Shown: in pieces, positions 1 to 64,000 of the stretch | Position numbering within the stretch: the stretch's first letter is position 1 | How the letters are laid out: each line of letters opens with the position of its first letter | Source of the DNA: a virus | IMG/VR virus record: IMGVR_UViG_3300032770_000012 | Location: 37,194 to 101,193 of that record | DNA length: 64,000 bases | Reading direction: 5' to 3' (one strand) | The notes under the pieces: model-generated | What the model was told of the DNA's origin: nothing | The model's database searches: none | What the model saw: the letters and a program-made list of their open reading frames with translations, nothing else | Translations under genes and position numbers: made by a program

Positions 1-785
1 ACGCCAAAGCTTAGCCGCTGGCAGGCGCATTCCAGTCGGTAGAACGGCAGCGGCCAGCGAGCCAGTCTCCTGAACCGGGCCTCGCCCGATACAAACGGCG
101 TTCCCCACAAGACGAGCCTCTCTACTTCAAGCCCCGCCCGATCGGCGATCCGCGTCATCTCCTCGGGTGTTATCAGGTATAAGTGCCCATCGGCGTCAGG
201 TTTAAACTGTATCGCTTTGAGTGCCTCGACGTCTTTCACCTGGGAGTAGGTCGGGAGCCTGGACCTAAAGTACGCCCCATTGGGAGTCGTTAGCAAGATG
301 CGGCCTTCTGGGGTCAGCAAGCGCCGCAAGTGCTGTGCGAAAGCCACCGCATCTGCGACGTGCTCGATGATTTCGCACGCGGTCACTAGATCGAACTTTC
401 CGATGGTCTTCGGTTCCAAATCGAAGACGTTGCCGGGCAGAACCTCAACGAACTTTCCGTTATGGTAGTTGGCAATCGCGGCCCGCAGTGGTTCCGGTCT
501 GAGATCATTTGCTGCGACCCGACTGCCGCTCAACTGAAGGCACGCGCTCAAGGCACCGTCCCCGGCTGCAACCTCCAGCACTCGCTTGGGATTCAACTCC
601 CGTGCCATGTTCAGCGCAAGCAGCGCACGCAGCCGACCATAAGCTGCGTGAGACGGGAGATGACACGTACCGTAGTTCCAGCCGTCTACGTCTCCGGCCT
701 TGAACGATAACGGACGGATTGTCGATAGCCCGGACCGGCACACGTTTTCAAAGAGTTCTCCGGGCGGGAATGGTTTGGCTGTCAT
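1..785 (-). CDS. Class I SAM-dependent methyltransferase (3' end runs off the window)
   Basis: Not in the ORF track. Manual translation from ATG 785 (ATGA overlap with the upstream gene) gives motif I VLEVAAGDG, FDLVTACEIIEHV and GRILLTTPN, and the frame stays open to the window edge. Confidence 0.85.
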   Translation of the reverse strand, partial: MTAKPFPPGELFENVCRSGLSTIRPLSFKAGDVDGWNYGTCHLPSHAAYGRLRALLALNMARELNPKRVLEVAAGDGALSACLQLSGSRVAANDLRPEPLRAAIANYHNGKFVEVLPGNVFDLEPKTIGKFDLVTACEIIEHVADAVAFAQHLRRLLTPEGRILLTTPNGAYFRSRLPTYSQVKDVEALKAIQFKPDADGHLYLITPEEMTRIADRAGLEVERLVLWGTPFVSGEARFRRLARWPLPFYRLECACQRLSFG

Positions 786-1072
786 TCTGCAAGACCTTTA
801 TCGGGGACCCAGATCGGCCTGATGGGTTCCTCAGTGATACTGGACCAGCGGGAGAACCTTCCCGATTTACCGTCGATAACTCCGAAGATATCGATTTTGT
901 GATCCTGGCAGATCATGATGTGGTCGAATACCTGCCAGCCTTCCGGAAAACTCGGGGACGGGAGAGACATCCCGGCGTAGTAATAACCGAGCGGGATGTC
1001 CCTGGCGGCTCCGCAGACCGAGCAGGTGACCCTACAGATGACATCGCAGGGGAAGTTGATCACGGTGCTCAT
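782..1072 (-). CDS. Hypothetical phage protein (CxxC, possible Zn ribbon)
   Basis: 96 aa; ATGA-coupled to both neighbours. Confidence 0.65.
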   Translation of the reverse strand: MSTVINFPCDVICRVTCSVCGAARDIPLGYYYAGMSLPSPSFPEGWQVFDHIMICQDHKIDIFGVIDGKSGRFSRWSSITEEPIRPIWVPDKGLAE

Positions 1073-1302
1073 TGGGTTTTGTCCAGATCTGGACGTAATT
1101 CACAGGCGATTTCCTCGCGCTTTTCTATGGACCGGATAGCGCGCTGCACGGCGTTCAGGAATTCGTCGTAGGGGGCGTAGTATCTTGGCCGTTCAGACTC
1201 TTCGCGCCGGAGGATCTCGCGCCACTGCGCGATGGTGAACTCGGCAGTAACCTTCAGCCGGATGTCGTCGGGATTGGAGCAGGCCACGGTGACGTTAATC
1301 AT
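1069..1302 (-). CDS. Hypothetical phage protein
   Basis: 77 aa; translationally coupled chain of minus-strand genes. Confidence 0.65.
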   Translation of the reverse strand: MINVTVACSNPDDIRLKVTAEFTIAQWREILRREESERPRYYAPYDEFLNAVQRAIRSIEKREEIACELRPDLDKTQ

Positions 1303-1359
1303 GGTGAGTAGCCTTGGATTCGGGCGCGTCCCAGGCGAGTTTCAGAGCGGCGGGGTCGG

Positions 1360-1515
1360 TCATAAATGCTTTCCCCAGATCATCCAGCCGATCTCAATTC
1401 CGACGACGATCCAAGCCAATGACGCGAACCACCAACTGCTAAGGATGCGCTTCCAGGGGATTCTATGCCGTTGCTTAGACCAGCCTTCAATGTAATCTGG
1501 ATCGTCGCTTTTCAC
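1360..1515 (-). CDS. Small membrane protein
   Basis: Manual translation from GTG 1515: ...ILSSWWFASLAWIVVGIEIGWMIWGKHL, one TM segment; overlaps the upstream stop. Confidence 0.5.
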   Translation of the reverse strand: MKSDDPDYIEGWSKQRHRIPWKRILSSWWFASLAWIVVGIEIGWMIWGKHL

Positions 1516-1712
1516 TTCGCTCTCCCCTCTCTCCGCGCCTCACGCCTGCGCTTCTTGCCCCACAGGCGCTCCCGGCGCTTCTCCATCTCCTCGGCGGTCG
1601 GCACGCGCTCGGGTCCGCGACGGGTCCGCCAATCGGCAGGAAGGCGATTCTGCGGCGTGTCGCCCCAACCGAGTCTGATCATCTCGTCCAGTTCGTCAGT
1701 ATGGGTCATCAA
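1512..1712 (-). CDS. Hypothetical basic protein
   Basis: 66 aa in the coupled minus-strand chain. Confidence 0.5.
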   Translation of the reverse strand: MMTHTDELDEMIRLGWGDTPQNRLPADWRTRRGPERVPTAEEMEKRRERLWGKKRRREARREGRAK

Positions 1713-1908
1713 CGTTCTTTCTGAGGCCCGAAGTTTTAATCAACTGATCGTCGATCAGCTGCTGGATTCGTCTCTCGATGTACCACATCGGAACTGCGCC
1801 ATCACGCATTTCGACGAACTCCCCGCGCTTCTCTCCTGGTATCCAGACCCGCTTTTGCATGCCGCGCAGACCGATCAATGTTTCTAATTCTGTGCGCATA
1901 GCCGTCAT
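1696..1908 (-). CDS. Hypothetical phage protein
   Basis: 70 aa; start lies within the 22-bp junction repeat. Confidence 0.55.
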   Translation of the reverse strand: MTAMRTELETLIGLRGMQKRVWIPGEKRGEFVEMRDGAVPMWYIERRIQQLIDDQLIKTSGLRKNVDDPY

Positions 1909-1926
1909 TCCCCCGCCTTTCCCGGC
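1905..1926. repeat. 22-bp gene-junction direct repeat, copy 1 (copy 2 at 4993-5014)
   Basis: tcattcccccgcctttcccggc is identical at 1905-1926 and 4993-5014; on the minus strand it encodes PGKAGE-stop overlapping the next ATG. Confidence 0.9.
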
Positions 1927-1989
1927 CCGCCACGCAAATTAGGGCAATAATTAACTTGACAAATCCACGGTTTCGGCATACACTGAATC

Positions 1990-2967
1990 ATGGCCAGCGA
2001 ACCGAAAACTCTCCAAGAAGCGCTGATCTACTTCGCCGACCCGAAGAACTGCCGTGAGTACCTTGTCGCGCGGCGCTGGCCGAATGGCGTCACCTGCCCG
2101 CGCTGTGGTAGCGACAAGGTTGCATTCCTTGAAAAGTACAATCGCTGGCAGTGCAGTGCGAAAACTCATAAGGATCGGCAGTTCACTTCCAAAACCGGAA
2201 CGATCTTTGAAGACTCTCCGCTTGGCTTAGACAAATGGCTTGCAGCAATGTGGCTGCTGGTGAACTGCAAGAACGGCATCTCCAGTTACGAAGTGTCGCG
2301 CGATCTGAAAGTCTCGCAGAAATCCGCTTGGCACATGCTGCACAGAATCAGGCTCGCCACGCAGGATAAAGCGACTGGCGGGAAGCTGTCCGGGGAAGTC
2401 GAGATCGATGAGACCTTCATTGGTGGCAAAGCACGGAACATGCATAAGGGGAAACGCGAAGAGAACATCACCGGCACGGGCGGCAAAGACAAGACCGCCG
2501 TCATGGGCATGGTGGAACGCGGCGGCAAGGTTCGTTTGCAGGTAGTGGACAACCGGCGCAAGAAGGAATTGCAGAAGCAAGTTCGCGAACACGTCGAAGC
2601 TGGCGCGGCGATCTTCACTGACGAACTGAAATCCTACGACGGTCTGGAATCCGATTATCAGCACGCCGTCATCAATCACGCCGTTGAATACGCGGACGGC
2701 AACGTCCACACCAACACAATGGAGAACTTTTGGAGTCTCCTGAAGCGCGGATTGCACGGAACCTATATCAGCGTGGAACCGTTCCATCTTTTTCGTTACC
2801 TGGATGAGCAGGCATTCCGCTACAACAACCGCAAGGATAATGAGGGCGAAACGTTGACCGACAGTGACCGCTTTGATTTGGTCGTCCGACAGATCGTAGG
2901 AAAGCGCTTGACTTGGGCCGAAGTCACCGGCAAGGTGAAGGAAATTCCGCCGTCATCCGCTAACTAA
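1990..2967 (+). CDS. IS1595-family DDE transposase
   Basis: RWPNGVTCPRCG Zn ribbon, HTH, VEIDETFIGG, IFTDE, HTNTMENFWSLLKR, YLDEQAFRYN. Confidence 0.97.
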   Translation: MASEPKTLQEALIYFADPKNCREYLVARRWPNGVTCPRCGSDKVAFLEKYNRWQCSAKTHKDRQFTSKTGTIFEDSPLGLDKWLAAMWLLVNCKNGISSYEVSRDLKVSQKSAWHMLHRIRLATQDKATGGKLSGEVEIDETFIGGKARNMHKGKREENITGTGGKDKTAVMGMVERGGKVRLQVVDNRRKKELQKQVREHVEAGAAIFTDELKSYDGLESDYQHAVINHAVEYADGNVHTNTMENFWSLLKRGLHGTYISVEPFHLFRYLDEQAFRYNNRKDNEGETLTDSDRFDLVVRQIVGKRLTWAEVTGKVKEIPPSSAN

Positions 2968-3228
2968 GAAGGAATCAAAGCGCCAACAGCGCGGGAAACG
3001 CAAAAGGGTCTAGCACTCTCCAAAACGGAGTGCTGTTTTCTTGTTTGACACGATCCATCTCGGTAGTAGAATGGAGGATAGTCCTTGACTGATTGGGGAC
3101 GCCGTAGAAATTGGCGTCCCGCGCGGTAGGTAAGAAGGGCCTGAACAACCCAATCCTACCGTCCTCCCCCGCAAAAAGTCAAGCAATAAAATGGACGAGA
3201 GAACTGTGTCTGAATCGAAGGAGAGCAT

Positions 3229-3636
3229 ATGGCGATCACCCACAAATATACGTTGATCTGCGATGACGTGCGGCAAGAGAACAACGGCAAGCTTATTGTT
3301 ATTGGACTTTATCTACCGGACATCGCAGCTTTTCAAATCCCGGTATTGCTTCCTTCGCTAACGTTCATCCAGGCACTGGAGTCAGACCGTCCAGGCCAAT
3401 GGACGTTCCGTATGAAGTTGACACATCTAGAGTCGGGTCATCAGGTTGCTGAAGCAATGGGAGCAATCAATGTTGCGCAGCCCGGTCTTGCCGTCAGCGT
3501 GGTTAAGTTCGGCAATGTGACGTTTGATCGCCTAGGTACCTACAATATGACGCTGACAATTGAGGAGCACCGAGAGCCGATACTGGTATCGTTCAACGTT
3601 ATCCTCGCCCCTCAGCCACAGCAGCCAAAGCCCTAG
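3229..3636 (+). CDS. IS passenger, DUF6941-like beta-sandwich protein
   Basis: N-terminal LICDDVRQENNGKLIVIGLY signature; GGAG RBS. Confidence 0.7.
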   Translation: MAITHKYTLICDDVRQENNGKLIVIGLYLPDIAAFQIPVLLPSLTFIQALESDRPGQWTFRMKLTHLESGHQVAEAMGAINVAQPGLAVSVVKFGNVTFDRLGTYNMTLTIEEHREPILVSFNVILAPQPQQPKP

Positions 3637-4004
3637 CTAAAACATGGAACTTTTGGATTGGCCCCAACAGAGGTTGTACCCGATGATGTATAGCTGTGGC
3701 CGCCGTTGGACGCCACAAGATCCAGGATCTGCACTGGGTTGGGTTCTGCGTGTTTCTTGCTCAGAAAGGACAGATTCGTTTTTAAAACATCGCATGAGAT
3801 CTTGCCCTGCTCTGCATATAGAAACTGCCACTCGATTTGGTGAGCTAGAGTCTCTGCCTCTTCATCGTTCGATTGGTGGACATCGCGGAGGATCAAGGCG
3901 AACCAGTGGCGGAACGCTTCTGGTGTATCGTCTCCAGCAACGTACCGCGTCAACCGTTCCCTTATTTCATTCGTGAGCATCGCCATGGCTAGACCTCCAG
4001 ACAA
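3633..4004 (-). CDS. IS passenger, hypothetical protein (start may be 3987)
   Basis: Helical 123-aa ORF convergent on 3229-3636. Confidence 0.55.
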   Translation of the reverse strand: MSGGLAMAMLTNEIRERLTRYVAGDDTPEAFRHWFALILRDVHQSNDEEAETLAHQIEWQFLYAEQGKISCDVLKTNLSFLSKKHAEPNPVQILDLVASNGGHSYTSSGTTSVGANPKVPCFS

Positions 4005-4290
4005 GGTTCAAAGTTTATCAAAGACGGAGATGGAGCACAAGTTCTCAGAAGCGAACGCCTTCCTGGGAAACTGCAAACCACTACCAATCAGGTTCTCTCC
4101 TAATCGTATTGTAGTGCATAAGCGGGAACGAGGATTTAGGTACGTTCGCCTAGATGATCCTAGTGAAACCACTGTCGCTATTGTTTACTTTTACGTAGGC
4201 CCTGACGGAGAAGAGCAAAGAAGCGTCCGCTTGCTCGTGATCGATGATATTACGTACACGCTCGAAGCCATAGAACTGCCGCGCGAATAG
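3973..4290 (+). CDS. IS passenger, hypothetical protein (start uncertain)
   Basis: Protein-like composition; possible toxin-like beta fold, unverified. Confidence 0.45.
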   Translation: MSIAMARPPDKVQSLSKTEMEHKFSEANAFLGNCKPLPIRFSPNRIVVHKRERGFRYVRLDDPSETTVAIVYFYVGPDGEEQRSVRLLVIDDITYTLEAIELPRE

Positions 4291-4308
4291 CGTTACCATG
4301 GAAATCGG

Positions 4309-4473
4309 ATGAAACCAGCCCTTCCGCCTATTCAAGTCCCCGGCTCCACGCCCTTCCAGAAGATGGACAACTTATTCCGTGCCGTGATCTCGGTTCCTAA
4401 GACCGAGATCGACCGGCGCGAAAAGGAGTGGAAGCGACGGCGCAGCAAGAAACGGAAGGCAGCGAAACTATAG
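4309..4473 (+). CDS. IS-associated small basic protein (54 aa)
   Basis: Manual translation MKPALPPIQVPGSTPFQKMDNLFRAVISVPKTEIDRREKEWKRRRSKKRKAAKL; resembles small ORFs I recall near IS1595 ends. Confidence 0.6.
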   Translation: MKPALPPIQVPGSTPFQKMDNLFRAVISVPKTEIDRREKEWKRRRSKKRKAAKL

Positions 4474-4720
4474 CAGCCTTATGGACGAGCACCAGAGGAC
4501 AATGTGGAAGCGGCGTAGCATATTATCCGAGCTTACCTCGTTCGTACTCTACTGTTGCGCCCTGGTCCTGTTTTTCATGCTCATCGCAGGGGCTGCAAAG
4601 GATTGGCGCGCTGGTCTGCAAAAACTCCATAACGGGGCCGCCTTTGGCTCCAAATAACTAGCCACAACCAAATAGCTAGCCACAACCCGGCCTGTCACGC
4701 CGATCCCAGAGTAAGGCCGG

Positions 4721-4996
4721 TCACATGGATTTGTCAACGTAGTTATTGCCCAAATTAGAACAAATCGCGGCTGATAATTTCCAGAGGCCCCACACGATAA
4801 GAACCGCGCCGCAAGCCAGCCCCGCTGGGGTCATGACATTTCCGAAAAGCCACATGATTATAGCGGTCTTGTCGCTATAAGAAAACCTGGCGCTCCACCA
4901 TACTCTATCGGGGACCTTGATCACAACCAGCGACGCCAATCCTGCCATGAGCACGACGAACACTGTTGCCGTGCAAACCGTTTTACGCAGACTCAT
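4721..4996 (-). CDS. Small 2-TM membrane protein, C-terminus replaced by the IS insertion
   Basis: Removing the IS and one TSD restores ...CSNLRGGPGKAGE-stop at 1905, overlapping the ATG of 1696-1908. Confidence 0.75.
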   Translation of the reverse strand: MSLRKTVCTATVFVVLMAGLASLVVIKVPDRVWWSARFSYSDKTAIIMWLFGNVMTPAGLACGAVLIVWGLWKLSAAICSNLGNNYVDKSM

Positions 4997-5247
4997 TCCC
5001 CCGCCTTTCCCGGCTCAGCCATTGGTAATTTCTTTTGCCCCGCTGCTTCGCGTTCTTTCCGCTGATGACGCGCTAGTCTCCGGTTCATTTCCTCGCGGTA
5101 GGGACACTCGAAATCGCAATCCTCAGAACCGGCCATCGAGCATGCCCCGGTCTGATCGGCTCCGCAGTCGAAGTCCCATTCCTCTTCCCAATCGCCCTCA
5201 TCGTACTCGTCGTCATCAAAATACTCTTCCGGCATCGGCTCAGCCAT
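4993..5247 (-). CDS. Hypothetical acidic, Cys-rich protein
   Basis: 84 aa; DCG...CSMAGSEDCDFECPY. Confidence 0.7.
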   Translation of the reverse strand: MAEPMPEEYFDDDEYDEGDWEEEWDFDCGADQTGACSMAGSEDCDFECPYREEMNRRLARHQRKEREAAGQKKLPMAEPGKAGE

Positions 5248-6001
5248 TGGAGACCTCCAGTTGGGGCGTCTTGGGTATGGCGCCGAGCCTTACTAACTTT
5301 GCTCGCTCCCATTTGTGTCGTGGGCATCTAGTGCCACTCCAGCGACCGTTCGCTTTGTTTAGAACTTTTATAGCCAACTCCGTGCATCCAGGCTCGCAAC
5401 AAATAATCGCGTTAGTACGTTTTCGTAATGGCTCATTGTTCTCGATCAAAATCTCTCTTACGCGGGAGAGATTGCATCCCAAGGCTGCGGCCACTTTTTG
5501 TAGTGATAAATTTCTTCGGTAGAGTTCAATAACGAGATCTTGATCGATAGTCCTGATTGATTCAGCGAAACAGTCCTTTGAACAAAATCGAACCCGTTTT
5601 GATCTGACACTATTAGCCAACACGAATTGTCGTCCGCACTGTTGGCAAATTTTGGTCCACGCATCTGTCCCGCTAAGAGCCTTTTGCATGGCCGTGTCCA
5701 CCCTGGCGAGAGCGCGGTTATAATCTTCAAGCGAGAGACCCAATTTACTTTGAATCTTCGCATCGGCACGAAACTCGACAAGTTTCATTCTGGCGATGGC
5801 GCGCTCGTTACCGTGTAGGTGGGCTTTTGAGAATAATGCGAACAATCGCTGCCTGCGTGGCGCATCGGCGTTTCGTTTTACAGCATGTCGCTTTGTGTCG
5901 AGCGCCCTTTTAGACCTATAGAGGTCAGGGTTTTGAGCCCGTCTTCGCCGGGCCCCTTCAGCCGCCTTTTGTCTGGCAATGACAGGATCTTTATAGGGCA
6001 C
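5240..6001 (-). CDS. Zn-finger plus HTH DNA-binding protein (HNH-associated domains, no HNH core seen)
   Basis: Likely GTG start at 6001 (MPYKDP...); CQQCGRQF...FCSKDC treble-clef repeat; HTH LSLQKVAAALGCNLSRVREIL. Confidence 0.65.
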   Translation of the reverse strand: MPYKDPVIARQKAAEGARRRRAQNPDLYRSKRALDTKRHAVKRNADAPRRQRLFALFSKAHLHGNERAIARMKLVEFRADAKIQSKLGLSLEDYNRALARVDTAMQKALSGTDAWTKICQQCGRQFVLANSVRSKRVRFCSKDCFAESIRTIDQDLVIELYRRNLSLQKVAAALGCNLSRVREILIENNEPLRKRTNAIICCEPGCTELAIKVLNKANGRWSGTRCPRHKWERAKLVRLGAIPKTPQLEVSNG

Positions 6002-6881
6002 CACGCGCCTCCATGGCAGCCACTTCTTGTGCATACAGCGCCCGTAACAAAGCGCCCCCAAAATCTGTGGTGTCGGCGATAGATTCGCGGAGCAACTCCC
6101 CGTCCTCAAATTTTGGTTTGTCAATAGAGATCGGGCCCCATTTAGATTTGAATAAGCGGTAGAAACTGCGAATCCCGGCACCGCGCGCTCTCTCAAGGTC
6201 TTCGGTCGTTATGATTCCTCCAACTAACGCAAGGCACAGATCTTGGCACACATCGCAGCGCACGTCGTAAGGAAGTGACTTAGGCACGAAGTCATTTACC
6301 GCCTTGATAATCGGGTCGTCCGTGTTTCCGAACGGCCAGACTTCTGATAGCGGCTTCCACTCCCATTTCGATCTACCCCGTGGAATATATACGGATCTCC
6401 GCTGTCCGGCAAGCACTCCAGAGAAATGGGATCTTACAAAGGCTTGGCGAGCAGGGCTGTTTTTATATCGTTCCGCGCACCATCCTTTGTGGCCAGAAGG
6501 TTGGCCGCATCCACACAGCGGATTCATGCCAGCAGCTCTGAGTTCGCGCATATATTTCTGCGCCGTTCCTTTTGCTACACCCGCCATCTCAGATGCTTTT
6601 CGTATACTGTGCCCGTCGGTCAGAGCCTGAATCAAGGTTCTTTGTTTTTCGCTTTCAATGACCCGTCCAGTGCGCCCATCGGCGCGCGGTTCAGTCAGGA
6701 TGCGGCGATGGGCAGCGCATCTATATCTCTGCCTGCCGTCGCGACTAAAGCCGAAGCGGAGTGCCTCTATTTTGCAGATCGGACAGATCACTTGCGCTCT
6801 CGAACCTCCATCGAAACCTATAATCAAATTTTCTCGAACAACTCCCGCGAAACCCCATTGCTTTGGATCTCGATCCCCCAA
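5991..6881 (-). CDS. InsA-like Zn ribbon/HTH fused to a sigma-like C-terminus; putative regulator
   Basis: CPIC...FGFSRDGRQRYRC, HTH SIRKASEMAGVAKGTAQKY, CGCG...HKGWC, C-terminal ISIDKPKFEDGELLRESI. Confidence 0.6.
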   Translation of the reverse strand: MGDRDPKQWGFAGVVRENLIIGFDGGSRAQVICPICKIEALRFGFSRDGRQRYRCAAHRRILTEPRADGRTGRVIESEKQRTLIQALTDGHSIRKASEMAGVAKGTAQKYMRELRAAGMNPLCGCGQPSGHKGWCAERYKNSPARQAFVRSHFSGVLAGQRRSVYIPRGRSKWEWKPLSEVWPFGNTDDPIIKAVNDFVPKSLPYDVRCDVCQDLCLALVGGIITTEDLERARGAGIRSFYRLFKSKWGPISIDKPKFEDGELLRESIADTTDFGGALLRALYAQEVAAMEARGAL

Positions 6882-7041
6882 CTTTCTCGAACTTCCAAAT
6901 TCATAACCCCTTTGTTTCCGTCTCCGATCCTTGTAAGTGGTAGACTACAATTGATCCGACAGTCAATTGATTATCCGCCTATCCTGTTGATATAACATCA
7001 CTTCCTTCTGAAAATCCCCGAGGTTATTACGAGAAATCCGT

Positions 7042-7284
7042 TCATGCTGGATAGTTCCTTAGCTCTGCCGCATCTTCAGCAAGGTTCAACTTTCGAGCGC
7101 TCGCGACCATAGCTCCGTCCCAGACGCCCTGTAGGTAAGCCGATGCAGACAGATTGGTCAAATCCACTGTCCCTAGCGATGCGAGATTTGCGGCAAACTT
7201 CACGAAGGGCTCCATGCGCCGCACAGCAAAAGCGTAGTGCTCGTGCGGAACTTCGATACGCTCAATGGGTAATCTCTGTTTCAT
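7042..7284 (-). CDS. Hypothetical protein
   Basis: Probable ATG at 7284 (MKQRLP...). Confidence 0.55.
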   Translation of the reverse strand: MKQRLPIERIEVPHEHYAFAVRRMEPFVKFAANLASLGTVDLTNLSASAYLQGVWDGAMVASARKLNLAEDAAELRNYPA

Positions 7285-7483
7285 TTTTTTCGATCCGCGA
7301 GGCGGCCTCATGCAATGTCGTGAACGTATGATCCTGTCCCGGTCTGTAGTGCCCGGCCCATCGCTCCGCCCGTAAACAGAACCTGCCGTCCTCGATGTAG
7401 AAGCATGGCGGTCCACCGTTTTGACGAACCTGCTCCCAATCGGCAACCGCGCACGCCTCTAGAAACTCCTCTCTCTTGCTCAC
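7262..7483 (-). CDS. Hypothetical phage protein
   Basis: GTG at 7483 overlaps the upstream TGA; DWEQVRQNGGPPCFY...CLRAERWAGH. Confidence 0.6.
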   Translation of the reverse strand: MSKREEFLEACAVADWEQVRQNGGPPCFYIEDGRFCLRAERWAGHYRPGQDHTFTTLHEAASRIEKNETEITH

Positions 7484-7671
7484 TGCTTCACCCCTCCCGG
7501 CTCGTCGGCCCAGTGCGTAGGCTCGTAATACACGTACATGCTCTTGTCTGGAAAGAACCAGAGCCGACCGAACCGCACGAGCGGCTGGACGTTTCGCTCT
7601 CCATGCTAATCGTGAATCTTGGTGAGCACCTCGACATTCTCGGGCGCGGTGGCAATTGGTTGCCAGTTCAT
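7480..7671 (-). pseudogene. DUF551-like small phage protein with an in-frame TAG
   Basis: MNWQPIATAPENVEVLTKIHD*HGERNVQ...YYEPTHW; TAG at 7608-7606; WQPIxTAP and PTHW signatures lie in one frame on both sides of the stop. Confidence 0.8.
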
Positions 7672-8180
7672 TGGGCGTTTTGCTCCCTGAGCCATCGCTG
7701 CCAAGCTGCATCGCCCGGCTTTGCGCCTTCCGGTGGACCGCCAGGGCCCTTGGCCGGAGCGCGCTTCTTAACCGCAGGCGGATTCTCCACCGGGACCATG
7801 TTGCGCACCCGTGGCGGACTCACGGAGCGCTCAATGTTCTCGGCTATACCGGCCTGAATGCGCTCGATCTCAGGAGTTGGATCGGGCGGAAGCGCCTCTG
7901 GATTCGGATTCGCTTTCCTCGATCGCCTGTGCGGCGCTGGATCGTCATGACTACCCTCGGCAGCGCCCAAAAGAGCCCTGGGACTTCCCGTAGCCAACGC
8001 GAGAGGCTCTACAAACTCCGCCGTTAGAACCTCAGTCTTTGTAGCCAGCGAATCAAGCGCATCCTCCACTGCCACCCGGCACCAATCCGATATCGTCCGC
8101 CGCCCTCTACGCGCAGCCGCATTGATCCGCCCGTATACCTCAGGCTCTACCATGATCTTAATCTGGTTCGTTCTGGGCAT
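7668..8180 (-). CDS. Ribbon-helix-helix-type DNA-binding protein with Pro-rich tail
   Basis: ATG 8180: MPRTNQIKIMVEPEVYGRINAAARRGRRTISDWCRVAVEDAL. Confidence 0.7.
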   Translation of the reverse strand: MPRTNQIKIMVEPEVYGRINAAARRGRRTISDWCRVAVEDALDSLATKTEVLTAEFVEPLALATGSPRALLGAAEGSHDDPAPHRRSRKANPNPEALPPDPTPEIERIQAGIAENIERSVSPPRVRNMVPVENPPAVKKRAPAKGPGGPPEGAKPGDAAWQRWLREQNAQ

Positions 8181-8498
8181 GATTGTTACCTTTAGTACCG
8201 ATTGGTTACTAGCTGTGACTAGTATGGACCGATCGGGACAGAGTGTCAATATTTGTTACTTATTTTTTGTTGGGGGTGGGAGGTTAGGCCGCGCCGGGCG
8301 CGGCCATGGGTGGGCCCTAAACCTCTGTGCCTCTGTCTGGCTACCGGAGAATCGCCCGAGCGCTCGCGAAACGTAACAAAAAGGGTTCCAGATTGAGGAT
8401 AAGTAAGTCACCTGTTATCAACGAAAGAATCGTGTCGATGGCTATTAACAATATGGTCCCTTTGTGTTACACTGGCGAGCGAAAGGGGACAAACGACT

Positions 8499-9122
8499 AT
8501 GAAAGTCGCCATATATGCCCGCGTGTCCAGGGACGATAAGGACAAGGACGGGAAACAAGTACAACATCTTGAGAATCAATTACTTGCACTGAGGGAGTTC
8601 TGTCTAATGCGGGATTGGACCATCGTACACGAGTACACTGATATGGTCTCCGGAAAGTCCGGCGAGCGAGAGCAGCTAAAGGCAATGCTTACAGCGGCAT
8701 CGCGGCATAGGTTCAATGCTCTGCTGGTCTGGTCTCTTGATCGCCTGACACGCGAGGGAATTGGTCCAACGTTCGATTACATCAGGCGATTACAGGACTA
8801 CGGTGTAGACTTTATCTCATACAAAGAAGAGCACTTCCGTACTACTGGCGCAACCGGAAAGCTAATGCTAGCCATCGCTGCGTGGATTGCAGAGCAGGAG
8901 CGTCAGCGTCTTTCCGAGCGTACTAAGGCGGGTCTTGAAAGGGTCCGGCGGGCAGGTACAGTCCTAGGTCGTCCGCGATCCGTGGATATCGTCAAGGATG
9001 GAGCGTTGATACGTTCTCGCCGGGCGGGTGGTGATAGTATCTCATCTATTGCCAATGAATTAGGGGTATCTGGAATGACTATCAGGCGATACTTGGGGGG
9101 TTCCAGGTCGGTCTCAGACTAG
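8499..9122 (+). CDS. Small serine recombinase (resolvase/invertase) with C-terminal HTH
   Basis: AIYARVS catalytic Ser, SLDRLTR, ERTKAGLER...LGRP, C-terminal HTH. Confidence 0.95.
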   Translation: MKVAIYARVSRDDKDKDGKQVQHLENQLLALREFCLMRDWTIVHEYTDMVSGKSGEREQLKAMLTAASRHRFNALLVWSLDRLTREGIGPTFDYIRRLQDYGVDFISYKEEHFRTTGATGKLMLAIAAWIAEQERQRLSERTKAGLERVRRAGTVLGRPRSVDIVKDGALIRSRRAGGDSISSIANELGVSGMTIRRYLGGSRSVSD

Positions 9123-9186
9123 TTCTTCTCTCTGATCGTCTTAGTATGCTCTCTACGGTGTTGATTATAGGCGTAATATAGTCTTG

Positions 9187-9234
9187 CTAGGATGCAAGAA
9201 AAACCTTGCAAACATCGGGATACTTGTTTACACT
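9187..9234 (+). promoter_or_regulatory. Early sigma70-type promoter with upstream GATGCAAG box
   Basis: CTAGGATGCAAGAAAAA, then TTGCAA-17 bp-TACACT; near-duplicate at 12419-12463. Confidence 0.7.
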
Positions 9235-9255
9235 TATCTCTAGGAGACGGCTTCA

Positions 9256-9648
9256 ATGAGTTCAATCGATCTGGAAACCTTTGGGCAAGCTTACATCGGA
9301 TGTGCTTTGTGGGCATCCACTACCGAAAACGGCGAACCGCTGGACAGTGAACATGATTCAGGCGATATCGCGCCAGAAACCAAAGCTCAAATGCTGGCTG
9401 ACTGTGCCGACTTTCAAACCGCTAATACTGAACTACTTAGCCAGTGGTATGAGCAGTGCGGCGAATCAACAGAACGCGCTGGACATGACTTCTGGCTGAC
9501 CCGCAACCGCCATGGCGCTGGCTTCTGGGACCGATGGGCCAGCGGTACGCCCCAGGCTAAGATCGGCCAGCAATTGACCGATGCCGCACACGCCTACGGC
9601 TCCTATGATCTCTACATCGGAGACGATGGACTGATATACGGCCAGTAG
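9256..9648 (+). CDS. Conserved early phage protein
   Basis: AGHDFWLTRNRHGAGFWDR motif; AGGAG RBS. Confidence 0.85.
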   Translation: MSSIDLETFGQAYIGCALWASTTENGEPLDSEHDSGDIAPETKAQMLADCADFQTANTELLSQWYEQCGESTERAGHDFWLTRNRHGAGFWDRWASGTPQAKIGQQLTDAAHAYGSYDLYIGDDGLIYGQ

Positions 9649-9705
9649 CTCGCGTCCGCAGGGATTCTTACAAGTCCCTGCCATGAGAGCTATTTAGCCT
9701 CAATT
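9646..9705 (+). ncRNA. Structured intergenic element, copy 1 (copy 2 at 10868-10924)
   Basis: Outer stem tagctc/gagcta, internal loop GCGTCC/CATGA, 9-bp inner stem. Confidence 0.55.
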
Positions 9706-9716
9706 AAGGAGACGAA

Positions 9717-10226
9717 ATGACACTTTCAGAACTTCCAGCCGGTTTGACCGCAAGCCATACCAGTATGGCGATTATCGCGCGTACTAAAGATGCCATATTT
9801 GTACGCCTTCCCGAGTTCTTGCAGCGCTCCTGCGATGGTTGCTCATGCGACTATTGCAAGGCCCATCCGGATAAAACGCCTGCGTGGGATACCTTAGTCG
9901 TTCCTATTCGCTGCGATCCGCGCAAGGCCGACTTCACCTATACCGTGCATATGCCGGACCCGCAAACCTTTAAGGCTTACATGGCCAGCAAGAAGGCCGC
10001 TAAAACCGTTACCGATTCCGACGCTCCAACTGGGAAGGCCACTGCGTTCACCGCTCATGATGCCGATGGGAAAGCTTACCGCTGGACATTCTGGCGCGAC
10101 GGTGATTACTGGATGTTGCGCGATTACACCGGCTATCTTCGCACGTTGGAGCATACCTGGATCGACTCAGTACCGCGAATCAAGTCTATCCTTGAAGGCC
10201 ACGGAATGACCGCTGATATCAGCTAG
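9717..10226 (+). CDS. Hypothetical early protein (Cys cluster)
   Basis: 169 aa; AAGGAG RBS; CDGCSCDYCK. Confidence 0.8.
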   Translation: MTLSELPAGLTASHTSMAIIARTKDAIFVRLPEFLQRSCDGCSCDYCKAHPDKTPAWDTLVVPIRCDPRKADFTYTVHMPDPQTFKAYMASKKAAKTVTDSDAPTGKATAFTAHDADGKAYRWTFWRDGDYWMLRDYTGYLRTLEHTWIDSVPRIKSILEGHGMTADIS

Positions 10227-10297
10227 GTGAGTGACGCGCGCTAACCCACGCTACAGCGCAGGGTTAGTGGGATTCATTCCCAGAAAGAGGCAACACA

Positions 10298-10867
10298 ATG
10301 GCACGCTACCAAAAACAGCGAATCAATTATCCCATCGGTTCAATTAGCTCTGGAACCATGAATCCAGACGACTTGATTCCAACGTTTTGCAGTGAGTTGG
10401 AGTCTTTAGCCAAACAATCGGGCATCGTTCCGGCGAGACAGCGCAAGGCGCATTTAAAACTGGTTCGCGATATTACAAGCCGGATGGATGGCGAGAGCTA
10501 TCACGACTCCAAGATGACTTTCGCCGGGCTTAGCGGTGAAGAGTCCTTTGCCGATGACGATCTGGACGCGCTATTCGACGCACTCGGCGAGTATGCCGGT
10601 CCTTACTTCTATTTCGGTGCGCATCCTGGAGATGGTGCGGACTACGGGTTCTGGCTTAGTGAATCGTGGGATGAGGACTTCTATGACGCACCATGTTGGG
10701 GGCTCGAAAAGTCGCGTAAACAGCAGCCGTCATCAATCAAGGTAGAAGACTTGCCCGACGTTCCTTCATGGTTCCGTGGTGAAGTGGCAGTCGTCAACGA
10801 TCACGGCAACGTAACGCTTTACCGCAAGACTTCCCGTGCGCTCCATGAGATCTGGTCCATTGTCTAG
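10298..10867 (+). CDS. Conserved early phage protein
   Basis: GSISSGTMNPDDLIP and YFGAHPGDGADYGFW motifs; GAGG RBS. Confidence 0.85.
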   Translation: MARYQKQRINYPIGSISSGTMNPDDLIPTFCSELESLAKQSGIVPARQRKAHLKLVRDITSRMDGESYHDSKMTFAGLSGEESFADDDLDALFDALGEYAGPYFYFGAHPGDGADYGFWLSESWDEDFYDAPCWGLEKSRKQQPSSIKVEDLPDVPSWFRGEVAVVNDHGNVTLYRKTSRALHEIWSIV

Positions 10868-10924
10868 TGGCCTGCGTCCGAGCGCTCTTTAGGAGCGCTC
10901 CATGAAGGCCATTAGCTTTCAATT
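10868..10924 (+). ncRNA. Structured intergenic element, copy 2
   Basis: Outer stem tggcct/aggcca, same GCGTCC/CATGA loop, inner stem gagcgctc/gagcgctc. Confidence 0.55.
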
Positions 10925-11191
10925 CAACACTATCAGGAGAACTTTACTATGCTCGAAAACCCGATGTACCTGTCCAATCCTTCAGAACCGGAACACTTTG
11001 ACGAAGCACAAGTCTGGAAAGCGCAACATGAGCGATCTGTCGATTTAAAATAGACCGTGAGACTTGCCGGGCGCACACTTGAGGAAAAACCATGCAAACT
11101 AAAGGTTTAGAGCGCGAGTGATCTGTATCATACGGCATTCTGAGGAGTGCCGTATCAGGAGATTCACTCCATAGGAGACGATTTAAAAACC

Positions 11192-11512
11192 ATGAAAACA
11201 CAAGCTTTAGACTTGCATACTGAGATTCGATCCAACGGTAGCAAGTGGTACGGCGAAGAGCCGGACAACATCGAAACCCTGCTAGGAGTCCTCGCCGAGT
11301 GCAAGCTCGATGAGCGACACTTTGACGGGTTCATTCATCATGACGCGGGCTACCGTGAAGTGTATTTTTTCGGCAATTTTGAAGACGTTTCGCACGTCTT
11401 CAGTATCCATAGCAACGATCCGGCTGTAGTCGCTCCATTGACTAAGGCTATCGTGTCTAACATCTTGCGCCAGCATCCACGCATCAATGCGCGCATTCGG
11501 AGGGACTTCTAG
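11192..11512 (+). CDS. Hypothetical early protein
   Basis: ATG 11192 after AGGAG; SNGSKWYGE...FFGNFEDVSHVF. Confidence 0.75.
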   Translation: MKTQALDLHTEIRSNGSKWYGEEPDNIETLLGVLAECKLDERHFDGFIHHDAGYREVYFFGNFEDVSHVFSIHSNDPAVVAPLTKAIVSNILRQHPRINARIRRDF

Positions 11513-11514
11513 CC

Positions 11515-11709
11515 ATGATTACAACCGAATTGACCGCGCGCCAGCAGGCTATCATCGGCCTGCTGTGGGACTCCATGAAACGCGATCCAGAACACAAGGA
11601 CCGCGTGCGTACCTCATGGGGGACTAAGACTAAGCTGGGACTCGCCTTATGCGTTGAGCGCATTTTCGAAGAACACCCAGCCGGGAAGGAGTCACAAGCC
11701 AATGGCTAA
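11515..11709 (+). CDS. Hypothetical early protein
   Basis: 64 aa; RVRTSWGTKTKLGL. Confidence 0.7.
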   Translation: MITTELTARQQAIIGLLWDSMKRDPEHKDRVRTSWGTKTKLGLALCVERIFEEHPAGKESQANG

Positions 11710-12043
11710 GACAATTACGCGTGACTTCGCGCCAGCAGACCGCTATCTCTACGACTTCAGGTATTGCACCGTGGCGAACGGCTGGGCGCAAGTGGACACT
11801 TCCCAAGACGCGAGCTACTTCGGCCAATGGGTTAACCCTGTCAAACGTCAAGTCTTCGCTTATGTTGAGGGAGACTTGATTCTAACCCATGTAGACACGG
11901 ATTCCGAGCTACAGGCCGAATTCGCTGAAATGAAACGCTGGAATGAACAGCAAGGCCATAGATTCCTCGGAATCGATCCGGGATTCAGCGAGTCCCTGAA
12001 GGCTTCGCTAATCTCCGCTGGCCTGCAAGAATACTTGCACTAA
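11702..12043 (+). CDS. Conserved early phage protein
   Basis: DRYLYDF...GWAQVDTSQDASYFGQWVNP...YVEGD; AAGGAG RBS. Confidence 0.8.
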   Translation: MAKTITRDFAPADRYLYDFRYCTVANGWAQVDTSQDASYFGQWVNPVKRQVFAYVEGDLILTHVDTDSELQAEFAEMKRWNEQQGHRFLGIDPGFSESLKASLISAGLQEYLH

Positions 12044-12056
12044 CCGAGACTAGCGC

Positions 12057-12098
12057 GCCCGGTATCTCTTGCGCAAGAGGAATACCGGGCATTTTTTT
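12057..12098 (+). terminator. Rho-independent terminator
   Basis: gcccggtat...ataccgggc stem followed by ATTTTTTT. Confidence 0.8.
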
Positions 12099-12418
12099 GT
12101 TCGGGCACCTCCGACATGGCGCGCTCCTCTCCGCGCGTTCCTGGCCAGCGCCAGCGCGCGCAGTGAGCCTTTTAATCGCTGCGCGCGCCCGAGGTTCCAC
12201 GTGACACCTTGGCCGGTTTGTCCAGACTGGACGATTTTTTTTGCGCTCGCTCGGCGAGCTTGCCCAATTATCCGAAATCCCATGATGGTTCAAAAAAAAT
12301 CAACGGACTACGGAAGTTTAGAGCACTCCACCGCGCGGGGATTGCTTTCCAGAAAAATTGCCGCGACTAAGGTTTAGACTTCATACCGTTGAAAACATTA
12401 GATCCCAATGATTAGAGC

Positions 12419-12463
12419 GATGCAAGAAAAACATTGACAAGTGCGCTGATAGTTGTTTACAGT
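12419..12463 (+). promoter_or_regulatory. Second early promoter with GATGCAAG box
   Basis: GATGCAAGAAAAAC-A-TTGACA-18 bp-TACAGT; aligns with 9191-9237. Confidence 0.7.
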
Positions 12464-12482
12464 TATTTTAAAGAGAGACGAC

Positions 12483-12761
12483 ATGGCCCATAACATCGAC
12501 TACGTTGAGACTCATCGCGAGGAGTGGTTTGAAATCCAGGTATCGCGCGCCGGTACTCACGATTGGAACGCGACCGGCGAGCAAGCCGACACGTTGGCCG
12601 GGATCTTGGATAAACTCTCCAAACAGGACCCGCGCGGACAGAACGCTTTTGAATACCGGGCGGTTCTCAAGACATTGACGGAGCGAGTAGTTACGCTCAC
12701 TCAGATACCGCCCGCTGCACCACAGAAAGGAGGCCCTATAGAGAACAAATCAGTAGTCTAA
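12483..12761 (+). CDS. Hypothetical protein
   Basis: ATG 12483 directly after the promoter. Confidence 0.65.
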   Translation: MAHNIDYVETHREEWFEIQVSRAGTHDWNATGEQADTLAGILDKLSKQDPRGQNAFEYRAVLKTLTERVVTLTQIPPAAPQKGGPIENKSVV

Positions 12762-12828
12762 GCGCGCGCCTAGAGCACTTGGGGTGCTCTGGCTCGCGGG
12801 CGTTTAGGCCCAACAAAGGAGACGACTT

Positions 12829-13038
12829 ATGCATAGAACGTTTTGCATTGAACGCATTCAAACCGGGGAGCGCGGTATTCAGTACTGGCTTTCCTACGAT
12901 GACGAGATTTACACGCTCGCCGAAGGCAATGAGCGTATGCGTTTTCTCATTCAGAATCAGCCGGATTGCGACTTTAGGCTGATTGAGATTTTGAGTCACA
13001 GCGTAGACTTGCGGCAAGCGCACGGGGGTTCCCGATGA
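12829..13038 (+). CDS. Hypothetical protein
   Basis: AAGGAG RBS; ATGA overlap with the AAA gene. Confidence 0.65.
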   Translation: MHRTFCIERIQTGERGIQYWLSYDDEIYTLAEGNERMRFLIQNQPDCDFRLIEILSHSVDLRQAHGGSR

Positions 13039-14033
13039 CGCCAGCTTGCCCGGTTAAACCATCCGAACTCGTGCGCGCCTTAACGCTGCTCTATGAGGCC
13101 CGCCATCCGGCGCATGTCTGGGGAAGCCCAGGGACGGGGAAGTCCAGCGTTATGGCGCAAGTCGCTGACTCGCTTGGCATTCAGCTTATCGACGTGCGCG
13201 CCGTCCTGCTCGATCCGGTGGACTTGCGGGGACTGCCGCATATCAACGGCGGCGGGCGCTCGCATTGGGCCATCCCTGACTTTCTGCCGCGCGAGGGCGC
13301 TGGCATTCTGTTTTTCGATGAGGCCAACCGAAGCGCGCCATTGGTCCAGAACGGATTGCTTCAGATCACGCTCGACCGTCGCTTGGGCGAATACCGGCTA
13401 CCTGACGGTTGGTGTTGCATGCTGGCCGGTAACCGCGAGTCGGACGGCGGCGGCGTCACAAAGCTCAATTCGGCGCTGTCTAGCAGGTTGACTCACCTAG
13501 ACTTACAGGTCGATATGGACGATTGGTGCAAGTGGGCGCTGAGCGCCGATGTTGAGCCGCCCGTGGTAGCGTTCCTGCGATTCAGGCCGGAACTGCTGGA
13601 CAAGTTCGACCGCACCGCTCGCGCCTATCCTAATCCGCGCTCCTGGAGCTTTGTTTCCCGGATCGTGGCGAGCCATCCGGACGCTACCGTCGAGCACGCG
13701 CTATTTGCGGGCACGGTCGGCGAAGGTGCTGCTACCGAGTTCTCAGCCTTCATGCGGCTTTATCGGACCTTGCCAGACATGGATGCCATCATCGCGAAAC
13801 CGGACAAAGCGCCGGTACCGGATCGCCCGGAAACACTGTTTGCTGTAGCGTCCGCGCTGGCGCGCAAAGCTAACGTCCAAAACTGGGCGCGCATCCTGAC
13901 CTATGCCGAACGACTGCCGGAGGAATTTTCCATCTACATGGTGAAAGATTCCGTCATGATCCACCGCGAATTGAACGAAACAAAGGAGTTGACTAAGTAC
14001 CTGATCGCTCACAGCGACGTTGCCTTGGCGTGA
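13035..14033 (+). CDS. MoxR/CbbQ-like (AAA_5-type) AAA+ ATPase
   Basis: Walker A GSPGTGKS, Walker B ILFFDEANR, sensor 1 AGN, ALSSR, PNPRSW. Confidence 0.93.
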   Translation: MTPACPVKPSELVRALTLLYEARHPAHVWGSPGTGKSSVMAQVADSLGIQLIDVRAVLLDPVDLRGLPHINGGGRSHWAIPDFLPREGAGILFFDEANRSAPLVQNGLLQITLDRRLGEYRLPDGWCCMLAGNRESDGGGVTKLNSALSSRLTHLDLQVDMDDWCKWALSADVEPPVVAFLRFRPELLDKFDRTARAYPNPRSWSFVSRIVASHPDATVEHALFAGTVGEGAATEFSAFMRLYRTLPDMDAIIAKPDKAPVPDRPETLFAVASALARKANVQNWARILTYAERLPEEFSIYMVKDSVMIHRELNETKELTKYLIAHSDVALA

Positions 14034-14101
14034 GTGCCCGCTTGCAGCGGATTCCACGGAGTCCGCTGCCGGGGGACGCATTCCCCATACAGGAGACGAA
14101 C

Positions 14102-14949
14102 ATGGACAGTATTACTTCGAAAGCAATGCTCACATCGCTGAGCATCCGCGCTTGGACGGCGGTGAGGCATGACCGCAAGGTCAGTGCCGAAGTAGCGGCG
14201 GCGCATAACTCGGACGTTCACTTTGGACGTTACAATAAATCGCTGGTCGCGGCCAGCGCCCTGGAACAACTGAAAAAAATAGGCAGTGCCGCACGCTTAG
14301 AGCACTACCATCGCACGCTCCCCTGGTCAGAGGACGGCTACCGGATTTTGTCGAGCGCCGGGTATTTCCCCGCACTCAGTACGAGGCGGCAGTCCAAGAC
14401 TTTTGTTCGGCTTATCCGCAGTACGTGGCGGATGCCAAGCAATCCCTTAACGGTCTGTTCAACGAAGCCGAGTATCCCAAGGCCCACGAGATCGAGCGGA
14501 AATTCGGCTTTGAAATCACCGTGCGCCCGGTTCCCGATGCCGGGGACTTCCGCGTCGATCTGTCAGCGGATGAAACCAACCGCATTCGGCAAGAGATTGA
14601 GCTATCGGTCGAGAACACCGTGAAGGCCGCGATGCAAGACGCCTTTATCCGGCTCAGGGATGTGGTGGGCCATATGGCCGAAAGATTGACGCTCTATACC
14701 GAAGCGCCTAACGGCAAAGTGGTTAACCCATTCCGCGATACCGTTGTAACCAACATCACGGATTTGCTGGACGTCCTGCCGTCGCTCAACTTGACTGGCT
14801 CGCCAGAGCTTGACGCATTTGCCGATGAAGTGCGGTCCAAGCTGGCGAACTTCAGCCCCGACCAACTGCGCAATTCCGCCGTCATCCGCAATTCGACCAA
14901 AGAAGCCGCTGCCGAGATCCTCAAGAAAATGGAGGACTTCCTGAAATGA
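14102..14949 (+). pseudogene. DUF3150-like coiled-coil partner of the AAA/VWA module, split by a frameshift near 14368
   Basis: First frame ...HYHRTLPWSEDGYRILSSAGYF, then continues in the -1 frame as RTQYEAAVQDFCSAYPQYVADAK...LGLFN-like EYP...LNLTGSPEL. Confidence 0.75.
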
Positions 14950-15203
14950 ACGAGGCTTTCACGCACGCTCGTAAGGGCGACAAATTCTTTAAGTTCGTCT
15001 GGCTTTCGAATCTTGGCACGGAATATTCCAGCGGTCGCGACGTGGCTGAGGCCTTCGGAAGCGCCGGTTACAGTGCTGGAGCGCTAGCGGCTTTGGATTA
15101 TCACGCCGAAGTTTTCCCCTGTAAAGACTGCGATTTTATTGGGGATTCCAAGGCCGATCTGACAAAGCACAAGCGCTCTTGTGGAAAGAAGGTATCAGCA
15201 TGA
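14946..15203 (+). CDS. Small protein with C-terminal C2H-type Zn finger
   Basis: FPCKDCDFIGDSKADLTKHKRSC; ATGA overlaps at both ends. Confidence 0.65.
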   Translation: MNEAFTHARKGDKFFKFVWLSNLGTEYSSGRDVAEAFGSAGYSAGALAALDYHAEVFPCKDCDFIGDSKADLTKHKRSCGKKVSA

Positions 15204-17179
15204 CCAAATCACTCCCGATGGATGCTGCCAAGCTGATGAGCCGGGCGCGCACTAAGCTGATGCTCAACCATCCGTGGTTCGGTTCGCTCGCCATGCGCCT
15301 GAGAATGCAGGAGCGCTCCGACATCCCCACTATGGCGACCGACGGAACGTATCTGTTTTATAATCCTACGTTTACGGCGTCATTGAGTGAAGCGGAGCGC
15401 TTAGGCGTGGTTGCACATGAGGTAATGCACGCCTGTTTGGGTCATGTATTTCGTCGCCAAAACCGTGACCCGTATAGGTTTAACGTTTCCTGCGATCTGG
15501 CGATTAACCCGATACTGATCGAGGCGGGCCTGACTTTGCCCAAGGGCGTGCTGATAGACGACAAGTTTAAAGGCATGTCTGCTGAGGCGATATACGCCCG
15601 CCTTCCTATCAACCAGCAGGGGGGCGCTGGTAAGGGATCACCGCAATCCGGGGGCGCTCCTAGCGCCCCTAATGGCCGAAGATCGATGGGGAATTGTCCG
15701 ACTGGCGAGTTTTGGGACTCACCTTCTATCGGATCTTGTCCAGATCCGGACGCCATGACGGAGCAAGACTGGCGCATTGCGGCTGAGCAGGCTTGCCAGA
15801 TAGCCCGTAAAGCCGGTAAACTGCCAGCGAGTCTTGACAGGGCGGTCGAGCAGGGCCGAAAGAGTCGCACGGACTGGCGGGCGCTCTTGCGTGAGTTCAT
15901 ACAATCCACCACGCCGAGCGATTATTGCGTCGGGCCGGAAACGATGGTCCTACGAGCAGATCTCACATGGGCACGCGCTGACGAGATCAAGATCGGCGAT
16001 GAACTAATCGGGGTCGATGAACACCCCGCTCGCTCCGTTGACACCAATGTGTATGGGCGGAGACGCGTCCGCGTTTCAGTGGTTGAGTCCGCCCATACCT
16101 TCAATTCCACTAGACTCGCGGTGACTACGGATCGGGGGACAACGATTGTCACCCCCGACCATCGCTTTCTCTGTTTCAAGTCTGGCGGCAAACTCCATTG
16201 GAAGTACGCAAAGAATCTCCGCCAAAATGATCAAATCAAAATGCTTCTACAACCATGGACCGAGGATTTATCTGACTCATGGCTAGCCGGGATGCTTGAT
16301 GGTGAAGGAACATTGACAGCCAATCCGGCGACATCGCCCCGTTCCGGCCTGAACCTCCGCATTAGCCAAGCAGAAGGCCCCGTGCTTGACCGCGCTGTCT
16401 CTGAGTTTGCTAACTTTTCATCAGTTGCGAAACGGATAAAGATATGCAAACCGCCTAGACATCTCGGCTCTCAAGTGATCGGAGAAGTGATAGTCTGTCG
16501 TGTGGCAGATGTTCTCCGTATTATCGGCCAGCACCGACCGACTCGATTGCTGCCAAAAATGCTCGATATGATACGGCGTGGTTATTTTTCTCTGCCTCGC
16601 TTGGACAGGGCCACTGTGCGTAGTGTCACTCTTTGTAAACCTGGATCAGTTGTTGCCATTCAGACCACTACACGCACGCTCATAACTGACGGCCTAATCA
16701 GCCACAACTGTTGGTGCGCCCCCAGCAGGCGCTACATTTCGCAGGGTTTGTACCTTCCGGGGATCGTTAAGGAAGGCATGGGGCCTATTGTGGTGGCGAT
16801 CGATACCAGCGGGTCAATCACGCGCCGGATGCTCAACGTGTTCGCCGCCGAGCTATCGGAGATCCTGACAGAGTGCCGCCCGGAATCGGTGGAGGTCATC
16901 TATTGCGATGCGGCGGTCCAATCCACGGAGACATTCACGCCCGATGATGGCTTGGTAGAACTCAAGGCCAAGGGCGGCGGCGGCACGGCATTCCGGCCCG
17001 TTTTTGAATGGGTTGCGGACCATAACTTAGAGCCCGTCGCGATGGTGTATGCTACGGACCTGGAGAGCTTTGACGCGCCCGACGATCCGGGAAGTTATCC
17101 GGTTCTGTGGCTGACGCCGGAGGACGTATCGCGGGGCGTCCCATTTGGCCGTCATGTGCCGGTGGACGTGGAGGATTGA
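15200..17179 (+). CDS. DUF2201-type HEXXH metallopeptidase-VWA protein containing an intein
   Basis: TMATDG, AHEVMH, MIDAS IDTSGS, GGGGTAF, ATD. Confidence 0.92.
   Translation: MTKSLPMDAAKLMSRARTKLMLNHPWFGSLAMRLRMQERSDIPTMATDGTYLFYNPTFTASLSEAERLGVVAHEVMHACLGHVFRRQNRDPYRFNVSCDLAINPILIEAGLTLPKGVLIDDKFKGMSAEAIYARLPINQQGGAGKGSPQSGGAPSAPNGRRSMGNCPTGEFWDSPSIGSCPDPDAMTEQDWRIAAEQACQIARKAGKLPASLDRAVEQGRKSRTDWRALLREFIQSTTPSDYCVGPETMVLRADLTWARADEIKIGDELIGVDEHPARSVDTNVYGRRRVRVSVVESAHTFNSTRLAVTTDRGTTIVTPDHRFLCFKSGGKLHWKYAKNLRQNDQIKMLLQPWTEDLSDSWLAGMLDGEGTLTANPATSPRSGLNLRISQAEGPVLDRAVSEFANFSSVAKRIKICKPPRHLGSQVIGEVIVCRVADVLRIIGQHRPTRLLPKMLDMIRRGYFSLPRLDRATVRSVTLCKPGSVVAIQTTTRTLITDGLISHNCWCAPSRRYISQGLYLPGIVKEGMGPIVVAIDTSGSITRRMLNVFAAELSEILTECRPESVEVIYCDAAVQSTETFTPDDGLVELKAKGGGGTAFRPVFEWVADHNLEPVAMVYATDLESFDAPDDPGSYPVLWLTPEDVSRGVPFGRHVPVDVED
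15926..16708 (+). mobile_element. Intein (261 aa) with LAGLIDADG endonuclease motif
   Basis: Cys1 CVGPETMV, block B TPDHRF, WLAGMLDGEG, terminal His-Asn followed by Cys+1. Confidence 0.92.
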
Positions 17180-17523
17180 TTGACGCGGTTCGTTGTGATC
17201 TCGGAAGGTGTTACGTTTCGCGTAGATCGTGTATGGACGCAGATTGGCGAGGTTTATATTTTGTCAAGCGCAAACTGGGGCGCGCCGAGCGGGAGGCGCT
17301 CCCGAAGGTCCGCAACATCTACGACGGCAAACAGGTAACGGTAGAGGACTTACGTGGAATCCCCGCCGATGACGCCAGGGAACTCGCTATGAGGATCATG
17401 GTGTTCGGAGCGGAGATCCATATCGGCATCGATCTCAGCGTCCTGAACAACTACACTCAGAGATACTCAAAGGCAATGGATACGATCTACAAGACCTCTC
17501 CGTTGTACAAGCTGAAGTCATGA
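17176..17523 (+). CDS. Paralogous array protein 1 (start uncertain)
   Basis: VTVEDLRGIPADDARELAMRIMVFG motif. Confidence 0.7.
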   Translation: MIDAVRCDLGRCYVSRRSCMDADWRGLYFVKRKLGRAEREALPKVRNIYDGKQVTVEDLRGIPADDARELAMRIMVFGAEIHIGIDLSVLNNYTQRYSKAMDTIYKTSPLYKLKS

Positions 17524-17867
17524 TTATCGCGATGCAGAAGCGCGCCGGATTCGCTACCTACGGGGATAGCATTACAAACGCACTGTCCGATCAGACCTAT
17601 ACCGGCAGCAACTCTCGCGGGCCGTCCTGGGCGTACTTCGTTGTGACGGAGGAAAAGGACCCTGAGCGGATCTCGTGGCGCTGGCGCGCACATCAGCCGG
17701 AAGTTATGGTTTTCGAGGGATTTATTCCGAAACTGGAGCAACTCTGGGACGGCAAGGCCGTTACCATCGAGGACTTGCGCGCCGTCGAGTCGGGAGACAA
17801 AGAGGCGGCGGCGTTGGCGCTCCGCATCATGCTGCTCGGAAACGGACGCGACTCGCCACCATTTTAA
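17520..17867 (+). CDS. Paralogous array protein 2
   Basis: VTIEDLRAVESGDKEAAALALRIMLLG. Confidence 0.75.
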   Translation: MIIAMQKRAGFATYGDSITNALSDQTYTGSNSRGPSWAYFVVTEEKDPERISWRWRAHQPEVMVFEGFIPKLEQLWDGKAVTIEDLRAVESGDKEAAALALRIMLLGNGRDSPPF

Positions 17868-17903
17868 TCCGTTTTGACCTCCATTCTGATATACTGGTCG
17901 GAC

Positions 17904-18341
17904 ATGAAAATATGCTTTAAGTGTCATTCACTCAAACCTTTGGATGACTTCTATGAACATCCCAAGATGAAGGATGGTCATCTAGGAAAATGCAAGCAGT
18001 GCGCAAAGGATGATTCGAATGCAAGGCGCGCTGAAAAACTTGAATCTGTCAGAGCTTACGACAGAGAGCGCGCACAGAATCCTGCCAGAAAAGCGGCGGT
18101 ACGTCGCTATGTGAGGGCGCGAAACTTGCGCTATCCGCAGAAACGAAAAGCTAGAATCGCTGTCGGCAACGCTATACGGGACGGATTATTGGTCAAGCTG
18201 CCATGCGTTCGGTGCGGCGACGAAAACGTGGAAGCCCATCACCATGATTACTCAAAGCCTCTGGAGGTGATTTGGCTGTGCTACCTACATCATAGAGAAA
18301 TCCACGCAGAGATAAAACAACAGGCAATTTCAATGGTTTAG
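17904..18341 (+). CDS. HNH endonuclease
   Basis: KICFKC...DGHLGKCKQC Zn finger; CVRCG...EAHHHDYSKPLEVIWLCYLHH. Confidence 0.85.
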   Translation: MKICFKCHSLKPLDDFYEHPKMKDGHLGKCKQCAKDDSNARRAEKLESVRAYDRERAQNPARKAAVRRYVRARNLRYPQKRKARIAVGNAIRDGLLVKLPCVRCGDENVEAHHHDYSKPLEVIWLCYLHHREIHAEIKQQAISMV

Positions 18342-18344
18342 AGC

Positions 18345-18587
18345 ATGGGAATCTACGCAAAGAGCGGCAAGTACATGGATGTATATCGGGCTGAATTCTT
18401 CTCCGGTCACTGGCGCTGGCGCTGGCTGACAATCAGAAAACGCCAATCAACTTATTGCCTTAAAGCTAAAGTGGTTCATGGTGTCTATTCCGCCGCTTTT
18501 GTCACGGTCGAGCATCTCGCGCAATTCCCGCAAACTGATGAGGTTAAAGCGCTGTCCATGCGTATCCTGATGGGGATCGGACAATGA
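18345..18587 (+). CDS. Paralogous array protein 3
   Basis: VTVEHLAQFPQTDEVKALSMRILMG. Confidence 0.75.
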   Translation: MGIYAKSGKYMDVYRAEFFSGHWRWRWLTIRKRQSTYCLKAKVVHGVYSAAFVTVEHLAQFPQTDEVKALSMRILMGIGQ

Positions 18588-18982
18588 AACTGCCGAAATT
18601 ATACTGCCGGTCCGATGCCGGTCGAGTCTTTATGCTGGATTTGCGATACACCTACAATTTACACATTGAGTGGCGGCGGCATGGGGGGATCTTATTCCAA
18701 TCCGAGAGCCAACTACCATTTACTCCGGCTGCCGCCGTTTTAGTATGGTCTCCATTTTTGCTGCGCATTGAGGAAACCAAAACTATTGGAATCACACCGT
18801 TTATACGCATGCTTGAGGAAACCAAAACTATTGGAATCACACCGTTTATACGCATGCAAGACAGAGGAGAGCCGAATCCGGCAAATTCTGTTCTGTTCAG
18901 AATAGAGGACTTGAAGCACTTCCCGCAAACCGATGAACTGAAGGAATTTGCCATGCGGCTGACGTTGGGGTTGCCGGAATGA
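18584..18982 (+). CDS. Paralogous array protein 4 (15-aa internal duplication)
   Basis: FRIEDLKHFPQTDELKEFAMRLTLG. Confidence 0.75.
   Translation: MKLPKLYCRSDAGRVFMLDLRYTYNLHIEWRRHGGILFQSESQLPFTPAAAVLVWSPFLLRIEETKTIGITPFIRMLEETKTIGITPFIRMQDRGEPNPANSVLFRIEDLKHFPQTDELKEFAMRLTLGLPE
18768..18857. repeat. Perfect 45-bp in-frame tandem duplication
   Basis: ttgaggaaaccaaaactattggaatcacaccgtttatacgcatgc x2. Confidence 0.95.
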
Positions 18983-19245
18983 TATTGTGCCGGGACGCAA
19001 GCGGGGTAATTGTGCGCTTGTTTTCGGAGGAGGGGTTCTATTGGTGGGAGGCAGCATGGCTGGCGGCGGTCTGGTGTTCTCCGGAGGAAGCAATCCCTAT
19101 GGTAGAACAGATCTCTGTTCCGGACGATTGGCGTGGTCTTATGCGGTTTCCTGTCAAACTAGAACACTTAGAAACTTTAGAGCAGACCGACGAACTCAGG
19201 GAGGTCGCCATGCGGATCATGCTCGGGATCGGAGCGCCGGAATGA
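18979..19245 (+). CDS. Paralogous array protein 5
   Basis: VKLEHLETLEQTDELREVAMRIMLG. Confidence 0.75.
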   Translation: MILCRDASGVIVRLFSEEGFYWWEAAWLAAVWCSPEEAIPMVEQISVPDDWRGLMRFPVKLEHLETLEQTDELREVAMRIMLGIGAPE

Positions 19246-19541
19246 TGGATCTGCCGAAGTTATTCACGCGGGGCGGGGCGAACGGACCGTATTGGCAGCT
19301 TCAACGACTGGTACTGGATGCTCCAGACCGGCCCGTCCGCTTCGTCTTTCAATGGGCCAATGTGCAGCACGAATACTTCCGAACTGAAATTCTCAAGGGG
19401 GCCGCTGTTTCCCAAATGCTGATGCAGCGGTTGCCCAATAGGATTCACAACCCGTTCCGGCTGGAAGATCTGAAGGGCTTCCCTCAGACCAACGAAATTC
19501 GGGAATTCGCCATGCGAATTGCGCTCGGTTTGGAACCGTAG
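19242..19541 (+). CDS. Paralogous array protein 6
   Basis: ATG 19242 (ATGA overlap); FRLEDLKGFPQTNEIREFAMRIALG. Confidence 0.75.
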   Translation: MMDLPKLFTRGGANGPYWQLQRLVLDAPDRPVRFVFQWANVQHEYFRTEILKGAAVSQMLMQRLPNRIHNPFRLEDLKGFPQTNEIREFAMRIALGLEP

Positions 19542-19693
19542 CATTCTCGCCCTTTGACGGCCAAAATTCACGCCGATTTGTTGGGCACTTTTGGTCAAAA
19601 CTAGGGTTTCGATGCGTCCAAGGGGCCAGAAACGTGCCGAAAATTTGACTTCTTTGTTCTGGCGATGCTAGGCTTTGCCTAGCACCCAAAAAA

Positions 19694-20275
19694 ATGAATC
19701 TGGCAAAAAGAGAGCGGACGAAACTTGGACGACTTCTCCTCGAAATTCAAGTAAGACAATGGGAAGAGGAAAAGCGCCTGTTCAAAAAGCCCGTCGAATA
19801 TCACGGTCTCAGCGGGACTCCAGAATATAGATCCTGGAGCGCAATGATTTCAAGATGTCTCAACCCTAGAAACGATTCGTTTGACAACTACGGCGGTCGC
19901 GGTATCAAGGTGTGTTATCGATGGAGAGAATCCTTCGTTGCTTTCTACAAGGATATGGGTCCGAAACCAAGGCGCGGCCTGTCAATCGATCGCATTGACA
20001 ACAATGGTAACTACGAGCCCGGAAATTGTCGTTGGGCTGGTACTTTTGAACAATCTCGCAATATGAGGAAGAACATTCTTATTGAGCACGATGGTCGCAC
20101 GCACATCATCAGCGATTGGGCTGTTTTAAGCGGGATACCATTGAGTTTACTGAGCTACCGTCTCAAGCGTGGTTGGTCTTTTGATCGAGCTATTTCTACT
20201 CCGGTAGCCAAGTCTGTTCCGCGCCAGCGCCCTTCGCTTCAGTTGGACCCGGTGTGCGGTCCGATGACCGCTTAA
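19694..20275 (+). CDS. HNH homing endonuclease
   Basis: EYRSWSAMISRC...YGGRGIKVC...SIDRIDNNGNYEPGNCRWA. Confidence 0.9.
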   Translation: MNLAKRERTKLGRLLLEIQVRQWEEEKRLFKKPVEYHGLSGTPEYRSWSAMISRCLNPRNDSFDNYGGRGIKVCYRWRESFVAFYKDMGPKPRRGLSIDRIDNNGNYEPGNCRWAGTFEQSRNMRKNILIEHDGRTHIISDWAVLSGIPLSLLSYRLKRGWSFDRAISTPVAKSVPRQRPSLQLDPVCGPMTA

Positions 20276-20687
20276 CCGAGCCCTTCGTGTCCAGACTGGA
20301 CGGATCGAAGTAATCGGCTAGTTTGGGGGCCTTCTTACGGACCTTCTTGGACAGCATTTCCTCGCGGACTTTCTGGGTTCGTGCGATCATCTGGTCGGGC
20401 GGCAACTCCATGAAGGCTTCCATCAGGTAGTTGACCCGCTCCATGACGTAGACTAGATACTCGACCGACTCGGACAGCCAGCGTAGGCTTTGTTCGGTGC
20501 GGTGGGGTACCAGCACATGGGCGGCGACCTGCTTAACGTATTGCGGATGGCAACCTACAGCCTTAGCGATCTCTTCGTTCTTGACGCCCTTGTCCAGCAT
20601 ATCCCTAATCGCGGCGGCTCTGGACTCGTACTGACCCCATGGCTTCTTGCGGTTCCTGGGTGTTTTTTCTTGCATCCTAGCGGACAT
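20196..20687 (-). CDS. HTH transcription regulator (repressor candidate)
   Basis: AIRDMLDKGVKNEEIAKAVGCHPQYVKQV HTH; lone leftward gene divergent from the recombination operon. Confidence 0.7.
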   Translation of the reverse strand: MSARMQEKTPRNRKKPWGQYESRAAAIRDMLDKGVKNEEIAKAVGCHPQYVKQVAAHVLVPHRTEQSLRWLSESVEYLVYVMERVNYLMEAFMELPPDQMIARTQKVREEMLSKKVRKKAPKLADYFDPSSLDTKGSVKRSSDRTPGPTEAKGAGAEQTWLPE

Positions 20688-20707
20688 TCTACCACGGTTC
20701 ACTATTC

Positions 20708-20740
20708 TTGTTGACAACAATTACAGGATGCAAGTAAAAT
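20708..20740 (+). promoter_or_regulatory. Promoter with palindrome TTGTTG-A-CAACAA over -35 and a GATGCAAG box
   Basis: TTGACA-18 bp-TAAAAT; 28/33 identical to 43802-43834. Confidence 0.75.
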
Positions 20741-20762
20741 GCAGATGGAGACGACGTAACGC

Positions 20763-20966
20763 ATGACCCCTACAAAGAGCGTAATGCTGCGAGCGTTACT
20801 GGCGCAAATCTCTTACCGGCTGGCCGACACCTATCAGATCAGTTCCGGTTTAGGCGGGCGATCAGTGGACATCAACGAACTGGCGAGCACAATCCAGGAA
20901 TCGGCGGAGACGTTCGAGAAAGATAATCGCGGACAGTTTGAATTCAAGGCGGCTCCCCGTGCTTGA
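20763..20966 (+). CDS. Hypothetical protein
   Basis: GGAG RBS; first gene after the promoter. Confidence 0.6.
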   Translation: MTPTKSVMLRALLAQISYRLADTYQISSGLGGRSVDINELASTIQESAETFEKDNRGQFEFKAAPRA

Positions 20967-21268
20967 CGCGCTGGTCCCCATGCCGCCGTCACTCGCCGAT
21001 CCCGATGCGCTTTGTAAGTGCGGCAATCGGGCCGGGGACCATGTTATATCCGGCCATTGCGCATGGTGCGGATGCACCGGATTTGTACCTGCGGAGGCCG
21101 CATGAGCTTGGGCGATAAGATTGTCGATCATCCGAGTTTCGGAATGGTTGGAGCGAGTCATGTTAGCTCTACCGGCACAAAGGCCGAACAGGTCAAGACG
21201 ATTTTCGTAGAGCCTTACATTGCGCATACACGCGCCCTGAAACTAATCGAAAACAAGGAAGCAAAGAC

Positions 21269-22867
21269 ATGCCAGATATAACGGTGCGGCAACCGCAGCA
21301 ACAGATTACCGTGGAGCGGGGAAAAGATATGTTTCCCGACGACGCCGAGCTTTCCAAGATGTGGGACATGGCGCGCGCCTTTTCAACCACGAATCTTGTG
21401 AGGCGGCATCTTCAGAACAATGCGCCTGCGATCTTTTACAGCCTGAACATCGGGAAAGAACTCGGTATCCACTGGAGCCATAGCCTGCGCAGTCTGTACA
21501 TTACAGACAAGGGTGAGGTCGGCGTAGAAGGTAACATCATCGGATCTTTGCTTTGGTCCAAAGGATTCAAGATCACAATCAACGAATCCACCGATAAGCG
21601 CGCCGAAGTAACGATCACGCGGCCCAATGACGGTGGCTCCCATACCGATTCATTCACCATCGAGGAAGCGGCCAAAGCTGGTCTTACACGCCGCTGGAAC
21701 CGGGATAAGCAGGAATACGTTGACGACTTCTCTTGGAAAGCGTACCCCAAGGACAAGCTCTATTGGCGCGCCCTGATGCGAACCGCCCGGCGTGTCGCCG
21801 TCGATGTGATGTACGGACTTTATCTTGACGATGAACTTCGCGAGTCCGAGCGCGCCGAACGTGATGCGGCGCTAGCGTCTGGAAACGGAATGCCGTCCGA
21901 TTCGCAGTCGGAACAACTCGAAGCAGCCAACCAGTATTACGTCGGGAAGAAACAGCCATCCGTGGAAGCCGAAGCCGAGGCCCATATTGTTTCAGCCGAG
22001 CCCGCGCCGCCCGCTGGTTCCAATGCCGAATTTTCGCAAGCCGCCAAGGAACGTGCGGCTGCTAACAAGAAACCGGAAGCGCCTGCTACAACTGCGTCGT
22101 CTCCTGATAGTGGTTCGCAGGCCGCTCCGGTCGATCCGGGGAAGGGTCCTGGCGGGCTAACCGGGACGCAGTCACCTTCCCCGGAATCAGAACCTTCTAA
22201 GCCCGCCGCCGATCAGGGCATGGCTGCGGCTGTGAAGGCCAAGATTTTGGAGTTGACCGACAAATGGCCCACGCTATCGCCCGAAGTCGCTAAGCAGAAA
22301 CTTCAGCAGGCCGTGAAGGGATGGCACGGAGTCAACCGGCTTCCTACCGACCCCAAGGCGTATCTGTCTCCGCTTGCCGCCATTGAGTGCGCCATGAAGT
22401 TCGAAGGCGGCGTGATCGATCAACTACTGAAGCGGGAACCTGCGCAGTTTGGCAAAGCAGCCAAGACCGCTTTCGATCAGGTCAATGCGAAGATGGCCGA
22501 CTGGAAATGGCCGGGTCCGGTGCGGGCGCTGGCACTGGAGGTTTGGTACCTCCGCATGAGCCCGCTGGAGAGCGATGAGTTTATTGATTGGATTCAGAAT
22601 ACCCTTGAGATCTCCGGTCTGCCCGAGAAGGATTTGGCACCGTTCTTTGAGTGCGCCCTGATTTCCCGCCAATGTTTCCGGCTGGTGTTGCTATCGCGCA
22701 AGCTGAATCTGCCCGTCTCGGAGTTAGCAGGATCTTTCTTGCGGGATCAGCCGCATGAGGAGCGCGCTCTTACCAACTGGCTGGACGGTCTGGAAAAGCA
22801 GGACACCATCAAGACCGAGGATGACGCTCCTACCGATTCCCCGCAAGAAGCGCTGCCCTGGGAGTGA
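21269..22867 (+). CDS. RecT/Red-beta-like single-strand annealing protein with long C-terminal extension
   Basis: IGKELGI...SFTIEEAAKAGL...WKAYPKDKLYWRALMRTARRVAVDVMYGLY. Confidence 0.8.
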   Translation: MPDITVRQPQQQITVERGKDMFPDDAELSKMWDMARAFSTTNLVRRHLQNNAPAIFYSLNIGKELGIHWSHSLRSLYITDKGEVGVEGNIIGSLLWSKGFKITINESTDKRAEVTITRPNDGGSHTDSFTIEEAAKAGLTRRWNRDKQEYVDDFSWKAYPKDKLYWRALMRTARRVAVDVMYGLYLDDELRESERAERDAALASGNGMPSDSQSEQLEAANQYYVGKKQPSVEAEAEAHIVSAEPAPPAGSNAEFSQAAKERAAANKKPEAPATTASSPDSGSQAAPVDPGKGPGGLTGTQSPSPESEPSKPAADQGMAAAVKAKILELTDKWPTLSPEVAKQKLQQAVKGWHGVNRLPTDPKAYLSPLAAIECAMKFEGGVIDQLLKREPAQFGKAAKTAFDQVNAKMADWKWPGPVRALALEVWYLRMSPLESDEFIDWIQNTLEISGLPEKDLAPFFECALISRQCFRLVLLSRKLNLPVSELAGSFLRDQPHEERALTNWLDGLEKQDTIKTEDDAPTDSPQEALPWE

Positions 22868-22870
22868 TCG

Positions 22871-23281
22871 GTGCCAATCCTTTGCTCGTCCTTCATCAAG
22901 TACGCATGGGACTCTCGCCCTGGGTCAGGTCATTATACTGCGTTCCAGCTTGAGGCCGTATTCGATCCCAAACGGAGCGTCTGGTTGTGGCAAGAGGTCC
23001 GGGAGCACACACAGACTCAGATCAAAGACCCGGATAAGCTTTCTGCTGTCTGTTCGAGTTTGGGTCCGCTGATCTTGGATGTTCATCCCTTACAGCCGGT
23101 GAAACCCGAGCAGTTAGAGTTTCTTGGCAGCGATGAGGCCCGAGAACTCGCCATGCGTATCCTGATGGGGATCGGACCTAAAACCGAACCGGAGAAAGAT
23201 TGGTGGGATCGTCCAGATCTGGACAGCCGCACGCAGCGGCTGAAGCTGGCGAATCATCCTCGATTCAAGGTGAACGCATGA
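22871..23281 (+). CDS. Paralogous array protein 7 (dispersed copy)
   Basis: VKPEQLEFLGSDEARELAMRILMGIG. Confidence 0.75.
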   Translation: MPILCSSFIKYAWDSRPGSGHYTAFQLEAVFDPKRSVWLWQEVREHTQTQIKDPDKLSAVCSSLGPLILDVHPLQPVKPEQLEFLGSDEARELAMRILMGIGPKTEPEKDWWDRPDLDSRTQRLKLANHPRFKVNA

Positions 23282-23454
23282 AACCGCTGGTCCTTTTGGC
23301 GCTCCTTGCTTTCTCCGCCTGTCCCGGTTCGGTGCCATGTCCGATTGACGGCCTGAGTTCTACCTGGACCGGCAGGAGTCATTACGTCGATGGCGTCATG
23401 ATCGGCGCTTACCGCTGCCCGCGAGGGCACACGTTTGAGGTTGCATGCCCGTGA
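23278..23454 (+). CDS. Small secreted or lipoprotein-like Cys-rich protein
   Basis: ATG 23278: MKPLVLLALLAFSAC signal/lipobox-like; CPID...YRCPRGH. Confidence 0.55.
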   Translation: MKPLVLLALLAFSACPGSVPCPIDGLSSTWTGRSHYVDGVMIGAYRCPRGHTFEVACP

Positions 23455-23642
23455 AGAGGATCATTCGGGACATAGCGCTCGTTATCGCTTCAGTAGAGAT
23501 TTTGGTTTTGGTGTGCTTCAGCATCTTCCCGTCTCCTCTACCGGAATACGCAGTTTTGTCGGTTGGGTTTATCGGCGTGATAGCGGCTATTTTGGCTGGT
23601 AGCGGGAGGCACGAATGACTTTTGAGCAGCGCAGGGGAGACA

Positions 23643-23882
23643 ATGGCTGACACTTTCCCGATGGTCAATGTGTCATCGAGCAACATCCAGGCGGTCGGCT
23701 GGCAGGCCGAACGCGAGGGCGATGATGTCGGCACTCTGCGAGTAGCCTTTCGCAATGGCGCGGTGTTCGATTACTCGGATGTGCCGGGCGTGATTTACCA
23801 ACAACTGCTGGAATCCCCGAGCGTTGGCAGCTACTTTCACGGCAATATCAAATCGCATTACAACAGCACCAAGGTATCCTGA
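23643..23882 (+). CDS. KTSC-domain protein
   Basis: VSSSNIQAVGW...LRVAFRNGAVFDYSDVP...LLESPSVGSYFHGNIK. Confidence 0.92.
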   Translation: MADTFPMVNVSSSNIQAVGWQAEREGDDVGTLRVAFRNGAVFDYSDVPGVIYQQLLESPSVGSYFHGNIKSHYNSTKVS

Positions 23883-24250
23883 TGGCCCGCGATCTACTGT
23901 GCCAGAAATGCGCTCCGTTGGCTATCGAGAGGCGTTCGAAGATCCGCTTTCCGCTAGAAATGCGGTTGTCCTATAGCGCTATCCGAAGACATTCTGGATT
24001 CGGGAAAACAGTTGACGTGTCCAGTGCTGGAATGCTCCTCGAACTGGATGGCTTTGTTCCTGCCGGTACGAAGTTGCACCTCCTGCTAGAATGGCCCTGC
24101 CTGTTGGATTGGAGCGTCCCCATGAGCATGACGGTTGAGACGAGGGTCGTCCGCTGTATCGGGAACCGTGCGGCAGTACGGCTGCTTTCTTATGAGTTCA
24201 AGACTCGCAGGGGCCCGCTCCTCGCGCGAGAGAGAGCGATAGCCTCATGA
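23882..24250 (+). CDS. PilZ-domain (c-di-GMP-binding) protein
   Basis: RxxxR (RSKIR) and DxSxxG (DVSSAG) motifs; RVVR...AVR...YEF tail. Confidence 0.88.
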   Translation: MARDLLCQKCAPLAIERRSKIRFPLEMRLSYSAIRRHSGFGKTVDVSSAGMLLELDGFVPAGTKLHLLLEWPCLLDWSVPMSMTVETRVVRCIGNRAAVRLLSYEFKTRRGPLLARERAIAS

Positions 24251-24867
24251 TCGAATTCGACCCGGTTCGTCACGAGTACTTCTTGGATGACCGCCAGCTT
24301 TCCTCATTAAGCGAAGTGCGCCGGGCGGCTGGACTGGATGAATTCTTCAATATCGACCAGCAGTATCGGGATCGCGGCAATGCGGTTCACTACGCGACAA
24401 CTCTAATCGATCAGGGCGAGTATGATCCCGATACGACGCATCCCGAGGTCCATCGGTTTGCTTCCGGTTATCTGGCGTTCAAGCGCGAGCACCGGTTTGA
24501 GATTGAGGGTTCCGAGGAGATAGTGTGGTGCCCCTCCATGGGGGTTGCCGGGCGGTTGGACCGGCGCATCGTCATGACAGGGGAGCGGATCATCCTGGAT
24601 TTCAAAAGCGGTTCTCTACCGGCGCTGGTCGGCATCCAACTTAACGGCTACAAGTACTTGCTGGCATCCTCGCATTCGATCAAGGCCGATAAAGTGCGCT
24701 GCCTGTTGCTGCCGGGGGATGGCTCTTACCGGCTCGTGAGCCATGTCACGCTGGGAGGAAAGTCCGTCTCGCTCGATGACCCAATGTGGCTCCAGGCTTT
24801 TTTTGCGGCAACCAAATTGTACGGCCTTCGTAAGCAGGCCGGTCTGATCGGGAACGGAGCGCGATGA
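24247..24867 (+). CDS. PD-(D/E)xK Cas4-like phage exonuclease
   Basis: RGNAVH, AGRLDR, ILDFKSG, QLNGY. Confidence 0.88.
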   Translation: MIEFDPVRHEYFLDDRQLSSLSEVRRAAGLDEFFNIDQQYRDRGNAVHYATTLIDQGEYDPDTTHPEVHRFASGYLAFKREHRFEIEGSEEIVWCPSMGVAGRLDRRIVMTGERIILDFKSGSLPALVGIQLNGYKYLLASSHSIKADKVRCLLLPGDGSYRLVSHVTLGGKSVSLDDPMWLQAFFAATKLYGLRKQAGLIGNGAR

Positions 24868-25040
24868 CCTGCCAGCGCTGTGGCTCGACCCGCGTATTGA
24901 ACGTGAGGTTTGAGCATCGGATCGCAGGTAGCTCTCTTGCGCAGCATTGTCTTGACTGCGATACGGTTTACAACGAACGCACCTGGAAGGAAGGAAATCA
25001 GTGGCATCCAGTAAAGAACTCATTGGAACTTTCACCATAG
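24864..25040 (+). CDS. Small Zn-ribbon protein (58 aa)
   Basis: Manual translation MTCQRCGS...HCLDCD; ATGA overlap. Confidence 0.5.
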   Translation: MTCQRCGSTRVLNVRFEHRIAGSSLAQHCLDCDTVYNERTWKEGNQWHPVKNSLELSP

Positions 25041-25747
25041 ACCTGACCAAATCCTCATCGTCCATTACGGTGGACTTGGCGAGCACAGAACTGGCTAGCC
25101 GGGAACTTCAGGTCAATAGCGAGCAGGCGTTTGAAAATGCGGCGGCGCTGGTCGCCGTCTGCGCGAAGCGGGCCGAACAGGTCGCATCATTCTGGGAACA
25201 CGACAGAGATTTGGCGCACCAACTGCACCGCAGCATCACCGGAAAGATCTCCGCCCTACAGGCTCCTTGGATCAAGATTCGGGCCAGCCTTGAGGCCAAG
25301 ATGAAGGCGTGGCGTACCGCCCAGGAGCGCGAGCGCCAGAAGCGCGAGCAGGAGGAGCGCCAGCGTGCCGACGAGGAGCGCCGCAAGGTCGAGGAGCAAG
25401 CCCGAGCGCTCAAGATGGCCGGTGAGTACGGATTGGCTAAACAGGTCGTCCAGGAGGCCGAGACCGCCATTGCGCCGAGTTCGGTCCAGCCGTTTGCGCC
25501 CAAGTCTGAATCGGTCACCGAAAAGTGGCCCTGGATCGGCGAAGTCAACGATCTCATGGCGCTCATCAAGGCGATTGCCGAGGGCACGGTTCCGTTAGAA
25601 TATGAAATCAAGGGCGAGATGCGACCCCTGCTCAACGTCGATCAGAATGTGTTGAACCATCTGGCGCGGACCAGACAGGGCGATTTCTCTATCCCTGGAT
25701 GCAGCGCCAAGCAGGATCTTAGATTCTCCCGAAAGGCCGGAGTATGA
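25001..25747 (+). CDS. Coiled-coil protein of the recombination module
   Basis: Long E/R/Q-rich helix; C-terminal VDQNVLNHLAR...SIPGC. Confidence 0.75.
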   Translation: MASSKELIGTFTIDLTKSSSSITVDLASTELASRELQVNSEQAFENAAALVAVCAKRAEQVASFWEHDRDLAHQLHRSITGKISALQAPWIKIRASLEAKMKAWRTAQERERQKREQEERQRADEERRKVEEQARALKMAGEYGLAKQVVQEAETAIAPSSVQPFAPKSESVTEKWPWIGEVNDLMALIKAIAEGTVPLEYEIKGEMRPLLNVDQNVLNHLARTRQGDFSIPGCSAKQDLRFSRKAGV

Positions 25748-25935
25748 GCGAGCCAACATACAGGGACCTCTTTGACAAATACGGCAGTGAAGCGGCCATG
25801 GTTGACGCGTACTTGGATCACAGGATGACCGACGAAGAAGAAACGAGTGTACGTTTGCGTATGGGCACAGCATTCAACACGGCGGTTCTTCGTGCCGTTT
25901 GTGATCGATTGACCGCAAGCAAGGCCGATGCCTAG
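25744..25935 (+). CDS. Hypothetical protein
   Basis: ATGA overlap; 63 aa. Confidence 0.55.
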   Translation: MSEPTYRDLFDKYGSEAAMVDAYLDHRMTDEEETSVRLRMGTAFNTAVLRAVCDRLTASKADA

Positions 25936-25978
25936 TCTTAGTCGGTCGAGTCCATTCCGTTTGTCTCCTCGGTAGACT

Positions 25979-28822
25979 ATGGCGGACTATCTTAGACCCT
26001 ACCAGCGCCGCGAACTCATCAAGGCGTACCGATCCTGGAAAGCGGGCTGCACGCGGCAACTATGGTGTCTTCCAACGGGGGCGGGGAAAACTTTATGTGC
26101 CGCGATCATCCCGCAGTGGAAGATTCTGGGAGAAAAGGGCCAATTGTGGTTCCTGGTCCACCTGGACGAACTTGTAGGCCAAGCGGAGCGCACCTTTAAA
26201 CGGATCAACCCAACGCTGCGCGTCGGAATCGAAAAAGCCGAGCAATACGCAAGTCCAGATCTGGATATTGTCATCGCGTCTATACCGAGCGTGGAGCGTA
26301 ATGACTGCGAGCGCATCCGGCGCTTTGATCGCCGCCGCATCCGAGCCGTCGTATGCGACGAAGCTCATCACCTAGTCAGCAATCAGCACCGTGCCGTCGT
26401 GACGGCCTTAGGGGTCATGAAGGGCGATCCCGATGCCGATCCTTCCCGTTTGTTCGCGGGCATCACAGCGACGCCCCTGAGGAGTTCCGGGGAGGGCCTA
26501 GAGGCATTCTTTGACGAGATCACGATCTCGGTCGGGATGCGCGAACTGATGACAACTGGCCCAGAGATCAACGGCTCGATCTATCCCTGGTTGGCGGACG
26601 CTGTTGCTTACCAGATCAACACGGACATCGATCTCGATCAGGTCAAGATTCGGGCGGGCGACTTCATGCCGAAGGATCTTGGCCGTCTCATCAATACGCC
26701 GGAGCGCAATGCTTTGGTTGTGCGCAAATACCAGGAATTCGGATTGGGTTTGCCGGGATTGGCTTTTACTTGCAGCATCGAGCATTCGCATGATCTGGCG
26801 AGTGCCTTCAATACCGAGGGTCTCCCTGCCGTCGCCGTCAGCGGCAACACCTCTCGGCGCGAGCGCGACTCGATCATCGCCCGGTACAACACTGGCGAGA
26901 TAAAGGTGCTCACCAGTTGCTCTGTATTCGTGGAGGGATTCGATCTGCCGAGAGCTACCGTGAATGTACTGGCAAAACCGACAAGGAGTAACTTGCTTTA
27001 TTGTCTTGATGGGGAAACCGAGATCTTGTCTTCCGAAGGATGGAAAACGATTGGCAATATTATTCCTGGAGATATCGTATGCGCTGTTGAGCCTGAGGAT
27101 CTTAGGGCCCAATGGGTCCCCGCCGATTCAGTAATCGAACGGATAGTTTGTCCAGAGGAGAAAATGGCGAGCCTTGTGAGCGCCCGCATGAATTTTCGGG
27201 TTTCCGATAAACATCGCATGTTGTGTTTTGATCGGCATGGGAATCATCCAGATTTCGTACTCGCAGAACAACTTGCAGTTTGCTCGCATTCTTATAAACT
27301 TCCGGTTGCCGCCATCTCTTCTTTCCCGGACGCTCCGTTGACCGATGACGAACTGCGGCTCATCGGATGGTTCTTGACCGATGGATGTCACAACCGGAAG
27401 AATAATGCCATCAACATCTGTCAATCGATCACTCATCCTGAATATATAACAGAGATCAGGTCAATCCTCGACTCCTGCCGGATTCGATACGGAGAAGCCA
27501 AGCGAACGGGTTCCAATTTTGGGTCCAAATATGCGGACCGCATTGTCTTTTACTTCAGCAAAGGAGACCCGCGCAAAATCTCTGAGCGTAACAAGCGTGG
27601 ATGGTCCTATTTATCCGCGTACCTAGACAAATCCTTTACTGATTCACTGATGGCCGTATCTGACAGACAGCTTGGAGTGATGCTTGAGGCTATGAACAAA
27701 GGCAACGGTTCTAAGTGCCAAAAGATTACTTGGACGCGGCGCAGCTACGACATTTGTTTTGGCAACAAGAGGTTGGCCGAGCGCATTCAAATCGCCTGCA
27801 TAACGCATGGATTCGCTTGCAATCTGTCGATTATTCCCGCTTCCGAAAAGCGCAAGAGCGAATTTTACATGCTCCATATCAAAAAGAGGGCCTTTAGTAT
27901 CGTTGGTGGCACAACCCTATCACATGATCGACCAACGCTTGCGTTGGCGGACCCAAAACCTTCAGAACGAGTTTGGTGCGTCTCCAATCGAATCGGCACT
28001 ATTGTGACCCGCAGGAAAGGCAAGGTCTGTATTGTCGGTAACTGCCAAATGCTCGGACGTACCTTTCGGCCTTACCCGGCACCGGAAGACTACTTACGCA
28101 TGGTCGCGGCTGGTCAGCGGCCCGATTACATCAAGCCTCATGCGATCATCCTGGATTTTGCCGACAACTGCGGTCGCCACGCCGGGGCCTTAATGCAACT
28201 TCCAACGCTCTACGGCCTGCGCCCGGACTTCAACATGCGCGGCAAGAGCGTCACCGAGGTCGTGGAGGAAATCGAGCAGTTGCTTGAAGTCCAGCCCGCC
28301 ATCGATCTTCAGCACTGCCGGTCGATCGAGGATGTCCGCTCCCAGGTCGATTCGGTCGATCTGTTTGCCGTGCCGGTGATCCCGGAGAAGATCCGCAAGC
28401 TGGCAAAGTTTCACTGGTTCCAGCTTTGGAGTGATTCCTATCAGTTGCGAACTTTGGTCGGAACTGTCGAAATTCGTCAGAACTTGCTTGGGGCCTACGA
28501 GATCTACGTATCGAGGAACGGGCAGCGCGTCTTACGTAACAGCCTCAGCGATCTGCGCGAGGCCGTTCAATTCGGAGAGAGTCTCGTACCGCCCGAGGAG
28601 CGGACATTGCATCGTAAGTCGGCCAAGTGGTTGTCAAAAGAGCCGACGTTCGCCCAATGCGATCTCTTGAGGAATAAAGATAACCGTTTCCGCGCTCGTT
28701 TTGAATCCAGCAAAGAACTCTTCCGACACGTTATGTGCGAATTTCGAAACGGAAACAAAAGCTATTCTCGTGGTGGAATTTCCAGGGCCATAGATCGGAT
28801 GAGGCTTTCCGGCTTGAAATAG
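25979..28822 (+). CDS. Superfamily 2 (DEAH, ResIII/Irc3-like) helicase with an intein
   Basis: LRPYQ, PTGAGKT, DEAHH, TATP, VEGFD; motif VI Y|CQMLGR split by the intein. Confidence 0.95.
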   Translation: MADYLRPYQRRELIKAYRSWKAGCTRQLWCLPTGAGKTLCAAIIPQWKILGEKGQLWFLVHLDELVGQAERTFKRINPTLRVGIEKAEQYASPDLDIVIASIPSVERNDCERIRRFDRRRIRAVVCDEAHHLVSNQHRAVVTALGVMKGDPDADPSRLFAGITATPLRSSGEGLEAFFDEITISVGMRELMTTGPEINGSIYPWLADAVAYQINTDIDLDQVKIRAGDFMPKDLGRLINTPERNALVVRKYQEFGLGLPGLAFTCSIEHSHDLASAFNTEGLPAVAVSGNTSRRERDSIIARYNTGEIKVLTSCSVFVEGFDLPRATVNVLAKPTRSNLLYCLDGETEILSSEGWKTIGNIIPGDIVCAVEPEDLRAQWVPADSVIERIVCPEEKMASLVSARMNFRVSDKHRMLCFDRHGNHPDFVLAEQLAVCSHSYKLPVAAISSFPDAPLTDDELRLIGWFLTDGCHNRKNNAINICQSITHPEYITEIRSILDSCRIRYGEAKRTGSNFGSKYADRIVFYFSKGDPRKISERNKRGWSYLSAYLDKSFTDSLMAVSDRQLGVMLEAMNKGNGSKCQKITWTRRSYDICFGNKRLAERIQIACITHGFACNLSIIPASEKRKSEFYMLHIKKRAFSIVGGTTLSHDRPTLALADPKPSERVWCVSNRIGTIVTRRKGKVCIVGNCQMLGRTFRPYPAPEDYLRMVAAGQRPDYIKPHAIILDFADNCGRHAGALMQLPTLYGLRPDFNMRGKSVTEVVEEIEQLLEVQPAIDLQHCRSIEDVRSQVDSVDLFAVPVIPEKIRKLAKFHWFQLWSDSYQLRTLVGTVEIRQNLLGAYEIYVSRNGQRVLRNSLSDLREAVQFGESLVPPEERTLHRKSAKWLSKEPTFAQCDLLRNKDNRFRARFESSKELFRHVMCEFRNGNKSYSRGGISRAIDRMRLSGLK
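27002..28042 (+). mobile_element. Intein (347 aa) with LAGLIDADG endonuclease, inserted in helicase motif VI
   Basis: CLDGETEILSSEGWK, SDKHRM, LIGWFLTDG, VWCVSNRIGTIVTRRKGKVCIVGN then Cys+1 (penultimate Gly). Confidence 0.93.
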
Positions 28823-28845
28823 GAGCGAACTCCTCGTCCGCTCCT
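28821..28845. terminator. Hairpin between the convergent helicase and GGY array 1
   Basis: Minus-strand 10-bp stem aggagcggac/gttcgctcct with a 5-nt loop, directly 3' of the array. Confidence 0.65.
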
Positions 28846-28850
28846 CAATT

Positions 28851-29057
28851 GGGCCGTACCGATCCATACCGCACCATTGCCGGGCGATCCTTATCCAGCC
28901 AAGCCGGATCAAGCCCGACCAAGCCATTACCACCCCCTGCCGAGCCGGGCCTGACGCCGCCCCTGCACGCCGAACCCCGACCAGCACGACCGTACCGCAG
29001 CCAACAACGCCAGCGCCTTGCCTGTCCTGATCGTGCCTTGCCACTCCCGAACGAACC
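28851..29057 (-). repeat. GGY-NN pentamer array 1 (putative guide-like ncRNA)
   Basis: Minus strand reads ggttc gttcg ggagt ggcaa ggcac gatca ggaca ggcaa ggcgc ... ggctt ggtcg ggctt gatcc ggctt ggctg gataa ggatc ... ggtgc ggtat ggatc ggtac ggccc; starts 15 nt after the RAMP-like stop. Confidence 0.85.
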
Positions 29058-29071
29058 ACGGTTTATCCCGT

Positions 29072-29689
29072 TTACTCTACGACAAATTTGACTACCTGAA
29101 ATCTCCCAAAGCTGGGCCGGAAATCTCCGACGCCGACCAGACGTCCAGCGGATTGGAATACCTCGTTCAACAACTGATCCGAGATGTACTCCGGTAGTAC
29201 GCACTCTAGTCTGACCTTGATCCTCCAGCCAATCTGCATTGCTGGCCTGCTCCGCGTGATCGCGGACTTTTGAATCACTACTCGCCTACGGTCTAGGTAG
29301 TCCCAGTCCTTGACGCCCAACGAGCAGTACTCGTCCAGCGCGATGATGCCAGCCTTGAAGATGTCCATGGCGGACTTGCGCGGAGACCTCGGGTCCTGCT
29401 TGAATTTGGCGGCACCGATGATGGACATTCTGAAATACTCGCTCGGGATCGCCAGATTTCCTTTGGAATCGCGGTAGACGTAACTCTCGGTGTCGTCGGT
29501 CTTCTTGGCCTTGCTGCCTTTGGAGGCTCTGGCTTTTTCCTCCACTCCTTCCACGCTCCATCGATGGAACAGGAATGGGCTGGTCCCAACAATTTCGGCC
29601 TGGACCACATAGGGTTCGCTGAATGAAATGATCTTGCCGCCATCATTGCTGACAGGGGCCAAAACGGTGGCCTGATTTGATTTTGCCAT
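29072..29689 (-). CDS. Stand-alone Cas7/RAMP-like protein
   Basis: RRM beta1 VVQAEIVGTSPFLFH, LAIPSEYFRMSIIGAA (cf. IPGSSLKG helix), C-terminal Gly-rich loop AGRLVGVGDFRPSFGRFQV; GAGG RBS. Confidence 0.78.
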   Translation of the reverse strand: MAKSNQATVLAPVSNDGGKIISFSEPYVVQAEIVGTSPFLFHRWSVEGVEEKARASKGSKAKKTDDTESYVYRDSKGNLAIPSEYFRMSIIGAAKFKQDPRSPRKSAMDIFKAGIIALDEYCSLGVKDWDYLDRRRVVIQKSAITRSRPAMQIGWRIKVRLECVLPEYISDQLLNEVFQSAGRLVGVGDFRPSFGRFQVVKFVVE

Positions 29690-29708
29690 GTTTATACCTC
29701 GTATACCG

Positions 29709-29750
29709 ATACTACTTTAGTCTTGCAGTATAGTCAAGACTTGATATACT
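29709..29750. promoter_or_regulatory. Overlapping divergent promoters with operator-like inverted repeat
   Basis: Minus: TTGACT (29737-32)-17-TAGTAT. Plus: TTGCAG (29723)-16-TATACT with extended TG. IR AGTCTTG-N9-CAAGACT at 29719-29741. Confidence 0.7.
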
Positions 29751-29756
29751 GTTCAC

Positions 29757-29918
29757 ATGAAAGATTCGGATCGAGAGTTTTTGCACTTTCTGATACCAAA
29801 AAGGCTCCTCGAACGGATCGAGGAGTTTCGGTTTAAGAATCGTTTCCCATCAAGAGCGAGAGCGATCACTTGGCTCTTAGACTGGGCTCTATCCAACAAT
29901 CCTAAACCCGAACAGTGA
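29757..29918 (+). CDS. Ribbon-helix-helix (CopG/Arc-like) regulator, 53 aa
   Basis: Manual translation MKDSDREFLHFLIPKRLLERIEEFRFKNRFPSRARAITWLLDWALSNNPKPEQ; probably leaderless. Confidence 0.8.
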   Translation: MKDSDREFLHFLIPKRLLERIEEFRFKNRFPSRARAITWLLDWALSNNPKPEQ

Positions 29919-29938
29919 TTGATTTCGTGGACCGCCGA

Positions 29939-30190
29939 GGTTTACAGCGCTGCGGCAGTGCGGGGCGTAGGTTAGGCCGTCCATGGTACGTAAACGGCAT
30001 GGTCGTCTGATGCGAGGTCTGGCGGGGCGGTCTGAGATTAGGTTCGTTGCGGTCGTGCGTGGAAATCAGCGGTAAGGCGGGCAGATGTTGGGTACGCTAA
30101 GGCAAGGCTCTGTATGGCCCGGTATTGTTCGCAATGGTTATCCGGGGAATGGCAGACATAGGCTGTGTTAGCAGTGGCATGGAAAGGTCT
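29939..30190 (+). repeat. GGY-NN pentamer array 2 (putative guide-like ncRNA)
   Basis: 29996-30190 is 39 consecutive in-phase 5-mers: 19 begin GGY, 3 GGA, 6 TGY; further units upstream with two 1-nt slips. Confidence 0.88.
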
Positions 30191-30258
30191 ATCGTAACTA
30201 CTCGCGCGGCGGGATATCACGCGCCATTGATAGAATCAAGTTGGCGAAGGAAGGCTAG

Positions 30259-30459
30259 ATGATCCGCCACTTTCTCGCTCAAAACTCGTGCTACCGTCGC
30301 TGGAGCGGAGGAATCTGGTTCTACGTCAATCCAGAACCATTCCCCTATATGTTCTTCTGGCAAAGAGAGAAACCGAGCCACATCGAGCGTCTAATCGAAG
30401 TCGAAGCCGATGGCGTGGATATAACCTGGATTTACAAGGGAGTGATTCCGCAGGACTAA
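30259..30459 (+). CDS. Hypothetical protein
   Basis: AAGGAAGG RBS; 66 aa. Confidence 0.55.
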   Translation: MIRHFLAQNSCYRRWSGGIWFYVNPEPFPYMFFWQREKPSHIERLIEVEADGVDITWIYKGVIPQD

Positions 30460-30668
30460 CTGCGGGTCTTCTTCCGCCCTTTCCGGCGCTCCGCGATGGT
30501 CCTCATTGCCTTCGCGAAGGCCGCCCTCTTTGCTTCCTTGCCGCCCTTGGCTAAACCGCGTTTGATCTTTGATGGAGTCGCGGCCCCGAATTTACCCTCG
30601 GTCCCGCGCCGTTTCATAGAAGCCTTAGCCCGCTTTAGAAAATAACCGCTCTTCTCTCTTTTTGCCAT
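30456..30668 (-). CDS. Small highly basic protein (possible virion DNA-condensing protein)
   Basis: K/R-rich 70 aa; AGGAGG RBS. Confidence 0.7.
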   Translation of the reverse strand: MAKREKSGYFLKRAKASMKRRGTEGKFGAATPSKIKRGLAKGGKEAKRAAFAKAMRTIAERRKGRKKTRS

Positions 30669-31404
30669 CTGTCCTACCTCCTTGTGTCCTACCGAACCAA
30701 GCCGACATGCATCTCTTAGAGCAAAAATCAGCGAATCCTTTATGCTTTGATCGCTTCGCCATGAATGTTACGCCGCATTCAAAACATTGCATAATACTGC
30801 GCGCTTTAATGCCTTTGGCCTTTCCGCTGCACTTTTTCGAACAGTGCATTTGCGCCCTTTTTGGGGCCATGAATTCGCGGTTGCATATTGGACAGAGTTT
30901 TGGAAATTTAGGCTTTCTGTGCGCCCTGAGCAGGTACCCCACCTTTGGATGTTCCAAGACATGGCAATCAACGCAGAGCAGTTCGCCGTTACTAATATCG
31001 AACCTTAGTTCGGGGTGAAACGCCCACGGCTGCTTATGGTGGGCATGCATTTCGATATCGGATCGACCGCATCGAACGCACTCACGGTCTCGCTCCGTAA
31101 CCGCTCGCACCCACCGTTTGTATTCCGCCGTGTGACCAGTAGGACGATTAGTTGAACGTTTACGGCTAGCGTACATGCAAGCACGGGAACAGAACTGCTT
31201 TCTTTCTTGACCCTTCGTGTAGACCTTGATCTTTCCACACTGTTGGCATCTTAAGAACGTTATCGTAACCGTGCGTTTTTTGTGTTTGCTTGAACACTTC
31301 CGCGAACAGAACCGGGCACCATCAGCAATTGCGGACGGGTACCGCACAACTGTTGTGCCACAAGCGTCACATTGGATCGCTACGGCTTTTCCGCCCTTTG
31401 CCAT
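30625..31404 (-). CDS. HNH endonuclease with multiple Zn-finger repeats
   Basis: CVRCG...HAHHKQPW...DISNGELLCVDCH; four CxxC...(F/H)CSxxC repeats. Confidence 0.9.
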   Translation of the reverse strand: MAKGGKAVAIQCDACGTTVVRYPSAIADGARFCSRKCSSKHKKRTVTITFLRCQQCGKIKVYTKGQERKQFCSRACMYASRKRSTNRPTGHTAEYKRWVRAVTERDRECVRCGRSDIEMHAHHKQPWAFHPELRFDISNGELLCVDCHVLEHPKVGYLLRAHRKPKFPKLCPICNREFMAPKRAQMHCSKKCSGKAKGIKARSIMQCFECGVTFMAKRSKHKGFADFCSKRCMSAWFGRTQGGRTDGKKREERLFSKAG

Positions 31405-31432
31405 GTGGTGCTCCTGCGCAATACTACGGGAT

Positions 31433-32296
31433 TCAGCCGAGACTTGGCAATAGGTAGGAGTTGGCCCAACTCTGCACGCCGTCCTTGAACGCGATCCGGC
31501 CCCACGGGGTATCGGCGGTCGTTCCGATGGAGTAGTCGGCTCTCAGGCTCCAGCCGTGCGCTATCAATAGGCCGCGCAGCGCCGCCTCTATCTCAACGGA
31601 ATGGGTCGCAATGTGCATTCTGCGAACCTTGCTGTTGATGGCCGCGATTGAGTCCCGGATCGCGTCGAATTCCAAGCCCTGAATGTCGCAATCGATCAGG
31701 TCCACATGGTCTACGCCAGCGATCGCATCGGCAATGCTGATGGTCCGCACCATGATCGAGCCTTTCCCCTCTAAGTGCTTGCGCACCGGCAGGCCGCAGT
31801 AGTATCCACCGTCATCCCCGGTCGCACGATCCGTGTTTACGCTCTGGCCGTACCATTCGTCCGGAGTGAATCCTTTGAATTGAACGTAGAACTGCACGAC
31901 GTTGCCGGTGGCATCGGTGACCGCCCTTTGGATCAACGTGTGCTTCTTGGGCATGATGTTGTTGTCCAGAAGATGCTCATTGAGCCACGCATAATGCTGC
32001 GGCTCGGCCTCCACGCAGATCAAATGATAGGGCACCTGGCGCTGTTCGCACGCCTTAGCCGCACGTACCGCCCACCTTCCGTAGCCAGCGCCCAGTTCGG
32101 CGATGACGTAGCGCTCCTTTGCTGCGTCAACCGATTCCAGTAAGTCCAGCCATTCAAGATATTCTTCATCGACCGCAGGGTATTGGTCAAAGAGCAATTC
32201 TCTCCGGATGCGGCTTCCCACAAAGCTATCGGCTTGGAATCCAGGCGGACAGCATGTCGAGATCGGACGGAAGCGCGAGAACACCGAATGATGCAC
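31433..32296 (-). CDS. FkbM-family methyltransferase
   Basis: ELGAGYG, VEAEP, VDLIDCDIQGLE. Confidence 0.85.
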   Translation of the reverse strand: MHHSVFSRFRPISTCCPPGFQADSFVGSRIRRELLFDQYPAVDEEYLEWLDLLESVDAAKERYVIAELGAGYGRWAVRAAKACEQRQVPYHLICVEAEPQHYAWLNEHLLDNNIMPKKHTLIQRAVTDATGNVVQFYVQFKGFTPDEWYGQSVNTDRATGDDGGYYCGLPVRKHLEGKGSIMVRTISIADAIAGVDHVDLIDCDIQGLEFDAIRDSIAAINSKVRRMHIATHSVEIEAALRGLLIAHGWSLRADYSIGTTADTPWGRIAFKDGVQSWANSYLLPSLG

Positions 32297-32299
32297 CGG

Positions 32300-32998
32300 T
32301 CAATCCCTGAATCCGTTTGCTTCCCGCTTCTCAAGTAGCGCCGCCCCTACGTTGTATGCCTCGACGCGATGCTGAGAGTTGTACACATCGTCCCATGCGG
32401 CGGTGCCGTACTCCGGATGAAAGTGCTGGAAGAAAAGATCCTGCGCTTGTATCAGCAGTCCCGGCTGTTCGCGGTCGAGCTTTTGCGTCAGCAGGGTGAA
32501 ATCGTTGTCGGCTAGCATCCCGATATAACCAGGGTGAAACAACCCCGCATAGTTATGCTCTCGAATCAATCGATGGAAATAAGGCCGGGTCACGATGTTG
32601 AAGAACATGAGAGGGTCCGGTCCATCGCCCGCCGTGCGTACCCAGACGGCGTGCTCAGCCGTCACGTCGGGGATTCGATCTAAAAGTTCGGTGTCCCAGG
32701 CTTGGCAGGGATGCCAATCGTCGGCTAGTGATATCAACACGTCTCCGCTAGCGGACATCGCCGCGCAGTTCCAGGGCTCAGCCGCTCCTGGCAGGCTAGC
32801 CGTGTTGCGCACAATGCGGGAACGGGAGAATACCGGCCAACCTTCAATCCGATCCCGATCCCCTGGGTCCAAGCATAGGACGTGCTCAATGTTTTCTGGA
32901 TGGCATGCTCGATCGAGCCATGCTTCTGCGGCAGACCTCCACCAATGCTCCGTGGTCGGGGCAAGGCGCTTAGAGGCGTGACAGAGTGAAAACGTCAT
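32300..32998 (-). CDS. GT-A fold (GT2-like) glycosyltransferase
   Basis: FSLCHAS-R, WNCAA...GDVLISLADDW, YIGMLADNDF, HFHP. Confidence 0.8.
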   Translation of the reverse strand: MTFSLCHASKRLAPTTEHWWRSAAEAWLDRACHPENIEHVLCLDPGDRDRIEGWPVFSRSRIVRNTASLPGAAEPWNCAAMSASGDVLISLADDWHPCQAWDTELLDRIPDVTAEHAVWVRTAGDGPDPLMFFNIVTRPYFHRLIREHNYAGLFHPGYIGMLADNDFTLLTQKLDREQPGLLIQAQDLFFQHFHPEYGTAAWDDVYNSQHRVEAYNVGAALLEKREANGFRD

Positions 32999-33093
32999 AT
33001 GTAACCGTTATCCGTGCCGTGTGTCTGACAAAGGGGAGGGGTTTATGGATCTCGTGACGCTCATCATCATTCTGATCCTGTTCCTTCTAAAAG

Positions 33094-33318
33094 TCACCGG
33101 GCTGTACGTGCCGGGACCGTTGAAGATCGGATAGAGCCGATCTTCGCCGCTATCCAGCGGAATGGCGCGGCCAGCATGCGGAACAGCATTTCGGAGCGGT
33201 CCTGACAGGAACATGTCCGGACGGTATCCGGAATAGCTCCGTCGTCGCGATACTTCGCCCAAATCGGGGCGCTGCACTTCGGGCAGGTCGATACCAGAAA
33301 CCAAGCGTATTGCATCAA
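33094..33318 (-). CDS. Small Zn-ribbon protein
   Basis: CPKCSAPIW...TCSC; ATGA overlap. Confidence 0.5.
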   Translation of the reverse strand: MMQYAWFLVSTCPKCSAPIWAKYRDDGAIPDTVRTCSCQDRSEMLFRMLAAPFRWIAAKIGSIRSSTVPARTAR

Positions 33319-33509
33319 CCCTCCTTTGGCTCGCGTTCAGCCGGATTGTCCAGATCTGGACATTCCGGTTCTTCGATCAGGGCCTGTCGCTCAGCGTTGC
33401 TACCAGGAATGGTCCTCAGCAGGTGCAGTGTTGCTCTCCTGAGGATGTCCAGTTCGCTATGTTCGTCTTGTTCAGTCTTTTCGGCGAACCAGTGCTTTCT
33501 TCTTCCCAA
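33315..33509 (-). CDS. Hypothetical protein
   Basis: GGAG RBS; 64 aa. Confidence 0.55.
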   Translation of the reverse strand: MGRRKHWFAEKTEQDEHSELDILRRATLHLLRTIPGSNAERQALIEEPECPDLDNPAEREPKEG

Positions 33510-33521
33510 TGGTGCTCTCCG

Positions 33522-33929
33522 TTATGGCTTATGGGTTCCTTCAACACCGCGCGCCATGCGCTTCTTGGTGCGATCCTGGAGCGCTGCCAAGCCAGCTTTG
33601 AAGTGCTCCAGCGCGATCTGGTTTTCTTCGCAGGCGAACGGTCCGGACTGGAACGATTCCAGCCGGTCAATGATGATCGCGGCTAATGCCTCCTGGGTCA
33701 CTCCATTCACGGATGCCTCTAGGATCGGGCCATTCTGGAACCAGATTGGGATTCTCTTCTTGGCGATGAATTCCTGCCGAAATCCTGGTTGCGGCGGAAC
33801 CGGCTTCGGCTCCCACGATATTTCATAGGCGTGATTTGCGCCGCCTGCGCCCGGTTCATCGAGGACATCAATCTTTAGTTGATGGTTGGCGGCATCGCCT
33901 TCCACGGTATGACTGGTTATGGTTCTCAT
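33522..33929 (-). CDS. Acb2/Tad1-like hairpin-domain protein (putative cyclic-nucleotide sponge)
   Basis: FQNGPILEASVNGVTQEALAAIIIDRLESFQSGPFACEENQIAL...RTKKRMARGVEGT family signature, recalled not searched. Confidence 0.7.
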   Translation of the reverse strand: MRTITSHTVEGDAANHQLKIDVLDEPGAGGANHAYEISWEPKPVPPQPGFRQEFIAKKRIPIWFQNGPILEASVNGVTQEALAAIIIDRLESFQSGPFACEENQIALEHFKAGLAALQDRTKKRMARGVEGTHKP

Positions 33930-33938
33930 GGTTGCTCC

Positions 33939-34763
33939 TTATGCCAGCGCTTGCAGATCAGCGGTCAATTGAATCCAATTGAACCCATTTGGGGCCTTTT
34001 TGGTTGCTTTATCGACCGAATCCGGAGACAGCAGTGTGTATAGCTCACCGCCCTCGGATGGCGAAAGATAGCGCGGGAACGTCTCCCAAGTCATCGTCCC
34101 CTTAAGCCCCCACGTTCCGATCTGGACTCCGATGGAATCGAATCCAAAGCCGCAAACGTTATGCCCGTTGTCCGGATCTGGACTCCCTGCCACGTCCCAG
34201 ACGAAACCGGAGGCCGATGGAAATGGGGAGATCCAATCATCCGGCAACTCCAGGCCGATGTCCAGGTTCTCAAATAGCCACAGCGCCGTCTTCATCTCCT
34301 CGATGTTGTTCGGGTCCACCGACACCCATCCAGAGATTCTGTGCTTGGCGGGCAAAGCATGGTGGGGCATGAACCCGTGCGAGTGCTGGAAGGCCAGACT
34401 CGTTTGCATGTCGCACCCATTGTCGGTCGATGGATCTCCGGGAACGTAGCCGCCGATCATGGAGTAGAGATTAACGATCTGTCCATCGGTGAATTCAATC
34501 GGGGCACTCCCGGCATTACCGGTGAACACTCCGACCAGATGTGCTTGGGCCGCAATGACGCAATCTCCGACCGAGTCGTTCATGTAGACTTTTTTCAGCG
34601 CTGGCATGGCGGCGGCGGAATAGTCCACTGAAGCGGGCGGAGCGGGCAAGCTGCGCAACAAGTAGTTCTTCAGCCTCAGAGAAGGGAAGCGAACGGCTGG
34701 CCTCTTTCGGCCAAAGCACACAGTTTGTTTTGTGGTCGGATGCACGATCCGCTTGACTGGCAT
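33939..34763 (-). CDS. Papain-like cysteine peptidase
   Basis: ATG 34763; NDSVGDCVIA (Cys), NGHNVCGFGF (His), GTWG. Confidence 0.75.
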   Translation of the reverse strand: MPVKRIVHPTTKQTVCFGRKRPAVRFPSLRLKNYLLRSLPAPPASVDYSAAAMPALKKVYMNDSVGDCVIAAQAHLVGVFTGNAGSAPIEFTDGQIVNLYSMIGGYVPGDPSTDNGCDMQTSLAFQHSHGFMPHHALPAKHRISGWVSVDPNNIEEMKTALWLFENLDIGLELPDDWISPFPSASGFVWDVAGSPDPDNGHNVCGFGFDSIGVQIGTWGLKGTMTWETFPRYLSPSEGGELYTLLSPDSVDKATKKAPNGFNWIQLTADLQALA

Positions 34764-34777
34764 TTTATTCCTCCCCT

Positions 34778-35359
34778 TCAGATACCGTCTCCGGCACCCT
34801 GCAACTCGCGGGCGGCTTGATCGATCGCAAGATCTCCAGAATACCGGCGAACAGAAACCTTTTCGCGGATGTAGTCCAGAATCTTTTGCATGCTCTCCTC
34901 GGGCGTCTCCCGACCGGCCATGCACTCGACTTCGGGATGAAGCGGGGGCTCGTAAGGATCAGACACGCCGGTAAAGGCCGGTATCTCTCCGGCGCGCGCC
35001 TTGGCGTACATGCCCTTCACATCCCGGCGCTCGCAAATTTCAAGCGGCGTGTTTACGTAGACCTCCACGAACCGCACGTCCTGTTTGCGAATCTCATCGC
35101 GAATCGCCCGATACGGCGAGATCGCCGCGACGATTGCGATAATCCCATGACACGACAGAGATTCGGCCATTATTCCGAGCCGCCGTATGTTTTCGTCGCG
35201 CTCGGCCCGCGTGAACCCCAGTTCCGGCCACAGACGGGCGCGTATTTCGTCGCCATCCAGCAACTCGGCGGCGCATCCATCTTGCCTCAGTTGAGACAAT
35301 AATGCCCTGCCGATGGTTGTTTTTCCGGAGCATGGCAATCCCGTCAAAAACACAATCAC
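34778..35359 (-). CDS. cysC: Adenylyl-sulfate (APS) kinase
   Basis: FLTGLPCSGKTT, LDGDEIR, ENIRR, ISPY, CERRDVKGMYAKARAGEI, FTGVSDPYEPP. Confidence 0.96.
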   Translation of the reverse strand: MIVFLTGLPCSGKTTIGRALLSQLRQDGCAAELLDGDEIRARLWPELGFTRAERDENIRRLGIMAESLSCHGIIAIVAAISPYRAIRDEIRKQDVRFVEVYVNTPLEICERRDVKGMYAKARAGEIPAFTGVSDPYEPPLHPEVECMAGRETPEESMQKILDYIREKVSVRRYSGDLAIDQAARELQGAGDGI

Positions 35360-35559
35360 TTACCGCCCTCCTCTGAGTGCATCAAGGTCACTCGCGATAC
35401 CGGAACTCGGACCATGTTGCCGTGTTCCGTCCTGACCTCCAGCATCAATTCCTGCTCAATTACTTCTCCGGTCAGCGCTGGATGATCCTCGTGTCGTTCG
35501 ATCAACACCCGCTTGCCAACGTAATTACGCCGCATTCTCCGTTTGAATTGTTTTGCCAT
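35356..35559 (-). CDS. Hypothetical protein
   Basis: 67 aa; coupled to cysC. Confidence 0.6.
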   Translation of the reverse strand: MAKQFKRRMRRNYVGKRVLIERHEDHPALTGEVIEQELMLEVRTEHGNMVRVPVSRVTLMHSEEGGK

Positions 35560-35587
35560 TTAGTCCGCCTTTCTAAACCTTCGTTTT

Positions 35588-36985
35588 TCACATTGAACTC
35601 CAGAAGTCGCCGCCCTCCACCTTGCCCTTGGTGGGATTCCTAATCGGGTAAGGAGCATCAGGTGCGGGAACTCCTAGAAATCCGCACAATTCGGTCCAGC
35701 CGGTAGATGCGTCCATATCCATCACCAACAGATCTCGCGGGCGATCTCTGAAATATTCTTTGACTTCCGCGTTGTGGCGTCTATAACGCGCCAGGAATAT
35801 TCGCGGGGAAAAATCCTTTTGGCCATACAACGCTGTATGAATCCGATTGGTGAACGGATAAATATCCCAGAGTTTGCGCGTGGGGTTGTGCTTATAGCTC
35901 CACAGTCCCTCCACGCTTTTGAGCCAATCACGCTCGTTCCGTATGGTCAGAATGAACTTCGATCCGGGATAAGCCCGGTCCAGTTTCCTGTAAAGCAGCG
36001 GAATCGGAAGATCGGACAGCGCATACCACTGCTCCAATGTTTTGGAGCGACCGAGAGCATTCATTTCCTGCCAGATCAACGGGGATTCTCCATTTCCCCA
36101 ATGAAAGCTGTCGAATCCCAGGAGTTGCAACGCTGCGTGGAGAGAACTGGTAGCCGTTTTGTGCATACCAATACCGAATATTCGCGTCGGAATGGGCTTG
36201 AGTTCAATGGGCGTCGATTCGAAATTGCGGTATACAACACCTACTCCGAATTTTCCGTAATTTACGACGGTTTCTGTCCTGGATTCAATGGCTCTCCACT
36301 CCTGGTTATTTTCGTACTGTCTGGCGTGCGGATACTCTTTGAAGCGCACTTCTGCGCTGTGCGGAATAGCATTCAGGTACCGGTTTTCAATGTGCCGCAT
36401 CGAGTAGCCCATGCGCCTGAGGCGATTTATCATGTCGATGTCTTCGCCGTGCCAAGTATCAAAGCTCTCGTCATATCCACCGGCCTTTATGAAGGCGCTG
36501 GACCAGACGGCTAAACGCCCGGCATATCCGCGCTGCGGGCGCTCGGGGCCATGCGGAAGGCTCTTGATGAGCGGGAAGTCCGGACAGAGGAAGATGCCCG
36601 GTACCATTCCTGGTTCCTGGAATTTTTCGGCCACGAATTGGGCGAAGTTCGGTCCTGTGAAGTTGTCGGCGTCCAGCGTGACCAGGATTTGCGCTCCCTC
36701 CAGTATGCCGCAACGGGCGGCTGTATTTTTCGCATGCGAGACGTGAAAGGGGCCTTCAGTAGGGTGAGAGTAGACGACCAGACGGCCAGCCGAGATTGCA
36801 TCGGGGTGTTTGGATCGCAGGCAGTCCAGCAGGCCATCCTTGTCACCGTAGTCCAGAACCACAAATTTGAGGTTCGGGTAGTCGGAGTTGTCGGCTAGGT
36901 TGCGTGGCAGGGTTTGCTCAAGGTGCTGCATCCGGCCCTTGCATGTCGTCGCGAACGCTATGCGCGGAGTACTCATTGAAGCCAT
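35588..36985 (-). CDS. Glycosyltransferase (GT2/GT7C-like) fused to a PAPS-dependent sulfotransferase
   Basis: LDADN DxD, GGYDESFDTWHGEDID; C-terminal 5'-PSB IGMHKTATSSL and 3'-PB FILTIRNERDWLKS. Confidence 0.88.
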   Translation of the reverse strand: MASMSTPRIAFATTCKGRMQHLEQTLPRNLADNSDYPNLKFVVLDYGDKDGLLDCLRSKHPDAISAGRLVVYSHPTEGPFHVSHAKNTAARCGILEGAQILVTLDADNFTGPNFAQFVAEKFQEPGMVPGIFLCPDFPLIKSLPHGPERPQRGYAGRLAVWSSAFIKAGGYDESFDTWHGEDIDMINRLRRMGYSMRHIENRYLNAIPHSAEVRFKEYPHARQYENNQEWRAIESRTETVVNYGKFGVGVVYRNFESTPIELKPIPTRIFGIGMHKTATSSLHAALQLLGFDSFHWGNGESPLIWQEMNALGRSKTLEQWYALSDLPIPLLYRKLDRAYPGSKFILTIRNERDWLKSVEGLWSYKHNPTRKLWDIYPFTNRIHTALYGQKDFSPRIFLARYRRHNAEVKEYFRDRPRDLLVMDMDASTGWTELCGFLGVPAPDAPYPIRNPTKGKVEGGDFWSSM

Positions 36986-37503
36986 TCTGGAACAACTTCG
37001 CGGCTAACAAGTTCCGGGTAAGAAGAATTTTTTATGACAGACTCGATTACAAAATCCCGCATCGCCATGCCGCGCTTGGCGGCTTGATATTTGATGGACC
37101 ATAAGAAATCTTCGGAAACACGCACGGCCAGAATCGAATCCCCAATACCCCTAGCGGAGCGTAGCCTTTCGCCTTCATTAGCGGGCAGGCGGTCCAGGTA
37201 CTTCTCCGACGGACTTTGATTGTTACGCTTTAGACGGTTCGCGAGCGGCCTATAAATATTCATGGCCGTTAACTCGGCCTTTAGGGCTTCGCGGCTATCA
37301 GCGTACCATCCGAGTATCGTGACATAACAAACGCATTCGCGCACCGTGCGCCACCAAGTCGCGTTCCTCCCGCCACTAGACATGGCGCGCAAAATGCTCC
37401 CTTTGCCGATATAAACGAACCCAAGCTCCTCGCAAACATGTGCGTAGACGCAATAGTTTGCCCAAGGCGGGGCATGGAAGGATCTTTTGGATGCTCGGGC
37501 CAT
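36973..37503 (-). CDS. GIY-YIG domain fused to a C-terminal RHH domain
   Basis: YCVYAH...FVYIGKG...RA...EALKAE...PLAN; tail KYQAAKRGMAMRDFVIESV. Confidence 0.75.
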   Translation of the reverse strand: MARASKRSFHAPPWANYCVYAHVCEELGFVYIGKGSILRAMSSGGRNATWWRTVRECVCYVTILGWYADSREALKAELTAMNIYRPLANRLKRNNQSPSEKYLDRLPANEGERLRSARGIGDSILAVRVSEDFLWSIKYQAAKRGMAMRDFVIESVIKNSSYPELVSREVVPEWLQ

Positions 37504-37505
37504 CC

Positions 37506-37700
37506 TCAGTACTCTCCTTGGCTGTTCTTAAGAATTGATTCAACCACCCATTCTCTGGCAGTCATATCGCGCTTGGCCGATTCGATCTTGACGATTTGGA
37601 GTAGAGCAGAACGAACGCCAGCGATCGCCAGCGTGCGCCTGCCTTTATCTTCCTGCTCAAGCAGAAACTTGTGAACTTCGGACCTAGTGGGATTTTCCAC
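37506..37700 (-). CDS. Ribbon-helix-helix regulator
   Basis: TLAIAGVRSALLQIVKIESAKRDMTAREWVVESI. Confidence 0.65.
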   Translation of the reverse strand: MENPTRSEVHKFLLEQEDKGRRTLAIAGVRSALLQIVKIESAKRDMTAREWVVESILKNSQGEY

Positions 37701-37970
37701 GTCGGAAGCACGAGTCTAACGCCGCCGTTGACTAAAGTCAACGGTCTATTGTCTGTCACGAAAGTGAAATTATTTCTCCTTTCTTTTCAGTGACGATTTC
37801 CGGCTAAGTTATTGATCCATTCCAGAACCGCTATCACCGGACCCAATGTTCATCGCATTGCAAGTGCCAGCTTTTGGCCGATAAGTCTTTTACTTGCATC
37901 CTAGCGGAGAGTAACTATCCGTGTTTTCATGGACCTGTCCGTATAATAGAGCAGGAGATGACACAGCTTT

Positions 37971-38195
37971 ATGACAACACTAGGATGCAAGATAAAGAGG
38001 CAACTGCCGAGGCCGATCGACCGGCGAGACTGGGTTATAGAACTCGATCCGATCGGCATTGCCTTCCGGCGCAAGGGCAGCCCCAGGCGGTTCCTGATCG
38101 GATGGGACTCGGTCTGGAACCGCGCCATGGAGATCGCTGCCGAGCAGCTTCGCAAGGAGCGAGCCGCCGCGCGCAAGGCACGGAGGTCCAGATGA
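37971..38195 (+). CDS. Hypothetical phage protein
   Basis: AGGAG RBS; TATAAT at 37942. Confidence 0.7.
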   Translation: MTTLGCKIKRQLPRPIDRRDWVIELDPIGIAFRRKGSPRRFLIGWDSVWNRAMEIAAEQLRKERAAARKARRSR

Positions 38196-38782
38196 TCAGA
38201 CTGTACAACCATACGCGGTACTCGGACTCCTTGCTGCGAGAGATCTTTAACTTTGCGGCGCGATGCGCAGGAGTGTCCGGAGACGTGCCGGTAAAGATCA
38301 ACTATTGCAGGCGACGGCTATGCGGCGCGGGCTATGCTTATCGGAACTATCCGTACCGCAAGACGCTGATCGGCAGGCCCAGCACAAGTCGCGACAAGCG
38401 CTTGCTTAAATGCCCTGTCGGTTGGATCGAGATGCGTCTTCCGTGCGTTCTTGTGGATGCTTGGCACAAAGCCAACAATACTAGTCTATCCGATCCGGAC
38501 AAGAATGCGTTGGTCGCCGCCGAATGGTTCGTGGATGTGGCGATTCACGAGATGGCGCATATCCGGCAGTTTCGGGAAGGGACGAAGCCTGTCGGCTATT
38601 ATGGCAAGCGGGTAGCGGGCGGGACGCGCCGCGACCGGCATGACTCTCGACCCTGCGAGGTTGACGCCGAGAATACCGTGGATGCCGTTCGGGATAATCG
38701 CTCACGCGATCGGCGCCGTCAGGAGTTGGCCCTTAAGCTAGCCTTGGAGTTGCTGGCGGCTGATGTTGGTACTACTTCCTAG
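38192..38782 (+). CDS. HEXXH zincin-like metallopeptidase
   Basis: ATG 38192; AIHEMAHIRQ with downstream EVDAE. Confidence 0.7.
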   Translation: MIRLYNHTRYSDSLLREIFNFAARCAGVSGDVPVKINYCRRRLCGAGYAYRNYPYRKTLIGRPSTSRDKRLLKCPVGWIEMRLPCVLVDAWHKANNTSLSDPDKNALVAAEWFVDVAIHEMAHIRQFREGTKPVGYYGKRVAGGTRRDRHDSRPCEVDAENTVDAVRDNRSRDRRRQELALKLALELLAADVGTTS

Positions 38783-38815
38783 TTGACACAGCGGCGGTTT
38801 TCGGGCAATCTGGAG

Positions 38816-38892
38816 TTGCCGACCGCTCTAACAAGCACCAAGTTCCGATGAGAACACGCCCGGTCAACCAAAGGCCGGGCGTTGGTGTTTTT
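38816..38892 (+). ncRNA. Putative C4-like antisense small RNA
   Basis: TTGACA-17-CAATCT upstream; three-way junction ending in a GC stem and T-run; 5' 19 nt complementary to 38973-38990. Confidence 0.55.
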
Positions 38893-39024
38893 GGGCGCGT
38901 AAAATTTTATTATTGACACGTTTCAGCGAGCGGGGGTAGACTGTTTTCCGTAGCTAATTTCATCTCTCTGTTTTGTTAGAGGGTTGGCAAACCAACAAAA
39001 CAGACCGGTCGGAGGAGTGTCTCT

Positions 39025-40251
39025 ATGGCACATGTCGGGGAGCGGTATTGTTCTCAAGAACTTCAGGGGTTCACTCCTATTCCAGATTGGATCTCTCGAA
39101 TACCAGAGGAGCGTCTGTGCTGGAACGAGAAAGCACTTCTGGCTAGGTTGCAGCGTTACGGTCAGGCGACTGGAGAAATTTTCCCGGCCATAGAGTCCTT
39201 GGCTCGTGAACTCGGGTTGAGCCAACGTACGATCTGGAGATACCTCGGGTCGCTCAAGGGCAAGAAATTCATTGAGCGCGAAAGGTGCCAGAATTCTCCA
39301 AGCCGTTTCTTCCTTGTCCGAACCTCGGAAACTCCTGAAAACACAGAAACCGCCAACCCTGGCGGTTCTGGTTTGGCAACTGCCAACCCTGGCGGTTCGG
39401 AACTGCCAACCGTGGCGGTTGCTACCATTAGTAGTGAAGATACAAGCCTAAAAGAGAATACCCCCTATAAGCCCCCCTCCCAGAAAATTCAGAATCAAAA
39501 CCTAATACCGGGAGAAGCAAACGCCTCTGGAGAGGAAGTGTGTAATGTGCTCAACAGGACTCCCCGCATCAAGCGTCTGAACAAAGCTGAGCGCACAGCC
39601 GTAGTTGAGCGGGCTTCAGCCGTTCTCATTCCGGTTTCTGACTGGGAGCGCCACGCGACGGCGTATGCACTCTCCGATTTCGCCCGCGAGCATGACTGGA
39701 AAATCCATTTTTTCTTGAAAAACCCGACATCCTGGGTCCCATCTTACGAGCCTTCCCCTCAGCAAACCCCCAATCCCGCTGTTGCGCCCGCCCCAAGGCT
39801 GCCGGATTCACCGGAGCCCCAAGCATCGCCCAGTCATCTCCCGGCTCAGGTGACCGTGCCAATTGGCGAGAGCGGGTTGCCGGTGCCGGTCGAGATGTGG
39901 AATCGATTGGTTCCGTCCGGGGTTAAAATCACGTTCTGGGAATTCTCCAACGGCAACCATGCCGCCCTGAAAGCCGCGTGGTCGAACGAGCGGTACCGGT
40001 CGAACTTTGAGACGATGTGCGTGAAAGCCGAGCCGATTATCAAGGCCCTGGGACCCGAAGTCTGGTGGTTAAATTTCTTCTGGCTTCTCAGGCCGGACAA
40101 CTGGCAAAAGCTGCTATCCGGAGTCATGGACGGTATGCCGAAGAAGAATCGCCAGCAAGCGCCAGCCAGACTATCGCGAGAGGCCGAGGGTCTAGCGGCG
40201 ACCGAGCGCGCCAAAAAACTAGTGGAGGAGCAATTCAGTGGAAGCAAGTAA
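39025..40251 (+). CDS. Phage replication initiator (N-terminal winged HTH, HTH_36-like)
   Basis: FTPIPDWI...IFPAIESLARELGLSQRTIWRYLGSL...FIER; upstream of dnaB; GGAGGAG RBS. Confidence 0.85.
   Translation: MAHVGERYCSQELQGFTPIPDWISRIPEERLCWNEKALLARLQRYGQATGEIFPAIESLARELGLSQRTIWRYLGSLKGKKFIERERCQNSPSRFFLVRTSETPENTETANPGGSGLATANPGGSELPTVAVATISSEDTSLKENTPYKPPSQKIQNQNLIPGEANASGEEVCNVLNRTPRIKRLNKAERTAVVERASAVLIPVSDWERHATAYALSDFAREHDWKIHFFLKNPTSWVPSYEPSPQQTPNPAVAPAPRLPDSPEPQASPSHLPAQVTVPIGESGLPVPVEMWNRLVPSGVKITFWEFSNGNHAALKAAWSNERYRSNFETMCVKAEPIIKALGPEVWWLNFFWLLRPDNWQKLLSGVMDGMPKKNRQQAPARLSREAEGLAATERAKKLVEEQFSGSK
39348..39420. repeat. Three palindromic 20-bp iterons (probable origin inside the initiator gene)
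   Basis: AACYGCCAACCSTGGCGGTT at 39348, 39378 and 39401; A-rich tract follows. Confidence 0.85.
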
Positions 40252-40627
40252 AGAAAATATCGGCATGTTGCTTGACCGCCTCAGTATGCTGGCGGCTTTG
40301 CCGAATTACCCCAAGGACGAGAGGATTCTAGCGGACATCGCCCGCCGTATGTGCAAGTTTCTGCACAACCGCGACCGCAACGAAGTCGTCCGCGAATTTC
40401 GTCACAAAGAGGGCCTGGATGTTTTTCCGGAATTGCGGATACCCGAGATTGAAGGCCCCGGACCGAACGACATCGATCAGTTTTTCGACATACTCAGCGA
40501 GACGTGCGAGTTTTTTCCGCCACTCATCAAAATGCGCGAACTTCACGAACGGGTCTGTCGGAATGCCGATGGAGTGACAGCCGGGGAACTGCTCTCCAGA
40601 TACCACTCGGTGAGCGAAGGCGAATAA
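40238..40627 (+). CDS. Hypothetical replication-module protein
   Basis: Overlaps the initiator; CEFFPPLIKMRE recalls loader-type proteins. Confidence 0.65.
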   Translation: MEASKENIGMLLDRLSMLAALPNYPKDERILADIARRMCKFLHNRDRNEVVREFRHKEGLDVFPELRIPEIEGPGPNDIDQFFDILSETCEFFPPLIKMRELHERVCRNADGVTAGELLSRYHSVSEGE

Positions 40628-40630
40628 ACC

Positions 40631-40954
40631 ATGGCGTCCAGATCTGGATTTTCGCTACAAGCGTTCGCCGAGCGTCCGGTGACCCTATCCATCCTTCGGG
40701 ACAACGGCGGTCTTTCTGGGCGATGTTATTGCTGCCGGGCAGCAGGTTTAAGCGGCAAGCGCGACGGCTTTCCGTGCGGTTGCAACCATGCACCGGACGG
40801 GGATTGTCCGGTATGCCGCAAATGTTCGGTCCATTGCCACTGCCGGAAGGCGGACATCCTGGAGCGGCTTCGGCGGGCCGTGCGGGACGGAAGATCCGGC
40901 ATGGAGAGCAGATTGAGGCAGCACCTGGAGCGCCGGGGAGGACACAGGCAATGA
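40631..40954 (+). CDS. Cys-rich hypothetical protein
   Basis: CYCC, CGCNH, CPVCRKCSVHCHC. Confidence 0.6.
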   Translation: MASRSGFSLQAFAERPVTLSILRDNGGLSGRCYCCRAAGLSGKRDGFPCGCNHAPDGDCPVCRKCSVHCHCRKADILERLRRAVRDGRSGMESRLRQHLERRGGHRQ

Positions 40955-41241
40955 AGATCAAGGCCGTAACGAAGTTTCAAGCCACATCGGGGAATACGTG
41001 CCTGGTGGGCGTATTCCAAGCTGCCGTGAATCACAAGACCGGACAGTACCGCATGACGCTGGTGGTCGAATGGGAGCACCAATCGAGTCCGCAGGACGAC
41101 AAGGAATTCGAGGTGTGGTGGCAACAGGCGACACATTGCAACGTGGAGGCCAACGTGAAGGCAAGCGGTTTGAGAGAGGTTTCCCAGATCGCTTCGCAAT
41201 TCGCGCTGACCGGCAGGGCGTCGAACCCGAAGATGAACTGA
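40951..41241 (+). CDS. Hypothetical protein
   Basis: ATG 40951, ATGA overlap. Confidence 0.6.
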   Translation: MKIKAVTKFQATSGNTCLVGVFQAAVNHKTGQYRMTLVVEWEHQSSPQDDKEFEVWWQQATHCNVEANVKASGLREVSQIASQFALTGRASNPKMN

Positions 41242-41525
41242 CATGACTGACCTGAACAGAATCCGAGAACTCTACCGGGATGGCGCATCCCTGGGTGATT
41301 TGATGCGCGACTACGGGCCGGACCAAGTTGAGCGGGCCCTGGGCGCAAAGACCATTGAGGACCAGATCGCGATACCGGATGATGAGGTAGACATCGATGG
41401 ATAATAACGATCTTGCCGGGCGTGAGGCGAATCCGGATCTGTCACCAGGGGCGATTGACAGACGCCCGACCGGAGGAAGTACCGCGCCCGGCAAAGGGGC
41501 CGCAAAGGCCAGATAGCCCCTTGCG

Positions 41526-42920
41526 ATGGCCTCTAGGAAACGTGATGAATTCAGCGCCGCTACCGCGCCTGTCGATCTCGCTCTTGATCGAGGCTGGCCC
41601 CAAAACCACGATGCCGAGCGCTACGTTTTAGGCGCAATCCTGATGGACGAGCAGAACTACTCCCAAGTCGCAAGCGCGCTGAAGCCTCAGGCTTTCAGTC
41701 TTGAATCTCATCGCCGCATCTTTCTGCGCATGGGGGAGCTTTACGAACGCCGCGAGAAGATCGACCGCGTCACGCTCGCCAACGAACTGAAGCGGAAAGG
41801 CCAGCTTGAATCGGTTGGCGGGGTGACGTATATCGTTTCTCTGGACGATGGCTTGCCGGTTCTATCGAATCTCGACGCCTATATCCGGATCGTGAAAGAG
41901 AAGGCCGAACTCCGATTGGTCATTATGACGGCGCAGAAGTCGATCGATCGGGCGCTCACCGATAGCGAATCGGCCAAGGACATCTGGGAGTCGGCCCGCG
42001 AGGAATTGCAGGACCTGGGTAGCAACGGGGACTCTTCCGGGCTGAGTTCCCCATCGGCCATTGTGGAAGACTTCGCGGGCGGAGTGAACGTTTTCCTCGA
42101 TCCCATCAAGCGGCCAGCGGGAGTAAAAACCGGGTTTACCAAGTTCGATGAGATGACGGGCGGGCTGCGAGGGGGAGAACTGATTATTGTAGGCGCAAGG
42201 CCGGGACACGGAAAAACCGCCTTTTGTTGCAACATCGCCACGCACATATCCATTGGATCGCAGGGATTGGCTACAGCCATCTTTTCTTTAGAAATGAGCA
42301 AGCCATCTCTCCTGGATCGAATGGTATGCGCGGTCGCCAGGGTAGATAGCCAAAAGTTTCGGGCTGGATATTTGAGCAAGGATGAACGGGCGCGTCTGAT
42401 GAAGGCGCTGGCCCAATTATCACAATCCCCTCTTTTCATAGACGATAACTCCTCTACCTCTTTGGCTTATTTGGAATCTCGTGTTCGCAAATTGCAACGC
42501 GAGAAACCTATAGGACTCGTTGCGGTCGATTACCTGCAATTGATGAGCGTGCCGGGAAGATTCGAAACCCGAACGCTTCAGGTTGGGCATTTGACTCGCG
42601 GCCTCAAGTTGCTGGCTAAAGAATTGAACCTGCCGTTCATGGTGTTGAGCCAACTTGGTAGATCCGCCGAAAAGCGAGGAATAAAAGAAAGGCCGGTCCT
42701 TTCCGATCTCAGAGAGTCGGGCTCTCAAGAAGCCGACGCGGACGTGGTTGTCCTGCTTTTCAGGGAAGAACTTTACAAGCCCTCCGATGAAAATCGCGGC
42801 CTTGCTGAGATAGGACTTGTCAAGCAACGATCCGGGCCAACCGGCTGGTGGAAGATGACGTTTCTGGCTAATATCACCCAATTTGGAGATTACGCTAGGT
42901 ATGATGAGCCCCCTCAGTAA
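41526..42920 (+). CDS. dnaB: Replicative DNA helicase DnaB
   Basis: AERYVLGAIL, GARPGHGKT, FSLEM, VDYLQLM, LSQL, RPVLSDLRESG, KQRSGPTG. Confidence 0.97.
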   Translation: MASRKRDEFSAATAPVDLALDRGWPQNHDAERYVLGAILMDEQNYSQVASALKPQAFSLESHRRIFLRMGELYERREKIDRVTLANELKRKGQLESVGGVTYIVSLDDGLPVLSNLDAYIRIVKEKAELRLVIMTAQKSIDRALTDSESAKDIWESAREELQDLGSNGDSSGLSSPSAIVEDFAGGVNVFLDPIKRPAGVKTGFTKFDEMTGGLRGGELIIVGARPGHGKTAFCCNIATHISIGSQGLATAIFSLEMSKPSLLDRMVCAVARVDSQKFRAGYLSKDERARLMKALAQLSQSPLFIDDNSSTSLAYLESRVRKLQREKPIGLVAVDYLQLMSVPGRFETRTLQVGHLTRGLKLLAKELNLPFMVLSQLGRSAEKRGIKERPVLSDLRESGSQEADADVVVLLFREELYKPSDENRGLAEIGLVKQRSGPTGWWKMTFLANITQFGDYARYDEPPQ

Positions 42921-43365
42921 GACGGTCGCATACGCGGTTCGACGGGATCGGGAAATGCAGGCGGTAGCCCGCGAGGAGCGCCAGTCCAGGTCGCGCCGGA
43001 ACGCCACGCCGGATCAAGATCTCTGGAAGATCCTGGAGACGCTCAGGACCGACCTGAATAGCGCCATCGATCGTGCCCTGGCATCCATAGCCAGGGAAAG
43101 AAGCAAACGCACCGCAATCCCCGGTCACGTCATGGACCTTATTGTGGCGGCTGCGGGCCTGGAGCGCGTACCGGTCGAGCTTGTCATTCAGCCACGCGGC
43201 AGAGGACGCAATTACGATCCGGTTGTACAGGCCCGCCGAAGGGTAGCCATGGCCCTGCGAGCGAAGGGGTTGTCCTATCCGCTCATCGGGAGCTATCTGA
43301 ATGTGCATCACAGCAGTGTTATGCACTTGTGCAAGGAGACGAAATGTCCAGATCTGGACAAATGA
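42901..43365 (+). CDS. DnaA C-terminal-like HTH protein
   Basis: VVQARRRVAMALRAKGLSYPLIGSYLNVHHSSVMH. Confidence 0.8.
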   Translation: MMSPLSKTVAYAVRRDREMQAVAREERQSRSRRNATPDQDLWKILETLRTDLNSAIDRALASIARERSKRTAIPGHVMDLIVAAAGLERVPVELVIQPRGRGRNYDPVVQARRRVAMALRAKGLSYPLIGSYLNVHHSSVMHLCKETKCPDLDK

Positions 43366-43676
43366 TCGACATTGCCTGCAAGGACGGAATCGAGCGCACT
43401 AGGGCTCGGGTAGTCGGGAATCTAGCGGTACACTCCTCGATTTCGCGAGATGACTCGTGCTCTATAACGCACGTACCAACCGGCCTGCGGATCGCTAAGG
43501 CCAAGGATATCTCGGAGGCTGACTATATCCTGATACGGCTCTCCGCGTTGGACTGGGGATTTAAGGACCCTACCCTCTGTCCGCATGAAACCAAGGCCGA
43601 GGTTAGCCGGATACTAGGGGCCACCTTCATGCCGACTGCGCGGATTCTCGAATGGAGAAGACTGCATGCACGATAG
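43344..43676 (+). CDS. Hypothetical phage protein
   Basis: SITHVPTGLRI motif; AAGGAG RBS. Confidence 0.65.
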   Translation: MSRSGQMIDIACKDGIERTRARVVGNLAVHSSISRDDSCSITHVPTGLRIAKAKDISEADYILIRLSALDWGFKDPTLCPHETKAEVSRILGATFMPTARILEWRRLHAR

Positions 43677-43801
43677 ACCTGACACACGCACCATCAAGGG
43701 TGGGCTCGTTGAAGGTGAGGGCGTGATTCGTACCGACTGGGGACTGGCTACAGTCCGATGCGCTTACGAAATGGAGCGCGAGGATCATCCGCCAGTGATT
43801 T

Positions 43802-43834
43802 TTGTTGACAACAATCCTGCGATGCAAGTAAAAT
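43802..43834 (+). promoter_or_regulatory. Second copy of the TTGTTGACAACAAT-N5-GATGCAAGTAAAAT promoter
   Basis: 28/33 identical to 20708-20740. Confidence 0.75.
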
Positions 43835-43856
43835 CACGGACGGAGATGGATAGACC

Positions 43857-44741
43857 ATGAGCGACGAATCCACAGGCAAACAACTCATGAAAGACGGTGT
43901 TTGGCAGGTCCCTACCAACGAGCGTCCTGCCGGTTGGGAAACCATGGGCGGTCGAGAGCCGATTGCGGCATCCACCGAGGTAGTCGTTCATCAAGCTCAG
44001 GAAGTGACCCACGTCAACGCCGAGCGGATCGAGGATCTCCCGAAGATCCAGGGTACACTGATCGACTGGGTTCGCGAGAAGATCGAGCGCACCAAGGCTG
44101 AAGCGAAAGAACTTTGGGAAGCCTATCAGCACGCTCTAGCGAGAAAGTGGAAGGCCGGAACGCTCAAGAAGCACTGGAATCTGGCGGTAGGCAGGGCCGA
44201 GTATTACGAGAAGACCCTGGAGGCTCTTGAGGCGGGGTACTGTCTGTTCCCGGCGCTCCAGTGCGAGATCTTCGCGGTACGGACGGAACGCGATACGCCG
44301 ACCTACCGACATAGTTGGTTTCGATGGAATTACCACCCAGATTGGGAAGAACAGGCCGAGTTGCTTCCGACCGGAACGGGTGAATACGTTAATCCGGTTC
44401 CGCCCAAATATAGCTACGAGGATGAGCGCCAAGAGGGACAGGCAAAAGTGACCGGGCGTTCCTACAGCACTCTCTCGGAATTTGACAAGATTGCCTTCCC
44501 GTTTTCCATGTCCAAGGCGCACATCATGGATGCCGTGGGGAAAGCCATGGCCCTGAAGATCTTCGATGAGATCGGGATCATCGGGGATAAGGTGGTCAAC
44601 CGCACCAACGCCAAGCGCCGTGCCGACCCGATCATCGTTGGCCGGATTATCCATCCGAAACGCGAGGGGTTGGCTAATGGCCGGGAGAGGGCGCTGAACT
44701 TTCTGATCTCGTGGCATATAGACACTAAGGACCTGGAATAG
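43857..44741 (+). CDS. Conserved hypothetical phage protein
   Basis: 294 aa; AMALKIFDEIGI...DPIIVGRI...FLISW. Confidence 0.8.
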   Translation: MSDESTGKQLMKDGVWQVPTNERPAGWETMGGREPIAASTEVVVHQAQEVTHVNAERIEDLPKIQGTLIDWVREKIERTKAEAKELWEAYQHALARKWKAGTLKKHWNLAVGRAEYYEKTLEALEAGYCLFPALQCEIFAVRTERDTPTYRHSWFRWNYHPDWEEQAELLPTGTGEYVNPVPPKYSYEDERQEGQAKVTGRSYSTLSEFDKIAFPFSMSKAHIMDAVGKAMALKIFDEIGIIGDKVVNRTNAKRRADPIIVGRIIHPKREGLANGRERALNFLISWHIDTKDLE

Positions 44742-45446
44742 ATGGCTGAAAAAATCCTCAAGTTCAAACCCGACGAAGAAAAGCTACTCCAAACCCTGGT
44801 GCTCTCAGACTCCTCGCGGATCTCAGAAGTCATCCCTAAGACCATAACGGCGGAGGAACTTCACGAGAACCTGACGGTGTGCTGCCGTGCGCTCGGCAGG
44901 CTGGACCGGGCCAGCAATGTCCTGAAGCCCCTGATTGGCCGGATGCTCCTGATCGTCAAGGAGACCGAGGCGCACAAGGACATGGGGTACGCGACCTATA
45001 GCGCGTTCATCGAGGAAGAAGTTTGCGGAAAACTCGGATTGTCTCGCAGCAATCTGTACGAAGCCAGAAAGATCATCTCGGCGTTTCCCTCTCTAAGCCT
45101 GGAGCGATACGAGAAAGTCGGCCCGACCAAACTCCTGATCGCCGCTAAATTCAGCCGCCAGAGTGATACCAGTTCGACCAAATTGCTGGACAAGGCTGAA
45201 TCCATGCCGGTCAAGGAATTCCGCCAGTACGCCGCCGAACAGGGAGCCGTGGAGCCCGGCGACACGCAGGGCGGGACCATTGTGATCCAGACCAGTCTTG
45301 CGATCGCCCGGCGCTGGAAGGAATTCATCGAGAACCCCGCAGTGATCGACTACTGCGAATCTTCCAATGCCGGTTGCATCCTGGAGTGCATGTTGGATGA
45401 ATGCTCGGTGGAATTTGAGCGGGGTGTGGCGACAGGGAAGAAATAG
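44742..45446 (+). CDS. DUF3102-like HTH DNA-binding protein
   Basis: IGRMLLIVKE...GYATYSAFIEEE...LGLSRSNLYEARKI. Confidence 0.65.
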   Translation: MAEKILKFKPDEEKLLQTLVLSDSSRISEVIPKTITAEELHENLTVCCRALGRLDRASNVLKPLIGRMLLIVKETEAHKDMGYATYSAFIEEEVCGKLGLSRSNLYEARKIISAFPSLSLERYEKVGPTKLLIAAKFSRQSDTSSTKLLDKAESMPVKEFRQYAAEQGAVEPGDTQGGTIVIQTSLAIARRWKEFIENPAVIDYCESSNAGCILECMLDECSVEFERGVATGKK

Positions 45447-45450
45447 CCCG

Positions 45451-45813
45451 ATGGCGATGACCCTTCGTTCGGTCGAGAAGATTACCGGACTGGAAGTCAG
45501 GCGGCTTCCCGGCGCAGGAATGCCACTGTTCGGAGCGTACAACTCAGAAGGGTCTGCCGTTACGGTTCGATCTGGGAGAACCGAGAAAGAGGCCCTGCGG
45601 GAACTGGTCAGCGCCGTGTACAAGATCAACCGCGAAGAGGCCATGATTCGCGCAAAATTTAAATGCGAGAACTGTGGATCGCGCAAAGACCTGGAAGCGC
45701 ATCACAAGAAGTTCCGTTCGCACGGCAGGAACGACCGCGTAGAAAATCTTGAGGTGGTATGTCGTCTATGCCATGAGATTAAGCACGGTGTGGGGGGTTC
45801 GAGCCTTGGGTAA
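45451..45813 (+). CDS. HNH endonuclease
   Basis: CENCG...LEAHHKKFRSHG...VENLEVVCRLCH. Confidence 0.85.
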   Translation: MAMTLRSVEKITGLEVRRLPGAGMPLFGAYNSEGSAVTVRSGRTEKEALRELVSAVYKINREEAMIRAKFKCENCGSRKDLEAHHKKFRSHGRNDRVENLEVVCRLCHEIKHGVGGSSLG

Positions 45814-46537
45814 GCCATGGACGCAAGACGAGATCGATATCCTCAGAAGATACTTAGAGGAGACTCCTTCTCGGCAAAGAGACCCTCGCGTCATCGCGGA
45901 GAAGCTTGGAAGGACGTATGTCTCCGTTACCTTAAAGGCTAATCGGCATTTAGGACTCCGGTTCTCTCAGTTCTCGCCTGAAGAATTAGAACAGATCAGA
46001 TCTTATTACCAAACAACTCCGGTCAGGCAGTTCAATCTATCCGAGATAGCCTCGCGTATCGGCAGGCCTCGAACTAGTGTGTCGGTTATCGCCCATAAAT
46101 TAGGCCTGTCGGATCTAAAGAGACCCAAAAGAATCGTGAGACATGGAGAGCAGCATCCTGGGTGGAAGGGGGACTCTGCTACTTGTCCGGCAGCGGGGCA
46201 TAGGCGCGCTCGGGTGTTGTATCCAGATTTGGGACCTTGTGAACGCTGCAAATTGAAGCCAGCCGTCGAGCGCCATCACGTTGACGGAAATACCCTAAAC
46301 AACGCCCCGAACAACATTCAAAAACTATGTCGCCGATGCCACATGATCGTTGACGGGAGGCTGGTTAAGTTTTCCTGTCGTGAAGATGCATTAGCGTCCA
46401 GAATTTCATGGCAAACTGTCAGGGATATACGGGCTTCTATGTTGCCTCGGAGCCAATTGGCGAAGAATCACGGGGTATCTAAAACCACAATTTCTCGCAT
46501 CAAAAATAACGAGATATGGAAGGAAGCTCCCGTCTGA
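45806..46537 (+). CDS. HNH endonuclease with Myb-like and HTH domains
   Basis: WTQDEIDIL repeats; CERC...HHVDGNTLNNAPNNIQKLCRRCH; C-terminal HTH. Confidence 0.85.
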   Translation: MGKPWTQDEIDILRRYLEETPSRQRDPRVIAEKLGRTYVSVTLKANRHLGLRFSQFSPEELEQIRSYYQTTPVRQFNLSEIASRIGRPRTSVSVIAHKLGLSDLKRPKRIVRHGEQHPGWKGDSATCPAAGHRRARVLYPDLGPCERCKLKPAVERHHVDGNTLNNAPNNIQKLCRRCHMIVDGRLVKFSCREDALASRISWQTVRDIRASMLPRSQLAKNHGVSKTTISRIKNNEIWKEAPV

Positions 46538-46559
46538 TTTATCCAGACTGGACAAACCA

Positions 46560-47042
46560 ATGCCGCATCGCGTGATACCGATTGACAAATACGTTCCAGG
46601 GGATGGCGCTGTAGGGGCCGTGCATCCTCCAGGAAAGCTCTTTACGGGCAGCTTCTTTGGCCGCCATGCCTGGTCAAACAGCCACATTGTGCTGACAGGA
46701 CCAAAGCCGCTCGACCTTGAGGCCGAACCGATCCTGCCGGAAAAGTGGCTGCACGCTCTCTCGCTAGCGACGGTTGGAGACAACCCGAAAGAACAGGCGA
46801 CCCCGATCTGTGTTCACAACGCCTACGTATGGTTCGCCGAGGGATGCGTCATTGCGGTGGCCTACTACGATGCCGCCGTGACGCGCTGGCCGAACTGCAC
46901 ATTCCACTGGGACGGAAAGACCGCTGGAGTCTGGATTAGGCATCAGGGCCAACCGGCAGGCATCATCATGAGGATCAGGATTAAGGACGACGATTGGCCG
47001 GGTTGCGTTAAGGCGCTGCTACCGGCAAAGGGGCCCGCATGA
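46560..47042 (+). CDS. Hypothetical protein
   Basis: 160 aa in the plus-strand operon. Confidence 0.65.
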   Translation: MPHRVIPIDKYVPGDGAVGAVHPPGKLFTGSFFGRHAWSNSHIVLTGPKPLDLEAEPILPEKWLHALSLATVGDNPKEQATPICVHNAYVWFAEGCVIAVAYYDAAVTRWPNCTFHWDGKTAGVWIRHQGQPAGIIMRIRIKDDDWPGCVKALLPAKGPA

Positions 47043-47263
47043 TGACATTGATTCTGTATTCCTTCATAGCGATCGGATCGCTGGCTGCGCTGGTCGGCGC
47101 ATGGAGGCTGTGGATTGCCGGGAATGAACCTAGGCGCACAACCTACAAGCTACGCGAATTGATCGGGCAGGAGCCGCTGGAGGCCAAGGCGCACGCGAGA
47201 CTACTCGATGACTCGCATGTCGTTGTTCTGCCGCGATCCATCAGGAAGGCCAAGAAACGCTGA
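47039..47263 (+). CDS. Small membrane-anchored protein
   Basis: N-terminal TM; ATGA overlap. Confidence 0.55.
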   Translation: MMTLILYSFIAIGSLAALVGAWRLWIAGNEPRRTTYKLRELIGQEPLEAKAHARLLDDSHVVVLPRSIRKAKKR

Positions 47264-47279
47264 AGGGCGACCGCTGGAG

Positions 47280-47741
47280 ATGGTGCCGATGGCCGAATTC
47301 TCTTTCCCGCTCTTGGGTAAAATTCCAGCAAAGAAGAACCGGTACCGTCCCAAGCGCAAAGGATTCTACAAAGATAGAACCTTGCAGCTTGAGTTGGATC
47401 GGCTAGGCCAGCAAATTCCAGCCGAAGTCAGAGATCTAGGACTGATCCATCCCTCAATCTGTCTGCAATTCTACAAACCTCGCAATGCTGGCAGATTCGA
47501 CAAGGACAATGCGGACGTGACGATCATGGATCTACTGGTCCAGTACGGGGTATTACCGGATGATTCTACGAAATGGGCAGACGGAACGAAGACTGTCCTG
47601 CCATCCATCCCGTCCGACGAATGGAAGACGGTCATCACACTAGTGGAATCCGAGCACGGACGTTTAGGCAAGGCCGAAATGGAGCGCAGGCGATTCGAAC
47701 AGATGAAGAGGACGGCGAAACGCAAGCGGTCAGCGCGTTAG
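47280..47741 (+). CDS. RusA-like Holliday junction resolvase
   Basis: IPAKKN, RFDKDN...MDLL...GVLPDDS. Confidence 0.8.
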   Translation: MVPMAEFSFPLLGKIPAKKNRYRPKRKGFYKDRTLQLELDRLGQQIPAEVRDLGLIHPSICLQFYKPRNAGRFDKDNADVTIMDLLVQYGVLPDDSTKWADGTKTVLPSIPSDEWKTVITLVESEHGRLGKAEMERRRFEQMKRTAKRKRSAR

Positions 47742-47909
47742 AGAGCGCTTCTTTTTGCGCTTGCTGTCCGTCTCCGGCAACCTTCCAAGTTTTCTACCGT
47801 GGGCTTCCTGGATGGCTTCCTTAGCGGCTTTGCGGGTCTTCGGGTTGGGATCGTTCTTAGCGGCCCACCGTGCCCATCGGTTCTGGCGCTTCGACTTAAT
47901 AACTGGCAT
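47730..47909 (-). CDS. Small basic protein
   Basis: MPVIKSKRQNRW...LPE; GAGG RBS. Confidence 0.6.
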   Translation of the reverse strand: MPVIKSKRQNRWARWAAKNDPNPKTRKAAKEAIQEAHGRKLGRLPETDSKRKKKRSLTR

Positions 47910-47913
47910 GAAG

Positions 47914-48258
47914 TCACCTCTGCGTGAACATTCTGATGTTGCTGTGCCGGTAGTGAGAAACCGGGCCGTTAGGGGCCGGATCGAACTTCCGGTCTGGATT
48001 GGCATAGGCCGTCAGACTCTTCATCCACCTCACCATGCCGATACCAGAGGGAACGATCTGGAGCATCCTGGTGCCGCTTTTAGCGATCAACAGAGCGATA
48101 TCCGATATTTGGCTCTCCAGAACTTCATTGTTCGCCACGTTGACCTCATCGATTACGCTGAGATCCTGGCGGAGCATCTTGATGACGATCGGAAACGATT
48201 TGTGCCGGGTGGCCTGCGCACAGATGGAGCGTAGCGCATTCGTCGCCGCTGTCGTCAT
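47914..48258 (-). CDS. Hypothetical protein
   Basis: ATG 48258, ATGA overlap, GGAGG RBS. Confidence 0.6.
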   Translation of the reverse strand: MTTAATNALRSICAQATRHKSFPIVIKMLRQDLSVIDEVNVANNEVLESQISDIALLIAKSGTRMLQIVPSGIGMVRWMKSLTAYANPDRKFDPAPNGPVSHYRHSNIRMFTQR

Positions 48259-49610
48259 GGGCGAACCTCCGGGGCTTTTACGGATGAGCGCCACAACTTC
48301 AGCATCCTCTCGATGGATTGCTTGCCGCGTTCATCATCGTAGTAAGGCCGGTAGCTCTTTCCGCCAGATTTAGCAGCCTCTTTGAGCCATTCGTTCTTTT
48401 GCGCGATCGAAGCCTTCTCGAATTGCTCTGGCGTCACACCTTTTGATTTCAGGTGCGCAATGATGGATTGATCCTTGGCGGTCGCGGCCACGTCCAATTG
48501 ACCGGCACGCTGAGCGGCCCACTCCGATAGTTCCTTAGACGAGCTGGGCTCGGGTACCTTGCTTGCAGGAACGCTTTTCTCCGTTGCGGCAGTTCCCCCT
48601 TCTGACAGCGGGCGCATTTGGGATGCCGTGCGGCTGGTGGACCCTTTTGGCGCGGCTGGAGCCGGTGGAGGCGGCTCGGGCTTGGGCGCTGGCGGGGGAA
48701 CGGTTGATGCTGAGCGCGGCGGCGGGGGCGGCGGAGGCGGAGGTTCTGGTCTTGGGCTAGGCGGGGGAACGGTTGATGCTGAGCGCGGTGGTGGTGCCGG
48801 TGGTGCTGGCTCTGGCTTGGGTATTGGCGCGGGCCGAATACTCGGCGACATGGGGGCAGGCTGCGGTTTGGCGGCTGCGGTTTGGCGCGGCGCTTTTAAT
48901 TGAGCCTGGAGTTCCTTGATCGCGGCGACGCGATCCCCGGCAGTAGATGGCGCTTTGCCATGAGTTTCCTCGAATAGCTTGAAGGCTAATTCGTCACGCC
49001 CTGATTTGGGAACTCCCTCCAGGGCTTCTCCAAATTGACCCCGCAGATGGTCTAGGACCTCCAGGGCCGTACCGCCTCCCGGCATCCTGCGGATTAGGAA
49101 TCTGGCTACGGCGTTCATCTTCGGCAGTTTGCTTACGACCGCCCTGGAAGCATCCGCAGCTTCTGTCGCTACTTTTCCACCCCGCTCCATGAGGCCACCG
49201 ATACCAGCTACCGCTCTGCCAGCGTAGGGCGCTCCAGACATGAACACGTCGTAGGCGGGACCAGTGTCTATATCGGAAACCGGGGCCTCGGGATGCTCTC
49301 GGTTATACTGCTCTACCATTGGGCTGGGTCCTGTCAGAGCCTTTCGGACGGTCTCCGCTCCGCGCTCGACGTACCCAATCGGCTCTGGCGTCATACGAAC
49401 GCTTGGGCGTGTCCCTCCGCGAGGCAGCGGACCAGACCAACCTGGAGCAATATCTTCTCGAACCATGGGCTGCACATCTACGAACTGAGCGTACTGCGGG
49501 TACTTGGCCTTGACCATACGACCAAGATCCACGTTCGAGATTCCTTCGTATGCTTTTGGGTATTTCTCTTTAACGAGTTTTCCCAAATCTTCGATGGTCT
49601 GTTGCGCCAT
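48255..49610 (-). CDS. Putative internal virion/ejection protein with Pro-rich linker
   Basis: Position after pilot genes; duplicated PPPRSASTVPPP (29-bp repeat at 48691 and 48760). Confidence 0.6.
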   Translation of the reverse strand: MAQQTIEDLGKLVKEKYPKAYEGISNVDLGRMVKAKYPQYAQFVDVQPMVREDIAPGWSGPLPRGGTRPSVRMTPEPIGYVERGAETVRKALTGPSPMVEQYNREHPEAPVSDIDTGPAYDVFMSGAPYAGRAVAGIGGLMERGGKVATEAADASRAVVSKLPKMNAVARFLIRRMPGGGTALEVLDHLRGQFGEALEGVPKSGRDELAFKLFEETHGKAPSTAGDRVAAIKELQAQLKAPRQTAAAKPQPAPMSPSIRPAPIPKPEPAPPAPPPRSASTVPPPSPRPEPPPPPPPPPRSASTVPPPAPKPEPPPPAPAAPKGSTSRTASQMRPLSEGGTAATEKSVPASKVPEPSSSKELSEWAAQRAGQLDVAATAKDQSIIAHLKSKGVTPEQFEKASIAQKNEWLKEAAKSGGKSYRPYYDDERGKQSIERMLKLWRSSVKAPEVRP

Positions 49611-51883
49611 TACTGTTTCTTTAGCACTCCAAGCGGATCGTTTGTGTCGCCAGCGCCTGCCCCCCTGACGGCCTTGCCGATCGGGGATTCCTGCATTTCC
49701 TGAATGATCCCTTTAATGGAGTCCTTGAAGCCCTGTTGTTCCAGCTTCGCTTCGACGGCGATCTGATCCACCATGGCCTTGACATCGCTCATCTTGGCTT
49801 CGCTGTTCATGAGCCGATCCACGTCCTGCTGGACGGTGACCGGCAGCATGGCTCTCGACAGACCGCCACCCGCCGTGACGGTGCTGTATTGACGACGCAG
49901 GGCGTTCCAGGCAAGCCAGTATTTGCGCAAATTCGGGTCCCCAATGGTCTGGGCCGTAAGTTCTCGGAATGGCCGGTTCAGCAGTTGCATACCGGTATCG
50001 CTGATCTTGGCTCCGGTGTCGATAACCTGCTCGCCATCGAGCGTGATGATCTTGTTCAGCCGGTCGGTCGCTACATACCGCTCCATGGTGTCGGCGATGC
50101 CCTTCGCCATGCCCTTGTTGGTAATCAACGCTCCTTGCAAGCTGATCGGGTCCAGGCCGGTCAATTCGGCCAGTTTCTTCAGTCCGATCTGGACACCGGC
50201 CTGAGCCGCCTTGCCGCTTTGCGGGATAGTTCCCGATAGAGCCGAAAGTGCCTGATTGATATTGGCGGCATCCATGCTACTGATCGGCGGTTTGGGGCTC
50301 CCCGGAGGGCGCTTCTCCGGCTTCTCCTCGCCCCTGACGGAGGGAGCCTGCGGCTTTCCTCCGCCCGCTTCCGTTCCGATTCCTGGGATATTCAGGCCCG
50401 GCCCGATTCCGATCCGACCTCCAGATAGCGCCTCATCAAGTAACGCTTGTTGCTGGATGCGCCCAAGATGAATGTTTTCCCGTTCCGTGACGGCTTGACC
50501 GGCTAGTTCACGCGCCTCAAGGTCGGTTTTACCCATCTTCTTGAAAGCATAGTAGTAAGCCTGCACCATGCCGTATAGGCGCTGTTGCGTCGGGGTTGCA
50601 ACTCCTTTGGTCCCGTCTGGCATCAAATTGCCGCTGATGTCGGTGTAGCCTTTCTCTCCAGGACTCACATAAGCCTGTTCGGGCTCCTCGGCTCCGGGGC
50701 GTTGGACCCAGACCAGTTTCTTACCGGCTAACGATTGAGCCTCGGTGACTTCTCCGGAAACCCGCTGCTTGGTCTGTGGATTCCAGTATCCATCGGCCTT
50801 GCCAGCGCCGGTAATCAGAATCAGATCCGGAGCGGGTTTGCCATCAACGAGCGGCTTCTTAACCAGCACGCCCTTTGCCCCGCTTTGCGGCAATCCGATA
50901 TAGCGCTGTGCCGTGTCGTACAGCGCCGCTTCATTAGGCTGTCCAGATCCGGACGTGGCCTCTGGACGCACGGCGGGCGGCAATTGGGGTTCTCGGACCG
51001 GTGGAGGCGCGGCGGCAGCGCCAGCGGTCTGCGGTGCCTCGCCGCGTACCTGCGGTACACCGGTCTGCGCTTGCTCTGGAGGGCGAACGGCTGGTGGAGC
51101 GCCAAGTCCAAGTTCTCCGCCTAGTCGCATTCGTTCGGATTCGGAGCTTCCGGCTGCTGGGCGCACATCGAACGGTCCGAGCACGCCCTGAATGGCCGTT
51201 TGATAGCCCTTGGGATCGTATTGCTGAAGGATCTTTTCGGCCTGCTGGAATTTCGGGTTGGCCGCGATCTCTTGCTGGAAGGGTTGCCGTCCAGTCTGTT
51301 TGGTTGTTTCCTGGACCGCCTCCTGCATTAGTTGGTTTGCCCGGTTGGTCCAATTGGACTTCTGAGCCTCCGGGGCCTTACCGGCCTTCTCGCCGGTCGT
51401 CATCAGGTCGATCAGAGTGTCCTTACTGATCGCCTCACCCTTCAGTGGTCCGCCGATCATTCCCTCAAGGATCTGACTGAAGGCATGGCCTACCGGGTTG
51501 GACTGCTGGCCCTTCTTGCCCTTGCCGCCACCATCCTGAAGGTTCTCAAGGACCGATCCGGCAGCGATCTTGGCGAACTTGTTTGTGATGTCCGACTTGA
51601 ACTCGTCAGTCTTGGTGGGATCTTTAACTTGGGCGTCAACCCACTGCGCAACCCGAGATAGCGTGGAGACCTTCTCGGCCTCGCGCCGCTGGTAAGCCGC
51701 CAGCCTGCCCTGTTGGAGTCCAGAGAGGAACTTAGCGGCCAGTCCGCTAATGATTCCTAGCCTGCGCTCGTATCCGGTGAAGCCTTGATTTTGCGCCTGT
51801 TGTGCCGATTGGCTGACTTGCGGCGTAATGGCTGGAGTGAACGGCCCTTCGGTCGGAGCAAACGGATTGGGTTGAGAGGCCAC
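49610..51883 (-). CDS. Putative DNA ejection (internal virion) protein
   Basis: 757 aa, A/Q/G-rich and helical; podovirus gp20/gp16-like position. Confidence 0.6.
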   Translation of the reverse strand: MASQPNPFAPTEGPFTPAITPQVSQSAQQAQNQGFTGYERRLGIISGLAAKFLSGLQQGRLAAYQRREAEKVSTLSRVAQWVDAQVKDPTKTDEFKSDITNKFAKIAAGSVLENLQDGGGKGKKGQQSNPVGHAFSQILEGMIGGPLKGEAISKDTLIDLMTTGEKAGKAPEAQKSNWTNRANQLMQEAVQETTKQTGRQPFQQEIAANPKFQQAEKILQQYDPKGYQTAIQGVLGPFDVRPAAGSSESERMRLGGELGLGAPPAVRPPEQAQTGVPQVRGEAPQTAGAAAAPPPVREPQLPPAVRPEATSGSGQPNEAALYDTAQRYIGLPQSGAKGVLVKKPLVDGKPAPDLILITGAGKADGYWNPQTKQRVSGEVTEAQSLAGKKLVWVQRPGAEEPEQAYVSPGEKGYTDISGNLMPDGTKGVATPTQQRLYGMVQAYYYAFKKMGKTDLEARELAGQAVTERENIHLGRIQQQALLDEALSGGRIGIGPGLNIPGIGTEAGGGKPQAPSVRGEEKPEKRPPGSPKPPISSMDAANINQALSALSGTIPQSGKAAQAGVQIGLKKLAELTGLDPISLQGALITNKGMAKGIADTMERYVATDRLNKIITLDGEQVIDTGAKISDTGMQLLNRPFRELTAQTIGDPNLRKYWLAWNALRRQYSTVTAGGGLSRAMLPVTVQQDVDRLMNSEAKMSDVKAMVDQIAVEAKLEQQGFKDSIKGIIQEMQESPIGKAVRGAGAGDTNDPLGVLKKQ

Positions 51884-52225
51884 TCAGTCGCCTTTGTATG
51901 ATGAGCGTTGTAGGGAGTCCTCGAATTGCTGCCGAAGAGTGTCCAGCGCTTTTGACACGGAATCAACCTGCGACTCAAGTTTTGCGGCATGAACAGAGCC
52001 GTGCTGCTCCAGATTTTCGATCCGCCTGCCGTATTCTTCGGTCTTGACTTCTGACCGAACAGAACGCTCCGTGTTGGCGTTTAACTGGGTCTGCATCGCG
52101 GTCAGGGCTTGCATGGCATTCTTGGCCGCTTCTGACATGGTCCGAATCCCCCAGAATCCGACGACCACGATCGCCATCAGGTTGATGGCCGGAATGTATC
52201 CAATCCAGTTCTTCAGATCGTCCAT
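51884..52225 (-). CDS. TM plus coiled-coil protein (holin-like or membrane protein)
   Basis: N-terminal TM followed by coiled coil. Confidence 0.55.
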   Translation of the reverse strand: MDDLKNWIGYIPAINLMAIVVVGFWGIRTMSEAAKNAMQALTAMQTQLNANTERSVRSEVKTEEYGRRIENLEQHGSVHAAKLESQVDSVSKALDTLRQQFEDSLQRSSYKGD

Positions 52226-52231
52226 GGAGCT

Positions 52232-52789
52232 TTATTTTTTGATGGCTGCGCCAATGCCACCTGCGGCGGCTCCGGCGAGAGTACCGAGAAAATCCAAGGT
52301 GCTGCTTTTTCCGGCACCCTGCATGTTTGCGAGCGCCTGATTGGACGACGACGCCCCGGTCAACCCCGAGAGCGCAGCGCCGGTCTCCTGAAGGCTGAAT
52401 GATCCCAGGCCCGCCCCGATATTCGCCAGCTTGTCGAGCGCCCCGGTAAACGTGGTGTTCTTCAGATTCGCGACCGAACTCTGCGTGTTCTGTTCCAGGT
52501 TGGACAATGCCAGATCGCGGGCCGCGCCGGGAGAAGTGGTATCCAGGATTTGCTCTTTGGCGGTAGTCGCGCCAGAAGTAACATTTGATACAAGTGGAGC
52601 GAGAGCGGTCATCAAGCTCGTGCGATCACCCGAAGTAACGCCTGTCAGAAAGTTGATGGCTGGCGCTTCAAGTTTATTTCTGCGAGCAACGTCAGCTTCT
52701 GATTGCGCTTCCTGGGCTTTAGAAATGTCAAGTTGCTGAGAAGTTATCGCCGCCTGTTGGTTCTGAGTAGATTGCGATGGCCCGCCCAC
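52232..52789 (-). CDS. Putative pilot/DNA-transfer protein (P22 gp7-like position)
   Basis: MGG start, Q/S/A-rich, C-terminal Gly/Ala hydrophobic segment. Confidence 0.65.
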   Translation of the reverse strand: MGGPSQSTQNQQAAITSQQLDISKAQEAQSEADVARRNKLEAPAINFLTGVTSGDRTSLMTALAPLVSNVTSGATTAKEQILDTTSPGAARDLALSNLEQNTQSSVANLKNTTFTGALDKLANIGAGLGSFSLQETGAALSGLTGASSSNQALANMQGAGKSSTLDFLGTLAGAAAGGIGAAIKK

Positions 52790-52792
52790 GAT

Positions 52793-53386
52793 TTACACCG
52801 CGCCTTCTTGTCCCGTTGATGGTCTCGATTCAAACCACTGATCCTTGGTCAGATAACCCAACTGAGCCTCCGCTGGCTCGCCTTTCCAGGTTGTGAAGAA
52901 CGGAACCGTACCAACGACCGTAAAGCCAACTTTTCGGTAAAATAGGCAGGCCACATGGTTAACCACAGGCGTGGTCCCGAAGACGGCCACTAAGCCAAGA
53001 TTCTGAAACCCCCAATCAAGGCAGAGATTAGAGAACTCCTCTGGCATTCCCCCAACCCACGCTTCCTGGAGGAAGACCATGCCGACTTCACTGACCCACT
53101 GATCTTTACCGACCTGTCTCCGATTGCAGGACCAAGCCAGTCCCGCCACGCTCGCCATCGTTCCCTGATCGGACTCGATCCCGCAGACAAAGAAGCAGTT
53201 TTTATCCTGGTCATGGTTCAATGCCAGCAGAGTTTGGAGGTCCATCGGACCGGCGTGCCATACGACCTCATCCAACTTTTCGGTGCGGAGCAAGATCCAG
53301 GCTCGCGCCAGCAAATCGTCGCTCGGTCGCGCGATGATATGCAGCCGCACGCCTTTGTCGTTGATCTGGACCGACGTTTGGGCCAT
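52793..53386 (-). CDS. GNAT-fold virion assembly protein (P22 gp14-like position)
   Basis: VFGTTPVVNHVACLFYRKVGFTVVG GNAT motif B. Confidence 0.75.
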   Translation of the reverse strand: MAQTSVQINDKGVRLHIIARPSDDLLARAWILLRTEKLDEVVWHAGPMDLQTLLALNHDQDKNCFFVCGIESDQGTMASVAGLAWSCNRRQVGKDQWVSEVGMVFLQEAWVGGMPEEFSNLCLDWGFQNLGLVAVFGTTPVVNHVACLFYRKVGFTVVGTVPFFTTWKGEPAEAQLGYLTKDQWFESRPSTGQEGAV

Positions 53387-53455
53387 TGGCGTTTTGTTTT
53401 AGTCTACTCCTCAGTGCGGCACCGGTAAAGGGCTATATACTTGTAAACAATAATC

Positions 53456-53484
53456 TTGACTTTGGGACCGGCAGAGCCTACGAT
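53456..53484 (+). promoter_or_regulatory. Sigma70-type promoter of the antisense moron
   Basis: TTGACT-17 bp-TACGAT. Confidence 0.65.
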
Positions 53485-53500
53485 TGATTTATCGCAAAGG

Positions 53501-54049
53501 ATGGACGGCCTTAATCTGATCGTGACGAAGCGGACGGACCCATATCTCCTCGGCTCTTTGCGCCGTCACTATTCGCAACCGGATGGATTTGTTGGGCGGA
53601 ACATTTGCTACGCGGTCATTTTCGACTGGATCTACTACGGCCACATCGTTGGTGGATCGGCCACTAAGCATCTCCCTGCCCGCAATGAGTTCTTCGGCAC
53701 GGAAGACCTGAATAGCATTGTCAACAATGGTTTTTTTCACATCGAGAAGCACAATGGAACCTACCCGGCCCGGAACTTCGCACAAAAAGTGTTGAAACGC
53801 TGGCGCGAACAGATCCGAGAAGATTGGTTAAGGAAGTACGGGGATTCAATCGTTGGCTTTGAGAGCCTTGTGGAACTTCCAAGGACCGGTGAAGTTTACC
53901 GGCGCGACGGCTGGGCATTGATCGGGGAGACCAAGGGCTTCACTTGCAAGCGCGTTGCCGGGAAGGGCAGCGATACCTGGACTGGTAAACGGGTATGGAA
54001 CACTACTGATCTCCGTCCCAAGCACGTATTTGCAAGATTATTAGACTAG
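53501..54049 (+). CDS. DUF4338/DruA-like (Mom-related GNAT-fold) putative DNA-modification protein
   Basis: RRHYS...GRNICY, NNGFFHI, NFAQKVL...DWLRKYG...FESLVE...GEVYRRDGW..IGETKG. Confidence 0.7.
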   Translation: MDGLNLIVTKRTDPYLLGSLRRHYSQPDGFVGRNICYAVIFDWIYYGHIVGGSATKHLPARNEFFGTEDLNSIVNNGFFHIEKHNGTYPARNFAQKVLKRWREQIREDWLRKYGDSIVGFESLVELPRTGEVYRRDGWALIGETKGFTCKRVAGKGSDTWTGKRVWNTTDLRPKHVFARLLD

Positions 54050-54058
54050 GAGAATAAC

Positions 54059-54409
54059 ATGGCAAAGACGCTCTCCCTCACCGTCCAACAGCGCGTGAAT
54101 CTATGCAACATATTCGAGGTCAGGCCGACCCGGAACGTTGGCGAATACCGGACGTTCAACAAGATTCTGACCAAGTTGGAGCTATCCAAGGAAGAGACCG
54201 AGCACGCCGGGATCACGGAGTTTCATGTCGGCGATCCGAACGGAGTATCGTTTATCAACAAGAAGTGGAAGGACAACTTTTCGACCGACATTTCGTTCGA
54301 AGACGCCGAGCACGATGCCATCAAGAGCGTGTTGGCAGGCCCGGTAGAGGGGCTGAATTTGACCAGCCGGATATGGCTGAATCCATTGTTGGATCAATTG
54401 GGATTATAA
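54059..54409 (+). CDS. Hypothetical protein
   Basis: AGGAG RBS; 116 aa. Confidence 0.7.
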   Translation: MAKTLSLTVQQRVNLCNIFEVRPTRNVGEYRTFNKILTKLELSKEETEHAGITEFHVGDPNGVSFINKKWKDNFSTDISFEDAEHDAIKSVLAGPVEGLNLTSRIWLNPLLDQLGL

Positions 54410-54491
54410 GGCACTAAGAGTTATCAAACCGCCGTGTCATGTATTGTTAGGCGATTAACTTGGAATCATGTTCTTGAGAATCAGATACTTA

Positions 54492-57400
54492 TCAGGAAAT
54501 TCCAACCACGCAACCGCCCGCGATTTCGATGTTGTGATAGGTGACGGCTCCTATGGTGAACCCCGTGGCCCAATTCAGCATGTAAGGCCCTAAGGCCCCG
54601 GTATATTGAATGCCCCCAACGAACGGATTGAAGTCAGCCGCTGTGACTCCGTAACTCGGACAGTAGACGCCTTCTCCGACAAACCTGTGGTTATTGTCTA
54701 TCACGACCGTGCCGTTCGAAGTGAGATCGTTCACGTTCGCTCCCGATCCACCGGAACCCGCAGAATTTTCCCTGACCGCCAACCCGCCCGCCGTCGAGAT
54801 GGCGTTGAAGGCGGTGGAGAAGCAGTAGATGGCTCCGCTCGAACCAGATCCCAGTACCACGTTGGTCGGTAGCGAAATAGTGACGCCTCCGGTCGCGGCT
54901 GAAACGGTGACCTGATTGGTCGTTCCCGCAAGTGAAGTGACTCCGGCATTCGTCACCGTCACGCTCGCCCCACCGGCTGCTACCGTGATGCCGGTTCCGG
55001 CTGCAATACTGACCGCACCGGTCAGGCCATTGAGCGAAGTAACCCCGCCGCTTAAAGCGGCAAGATTCACGGTAGACCACGCGCTCGTACTCGGATTGTA
55101 GTACCACCACGTAGAGCCGCTGTTGTGCGCAAAGGCCGCATAACCGGCTCCTGGAGGATTGGGTGAACTGGAGAGAGTTTTCGAATACAACGCTTGATCG
55201 ACGGTTACCCCAAGCCCCAAATGCGCTCCTCCTGCCAGGGCCTTGAAGGTATCAAAGGCGCTACCGGCAGAATAATAGCCGACTGTCGCGCTGACAAACC
55301 CGGTCATTTGTAGAACCGCGCCCGATGAATCGTCCACCGTTGCGTTTATTAGTACATGCCCTAGTCCGGTAATTCGAACATGCTCCAGAACGCTCGTGCT
55401 CCCAGCGGCAGTTGTGTAGAACGATAGGTAAGTCTCAGCGCTTATGGATGTCCAGTTTGATCCCGCTATCAAAGCGAATTGACCGCCGAATGCCTTGGCG
55501 GACCCGGCCCATCCGAAACCGCGAAAAGACATTAGGCTGTCTCCGGCGACTGTCGATGAGGGGCTTATAGCGCTGCCGCGATAGGAGTAGCCATCGAGCA
55601 GTGTCCCAATATTAAAGCCGCTTCCGGAGTACGAGAATCCCCTAAAATTGGCGTAGGTGTTGGCAACTCCAGCATTGCTGACTACGTCCAGCACCGCCAC
55701 GGCGCTGCTTTCTATCACCGCCGCCGATGCAGACGCCCCTTTTACGTGAAAGGTTTTATTGGTGTAATCCCAATAAAAATTCGCATCTGCCCCGAATGCG
55801 CCCGCATGATTGTATTGAATCTGTTGATCGGAACCGGCGACGGCTACCGATCCCAGGAGGTCCACGTAGGCCGCGCCGTTCTGAGAAATTCTGACCTTAT
55901 GGCTGGTCGAGTCCATATAGAGGCGGGTTTGTCCGGACGCAGACAATGCCGGGGCCGCTTCCTGCACCAAGAACCACGAATCGGTCGCTATCAGTAGCGC
56001 CGCCGTGACGCCTCCGGAAGGGGCCTGGATCGCATTCTGATTCGTGTTGTTGGTTAGGAACCCGCCATCGGACTGAATATAGGCGGTGTGCGGGGAGTTG
56101 GAATCCGTCACGAGCAGCGCCGCGTAAGCAGCCACTCCGGTCTTGCCCTTAACCGTGAGAGCTTGGCCGGTGTAATCCCAGGTCAGGTTGCCATCGGCCC
56201 CGAAAGATGACGATGAATTGTACTGCAACATTGTGTCGGAACCGGCGACGCTGCTTGCGCCGAAGAGATCCCGATAGGCCGCGCCGTCCATCGACACCTT
56301 GACAGAGTGGCTGGTCGAATCCATATAGAAGCGGCTCTGCCCGGAAGCGGACAGCGCCGGGGCGCTTTCGGCCACCAGGAATAATGAGTCGCTAGCGATC
56401 AGCCATCGCGCCGTGACCCCTCCGGCCTTGGCCTGGATGACATCCGTATTGTTGTATGGGGCGCTGGCTGTATTGGGCACAGCGAAGCCGCCAGCCGCCA
56501 TGATGAAGGCATTGGTTTGGAGCCCGTATGTGCTGTTGGGCGTTACGGTGGAATTCGTGGCCGAAGCCCACAACAAAACATCGTTAGCCCCGAACGATCC
56601 GAGTCCATTCAGCGGTGCGGGGAAATTAGCGTATCCCAAAACCTCAAAGTCGATGTACCCGCCAGTGCTGCTATACGGCACGATGGCATGACCGGCCAAA
56701 TACGCACCCGCTCCCTGCGCGCCGCCGTTGATGGACTGCCAGGAATTGAAGTTGGAGAGAAGCCCGCCGTCGAATCGCGCGTAGGCCGTGTGCGGAGTAT
56801 TTAGATCGGTGACCACAAAGGCGGCGTAACTCGAAGCGCCGGTCTTGCCTCGAATGCTCATGACCTGATTGGTATAGTCCCAGAGCAGGTTGCCGTCTCC
56901 GCCAAATGCCGAAGAATTGTTGTACTGGATGCTCTCGTCGCCTCCCCCCGGACTTCCGCCGCCTCCGGCCCCGATTGTGTTCCAGACTCGAAGTCCGCCT
57001 GATGTGGAGTAGGAAATCTCAAACACCCCGCCACTCCCGACACCGCCCGTCCTGCGGTACCGGATCAGGCCGTAACTGTCATTGAGACTGTTCGCCTCGG
57101 TGTCGTAAAAAGACGTGCTGGCGTTGTACATCCCGTAGACCGAGTAGCCGTCCACAATGGTCTTGCCGACATAGAGATAGTCCACCAACGAACCGAAGGT
57201 GCTGCGGCTGGCCGTTACCAACGCCCCGGTGTTGGCTGCGCCGTTCTGCGATACATTCAGAATGCCGGTGTCCCCCAGTTGCATGAGCAGGGTAGCTACG
57301 TTGGTAGCGAGATTCTGGCTATAAACCTTCCATGCTCCTTGCGTGCTGACGCCTTCGCGCTGAACGATATTACGGGCCAAGTTCGCCTGCGGCGTGCTGG

Positions 57401-59195
57401 ATAGGCCGCTATTGGTGTGGAACAGGTAGGAACTGTTTGACCCACCGGCCAATCCCCCGGAACTCGGCAGAAATTCTCCCAGGTTTGAGCCAAGGATTCG
57501 ATTATTGTAAACGTAGTTCGGACCGTCCACCGTGCCGTAGGTATCCACTTCGGCCACGCAGTACTGGACCCCGGCGCAATCGTAATTGATGGTGTTGCCG
57601 GTGATGACGTTCAGCTTGTTGTGCCGTGGTGGGCTCACGTAGGGCGACCCGGTACTGGCCGAGGTCCCTAGCAAAACCGGAACCCCGATCGCCGTTGCCC
57701 CCAGACTCGAATTGCCGGGATGCCAGATGCTGTTTCCGGTGACCAAATCGTTCTGCGCGTTGAACAGGTTCACCGCCATGTTACCCATGTTCTGTACGGT
57801 GTTTCCGATAATAGTTACACGCTGCCCGCCTCGCGGATCGTAGGTCGCGTTAGTCTGAATCCCGGTGGTGATATTTTGGGCCGCGCCGGGCGAGTATCCG
57901 TAATTGGCGATTTGGTCGGTCACATACAGTGGGTCGGTGTTCCAGGAGATCATCATGCTGTTATTGCTGACTTCTCCGCTTGTGAAGCCGTCTAGATCGA
58001 TACACTCGCCATTGACGTTCAACATGGCGTTGCCGGAATATTTCCCGTTCTGGCAATATCCCGAGGTATCGATCGCCACCGCGTTCTGTCCTGGATAATA
58101 GGCCGGGGAGCCCGCAACGTACCCGATCCGATAGTAGTAGTTGTTGTTGACGGTGAAGTTTTGCACATCACCCATCTCGGTTCCGTCGCGCCCGACATCG
58201 GAGAACAGGCTACCGAACACCGAGAAATTCTGGTGCAGGTTGGCAGTCGTGTACGTGTAACTCCAGACACAATTCCCGGTGATGTTCTTGAAGGTGCAGT
58301 TGCTGACGACCAACCCCTGTACTTGCGTTGCGGCGTAGACCTGAGAGTTATAGCCGTAGGGATTTGTTCCGTCTCCTCCGCCCGCCGCAAAGATTCCTCC
58401 GACCCAGGAACCAACGCCGTGATAAGTGTGCCCCCCGGTGGTGCCGCCATAGACCAGCGCGATATTGTTCTGGAATATGCAGGACAGCACGTTCATCCCG
58501 ACCAAATTCTGCATTCTGGAATCGAGCAGAAGCGCGTAGCCGCCACAATCCTGCACGATCACGTTATACAGGTAGAATGTTGACGCTCCGTTCGACACCC
58601 AAATCATCGAGTTATTCGTTAGAGTCGGGTGCATCGGATCGCCCGCCATGGTGCCGAATAAAACAGAGAAGTCGAGTTCGGTCGATGACGTGATGCTGCC
58701 TTCCAGCAATAGGGACTGGATTGAGTTATTGTTGGCCGTGACCTGAACCACCCCGCTGGCAAATGTGCTTGCGGCGTTTACCTGAAAGATTGTTCCCGGA
58801 CCGTCTCCGAATAGCAGAATATTCGGTTTGTTCATCAGGATCGCGCCGTTGATCTGCCACGCCCCAGCCTTGCAGTGAATGGCCGCTCCTGCTGTGGGGG
58901 CGGACTGGATGGCGGCATTGATACAAACGTCGCTCAGTCCTCCGCCGCCGCAAAACTGGCTGGCCTCGATGATTGTGCTGAAATTGCTGGGACTCGGCGG
59001 GGTCGGCGTCGGTCCTGCGCCACTGCTGACCGATGGGGTCGTTACGGCAGTCATCGCCGCCGTGGTGGTCTTCAGCCCTTTTTGTGCCGCAAGAATCTGC
59101 GCGGCCAACATGCCAAAGTTCTTATTTAGCCGCGTCAGCTTAGGATCGGAGAGATCTGCGGGGCTGATGTCCAGAATTTGAGCTTGCGTGCCCAT
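54492..59195 (-). CDS. Tail fibre/tailspike with pectate-lyase-like parallel beta-helix
   Basis: INAAIQSA...GAWQIN...LFGDGPGT then PbH1-type Asn ladders; three QYNxxxxFGxDxNxxWDYT repeats; GVTSLNGLTGAV repeats. Confidence 0.85.
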   Translation of the reverse strand: MGTQAQILDISPADLSDPKLTRLNKNFGMLAAQILAAQKGLKTTTAAMTAVTTPSVSSGAGPTPTPPSPSNFSTIIEASQFCGGGGLSDVCINAAIQSAPTAGAAIHCKAGAWQINGAILMNKPNILLFGDGPGTIFQVNAASTFASGVVQVTANNNSIQSLLLEGSITSSTELDFSVLFGTMAGDPMHPTLTNNSMIWVSNGASTFYLYNVIVQDCGGYALLLDSRMQNLVGMNVLSCIFQNNIALVYGGTTGGHTYHGVGSWVGGIFAAGGGDGTNPYGYNSQVYAATQVQGLVVSNCTFKNITGNCVWSYTYTTANLHQNFSVFGSLFSDVGRDGTEMGDVQNFTVNNNYYYRIGYVAGSPAYYPGQNAVAIDTSGYCQNGKYSGNAMLNVNGECIDLDGFTSGEVSNNSMMISWNTDPLYVTDQIANYGYSPGAAQNITTGIQTNATYDPRGGQRVTIIGNTVQNMGNMAVNLFNAQNDLVTGNSIWHPGNSSLGATAIGVPVLLGTSASTGSPYVSPPRHNKLNVITGNTINYDCAGVQYCVAEVDTYGTVDGPNYVYNNRILGSNLGEFLPSSGGLAGGSNSSYLFHTNSGLSSTPQANLARNIVQREGVSTQGAWKVYSQNLATNVATLLMQLGDTGILNVSQNGAANTGALVTASRSTFGSLVDYLYVGKTIVDGYSVYGMYNASTSFYDTEANSLNDSYGLIRYRRTGGVGSGGVFEISYSTSGGLRVWNTIGAGGGGSPGGGDESIQYNNSSAFGGDGNLLWDYTNQVMSIRGKTGASSYAAFVVTDLNTPHTAYARFDGGLLSNFNSWQSINGGAQGAGAYLAGHAIVPYSSTGGYIDFEVLGYANFPAPLNGLGSFGANDVLLWASATNSTVTPNSTYGLQTNAFIMAAGGFAVPNTASAPYNNTDVIQAKAGGVTARWLIASDSLFLVAESAPALSASGQSRFYMDSTSHSVKVSMDGAAYRDLFGASSVAGSDTMLQYNSSSSFGADGNLTWDYTGQALTVKGKTGVAAYAALLVTDSNSPHTAYIQSDGGFLTNNTNQNAIQAPSGGVTAALLIATDSWFLVQEAAPALSASGQTRLYMDSTSHKVRISQNGAAYVDLLGSVAVAGSDQQIQYNHAGAFGADANFYWDYTNKTFHVKGASASAAVIESSAVAVLDVVSNAGVANTYANFRGFSYSGSGFNIGTLLDGYSYRGSAISPSSTVAGDSLMSFRGFGWAGSAKAFGGQFALIAGSNWTSISAETYLSFYTTAAGSTSVLEHVRITGLGHVLINATVDDSSGAVLQMTGFVSATVGYYSAGSAFDTFKALAGGAHLGLGVTVDQALYSKTLSSSPNPPGAGYAAFAHNSGSTWWYYNPSTSAWSTVNLAALSGGVTSLNGLTGAVSIAAGTGITVAAGGASVTVTNAGVTSLAGTTNQVTVSAATGGVTISLPTNVVLGSGSSGAIYCFSTAFNAISTAGGLAVRENSAGSGGSGANVNDLTSNGTVVIDNNHRFVGEGVYCPSYGVTAADFNPFVGGIQYTGALGPYMLNWATGFTIGAVTYHNIEIAGGCVVGIS

Positions 59196-59203
59196 GTCTG
59201 AGG

Positions 59204-62200
59204 CTAGGCTACACCTTTGGGAGAAAGTGCTTCCCAGATCATATGCTGGTCGTAGTCTCCCCGCTGGTTCCCGCTCATCAGTAGCGATTCAATGCGCGAT
59301 CCGTCTCCGTAGATCTTGAACGGGGCGCTTGAATTAACAGCCGCGATGGTGAACCGGAAGCGCTTGGACTTATTGAGCACGGAGCCCACTGCCTTAGGCA
59401 GAAAGAACCGTTCCGTGTCTCGATAGCTATGGGCGGCGAGCGTTGTCTGGTAGAACTGCGTGTTGCCGGATACGTAAATGGTGAGAGTGATTCCGCCAGT
59501 GCATAGGTATTCCACCCAGATTTGCTTGATGAATCTGAAGCCCACCGATCCCAGGACCAACTCGGAGGAATCCCACCAGGTTAGATACTCCGGCTCTCTC
59601 CAAGCGTCCCACTTTACGTCGAAGACCTGGGCCTTGCCGCCAGTTCCGGGAGTGTAAACCAGATTGAACATCTTGCCAAGCTGGTTGGGGTTTACAGTGA
59701 GGATTCGGACTCGGTCCGTGCTGGTCGTATTCACTGTGAAGTTCTGAACTGTGGTGCCGTCCACTCCGAGCGCCACGTTGCAATTTACGCCCCCGGTATC
59801 AATCGTGAGCGTGATTGCCCGCAATACCTTTTCGGCGCTCCATCCCAGATTGCTCCAGTCCGTGAACAGGCTGATGTCTGGTGGATACTTGATGAAATCA
59901 AAGTGGTACTTCCAACTCTTGAGCGTTCCTGGGTTCGTCCCTCTCGCCTGGACCCGGACCATCTTAACTACCTGCCCATCCGCGATAGCGAACGGCTGCT
60001 TGGATCTTCCGGTTCCCGTCAAGGTGACAGTGAATGCCGGGGTCGTAACGGAAGTCCCGTTGAAGCCGCTGATTGTGTCCACATCGACCACCAACGCGCC
60101 GCCAGCATGGTCGTACTCCATGGATAGTTCGGTCAACTTCTTGTCGTAAGGGTAGCCCAGATCGTCCCAGTCGCTCGTATGACTGACAGCGCCTTTGTCG
60201 GCTGGCTGCACGACATAATTCAGCGACCATAGCTGGAACATCGCCCCGCTCGTAAGCGGGGTTGTCAGTAAGATCCTGAATTTCTTTCCAACGATCGGAG
60301 AGTTGAGCGTGTAGGTGAATTTCCTCGTGCTCAACGTGGTATTGACCGTGATGGTTTCCTGGGTGGTCCCATCGGCTTGGATCTGGACCGATACGTTGAA
60401 CCCGTTCGTGTTCACGTCGAATACGATCTGCTGGAGATACTTGTCATAGGCGTAATCGACATCGGTGTATTCGGTGAAGTACACCACGTCCGGGGGATAC
60501 TTTTCGAATGGCTCGAAAACCGGCGATCCAAAGATCTCAAAGTCCGCGCTTGCAACGTTAGGTCTGAGGCGGACTGCCTTTACGACTAGGCCGTCGATTA
60601 GCGGATAGACCTGCTTGCTTCGTCCAGATCCGGACAGACTAAAGGTTTGGACGCCAAACGTGGCGTTCGCTCCTCCAACGCCGTACAGAATATCGAGCGA
60701 GAGCGTGATGGTTTGACCCTTTGCATCGTACTCCAGCGTCATCGTGAACAGGTGCTTGTCGTAGGGATGCCCGAGGAACATCCAGTCGGTTATCTGGCCG
60801 CGCTGAATATCCGCGAGTGGATTGTATCGAAATTCGACACCATGCAGGATCAACGCGGCGGTTGCCGATCCGGTAAAACGCAGGGCTATAGCCTTAGCTT
60901 CTTTGCCCCAACTCTGAGACAACGTTTGTTGCAACGGAAGCGGGACCCATCTCCGGCCTGCCGCTGGAGCGATGGTGAACGTATCGGTCGAATCTCCCGT
61001 ACTCGAATAGTCGTAGTAAAGCTGAACTGTGATATTGTCACTCGGGTTCTCTACTTCGAGGGCAATGTCAGTAAACTCCTTGATTGTCGTTCTGGATTCA
61101 GGCGCATAAAAGCCGGTGAAGGCCGCGAAGCTGATGGCCGTCCCGCTTGTCGGGGTAGACACCCAGGATTCGGTCGTACCTTGTTCGAACTGCTCCAGAT
61201 ACGCCGAGCCTGGGCCGTTGTCGAACACCGCTCCTATCAATCTCCCGGTGTCTTTCTCGCTCAAAAATGAAAGCATTACGCTACCGAACTGCACCGCGCA
61301 TGGCTCCCAACGCTTGTAGACCAAGTGGTAACGCAGTATGTGATTTCCGGCGCTGGTGTCGCTGTAGATGAAATAGACGTAGGAATCATGGCTGACCAGT
61401 TTGGCTGGAGCCTGACCTGGCACGCCTTCCAGAGTCGCGTAATTCAGCGGAGCCAAACTCCCAACCTGCTGGCCGTTGAATACCCAATCGATGGCCTCGG
61501 TCATTTTGATGCTCTCGCCGCCCGACCACGCATAAATTCCGTCGTAGGACAGGTACCAGATCGAGTCGCCAACCCGCGTCCATAGGTGCTTAGCCACCAT
61601 GCCGCGATTTACAGGAGCTTCTTGTATGTTCCAGATCGCTCCGTTCCACAGTTGGAACGTATAAATCTTATAGAGGCACAGGACGACTATTTCCCCGCGA
61701 TGCTCCACCAATCCGGTGATCGGATTGTCCGGGGTTGTGATGTTCACGATATGAGCGTTGCCGTCTTCTAGATCGACTGGCGGATAGGCGTTGACCTGAG
61801 CACTCTTGCTCTGGTAGATTTTGTGCGGGTTATTAGGGTCCCCGGCCAGAATCAGCGTGTCGCCAGCCTTGCACAGAATGTCGCAGGTGGCGTACATGTA
61901 GTCGGAGTTCAGGTTCTCTCCCGGAGAGTGAATCCTTTGCAGATAGATCGTAATTTGTGTTGCGGTCACCGACAAAATGATGCAATCTTCGTCGTTAACA
62001 CCGTTCCCGATATGAATATTCCCGCCTGGGCTCAACGCCGTTCTCAAATCGCTTATTCCGGAACTGGCTGGCGCGAACGTTGTCAATCCGGTCTGCGCTG
62101 GCATACCGCTTGGAGTGAGCGCGGCGAATACGATGTCGGATGGGACGGGCGCAAAATTGTCTAATACCAACTGATCGTTCCCTGCTATCGCATCGTCTGG

Positions 62201-63850
62201 TTGATTATCCACGAAGTCCACCGGCAAAGGAGTGCCGCTCGAAACCCCTGGATTGCTTGTATACCCGACGAAGCGGTATAGCGCGTCCGCAAATGTTCCG
62301 CCCGCCCGATAAATGGCAATTGAGCCGAACCCCTGCAAGTCTGGGTTTCCGGTAATCCCGGCATAATCGGTGCCCCAACAGCGAACGTTGATGGCCTGCA
62401 CCTGAACGTCTATCCAGTTCTCCGGGACCAGCGATGTGGAAGGATTACCGATCTCTCCAGTTACCGGATTCCTGTAAACGTACCGGTACCTGTAAGGCGC
62501 GGCGGTTGGCTGAGTGATCGAATCCGGTCCCTGACCGCCCCTCGCATAGATCGCTCCGACTTCTACCTGATATGTTGGCCCTCCGGCTACTTGGTTGGTG
62601 ATGACGTAGATCTCAACCATGCTGACGTTCTTCCAGGAGAACGCCCCTTGCCCGGCCTGCCCTACAGCAAGAAACGTGTTCTTTGGGATGTCGTACTCAT
62701 ACCAGGTCGGGGTTTCGGTCACAGGCGGAACTTCGATTGGCTGCACCTCGATATAGGTCTGGTCTCCTTTGGCTGCAAAATCCTGAGCGCTTTGGGCTGC
62801 GATCGCCGCTGCCGCCGCATTTGCCGCCTGCTCGGCTGCGATGTAGCTCGCGCTAACCGGCATGGCGATGGCCTTCTCGTAATAGTCGGAACCAGATCCA
62901 TTCACATAGACCCTAACGCGGATCTCGGAGGTATAGGCGATGCTTCCGATCCACAGGCCAACGTGAACAATGTCGGCGCTGCTATAGCCAGTCGCCGGAG
63001 TCCCGCTAAAAGACCAATCGAGCGAAGCGCTGTAGTCCGCTTTGTAAGCGTTCCCGTCCGCTGTAATCTGAGTGACCGGAGAACCCCCGGCGTCTTCGTT
63101 GACAAGCGTATAGAACGAATCGATAGCCCCGGAGGGAGTGCTGGCGCAGATGGCGAAGAACGTTGTGCTGGTAACGGACTGGACCAGAACAAAGGTCGGA
63201 CTCCCGCCAATGGTCATCCGAACATACATCCCGGCTAGGATGTTCGACATGTCGGACGGCGTGATCTGGTAGTAGTTGCCGGATACGAGCGTGGCCGATG
63301 TAACCGTAACGCCGGTCAAACGATTGGTCCCGCCCGATTGATCCGCCATTACGCTAAGGCTTGGAGAGCCGAATCCCAGGACAGCGGGGAGCGCGGGAGG
63401 ATAGATGCCCCACGGATGCGCAATCGAAGACGCCCCGTCGTCCTTCAGCATGATGTCGGGTGTGGCGAAGTAGAAGTAGGGTTTGCCGGAACTCGTTGCC
63501 GAATATGCCTGGCCTTCCCATCGCTTGCCCGATATTGGGTAACCAGTGGTGATGTCGGTGTAGCTGGAGTATGGCCCTGTGACCCGCGTAATCGAAGCTC
63601 CCTGCCCGATGTACCTCAGGTCCGCCGAATCCGCCCCGCCGAGGGCCATTTTGTACATCGTGTGCAGACCGGCATCGAGGTTTCCGCTGGCTGTATCCAG
63701 CCGCTTAGAGCCAAAGCGGACTTGAATATTGCCCTGCTGGATGCTGGTGACATTCAAGGCTTCTTGAAGTTGTCCGGGCTGAAGACTGCCTGGATCAATT
63801 TTTGTAAAAACGCCCTGAAAATCGAAGGGGAAGGCAAGGCGCTTCGGCAT
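59204..63850 (-). CDS. Large tail hub/tube-like structural protein (P22 gp10/T7 gp12-like) with expanded C-terminal repeats
   Basis: LQEALNV...IQVRFG N-terminus, beta-propeller-like centre (IWYLSYDGIYAWSG), repeated TDW..LGY.YDK.L domains. Confidence 0.7.
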   Translation of the reverse strand: MPKRLAFPFDFQGVFTKIDPGSLQPGQLQEALNVTSIQQGNIQVRFGSKRLDTASGNLDAGLHTMYKMALGGADSADLRYIGQGASITRVTGPYSSYTDITTGYPISGKRWEGQAYSATSSGKPYFYFATPDIMLKDDGASSIAHPWGIYPPALPAVLGFGSPSLSVMADQSGGTNRLTGVTVTSATLVSGNYYQITPSDMSNILAGMYVRMTIGGSPTFVLVQSVTSTTFFAICASTPSGAIDSFYTLVNEDAGGSPVTQITADGNAYKADYSASLDWSFSGTPATGYSSADIVHVGLWIGSIAYTSEIRVRVYVNGSGSDYYEKAIAMPVSASYIAAEQAANAAAAAIAAQSAQDFAAKGDQTYIEVQPIEVPPVTETPTWYEYDIPKNTFLAVGQAGQGAFSWKNVSMVEIYVITNQVAGGPTYQVEVGAIYARGGQGPDSITQPTAAPYRYRYVYRNPVTGEIGNPSTSLVPENWIDVQVQAINVRCWGTDYAGITGNPDLQGFGSIAIYRAGGTFADALYRFVGYTSNPGVSSGTPLPVDFVDNQPDDAIAGNDQLVLDNFAPVPSDIVFAALTPSGMPAQTGLTTFAPASSGISDLRTALSPGGNIHIGNGVNDEDCIILSVTATQITIYLQRIHSPGENLNSDYMYATCDILCKAGDTLILAGDPNNPHKIYQSKSAQVNAYPPVDLEDGNAHIVNITTPDNPITGLVEHRGEIVVLCLYKIYTFQLWNGAIWNIQEAPVNRGMVAKHLWTRVGDSIWYLSYDGIYAWSGGESIKMTEAIDWVFNGQQVGSLAPLNYATLEGVPGQAPAKLVSHDSYVYFIYSDTSAGNHILRYHLVYKRWEPCAVQFGSVMLSFLSEKDTGRLIGAVFDNGPGSAYLEQFEQGTTESWVSTPTSGTAISFAAFTGFYAPESRTTIKEFTDIALEVENPSDNITVQLYYDYSSTGDSTDTFTIAPAAGRRWVPLPLQQTLSQSWGKEAKAIALRFTGSATAALILHGVEFRYNPLADIQRGQITDWMFLGHPYDKHLFTMTLEYDAKGQTITLSLDILYGVGGANATFGVQTFSLSGSGRSKQVYPLIDGLVVKAVRLRPNVASADFEIFGSPVFEPFEKYPPDVVYFTEYTDVDYAYDKYLQQIVFDVNTNGFNVSVQIQADGTTQETITVNTTLSTRKFTYTLNSPIVGKKFRILLTTPLTSGAMFQLWSLNYVVQPADKGAVSHTSDWDDLGYPYDKKLTELSMEYDHAGGALVVDVDTISGFNGTSVTTPAFTVTLTGTGRSKQPFAIADGQVVKMVRVQARGTNPGTLKSWKYHFDFIKYPPDISLFTDWSNLGWSAEKVLRAITLTIDTGGVNCNVALGVDGTTVQNFTVNTTSTDRVRILTVNPNQLGKMFNLVYTPGTGGKAQVFDVKWDAWREPEYLTWWDSSELVLGSVGFRFIKQIWVEYLCTGGITLTIYVSGNTQFYQTTLAAHSYRDTERFFLPKAVGSVLNKSKRFRFTIAAVNSSAPFKIYGDGSRIESLLMSGNQRGDYDQHMIWEALSPKGVA

Positions 63851-64000
63851 GCCTTCTAGTAAACGACAGGTTCTAGCGTTTGTCCAGACTGGACTGGAGT
63901 GTTATGACTTAGCGTAGTTAGGAAAGAGTCCCCGCATCGCAACACCAGCTTCTCTACGATACATAAAACCAATTACATCACGCTTCTGTTCGAAGGTGAA

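Follow-up and report, generated by a model that had tools for sequence, protein, structure and literature searches.

Dispersed, lineage-specific palindromes in an uncultured family of ~100-kb phages and a candidate dimeric binding protein

Dyads dispersed over phage, plasmid and cellular genomes

Cluster O mycobacteriophages carry a 17-bp dyad repeat (TGTTCGG-NNN-CCGAACA), reported in 2015 (PMC4351075, PMC6439249), for which the describing paper named neither a binder nor a function (PMC4351075). Cluster A stoperators are asymmetric, transcription-oriented sites bound by the monomeric immunity repressor of temperate phages (PMC9283540, PMC6550527). We analysed a 64,000-nt stretch of phage DNA (the window; positions 37,194-101,193 of the IMG/VR record IMGVR_UViG_3300032770_000012, a phage referred to here as G0), in which a preliminary description had listed at least 14 copies of the palindrome GTCCAGA(T)CTGGAC; coordinates are those of the window unless given as genome positions. 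The closest known case is the Cluster O repeat. In both, the genomes, of 70-100 kb, appear non-temperate and carry the copies (>30, or ~20-30) along their whole length, the inverted arms are invariant, and the variable centre is not oriented with the direction of transcription. Numerous copies are intergenic or close to 5' ends, others are intragenic, and no association with promoters is seen. Binding by a dimer is predicted in both, and both repeats start with TGT and end with ACA. The two sets of phages lack any sequence relationship and differ in host phylum and, unlike in Cluster O, the half-site of the G0 family is diversified into many alleles, an unrelated phage shares one of them, and a candidate binder can be proposed. 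The G0 sites resemble Cluster A stoperators as dozens of genome-wide sites of 13-14 bp, concentrated in short intergenic gaps and lineage-specific in sequence, but they are symmetric palindromes without transcription bias, and neither integrase nor ParA was found in G0 or in two other phages that carry the same motif (G1, a relative, and G2, described below). A stoperator-like roadblock is possible, despite the symmetry of the sites and no integrase having been found.

KorB of plasmid RK2 (structures 1r71 and 8qa8) binds 12 OB operators, has a CTPase N-terminal domain and has IncC (a ParA) and KorA as partners. The likeness lies in a 13-bp palindrome dispersed over a replicon and in a dimer with a ParB-type helix-turn-helix, predicted in the case of G0, and the DNA-binding domain of KorB is a structural match to the central domain of the candidate binder proposed below (Z 5.6 and 5.2); however, this protein lacks a CTPase N-terminal domain and no ParA was found. 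Noc/NBS, SlmA/SBS and MatP/matS belong to cells and are linked with division or with the Ter macrodomain, and to our knowledge a link of this type has been made for no phage. They are similar in that tens of 12-14-bp palindromes mark a replicon or region for a dimeric binder, and differ in that the candidate binder shows neither a membrane-binding nor a CTPase part.

Copies of the palindrome in G0 and in its likely host group

Each of the 14 copies listed earlier is present in the window, every coordinate and sequence being correct. The 14-mers, perfect and one-mismatch together, number 10 against 0.02 expected from 100 dinucleotide shuffles (none of which reached 10), and the 13-mers, counted likewise, number 4 against 0.15. 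In the whole 101-kb genome, nine unique copies are perfect and about 12 have one mismatch, and its perfect dyads number 10, where a first-order Markov model gives 2.1 on average and 5 at most. The general form of the site is RTCCRG, a 1-2-bp centre and CYGGAY, often with T and A as flanks. Including flanking TGT...ACA, the G0 site reads as a 14-16-bp palindrome. The contig ends overlap by 127 bp, which indicates a circular assembly or direct terminal repeats and makes the copy at 63882 identical with that at genome position 9. A weak copy beyond the list, GTCCAGTGCTGGAA, with one arm mismatch and a TG centre, lies at 24019..24032.

According to the rough gene calls made for this analysis in G0 and its relatives, about half of the copies in the window are either in short gaps between genes or no more than ~35 nt from a start codon; the description of the copies as mostly inside genes is only partly correct. 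Among the perfect 14-mers, that at 1081..1094 (GTCCAGATCTGGAC) lies where two small minus-strand ORFs meet, 8 nt ahead of an ATG sharing bases with the upstream stop (ATGA); that at 23211..23224 is 57 nt away from the 3' end of a small ORF on the plus strand; that at 33348..33361 is, on the minus strand, 33 nt ahead of an ATG with a strong Shine-Dalgarno sequence; and that at 43346..43359, where two genes adjoin downstream of dnaB, spans the first codons behind an ATG with a good Shine-Dalgarno sequence. Perfect 13-mers are found in an intergenic gap at 12220..12232 (GTCCAGACTGGAC, the sole copy followed by a T-run), at 20289..20301 within a minus-strand ORF (20196-20720) with a weak HTH_23 match, and at 63882..63894, 32 nt upstream of the ATG of a gene for a 1548-aa protein. 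One-mismatch 14-mers occur within a DUF2201 metallopeptidase gene (15738..15751, GTCCAGATCCGGAC), a SNF2/ResIII helicase gene (26253..26266, GTCCAGATCTGGAT), the minus-strand ORF 33939-34925 (34170..34183, GTCCGGATCTGGAC), a minus-strand gene for a 757-aa protein (50941..50954) and the minus-strand gene for the 1548-aa protein (60622..60635). Another, at 40636..40649, begins 8 nt past the stop of ORF 40238-40627 and spans codons 2-6 of ORF 40631-40954, and the one-mismatch 13-mer at 46541..46553 (ATCCAGACTGGAC) lies 3 nt past the stop of ORF 45749-46537 and 6 nt ahead of the ATG of ORF 46560-47042.

About 21 sites are distributed around the 101-kb circle, with a spacing that tends to be more even than random (P = 0.06); even spacing is also seen in the family member G258 (P = 0.001), and the values for G0, G2 and the relatives G259 and G262 range from 0.06 to 0.09. 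The IS, with its IS1595 transposase gene at 1990-2967, contains no copy, as had been noted, the closest being those at 1081 and 12220. Megablast with a 24-kb part of the window found no match in collections of phages and plasmids, and a literature search for the motif returned cloning primers only.

The IS1595 transposase is 86% identical to a Bryobacterales sequence and 79% and 78% identical to sequences from Bryobacteraceae and Solibacteraceae genomes, respectively, and this transposase alone points to Bryobacterales (Acidobacteriota) as the likely host. The preliminary description had named equal frequency across the host chromosome as a refutation of its proposal. Five Bryobacterales-type genomes have 0-3 matches per 5-9 Mb, none with an A or AT centre, and 201 genomes of the same class have at most three matches each (2-9 Mb per genome over both sets), close to the level of a reversed-pattern control; two genomes of this set, G082 (1 match) and G113 (2 matches), are unpublished, and the conclusion is independent of both. 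A host-wide, HIP1-like repeat is rejected on these counts for the host group indicated by the IS.

Lineage-specific dyads and their positions

Relatives of G0 in an uncultured family of ~100-kb phages each have 8-30 copies of their own dyad of the type GTC(C/T)NN-N1-4-NN(G/A)GAC. Depending on the lineage, the arms read GTCCAG, GTCCAA (25 perfect copies in 94.6 kb), GTCTTG (14) or GTCCGC (8), with GTCCCA, RTCCGA, CGTCT-N6-AGACG and others in further lineages, and the centre, 1-4 nt long across the family, varies within a single genome. As a motif, the palindrome is conserved in related phages, in the form of lineage-specific dyads. Judged from these comparisons, the version in G0 is one of several alleles in a system that spans the family. 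G1 carries the same motif as G0. The exact GTCCAG motif also occurs, in three perfect copies and variants, in G2, an unrelated 74-kb phage that has in common with G0 only a distant terminase and a weak similarity in the replication module. A subclade represented by G264 has no GTC-type dyad against ~1.4 expected, and k-mer and dyad scans found no other repeated dyad there.

The positions of the sites persist while their sequence follows the lineage. A site upstream of the portal ATG is kept in many lineages with the lineage's own sequence, a site downstream of the g10 structural module is common to G0, G262, G258 and G261, and one downstream of the portal gene to G0 and G261. Of 131 sites in seven genomes of the family, 47 fall at least partly outside genes by the rough gene calls, against 18 expected (P = 2e-10), and the sites are enriched in the short gaps that separate co-directional genes, directly past a stop codon and 2-36 nt ahead of the next start. 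About two thirds of the sites in these genomes are intragenic, in both orientations, and this fits poorly with a pure operator role. Among the intragenic 14-mers of G0, 8 of 10 are in the SRSG frame, and intragenic copies in each lineage prefer particular reading frames, which we take to reflect selection at the DNA level within genes. The earlier view of a DNA-level element free of protein-coding constraint can be retained, with the correction that the intragenic 14-mers are unevenly distributed over reading frames. Sigma-70-type -10 elements at a -35-compatible spacing accompany 1.4% of the sites against a background of 2.3%; with no such excess, the site is rejected as a -35 element of sigma-70 promoters.

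Nature of the sites and the candidate binder

The tolerated variants in G0 are symmetric, at positions 1/14 and 5/10. Mismatched copies are never compensated, variants are unbiased with respect to transcriptional direction, and the predicted core hairpins reach only -4 to -5 kcal/mol. Non-complementary half-site positions are kept in several copies in three lineages, namely L296 (genome G268; RTSCAA-CG-TTGSAY, predicted hairpins of 0 kcal/mol) and relatives with TCTTG-AT-CCAGA and GTCTGT-AT-CCAGAC. Based on the symmetric variants, uncompensated mismatches, weak hairpins and variable centre, we favour a dimer-bound double-stranded site over an RNA stem. An RNA or single-stranded DNA hairpin, with proposed roles as a terminator, an intercistronic RNA-processing or stabilising signal, a translational operator that takes the place of the Shine-Dalgarno sequence or a hairpin promoter of the N4 type, could account for the many copies located past a stop and 2-13 nt ahead of an ATG with no Shine-Dalgarno sequence between, for arms that co-vary across the family around a loop-like centre, for the repeat CTCCTATATAGGAG of one relative, which holds a Shine-Dalgarno sequence and its complement, and for the tolerance of both 13-mers and 14-mers in G0; a rigid dimer is not expected to tolerate such a 1-bp change in spacing, and the mixture of 13-bp and 14-bp forms counts against a dimer site. 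However, apart from the weak and uncompensated stems, the intragenic majority of the copies stands in both orientations, a structural role alone needs no identical sequence at all copies of a genome, and the T-run that would suit a hairpin follows a single copy, that at 12220. A hairpin is unlikely, and an intrinsic terminator or RNA stem-loop is not supported, given the weak stem, the lack of compensation, the non-complementary positions kept in some lineages and the single T-run. The 1567-aa and 1548-aa proteins were set aside as a possible virion RNA polymerase, having no Pfam or PHROG match.

Since the likely host lacks the motif and the relatives have their own versions, the palindrome is probably a site for a phage-encoded dimeric DNA-binding protein. 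Of the two candidates put forward earlier, the product of 44742-45446 (plus strand, 234 aa) is the best one found, being encoded by a core gene of the family and having a weakly ParB/KorB-like fold and a predicted homodimer; the other, 20196-20687, was dropped, as it has only the weak HTH_23 match and a homologue in none of seven related genomes. Homologues of the former were detected by BLAST in five of six related genomes and in all seven further genomes of at least 78% completeness. Its model is confident (pLDDT 93.8), with a central domain (residues 61-173) that resembles ParB/KorB-type helix-turn-helix domains and a C-terminal part of ribbon-helix-helix-like appearance. The best structural matches of the central domain are DNA-binding domains of the ParB family, with 6s6h_B in first place (Z 7.0, RMSD 3.6, 95 residues aligned), below the trust level of Z >= 8 for helical proteins, followed by 1vz0 (Z 6.2), KorB, VirB, P1 ParB and SopB, and the Noc DNA-binding domain is also among the weak matches; Foldseek E-values (>0.1) are non-significant and, like the Z score, count against the candidate. 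The protein is predicted to form a symmetric homodimer with a score of 0.76 against 0.00 for the best control (contact agreement >=86%, pLDDT 77), where, in calibration, the mark was reached by 20 of 30 homodimers of solved structure and by only 1 of 23 monomers. A Pfam search with the protein, six relatives and 128 family representatives gave no match and hence no ParB N-terminal CTPase domain (PF02195), profile searches against PDB sequences gave nothing significant, and none of the ~500 clusters (at 50% identity) of this protein family has a Pfam family.

The putative recognition helix contains an identical LSRSNLYE in G0 and G1, its Asn being present in 9 of the 128 representatives, and the protein of G0 is 42% identical to that of G1 against 32% to that of G262, which is closer to G0 than G1 is in several other genes and yet has a different motif. 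Besides the large terminase, this is one of few tested families common to G0 and G2 (HMM E = 3e-5, hhalign 93.8%), DnaB and the replication initiator giving weak matches only. However, the G2 homologue aligns over the helix-turn-helix region only and its recognition helix, SRSWAYE, differs; as the gene lies in the replication module, the homology could merely reflect a distantly related replication module. The G264 subclade, which has a homologue and no GTC-type dyad, likewise counts against the candidate.

The preliminary description had also compared the site with parS-like loading or partition sites, and the copies could in principle serve a plasmid prophage as centromeres or clamp-loading sites in a ParABS-like partition system, in keeping with the 14-16-bp palindrome and its TGT...ACA flanks, with the resemblance of the candidate binder to ParB DNA-binding domains at a Z score below the trust level, and with a separate gene at genome positions 35037-35711 that encodes a weak ParB_N-like domain (PF02195 match at 35442-35681, sub-threshold at 14.9 bits; none in G1 or G2). 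This gene was rejected as the binder, since it is present in only three of six family genomes and adjoins a methyltransferase gene. Searches for ParA-type ATPases (PF13614, PF01656) in G0, G1 and G2 found no match, controls matching in 14 of 14 genomes; PF00589 integrases were not found in these three phages, in which other lysogeny genes were not seen, and the only recombinase of G0 is one small serine recombinase. With neither ParA nor integrase, parS-type partition and immunity silencing are unsupported, and with the CTPase domain lacking in the binder and the sites unclustered and genome-wide, a parS-type role is extremely improbable. A temperate immunity system was rejected, no integrase being found in G0, G1 and G2. 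Quite unlikely, too, is that the site belongs to a host factor (a regulator, nucleoid protein or defence component) and is gathered or mimicked by the phages; this would explain the identical 14-mer in G0 and the unrelated G2, and 50 other viral records contain the 14-mer, exactly one copy apiece, but the 201 genomes of the likely host class hold four perfect copies in ~1 Gb, about the chance level, and the different half-sites of close relatives of G0 would need a different host for each lineage. Methylation-linked repair driving sequences to a palindrome has been proposed for HIP1, and the copies may be by-products of such biased repair or of the copying of a selfish mini-element. G0 encodes DNA methyltransferases and several HNH endonucleases, the inner 6-8 bp of the dyads resemble type II recognition sites (AGATCT, AACGTT, CACGTG), the centre in G258 is CG, TG or CA and never TA, like the deamination of methylated CpG, and copies are identical within each genome. 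However, shared flanks extend 1-3 bp at most, target duplications are absent, positions are kept across lineages while the sequence changes, the spacing is more even than random and copies are lacking from the recently acquired IS region, all of which makes a by-product very unlikely.

With moderate confidence, we propose that the palindromes are double-stranded sites of a phage-encoded, dimeric, sequence-specific protein, likeliest the CTPase-less, ParB/KorB-like product of 44742-45446, in a family-wide system of genome scale. The enrichment, the lack of the motif in the likely host, the diversification in the family, the kept positions and the symmetric variants are observations, from which the binding, the binder and its effect are inferred. 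The protein and its ~20 evenly spread sites would be a trait of this family of ~100-kb phages, in which each lineage has its own half-site at positions that stay. Given the enrichment in gaps and no overlap with sigma-70-type promoters, the likeliest job would be to govern transcription in operons, as a roadblock or insulator or by setting its timing, with genome organisation or self-marking as the alternative. More speculatively, and with considerable doubt, an undescribed family of CTPase-less ParB/KorB-type homodimers and 10-30 evenly spaced lineage-specific dyads may together form a genome-wide 'addressing' system of soil and peat phages, co-diversified like immunity specificity, that insulates or silences transcription or marks the phage's own DNA, and one specificity of which was adopted by an unrelated phage.

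The G0 family offers a handle on dispersed dyads, with dozens of natural variants of site specificity, and the sites kept in position and changed in sequence, together with one candidate protein with a confident model and a predicted dimer, make a direct binding and swap experiment possible. If the pairing of protein and site is true, it would define a new CTPase-less branch of ParB/KorB-like binders acting genome-wide in phages and would supply a set of orthogonal DNA-binding specificities ready for use. The family is placed with Acidobacteriota via the IS, and isolated relatives are absent from the searched GenBank phage collection (no tblastn match for either the major capsid protein or the candidate binder among 50,697 records). 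Related-locus searches with the single terminase protein and with two-sequence alignments of the capsid protein and of the binder returned nothing or only G1; the relatives gathered number ~95 for the portal protein and ~500 for the candidate binder.

A dispersed dyad with lineage-specific versions

The dispersed palindrome GTCCAG-A(T)-CTGGAC, noted in the preliminary description from a scan of the window by eye, is real and extends well past what that scan could see. All copies listed there were checked, and each is present at its position. The 14-mer form, GTCCAGATCTGGAC, has four perfect and six one-mismatch copies in the window against 0.02 expected, and the 13-mer form, GTCCAGACTGGAC, has three perfect copies and one with a single mismatch against 0.15 expected. 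The whole genome of the phage (G0), a single record of 101,193 bp of which the window is the last 64 kb, contains five perfect 14-mers with an AT centre and one with an AA centre, together with four unique 13-mers that are perfect; some twelve further copies have a single mismatch. The ends of the record share 127 identical overlapping bases; it is therefore a circular assembly or has terminal repeats, and the copy at window position 63882 is identical with that at genome position 9. Almost all mismatches are transitions at positions 1/14 and 5/10, and the copies can be summarised by a working consensus of RTCCRG-A(T)-CYGGAY, in many cases with T and A at the flanks.

Many IMG/VR records contain the perfect 14-mer, and the fifty checked in full had exactly one copy apiece; such single-copy records are chance background. 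Two records are enriched, viz., G1 (95 kb; five perfect AT-centre copies and five near copies) and G2 (74 kb; three perfect copies and variants with AA or TT centres). G1 is a distant relative of G0, with 24-31 genes in common at 25-60% amino-acid identity, while G2 has only a remote terminase match to it. No relative of G0 was found among GenBank phage and plasmid records at either the nucleotide or the protein level. About 95 proteins are related to its portal protein at 36-49% identity, many of them on 95-106-kb contigs, and eighty portal loci from IMG/VR were taken for comparison. In G1 (loci L119-L123), two 10-mers, GAGCGAGCCA (61 times) and GAATGTTTCA (39 times), are also very frequent; they have no connection with the palindrome and probably belong to a tandem array, or to several.

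The dyad is repeated in the related phages, as lineage-specific versions rather than as one fixed sequence. The repeated dyad differs from lineage to lineage within the general form GTC(C/T)NN, 1-4 bases, NN(G/A)GAC. The types, with counts of perfect copies, are GTCCAG-AT in G0, G1 and loci L222/L223, L230 and L242; GTCCAA-YR in G258 (25 copies in 94.6 kb); GTCTTG-NN in G259 (14 copies); GTCCGC-CCG/CGG in G260 (8 copies); GTCCCA-CG in G261; RTCCGA-NN in G262; and CGTCT-N6-AGACG in G269 (11 copies in 80 kb). Other variants are GTCCGA-NNN, GTCTGA-GG, GTCTAG-CC, GTCTGG-NN and GTCCAA-CATG, and one clade has CACTCCTATATAGGAGTG in place of a GTC-type dyad. In the G264 subclade (loci L335-L340; lower GC, 49%) no dispersed dyad, GTC-type or other, was detectable. 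On the portal tree close relatives differ in motif type, and the GTCCAG type is seen in at least four separate places. One clade has a CCA-CTCCTATATAGGAG-TG repeat (L217:8485, 15418 and 20489; L218:589), which includes a Shine-Dalgarno sequence and its complement and lies 3-13 nt ahead of start codons. The centre dinucleotides of the G258 sites (loci L302-L306) are CG (8), TG (10) and CA (7) and never TA, the pattern to be expected if a methylated CpG at the centre of the site underwent deamination.

Placement of the sites and probable mode of recognition

The positions of the sites stay conserved, and their sequence tracks the lineage. Many lineages have a copy 4-36 nt ahead of the start codon of the portal gene; G0, G262, G258 and G261 have one immediately downstream of the g10 structural module, and in G0 and G261 the portal gene is followed by one. 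By rough gene calls in seven genomes of the family, 47 of 131 sites lie at least partly outside a gene against 18 expected (P = 2e-10), and about two thirds are still intragenic. The usual placement, also by rough gene calls, is in the gap between co-directional genes, a few bases past the stop codon of one and 2-36 nt ahead of the ATG of the other. The intragenic copies favour particular reading frames according to lineage: eight of ten intragenic 14-mers in G0 read Ser-Arg-Ser-Gly, and nine of ten intragenic copies in G261 are in a different frame. Such a preference would be expected from selection for a DNA word under the constraint of the encoded protein. The sites tend toward a more regular spacing than chance would give (P = 0.001 in G258; P = 0.06-0.09 in G0, G2, G259 and G262). 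That the sites control transcription along operons is plausible, though on balance rather doubtful. A role as -35 elements was rejected, since -10 hexamers are not in excess at the distance that such a role would require.

Several results argue for a dimer that recognises the two halves of a site on duplex DNA. The variation that is tolerated is symmetric, and the mismatched copies are never compensated and show no bias regarding the transcribed strand; both features speak against the palindrome acting as a hairpin, as do the weak core stems, of -4 to -5 kcal/mol only, with none in the asymmetric forms. Several copies from three lineages (RTSCAA-CG-TTGSAY, TCTTG-AT-CCAGA and GTCTGT-AT-CCAGAC) retain non-complementary positions, again unfavourable to a hairpin, and the centre is freely variable inside one genome. 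The hairpin is favoured by two points, viz., the presence of 13-mers and 14-mers side by side in G0 and a centre whose length differs among family members, between 1 and 4 nt.

The closest described phenomenon to these putative duplex sites is the 17-bp dyad repeat of the Cluster O mycobacteriophages. That repeat occurs 34 times, its arms invariant and its centre variable and without orientation; some copies are intergenic, some 5'-proximal and some intragenic. The phages are non-temperate, and the repeat is predicted to be bound by a dimer, with no function assigned (PMC4351075). The two are alike in their dispersed inverted-repeat arms, variable centres, and intergenic and intragenic copies. 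Stoperators share the dispersed pattern but are, unlike the G0 sites, asymmetric and oriented, and they come from temperate phages (PMC9283540, PMC6550527). We file the dispersed dyads as an already known kind of phage feature, here in a new version.

A candidate binding protein

Among the genes common to the family, the one at window 44742-45446, encoding a 234-aa product, stands out. It is the first of the two binders proposed in the preliminary description, and the choice gains some support from its family-wide homologues, a weak match to a ParB-type fold and a predicted dimer. Homologues were found by BLAST in five of six related genomes and also in all seven further genomes that are at least 78% complete, and the family comprises about 505 clusters at 50% identity; a Pfam search gave no consistent match in any member. 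In the predicted structure (pLDDT 93.8; 128-row alignment), the top structural matches of residues 61-173 are ParB family DNA-binding domains, viz., ParB-parS (6s6h_B; Z 7.0, rmsd 3.6, 95 residues), Spo0J (1vz0; Z 6.2), KorB (Z 5.6 and 5.2), VirB, P1 ParB and SopB, and residues 178-233 match ribbon-helix-helix domains (Z 4-5.6). These Z values are under the level of trust advised for the tool and the Foldseek E-values are non-significant; the fold assignment is therefore a lead only, supported mainly by the recurrence of one family among the matches. The protein is predicted to form a symmetric homodimer; it scores 0.76, and the best control 0.00. In calibration the mark was reached by 20 of 30 solved homodimers and one of 23 monomers, and the prediction had a contact agreement of at least 86% and a pLDDT of 77. 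KorB with its dispersed palindromic operators is the closest mechanistic model for the candidate. KorB, however, has a CTPase domain and a ParA partner, whereas no CTPase domain was found in the candidate and no ParA in G0.

It is possible, if somewhat short of an even chance, that this protein binds the sites. G0 and G1, which have the same motif, share an identical LSRSNLYE in the putative recognition helix (residues 101-110), the Asn of which is present in just nine of 128 representatives. The candidate is 42% identical between G0 and G1 against 32% between G0 and G262, which has a different motif and yet is nearer to G0 in several other genes. The terminase excepted, and with only weak matches for DnaB and the replication initiator, the candidate is the only shared-family profile to match a G2 protein (E = 3e-5; hhalign 93.8% over the helix-turn-helix region). 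The G2 homologue lies at 58558-59280 and that of G258 at 40457-41188. Counting against it, the G264 subclade has a homologue but no detectable dyad, and the recognition helix of G2 differs despite the same motif. The gene also sits in the replication module, so the homology with G2 might reflect that module only.

Probable host and gene content of the phage

An IS1595 element (window 1990-2967; transposase domains DDE_Tnp_IS1595 and a zinc ribbon) provides a host clue for this otherwise unplaceable phage. Its transposase matches copies from genomes of Bryobacterales, Bryobacteraceae and Solibacteraceae at 86%, 79% and 78% amino-acid identity, and nearly all of the best 80 matches are from Acidobacteriota. 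By the preliminary description, a motif equally common in the host chromosome would refute its reading of the palindrome. In five IS-matching genomes, GTCCAG-N1-2-CTGGAC occurs 0-3 times per 5-9 Mb, and none of these matches has the phage's own centre. A sample of 201 genomes of the same class (including the unpublished G082 and G113, on neither of which the outcome depends) has at most three matches in any one genome, a total close to that of the reversed-pattern control, and four perfect 14-mers in roughly 1 Gb. From these sparse matches, and with the host assigned from the IS element alone, the palindrome would not be a host-wide repeat.

G0 is a tailed phage, with genes for a major head protein, a portal protein, a large terminase and HNH endonucleases, and also for a RecT-like protein, a replication initiator, DnaB and a SNF2-type helicase; no integrase was found. 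A small serine recombinase (window 8499-9122; genome 45698-46153; Resolvase domain, E = 9e-36) lies near the IS element, and the two share one 11-kb stretch of low coding score, which has no palindrome copies and may be a recently acquired island. A sulfation gene cluster (window 31433-36985) encodes an APS kinase, a glycosyltransferase-sulfotransferase fusion and FkbM-like methyltransferases, and two of its genes have G262 homologues that are 57-67% identical. Two giant neighbouring genes (window 54492-63850) encode products of 1567 and 1548 aa with no match in Pfam or PHROG, the second of which is kept across the phage family at 31-44% identity. In a DUF2201 metallopeptidase/VWA gene (window 15179-17179), an insert covering approximately residues 253-511 gives a weak intein-splicing match, and this insert is 30% identical to one (L217:1125-1934) at the start of a related phage's large terminase ORF (L217:801-3842), which suggests, from sequence, an intein common to different host genes.

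Follow-up and report, generated by a model that had tools for sequence, protein, structure and literature searches.

The complete genome of an uncultivated phage (101,193 bp; IMG/VR record IMGVR_UViG_3300032770_000012) contains a family of seven small proteins that share one conserved element of about 25 residues and that have no relative outside this genome among the databases searched. The seven ORFs are genuine genes, i.e., old protein-coding paralogues under purifying selection and not a DNA repeat, and six of them are chained to one another and to an upstream MoxR/vWA module, mostly by overlapping stop and start codons. We interpret them as lineage-specific paralogues that diversified along their whole length, in which the conserved element would serve both as the keystone of the fold and as a shared contact face and which may act as accessory host-interaction proteins. 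To this explanation as a whole we give somewhat less than an even chance.

Gene layout, coding status, and selection

Positions refer to the window, that is, the whole 64,000-nucleotide stretch analyzed (positions 37,194 to 101,193 of the record). The first-pass annotation had described seven ORFs with a common motif, six of them in a near-tandem, mostly ATGA-coupled array with an HNH gene inserted. All were found where described, with the motif in each, and the overlaps are as claimed (ATGA at g1/g2, g3/g4, g4/g5, and g5/g6, with TTGA at vWA/g1) (Table 1). The location of the array directly downstream of an AAA+/VWA-metallopeptidase module, also proposed there, was borne out by the overlap of the g1 start with the vWA stop. 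The start of g1 is TTG at 17176 and not ATG, and it is favored because its first 19 residues are homologous to the N-terminal hairpin of the family. The seventh gene, g7, lies 3.3 kb from the array, within the RecT operon, and is ATGA coupled to a lipoprotein-like ORF. The neighbors of the family genes include the RecT-like gene, an exonuclease, helicases, and a replication initiator, and the MoxR/vWA module also holds a frameshifted middle gene and a zinc-finger ORF.

TABLE 1 Positions of the seven family genes and of their context in the window
Feature	Position	Strand	Description
MoxR/vWA module (context)	13035..17179	+	Chained to g1 via overlapping stops/starts
MoxR AAA+ gene	13035-14033	+	Part of the MoxR/vWA module
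Metallopeptidase-vWA gene	15179-17179	+	Intein at 15926-16708
g1	17176..17523	+	115 aa; TTG start overlapping the vWA stop (TTGA); motif 17332-17406; motif HMM 53 bits
g2	17520..17867	+	115 aa; ATGA-coupled to g1; motif 17757-17837; motif HMM 49 bits
HNH endonuclease gene, free-standing	17874..18341	+	Splits the array between g2 and g3; phrog_2340 endonuclease, E 5.5e-37; outside the family
g3	18345..18587	+	80 aa, minimal member; motif 18498-18575; 62.5 bits
g4	18584..18982	+	132 aa; ATGA-coupled; motif 18893-18970; 59.7 bits
g5	18979..19245	+	88 aa; acidic, pI 4.4; ATGA-coupled; motif 19150-19227; 61.4 bits
g6	19242..19541	+	99 aa; ATGA-coupled; last gene of the array; motif 19452-19529; 60.4 bits
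g7	22871..23281	+	136 aa; GTG start, 3 nt past the RecT-like stop; motif 23096-23170; 53 bits

The proteins range from 80 to 136 aa and have diverged to 19 to 42% identity, with isoelectric points from 4.4 to 9.9 and branch lengths of more than one change per site in the family tree. With surfaces so diverged outside the element, the copies can probably no longer substitute for one another. Across the motif codons (20 codons, 21 pairs), synonymous sites are saturated (pS of 0.78) versus a pN of 0.31, and the frames show the same GC3>GC1>GC2 pattern as the long ORFs of the genome. Taken with the gene order, seven copies of which six are near-tandem, this describes a lineage-specific expansion of tandem paralogues kept by selection. 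The opposite view, that there is no functional protein family here and that the similarity stems from repetition of a DNA or RNA element, from recent gene conversion, or from faulty assembly, could draw on a run of 27 identical nucleotides common to g3 and g7 and on a perfect 45-nt tandem duplication in g4 (18768-18857). However, identical runs in all the remaining pairs are of 12 nt or less, the GC pattern is coding-like, Rfam gave no match for the family sequences, and the preservation of amino acids at saturated synonymous sites largely refutes it, so that we assign it a negligible probability. An RNA element was rejected on the pS/pN values and the absent Rfam match, and "cassette shuffling" of DNA as a general process was also discarded, since g3/g7 is the only pair with a long identical run.

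The conserved element and the predicted fold

The motif common to the seven proteins reads h-x-h-E-[DHQ]-L...[DN]-[ED]-x-[RK]-[EA]-x-[AS]-M-R-[IL]-x-x-G. The E, L, R, and helix-capping G are invariant, and M, A, I, and D are each retained in six of the seven copies, the most diverged being that of g2, where L replaces M and there is one extra residue. When the ORFs of the 101,193-bp genome in all six frames were searched with an HMM of the motif alone, the seven copies scored 49 to 62 bits versus 5.4 bits for the next-best frame. A separate genome search also returned exactly seven copies. The element is found at residues 52 to 129, depending on the copy. It had been placed at the C terminus, which stands for the other copies but not for g1 and g7, in which it is internal and followed by 38 and 36 residues, respectively.

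These two tails, with a further predicted helix, and the T-to-G spacing in T-D-E-h-R-E-h-A-M-R-I-x-x-G, which by eye looks like helix 1 of a degenerate sigma region 4 or LuxR-type helix-turn-helix, might suggest small DNA-binding regulators. However, four of the seven proteins end 3 to 5 residues past the motif helix (of ca. 13 residues), leaving no room for a full helix-turn-helix, and isoelectric points go down to 4.4. No family of this type appeared among the seven proteins in a Pfam scan at E<=1, a search of the PDB sequences with the family profile was empty at E<=10, and a genome-wide search with PF04545 gave five subthreshold matches, all outside the array. The sigma region 4 idea was rejected on the silence of PF04545 within the array, and we see only the slightest chance that the family consists of regulators of this kind.

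The N-terminal parts had been described as barely alignable. They are indeed strongly divergent, but 8 of the 21 pairs beat shuffled sequences at a P value of <=0.05, and they can be aligned on a weak common hairpin (h-C-R-x-x-x-G) and a W-x-W strand. Duplication therefore involved the entire proteins, with divergence afterward, and these results speak for a single weak scaffold and do not support a "modular" arrangement in which the same helix is attached to differing variable domains. A similar adjustment applies to their aromatic character: Trp is enriched as proposed, but the aromatic content (9 to 15% across the family) is not extreme.

Two independent AlphaFold2 models, of g3 (three strands followed by helices; pLDDT of 58.7) and g7 (a beta hairpin and three helices; pLDDT of 58.6), are both of low confidence (mean pLDDT of ca. 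59). They agree in the order of elements, strands and then helices, with pLDDT values of 70 to 80 in the motif region. Fold searches with these two models gave a best Z score of 3.2 and no Foldseek match at E<=0.001, and empty searches with models of such low confidence are no evidence for a new fold. The core of the family would be a single domain of ca. 80 aa, arranged in each copy as an N-terminal beta hairpin (h-C-R-x-x-x-G), a Trp-rich W-x-W strand, a middle helix, and the 25-residue strand-turn-helix. The fold most likely hinges on the latter, whose capped amphipathic helix, with an acidic N terminus and a Gly C-cap, would pack on the sheet. Conserved Met, Arg, and acidic residues occupy the other face of this helix and may contact one shared ligand or other paralogues. 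Column by column, charged positions and the Met are conserved beside hydrophobic ones, and, judged from the alignment, such exposed residues next to core positions fit a shared contact surface. The conserved charges could also do no more than form salt bridges within the helix (E to R at i, i+4), and therefore a shared partner is not required.

If the contact were among the paralogues themselves, the seven proteins might be subunits of one hetero-oligomeric complex, with the conserved helix as intersubunit contact and translational coupling matching their amounts. The tight coupling of g1-g2 and of g3-g6, the conservation of a second face of the amphipathic helix, and the retention of all seven copies despite saturated divergence are consistent with this arrangement. 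However, g7 is expressed from a separate operon, the HNH gene interrupts the array, a helix of ca. 13 residues is short for a bundle, and sizes (80 to 136 aa) and isoelectric points (4.4 to 9.9) vary widely, so we find such a complex unlikely.

Search for relatives and link to the MoxR/vWA module

None of the seven proteins had a match better than an E value of 0.05 in Pfam-A, PHROGs v4, NCBIfam 20, or PADLOC-DB 2. A word-indexed search of 5.8 billion protein clusters returned only the proteins of this same genome at near lengths and none at longer lengths, and an exhaustive HMMER search of 1.84 billion representatives recovered only the seven proteins themselves. Degenerate DNA patterns of the motif gave 0 and 5 matches in IMG/VR, 8 in the JGI metagenomes, and 3 in 185,579 species genomes, all by chance (unrelated frame or protein). 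The ESM Atlas provided no usable match, and no close relative emerged when related loci were sought with the MoxR or the RecT protein alone. The first-pass annotation had recognized no named family, and the libraries, the PDB profile, and the cluster and HMMER searches agree with it. Thus, among the databases searched, the family appears so far unique to one phage genome. This absence of relatives mainly reflects the thin sampling of the phage lineage, and the lack of any homologue, fold match (best Z of 3.2), or family match precludes the transfer of a function. As it stands, this is a clean case of an orphan multigene family, with seven old, selected copies and no relative among billions of proteins.

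The neighborhood of the array suggests another role for the paralogues, as adaptors or clients of the MoxR AAA+/metallopeptidase-vWA pair, in which the element would dock on the machine (e.g., by its invariant Glu at the MIDAS) and the variable part would pick targets for remodeling or cleavage. MIDAS sites bind an acidic ligand residue, and the motif has such an invariant Glu. In addition, the D-x-S-x-S MIDAS motif of the vWA domain and the HExxH of the peptidase are both intact (translation and Pfam), and g1 to g6, although not g7, share the operon of the module through overlapping stops and starts. On the other hand, the module is widespread (3,116 MoxR homologues at E<=1e-20 and 848 phage records), the closest MoxR homologues being 57 to 60% identical and located on long metagenome contigs, while 80 viral loci that carry a MoxR homologue, 76 of them with a located vWA partner, were all devoid of the family, their 17,254 ORFs giving no match at E<=1. 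In these relatives, the vWA gene is followed by other, unrelated genes. Linkage of the motif to AAA/VWA genes, which had been put forward as a check, likewise failed to appear: the motif-only HMM reached at best 9 bits across the 80 loci. A filtered all-against-all search of them (the unfiltered one was swamped by low-complexity frames) did reveal tandem arrays of small genes in several phages, but these bore no constant positional relation to the module. According to a published opinion, the pair serves in virion assembly (PMC7824862).

The docking of a constant helix on the AAA+/vWA machine, as had been proposed, is thus reduced to the adjacency and coupling of six copies, with g7 in the RecT operon; nothing beyond this points to a tie between family and module. 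We consider a role as adaptors or clients of the pair rather improbable, and somewhat more doubtful its most elaborate version, a set of interchangeable adaptors whose constant strand-turn-helix tag would plug into MoxR/vWA via the MIDAS, with seven diversified beta-sheet heads, each bringing in its own host protein to be unfolded or cleaved. Were that version true, it would represent a multitarget host-takeover or counter-defense system of a kind not yet described.

Putative role and comparison with known systems

Under the explanation that we favor, that of diversified whole-length paralogues, the genes would be translated in two early/middle DNA-metabolism operons, MoxR-vWA and RecT-exonuclease, and this location suggests that they act inside the infected cell. 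From this we infer that their most plausible role is as accessory host-interaction proteins, in either takeover or counter-defense. Should the element prove to be a docking surface common to all copies, the family would offer, in compact and natural form, an example of a constant handle that serves many diversified heads, and it might yield new host-targeting or counter-defense activities.

The element might instead be a capsid-loading tag for injected cargo, comparable to the sequence that targets T4 internal proteins to the capsid or to the peptide through which encapsulins load their cargo. The site of the T4 prohead protease is (L/I)-x-E, and no such sequence precedes the invariant Glu here, where P2 and P4 are hydrophobic and P3 is polar (T, R, or K). 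Furthermore, the element is C-terminal or internal and not N-terminal (residues 52 to 129), and it is a predicted folded strand-turn-helix of 25 residues and not a short peptide. The encapsulin peptide is short, Gly-rich, and located at the extreme C terminus, whereas g1 and g7 continue for 38 and 36 residues past an element predicted to be helical. Replication and recombination genes, not virion genes, surround the family, and a capsid tag is in our opinion very improbable, even if the logic is the same, one short constant element on very diverse small proteins, as described for the T-even internal proteins (PMC3012670).

These proteins (IPI, IPII, IPIII, and polymorphic relatives) are likewise small and extremely diverse and carry one short conserved element (PMC3012670), and those of T4 are counter-defense factors, e.g., IPI* against GmrSD (PMC3012670). 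However, their element is an N-terminal peptide of ca. 10 residues cut off by the prohead protease, while in our family it is a 25-residue predicted strand-turn-helix near the C terminus or internal. The family differs also by its weak common scaffold, its location in replication/recombination operons, and the lack of sequence similarity. Bacillus phage G, with ca. 35 copies of a zinc ribbon (PMC7824862), is another case of many paralogues of one small domain in one phage, probably with diversified specificity, although the zinc ribbon is a known and widespread fold and our family has no recognizable fold or relative outside its genome. The phage MoxR AAA+/metallopeptidase-vWA pair (PMC7824862) is represented here by an intact module immediately upstream of the array, linked by translational chaining to all family genes but g7. 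It is a neighbor of the finding, present in hundreds of phages that lack the family.

Anti-CRISPR and host-takeover clusters are made up of small early accessory genes, usually coding for unrelated proteins. The array resembles them in that its genes are small, fast-evolving, tightly packed, devoid of database relatives, and located in an early/middle region beside homing endonucleases. Unlike in those clusters, all seven proteins are paralogous here and share one strongly conserved element.

The seven-copy family and its genomic setting

All seven ORFs singled out in the first-pass annotation, six in an array (g1 to g6) and one (g7) behind a RecT-like gene, carry the shared 25-residue motif. 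A motif-only HMM (29 positions) scored the seven copies at 49 to 62 bits and the runner-up among all six-frame ORFs of the genome at 5.4 bits, and a full-length family profile matched exactly seven places. The genome (IMG/VR, 101,193 bp, rated 100% complete) has direct terminal repeats, and the family sits in its early/middle DNA-metabolism part. The window covers positions 37194 to 101193 of this genome. The stop/start overlaps described for the array are real, with ATGA at g1/g2, g3/g4, g4/g5 and g5/g6 and TTGA between the vWA gene and g1, and an HNH endonuclease gene (phrog_2340, E value of 5.5e-37) does occupy the gap between g2 and g3. The description of the motif as C-terminal fails for g1 and g7, where it is internal and followed by weakly similar tails of 36 to 38 residues. 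The GTG start of g7 lies 3 nt past the RecT-like stop, with GGGAG upstream, and its own stop overlaps the ATG of the lipoprotein-like ORF that follows.

Upstream of g1 lies the MoxR/vWA module: a MoxR-type AAA+ gene, a conserved middle gene, a zinc-finger ORF and a metallopeptidase-vWA gene. The array is followed by a second HNH gene and a minus-strand HTH gene. Downstream of g7 come, in order, small membrane ORFs, KTSC and PilZ-like ORFs, an exonuclease, helicases, a replication initiator and a DnaB-like gene.

Several other features were observed in this region. Within 4.5 kb around the array there are three elements of homing type: an intein in the vWA gene and two HNH genes, both free-standing. 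The vWA homologue of L016, the closest relative among the viral loci with a MoxR homologue, is free of the insertion and has 382 aa counted from the likely start Met. The middle gene occupies two overlapping frames, residues 18 to 105 of the L016 homologue matching up to 14368 in one and residues 106 to 304 from 14344 in another, which may reflect an error in sequencing, a true frameshift or a programmed one. The perfect duplication in g4 is either very recent or an artefact of assembly.

Features of the region (window positions unless a locus is named)
Feature	Position	Remark
MoxR-type AAA+ gene	13035-14033	
Middle gene	14030-14949	frameshifted; junction near 14344-14368
Zinc-finger ORF		
Metallopeptidase-vWA gene		DUF2201_N, E 5e-49; DUF2201, E 3e-30
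Intein	15926-16708	261 aa, in the vWA gene between ...PSDY and CW...
g1	17176-17523	TTG start
g2	17520-17867	
HNH gene	17874-18341	free-standing
g3	18345-18587	
g4	18584-18982	
45-nt tandem duplication	18768-18857	in g4; 15-residue repeat
g5	18979-19245	
g6	19242-19541	
HNH gene	19694-20275	free-standing
RecT-like gene	21269-22867	
g7	22871-23281	
Run identical in g3 and g7	18556-18582, 23151-23177	27 nt, motif 3' end
Genome-wide palindrome GTCCAGATCTGGAC	23211-23224	one copy, in the g7 C-terminal tail
Lipoprotein-like and hydrophobic ORFs	23278-23618	58 aa (signal L-L-A-F-S-A-C), then overlapping 57 aa
Small-ORF arrays, L094	6794-8059, 12990-15807	unrelated to g1-g7
Small-ORF array, L081	4034-6617	unrelated to g1-g7
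Small-ORF array, L080	343-1655	unrelated to g1-g7

Conservation, divergence and predicted fold

The seven ORFs are a real, strongly conserved orphan family under purifying selection. All follow the coding pattern of the genome in GC by codon position. Across the 21 pairwise comparisons of 20 aligned motif codons, the synonymous proportion of differences (pS) was 0.78 (saturation), against 0.31 for the non-synonymous (pN), so that the motif DNA shared among copies (64 to 83% identity over 44 to 46 nt) reflects kept amino acids. The similarity does not stem from a conserved nucleic-acid element, and an Rfam search gave no match.

No family was matched in Pfam, PHROGs, NCBIfam, PADLOC or PDB sequences, in agreement with the initial failure to recognize a named one. 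Among 5.8 billion protein clusters, searched at near and longer lengths, there was no relative outside the phage genome, and an exhaustive HMMER search over 1.84 billion representatives listed only the seven proteins themselves. When the motif was turned into degenerate DNA patterns and run against IMG/VR, JGI metagenomes and a set with one genome for each prokaryote species, every match was due to chance. The phage itself has no close relative; its best MoxR homologue has 60% identity, and IMG/VR scans with single MoxR and RecT proteins found none.

Protein identity between pairs (19 to 42%) and tree branches of more than one change per site indicate that the duplications are old. Only g3 and g7 share a long identical run, every other pair having at most 12 nt; given identical amino acids and genome codon usage, its chance is ca. 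6e-4 per pair, or ca. 0.01 over 21 pairs. One small conversion tract between these two is plausible, while general cassette shuffling is not, since the run is confined to them.

The N-termini had been called barely alignable, and they are indeed strongly diverged but not unrelated. In local alignments of the pre-motif parts against 300 shuffles, 8 of the 21 pairs reached P ≤ 0.05 (ca. 1 expected by chance), linking all seven proteins together. With g1 read from its TTG, three elements align in all copies: an N-terminal hairpin (h-C-R-x-x-x-G-h-h-h), a strand with W-x-W and, in the middle, a segment in which a Pro is conserved. Two AlphaFold2 runs with the seven-sequence alignment as input gave models of low mean pLDDT for g3 (58.7) and g7 (58.6, pTM of 0.47), best in the motif region (70 to 80). 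In both, long beta strands come first, followed by one helix, a short one at E-[DH]-L and the main one at D-E-x-R-E-x-A-M-R-I. The common elements and this shared order indicate that whole proteins were duplicated, rather than one constant helix having been joined to unrelated variable domains, and the modular picture first proposed fails.

Along the motif, a strand (h-x-h) is followed by the invariant Glu and Leu, by a loop that often reads F-P-Q-T, and by a helix of ca. 13 residues, acidic at its start and capped by Gly. When we placed the helix residues on a helical wheel by hand, hydrophobic positions fell on one face, which probably packs on the sheet, and the near-invariant Met, invariant Arg and conserved acidic residues on another, which would serve as a shared contact surface or else form salt bridges within the helix. 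The final codons (G-I-G, G-L-P-E) give a purine-rich GGA or GGAG a few bases before the next start codon, which may be an additional constraint on the extreme ends of g3, g4 and g5.

Relation to the MoxR/vWA module

The first-pass annotation proposed that g1 to g7 are adaptors or effectors whose constant helix docks on a common partner, for example the AAA+/vWA machine. Adjacency and translational coupling of the array to the vWA gene are consistent with this. However, the module is common (848 phage records; 3,116 proteins at E ≤ 1e-20), and the family was absent from all 80 IMG/VR module loci sampled with 10-kb flanks: none of their 17,254 six-frame ORFs matched the family profile at E ≤ 1, and the motif-only profile reached 9 bits at most. 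The genes past the vWA gene also differ among relatives, being unrelated ORFs of 64, 140, 121 and 61 aa in L016, three small unrelated ORFs in Vibrio phage VBP47 and ThyX in Cyanophage S-TIM5. In a rough count of chained ORFs across 76 loci, a run of at least three short ORFs directly followed it in 17 and none in 33; the position is therefore a variable slot. Moreover, g7 lies outside the operon, and published comparative work has interpreted the MoxR and metallopeptidase-vWA proteins as paired chaperones that act in assembling virions (PMC7824862). With the family missing from the sampled loci, the slot variable and g7 elsewhere, a functional tie is left with adjacency and coupling, and we consider the adaptor role quite improbable.

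Tandem arrays of small paralogous ORFs unrelated to this family occur at varying positions in other MoxR-module contigs (L080, L081 and L094). In L016, a P-L-P-A-A-G-E string recurs in out-of-frame ORFs between genes (about 13600 to 15800), which suggests a repeated intergenic DNA motif.

Possible function and closest analogue

The best-supported reading, which we hold tentatively and at somewhat less than even chance, is that of lineage-specific, diversified small accessory proteins. They would be made early or in mid-infection, with the conserved helix as the keystone of their fold and probably also as a shared contact surface. That g1 to g7 are instead subunits of a hetero-oligomer seems unlikely. 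Two features that define T-even internal proteins, a conserved N-terminal peptide of about 10 residues and the prohead-protease site at its end, were looked for in g1 to g7 and were absent. In logic, these proteins are the closest analogue: diverse counter-defence proteins with a capsid targeting sequence as their sole common part (PMC3012670).

What the first reader, a model, noticed from the sequence alone, without database searches (positions are those of the whole stretch)
28821..29071. Array 1 is co-transcribed with the RAMP-like gene, broken into phased blocks and capped by a 3' hairpin
Seen: the array starts 15 nt after the stop codon. In-phase runs of about 9, 8 and 5 units are separated by 4- or 6-nt slips, and a 10-bp stem follows 5 nt after the last unit. 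Inference: the slips mark either several separate guides or decay of an older guide, and the hairpin defines or protects the RNA 3' end while also terminating the convergent helicase operon.
Basis: partly seen in the sequence, partly recalled or inferred. Interest (0 to 1): 0.7.

Follow-up and report, generated by a model that had tools for sequence, protein, structure and literature searches.

The report
VIPR guide-RNA array in a phage
The five-base-periodic tract is a real guide-RNA array of a VIPR system, a phage RNA-guided DNA silencer related to CRISPR and first described in 2026 preprints, so it is a new example of a known kind.

Summary
On the minus strand, 29057-28851 holds 41 GGY-NN pentamers. 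Their score lies about 20 sd above dinucleotide shuffles. The tract starts 14 nt after the stop of a 205-aa gene and ends 5 nt before a 10-bp hairpin.

The robust phasing is 9, 17 and 15 units, separated by two single extra bases.

The 205-aa protein is a Vipr. It matches the solved SUSP1 Vipr (PDB 36pp, E 9e-10), keeps most of the GGY-binding residues, and folds like Cas7/Csm3.

In 87 related loci, 125 of 128 arrays lie on the vipr strand right beside the gene. One-base insertions outnumber one-base deletions 46 to 7. The median block is 16 units. Guides from some loci match genes of other loci by the published NNx (skip-one) code over 9-16 units.

Array 1 is therefore most likely three tail-less guides made from the vipr transcript. 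I found no target for them. The hairpin is a generic, non-conserved end structure without a U-tract.

VIPR was published in 2026, and this scan has already met it in at least 17 other genomes.

The parts
28851..29057 (-). vrRNA array 1. It holds 41 GGYNN pentamers (24 strict GGY) in three in-phase blocks: 29057-29013 (9 units), 29011-28927 (17 units) and 28925-28851 (15 units). Single extra T bases at 29012 and 28926 separate the blocks.
   Evidence: The parse is stable for slip penalties 2.5-7 and the score is about 20 sd above dinucleotide shuffles.
29058..29071 (-). 14-nt spacer between the vipr stop codon and the first pentamer.
   Evidence: No promoter-like or terminator-like site was called here on the minus strand.
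29072..29689 (-). vipr gene, 205 aa. It encodes a stand-alone RAMP/Cas7-like protein with the G-loop GVGDFRPSFGRF.
   Evidence: The family profile hits PDB 36pp 'SUSP1 Vipr protein' at E 9e-10. The AlphaFold model has pLDDT 94.8. Foldseek top hits are Cas7/Csm3/gRAMP with probability 1.00. It also matches phrog_4652.
28821..28845 (-). 10-bp stem with a 5-nt loop, 5 nt after the last pentamer. It overlaps the TAG stop codon of the convergent helicase gene and is not followed by a U-tract.
   Evidence: The energy is -17.9 kcal/mol on minus-strand RNA (one G-U pair). On plus-strand RNA the same position is an A-C mismatch.
29709..29755 (-). Two overlapping sigma-70-like promoter matches upstream of vipr. 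They lie in the divergent intergenic region, which also carries inverted repeats.
   Evidence: Each has 9 of 12 matches. This is a consensus match only.
29757..29918 (+). 53-aa gene for a putative small transcriptional repressor (ribbon-helix-helix by my reading of the sequence only), divergent from vipr. It is a candidate accessory (vap-like) regulator.
   Evidence: It matches phrog_4738 'transcriptional repressor' at E 8e-6. tblastn found no homologue in the 86 related loci.
29929..30190 (+). vrRNA array 2, 52 pentamers in blocks of 8[A]5[C]39. The 39-unit block (29996-30190) has no phase break. The array is G-rich on the plus strand, opposite to vipr and downstream of the 53-aa repressor-like gene.
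   Evidence: Only 3 of 128 arrays in the clade lie opposite to vipr.
25979..28822 (+). Convergent 947-aa SF2 helicase gene. The ResIII/DEAD/Helicase_C domains lie in residues 5-341 and the C-terminal 600 aa have no match. Its stop codon overlaps the hairpin.
30172..30258 (+). Short reading frame that duplicates the helicase C-terminal tail: YSRGGISRAIDR, 13 of 18 identical and 18 of 18 similar, with different synonymous codons. It lies right after array 2 and its stop abuts the ATG of the next ORF.
   Evidence: The matching helicase stretch is 28757-28810.

Best explanation
Array 1 is the downstream vrRNA array of a VIPR (Viral Interference Programmable Repeat) system carried by a 101-kb phage with direct terminal repeats.

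Inferred mechanism, from the published system:
- The array is transcribed on the minus strand as the 3' part of the vipr mRNA, from the promoter region near 29709-29755.
- Vipr protomers bind one GGYNN pentamer each. They sequester GGY and present the NN pairs.
- The NN string reads double-stranded DNA by the NNx (skip-one) code and silences a gene of a competing mobile element.

The two single-base phase slips most likely separate three head-to-tail, tail-less guides of 9, 17 and 15 repeats. This corresponds to the 'staggered' array architecture in the VIPR paper.

The terminal hairpin is most likely a generic transcript-end structure shared with the convergent helicase gene. It is not a VIPR-specific handle.

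Shown here: the periodic array, the identity of the protein, the conserved gene-array linkage, the +1 slip bias, and use of the NNx code within this clade. Inferred: transcription, RNA processing, the three-guide partition, and the role of the hairpin. Unknown: the targets.
For: Protein:
- PDB 36pp SUSP1 Vipr, E 9e-10 over 168 of 201 profile positions.
- Most of the residues the structure paper names for GGY binding are kept: H17/H42, R138/R148, D177/D189, R179/R191 and E71/E84 are identical and W178 is F190, while M72 is Y85 (alignment, conserved columns, paper).
- The model has pLDDT 94.8 and a Cas7/Csm3 fold.

Array:
- 41 GGYNN units with no information in the NN positions.
- No excess RNA structure inside the array (z = -0.12), as expected for protein-bound RNA.

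Linkage:
- All 14 IMG/VR relatives with enough flanking sequence have G-periodic arrays beside the gene.
- Over 87 loci, 125 of 128 arrays are on the vipr strand. The median gap is 33 nt downstream or 54 nt upstream of the gene.

Blocks:
- There are 46 +1 slips against 7 -1 slips, flanked by intact units, and the inserted base can be any nucleotide. The median block is 16 units. The published guide range is 9-16 repeats.

Code:
- Cross-locus NNx matches lie far above the shuffled null (maximum 16). Examples are 30 of 32 bases over units 1-16 (score 27). In the three cases checked against a long forward ORF the skipped base falls on the wobble position. One guide hits the vipr gene of rivals.

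Self-targeting:
- None found, as published for other VIPRs.
Against: - There are no transcript data, so co-transcription, processing sites and RNA ends are inferred.
- No target was found for any block. The own genome and 86 related loci gave only chance-level scores.
- Six exact-seed scans of IMG/VR and one scan of the metagenomes gave no hit that extended to 80% or more of a block.
- 41% of the units are not strict GGY.
- Slips are not the only guide delimiter in the clade. A 30-unit in-phase block matched its target only over units 1-16, and in-phase blocks of 47-117 units exist.
- The first block has only 9 units and could be a remnant.
- The VIPR type cannot be assigned from the text of the paper, and the 'staggered' architecture was not among those the authors confirmed by RNA sequencing.
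Confidence: 0.85

Rival explanations
1. Array 1 is a decaying relic. It would be an old guide array that is still transcribed but no longer specifies targets, with the slips and degenerate units being mutational damage.
For: 17 of 41 units are not strict GGY. No target was found in any collection searched. Much cleaner arrays exist in relatives, for example the 60-unit array in L002 with no slip.
Against: The GGY content of 59% is typical of the clade (65%) and equals that of a guide with a validated 30/32 target match (10 of 16 units). Random decay should give -1 and +1 slips about equally, but the clade shows 7 against 46. Both slips here are +1 and sit between well-formed units. vipr itself is intact and highly conserved.
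Confidence: 0.1
2. Array 1 is one long guide of 41 units, about 205 nt. A single Vipr filament would run across the two 6-nt steps.
For: There is no tail, ribozyme or conserved punctuation motif between the blocks. In-phase blocks of up to 117 units exist in relatives.
Against: Matches to targets in the clade span 9-16 units and stop abruptly even where the block continues in phase. Published guides have 9-16 repeats, and the filament binds one protomer per 5-nt repeat, so a 6-nt step would break the register.
Confidence: 0.04
3. The tract acts on the other strand, as a C-rich and G-poor 3' untranslated region of the helicase mRNA (a Rho-loading site). It would insulate the cassette from incoming transcription. 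This was my first idea.
For: The plus strand is 44% C and 22% G. Array 2 is C-rich towards incoming minus-strand transcription.
Against: This does not explain the strict 5-nt phase, the GGY/NN information pattern, or the conserved linkage to the strand of a Vipr gene in 125 of 128 arrays. Many of those arrays are 5' leaders of vipr with no convergent gene. At most it is a side effect.
Confidence: 0.02
4. The region is translated as a protein.
For: Three ORFs of 118-141 aa overlap the tract.
Against: None of the three has a Pfam match. A 5-nt period with two frame-shifting slips and information-free NN positions cannot encode a conserved protein. Related arrays differ freely in length, from 10 to 529 units.
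Confidence: 0.01

Closest known systems
VIPR systems with 'staggered' tail-less vrRNA arrays (bioRxiv 10.64898/2026.04.26.720920, fig. S18 legend)
   Same: A stand-alone Vipr gene flanked by long uninterrupted GGYNN arrays in which one guide abuts the next. There is no conserved tail or ribozyme between guides, and the system is phage-borne.
   Different: The figure itself is not available, so the equivalence rests on its legend. Here the visible punctuation is a single extra base (a 6-nt step). One array lies on the strand opposite to vipr, behind a small repressor-like gene. This architecture was not among those the authors confirmed by RNA sequencing.
Type II VIPR of Escherichia phage SUSP1 (Vipr structure PDB 36pp; bioRxiv 10.64898/2026.04.26.720927)
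   Same: A homologous Vipr of about 200 aa in which most of the named GGY-binding residues are kept. The GGY/NN pentamer guides lie upstream and downstream of the gene, and an adjacent small DNA-binding accessory gene is present.
   Different: Identity is low (E 9e-10; not computed). SUSP1 vrRNAs are discrete units of about 100 nt with 9-16 repeats, each capped by a conserved pseudoknot tail. Here there is no conserved tail, only one generic hairpin at the end of a 41-unit array. W178 is replaced by F, M72 by Y, and the bundle residues K33 and R39 are not conserved.
Class 1 CRISPR Cas7 backbone (Csm3, Cas7-11, type VII Cas7)
   Same: An RRM core, a glycine-rich loop and a thumb. The protein polymerises along a guide RNA with a fixed nucleotide step. 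Foldseek probability is 1.00 and TM-score about 0.5.
   Different: The step is 5 nt with three bases sequestered, rather than 6 nt with one base flipped. There is no CRISPR repeat-spacer array, no other cas genes and no adaptation module. Sequence identity is 10-15%.

Membership tests
VIPR system | The Vipr protein is homologous to characterised Vipr proteins. | tested here: met
   A profile of the 205-aa family hits PDB 36pp_D 'SUSP1 Vipr protein' at E 9.2e-10, covering profile positions 29-196.
VIPR system | A minimal RAMP fold: RRM core, G-loop and thumb, without a second RRM. | tested here: met
   The model has pLDDT 94.8 and pTM 0.86. The best PDB folds are Csm3, type VII Cas7 and Cas7-11, with probability 1.00. 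The G-loop GVGDFRPSFGRF is nearly invariant in 70 sequences.
VIPR system | The residues that read G1, G2 and Y3 are conserved (SUSP1 H17, R138, D177, W178, R179, E71, M72). | tested here: met
   The alignment, mapped to window residues, gives H42, R148, D189, F190 (an aromatic residue in place of W), R191 and E84, with M72 replaced by Y85. D189, R148 and R191 are 90% or more conserved. The roles of these residues come from the paper.
VIPR system | Tandem GGYNN (YNNGG) repeats lie next to vipr, with conserved GGY and hypervariable NN. | tested here: met
   41 units start 14 nt after the stop codon. Information per position is 1.56, 0.90, 0.41, 0.00 and 0.05 bits. The same holds for 3,684 units of the clade.
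VIPR system | Guides recognise DNA by the NNx (1-nt skip) code. | tested here: inconclusive
   Met for the clade: cross-locus matches reach 30 of 32 bases, against a shuffled-null maximum score of 16, and in the three cases checked the skipped base falls on the wobble position of a long forward ORF. Not shown for this locus: no target was found for array 1 or array 2.
VIPR system | The vrRNA is expressed and co-purifies with Vipr. | not testable with these tools
   This needs small-RNA sequencing or a pull-down. Only the geometry argues for co-transcription.
VIPR system | An accessory vap gene is present. | tested here: inconclusive
   A 53-aa repressor-like gene (phrog_4738) lies divergent from vipr, but it has no homologue in 86 related loci. 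SF2 helicase genes neighbour vipr in 27 related loci and, convergently, here.
Type II VIPR (SUSP1 / P. fulva clade) | Each vrRNA ends in a conserved structured 3' tail (a pseudoknot). | tested here: not met
   No repeated tail lies between the blocks, and the junctions are single bases. The 3' flanks of arrays in the clade are unrelated hairpins, ribosome-binding sites or gene starts. Rfam found nothing.
CRISPR-Cas | A repeat-spacer array together with a cas gene set. | tested here: not met
   No repeats of about 30 nt are present. The only Cas-like hit to any of the three proteins scanned in PADLOC is the generic helicase core.

The most novel reading that the evidence does not exclude
In this widespread tail-less Vipr clade, a single extra nucleotide (a 6-nt unit) would be programmed punctuation that sets the register where one guide ends and the next begins. 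Such arrays would then need no handle, ribozyme or pseudoknot, and a generic terminal hairpin would replace the type II tail at the last guide. Array 1 would be three such guides. This guide-delimiting rule has not been demonstrated experimentally for VIPR.
Probability: 0.3. Interest if true: 0.5.

Novelty: new member of a known kind. Interest (0 to 1): 0.3.

Why it matters

The comparative by-products bear on questions the VIPR preprints leave open, namely how tail-less arrays are divided into guides. These by-products are the strong +1 slip bias, guide footprints of about 9-16 units that begin at array starts, and guides aimed at rival vipr and helicase genes. The kind of system itself is already described, so the finding is confirmatory rather than surprising.

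Tried and rejected
1. My first idea was that the C-rich plus strand is a Rho-type insulator. I dropped it once the linkage to the gene's strand in relatives appeared.

2. I tested whether arrays 1 and 2 are inverted repeats of a transposon-like element. Only short, non-collinear matches were found.

3. No helicase relatives were found in IMG/VR.

4. Target searches:
- The own genome and 86 loci gave chance-level scores.
- Exact NNx seeds of 9 units from blocks 1 and 3 gave 0 hits.
- 8-unit seeds from block 2 (units 1-8 and 9-16), block 3 (units 8-15) and array 2 (units 1-8) gave 12-53 hits each, all with chance-level extension.
- A 10-unit seed in the metagenomes hit two homologous antitoxin-like ORFs, but out of codon register and with no extension.

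5. The best lead is block 2, units 9-17. They match 18 of 18 bases, in codon register, to codons for VGGHPSRVK in an ORF of about 1,616 aa on eight marine IMG/VR contigs (three further homologous contigs match only the 8-unit seed). Given the number of seeds tried, I count this as compatible with chance.

6. Rfam found no ribozyme or known RNA. PADLOC had nothing for Vipr.

8. The VIPR type (I-VII) could not be assigned, because the paper's figures and data tables are not held.
Full report
**What is there**

The window is part of a complete 101,193-bp IMG/VR virus record with direct terminal repeats. The region 28821-29071 shows a very strong 5-nt periodicity of C on the plus strand, which is G on the minus strand. 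Fourier power at period 5 reaches 7.2, against a genome median of 0.69 and a 99.9th percentile of 5.1. Only one other tract in the whole genome behaves this way, at window 29929-30190 with the opposite strand polarity.

A dynamic-programming parse of the minus strand gives 41 GGYNN pentamers from 29057 to 28851. The score is 67.5, against 10.0 +/- 2.9 (maximum 26.5) for 500 dinucleotide shuffles. Information content per position is 1.56, 0.90, 0.41, 0.00 and 0.05 bits, so GGY is conserved and NN is free.

The first unit begins 14 nt after the TAA stop of the 205-aa ORF at 29072-29689 on the minus strand. Five nt after the last unit lies a 10-bp stem with a 5-nt loop (28845-28821). Its energy is -17.9 kcal/mol on the minus-strand RNA, with one G-U pair that becomes an A-C mismatch on the plus strand. 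The stem overlaps the stop codon of the convergent 947-aa gene.

**Block structure**

For slip penalties from 2.5 to 7 the array is 9, 17 and 15 units, separated by one extra T at 29012 and one at 28926. Only at a very permissive penalty does the last block break into 8 + 2 + 5 through a compensating 4-nt/6-nt pair. The counts '9, 8 and 5' and the '4- or 6-nt slips' are only partly right, and the 17-unit block was missed.

**What the genes are**

Pfam has nothing for it and PHROGs gives phrog_4652, of unknown function.
- *Match to Vipr.* A profile of 13 homologues hits one solved structure, PDB 36pp 'SUSP1 Vipr protein', at E 9.2e-10.
- *Published system.* The literature search found three 2026 preprints on VIPR (Viral Interference Programmable Repeat) systems. 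They describe a small, stand-alone, Cas7-like Vipr protein that polymerises on vrRNAs made of 9-16 GGY/NN pentamers. GGY is sequestered, and the NN pairs read double-stranded DNA while skipping every third base. The result is transcriptional silencing of competing phages and satellites.
- *GGY-binding residues.* Most of the residues the structure paper names are kept here. H17, R138, D177, R179 and E71 correspond to H42, R148, D189, R191 and E84, W178 is replaced by F190, and M72 by Y85.
- *Fold.* An AlphaFold model (pLDDT 94.8) has its best PDB matches among Csm3, type VII Cas7 and Cas7-11, with probability 1.00.
- *The convergent 947-aa gene.* It is an SF2 helicase, with ResIII/DEAD/Helicase_C domains in its first 341 residues.

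**Comparative evidence**

Fifteen IMG/VR loci and 71 loci from genome assemblies spanning many phyla encode proteins mostly 50-66% identical to this Vipr (a few weaker or partial matches down to 23%).

- All 14 IMG/VR loci with enough flanking sequence have G-periodic arrays beside the gene.
- Over all 87 loci I parsed 128 arrays. Of these, 125 lie on the vipr strand, split equally between upstream (62) and downstream (63).
- The median distance from the gene is 54 nt upstream and 33 nt downstream. Upstream arrays run right up to the vipr ribosome-binding site.
- The strand-specific, abutting arrangement is the main argument for co-transcription. In the window there is also no promoter-like or terminator-like site between the stop codon and the array, and two promoter-like sites lie upstream of vipr. 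No RNA data exist, so this remains an inference.

- Among 85 phase breaks in the clade, 46 are single-base insertions and 7 are single-base deletions. The inserted base can be any nucleotide, and the neighbouring units are usually well-formed GGY. Random decay should not produce this asymmetry.
- The median block is 16 units (interquartile range 12-23). The published guide length is 9-16 repeats.
- Array 1's GGY content (59%) is typical of the clade (65%).

To test whether the published code applies in this clade, I searched every block against all held loci as an NNx pattern.

- Several matches lie far above the shuffled null, whose maximum score is 16. Examples are L048 units 1-16 against L045 (30 of 32 bases) and L035 units 1-16 against L054 (30 of 32).
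- A group of guides matches the helicase gene of L044, and an L016 guide matches the vipr genes of L014 and L071.
- In the three cases checked against a long forward ORF (L045, L044, L050), the skipped base falls on the wobble position.
- The matched footprints are 9-16 units and often begin at unit 1 of a block. In all of those cases the block start is also the array start.
- Footprints can end inside a longer in-phase block. Slips are therefore a frequent guide boundary but not the only one, and no validated guide yet starts at a slip.

Blocks of 9, 17 and 15 units thus fit three guides, in line with the 'staggered arrays' mentioned in the VIPR paper. The authors did not confirm that architecture by RNA sequencing.

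**The hairpin**

It is real, but it is not a VIPR-specific cap.

- Type II vrRNAs each end in a conserved pseudoknot tail. Here nothing lies between the blocks.
- The 3' flanks of arrays in the clade are unrelated. Some are obvious intrinsic terminators, some are G+C-rich hairpins, and some run straight into the next gene.
- 46% of downstream arrays have a strong fold within 45 nt after the array, against 28% of upstream arrays.
- The window's hairpin has no U-tract on either strand and was not called a terminator.

It may still stabilise the RNA 3' end and mark the end of the convergent helicase transcript. This is plausible and untested.

**Targets**

None was found.

- Own genome: chance-level scores only, as the paper also reports for other systems.
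- Related loci: chance-level scores.
- No guide from the related loci hits this phage above the null, apart from one low-complexity artefact.
- Exact-seed scans of IMG/VR and the metagenomes gave no hit that extended across a block.
- The best lead is units 9-17 of block 2. They match 18 of 18 bases, in codon register, in an ORF of about 1,616 aa on eight marine phage contigs. This is compatible with chance given the number of seeds tried.

**Other readings**

- *Translation.* It is excluded by the 5-nt period, the frame-breaking slips, the free NN positions and the lack of any family match for the overlapping ORFs.
- *Rho-loading tract.* My initial idea does not explain the phase or the conserved linkage to the vipr strand.
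- *Known RNA families.* Rfam has no match.

**Verdict**

This is a genuine VIPR locus: a new member of a known kind, in a tail-less 'staggered-array' clade that is very widespread. The profile found 2,856 representative clusters at E <= 0.001.

The scan has already met VIPR in at least 17 other genomes, with the same conclusion. The unit counts and the special role given to the hairpin were not.

Noticed in passing
window 28757-28810 and 30193-30246: The last ~20 codons of the helicase (KSYSRGGISRAIDRMRLS) are repeated as protein (13/18 identical, 18/18 similar, E 3e-9) right after array 2. Nearly every synonymous position differs. The second copy ends in a TAG that abuts the ATG of the next ORF (30259-30459). 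The whole VIPR cassette (28823-30190) therefore looks like an insertion into the 3' end of the helicase gene that brought its own replacement tail. An HNH endonuclease gene lies 370 bp further on (30625-31404, minus strand).
   Followed up: partly
window 29929-30190: Array 2 is G-rich on the strand opposite to vipr and lies downstream of the divergent 53-aa repressor-like gene. Only 3 of 128 arrays in 87 loci have this polarity. Its 39-unit block has no phase break but only 19 strict GGY units.
   Followed up: partly
L035-L061, L070-L072 and others (for example L044:4221-5195): In 27 of 86 related loci tblastn finds an SF2 helicase gene (25-33% identical over up to residues 1-342) beside vipr, in most of them downstream on the same strand. 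Guides of sister loci match these helicase genes (L047, L041 and L051 against L044:4296-4330). One guide of L016 matches the vipr genes of L014 and L071. These look like rival VIPR loci targeting each other.
   Followed up: partly
L128 (GenBank OR003939.1, Phage DSL-LC04) 2186-2479 and 2501-3118: The gene annotated 'helix-turn-helix transcriptional regulator' is a Vipr homologue (55% identity). The unannotated 320-bp gap upstream of it is a 58-unit GGYNN array. The public annotation is therefore misleading.
   Followed up: yes
L076:3905-6574 (contig of a Bathyarchaeia MAG): A GGYNN array of 529 units (2.7 kb) in 23 in-phase blocks lies downstream of a Vipr homologue. It is by far the largest array seen. 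L069 has a single in-phase block of 117 units.
   Followed up: no
L182-L185 and L187-L193 (for example L188:7064-7090): Units 9-17 of array 1 block 2 match 18/18 bases, in codon register (skip = wobble), to codons for VGGHPSRVK in a conserved ORF of about 1,616 aa on eight marine IMG/VR contigs. Three further homologous contigs match only the 8-unit seed. The ORF has no Pfam match and no homologue in this phage. Statistically this is compatible with chance.
   Followed up: partly
window 29690-29756: The divergent intergenic region between vipr and the 53-aa repressor-like gene carries nested inverted repeats (AGTCTTG...CAAGACT and CAGTATA...TATACTG) that overlap the promoter-like hexamers. The ATG of the small gene has no obvious Shine-Dalgarno sequence, so its mRNA may be leaderless. 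This looks like an autoregulated switch.
   Followed up: no
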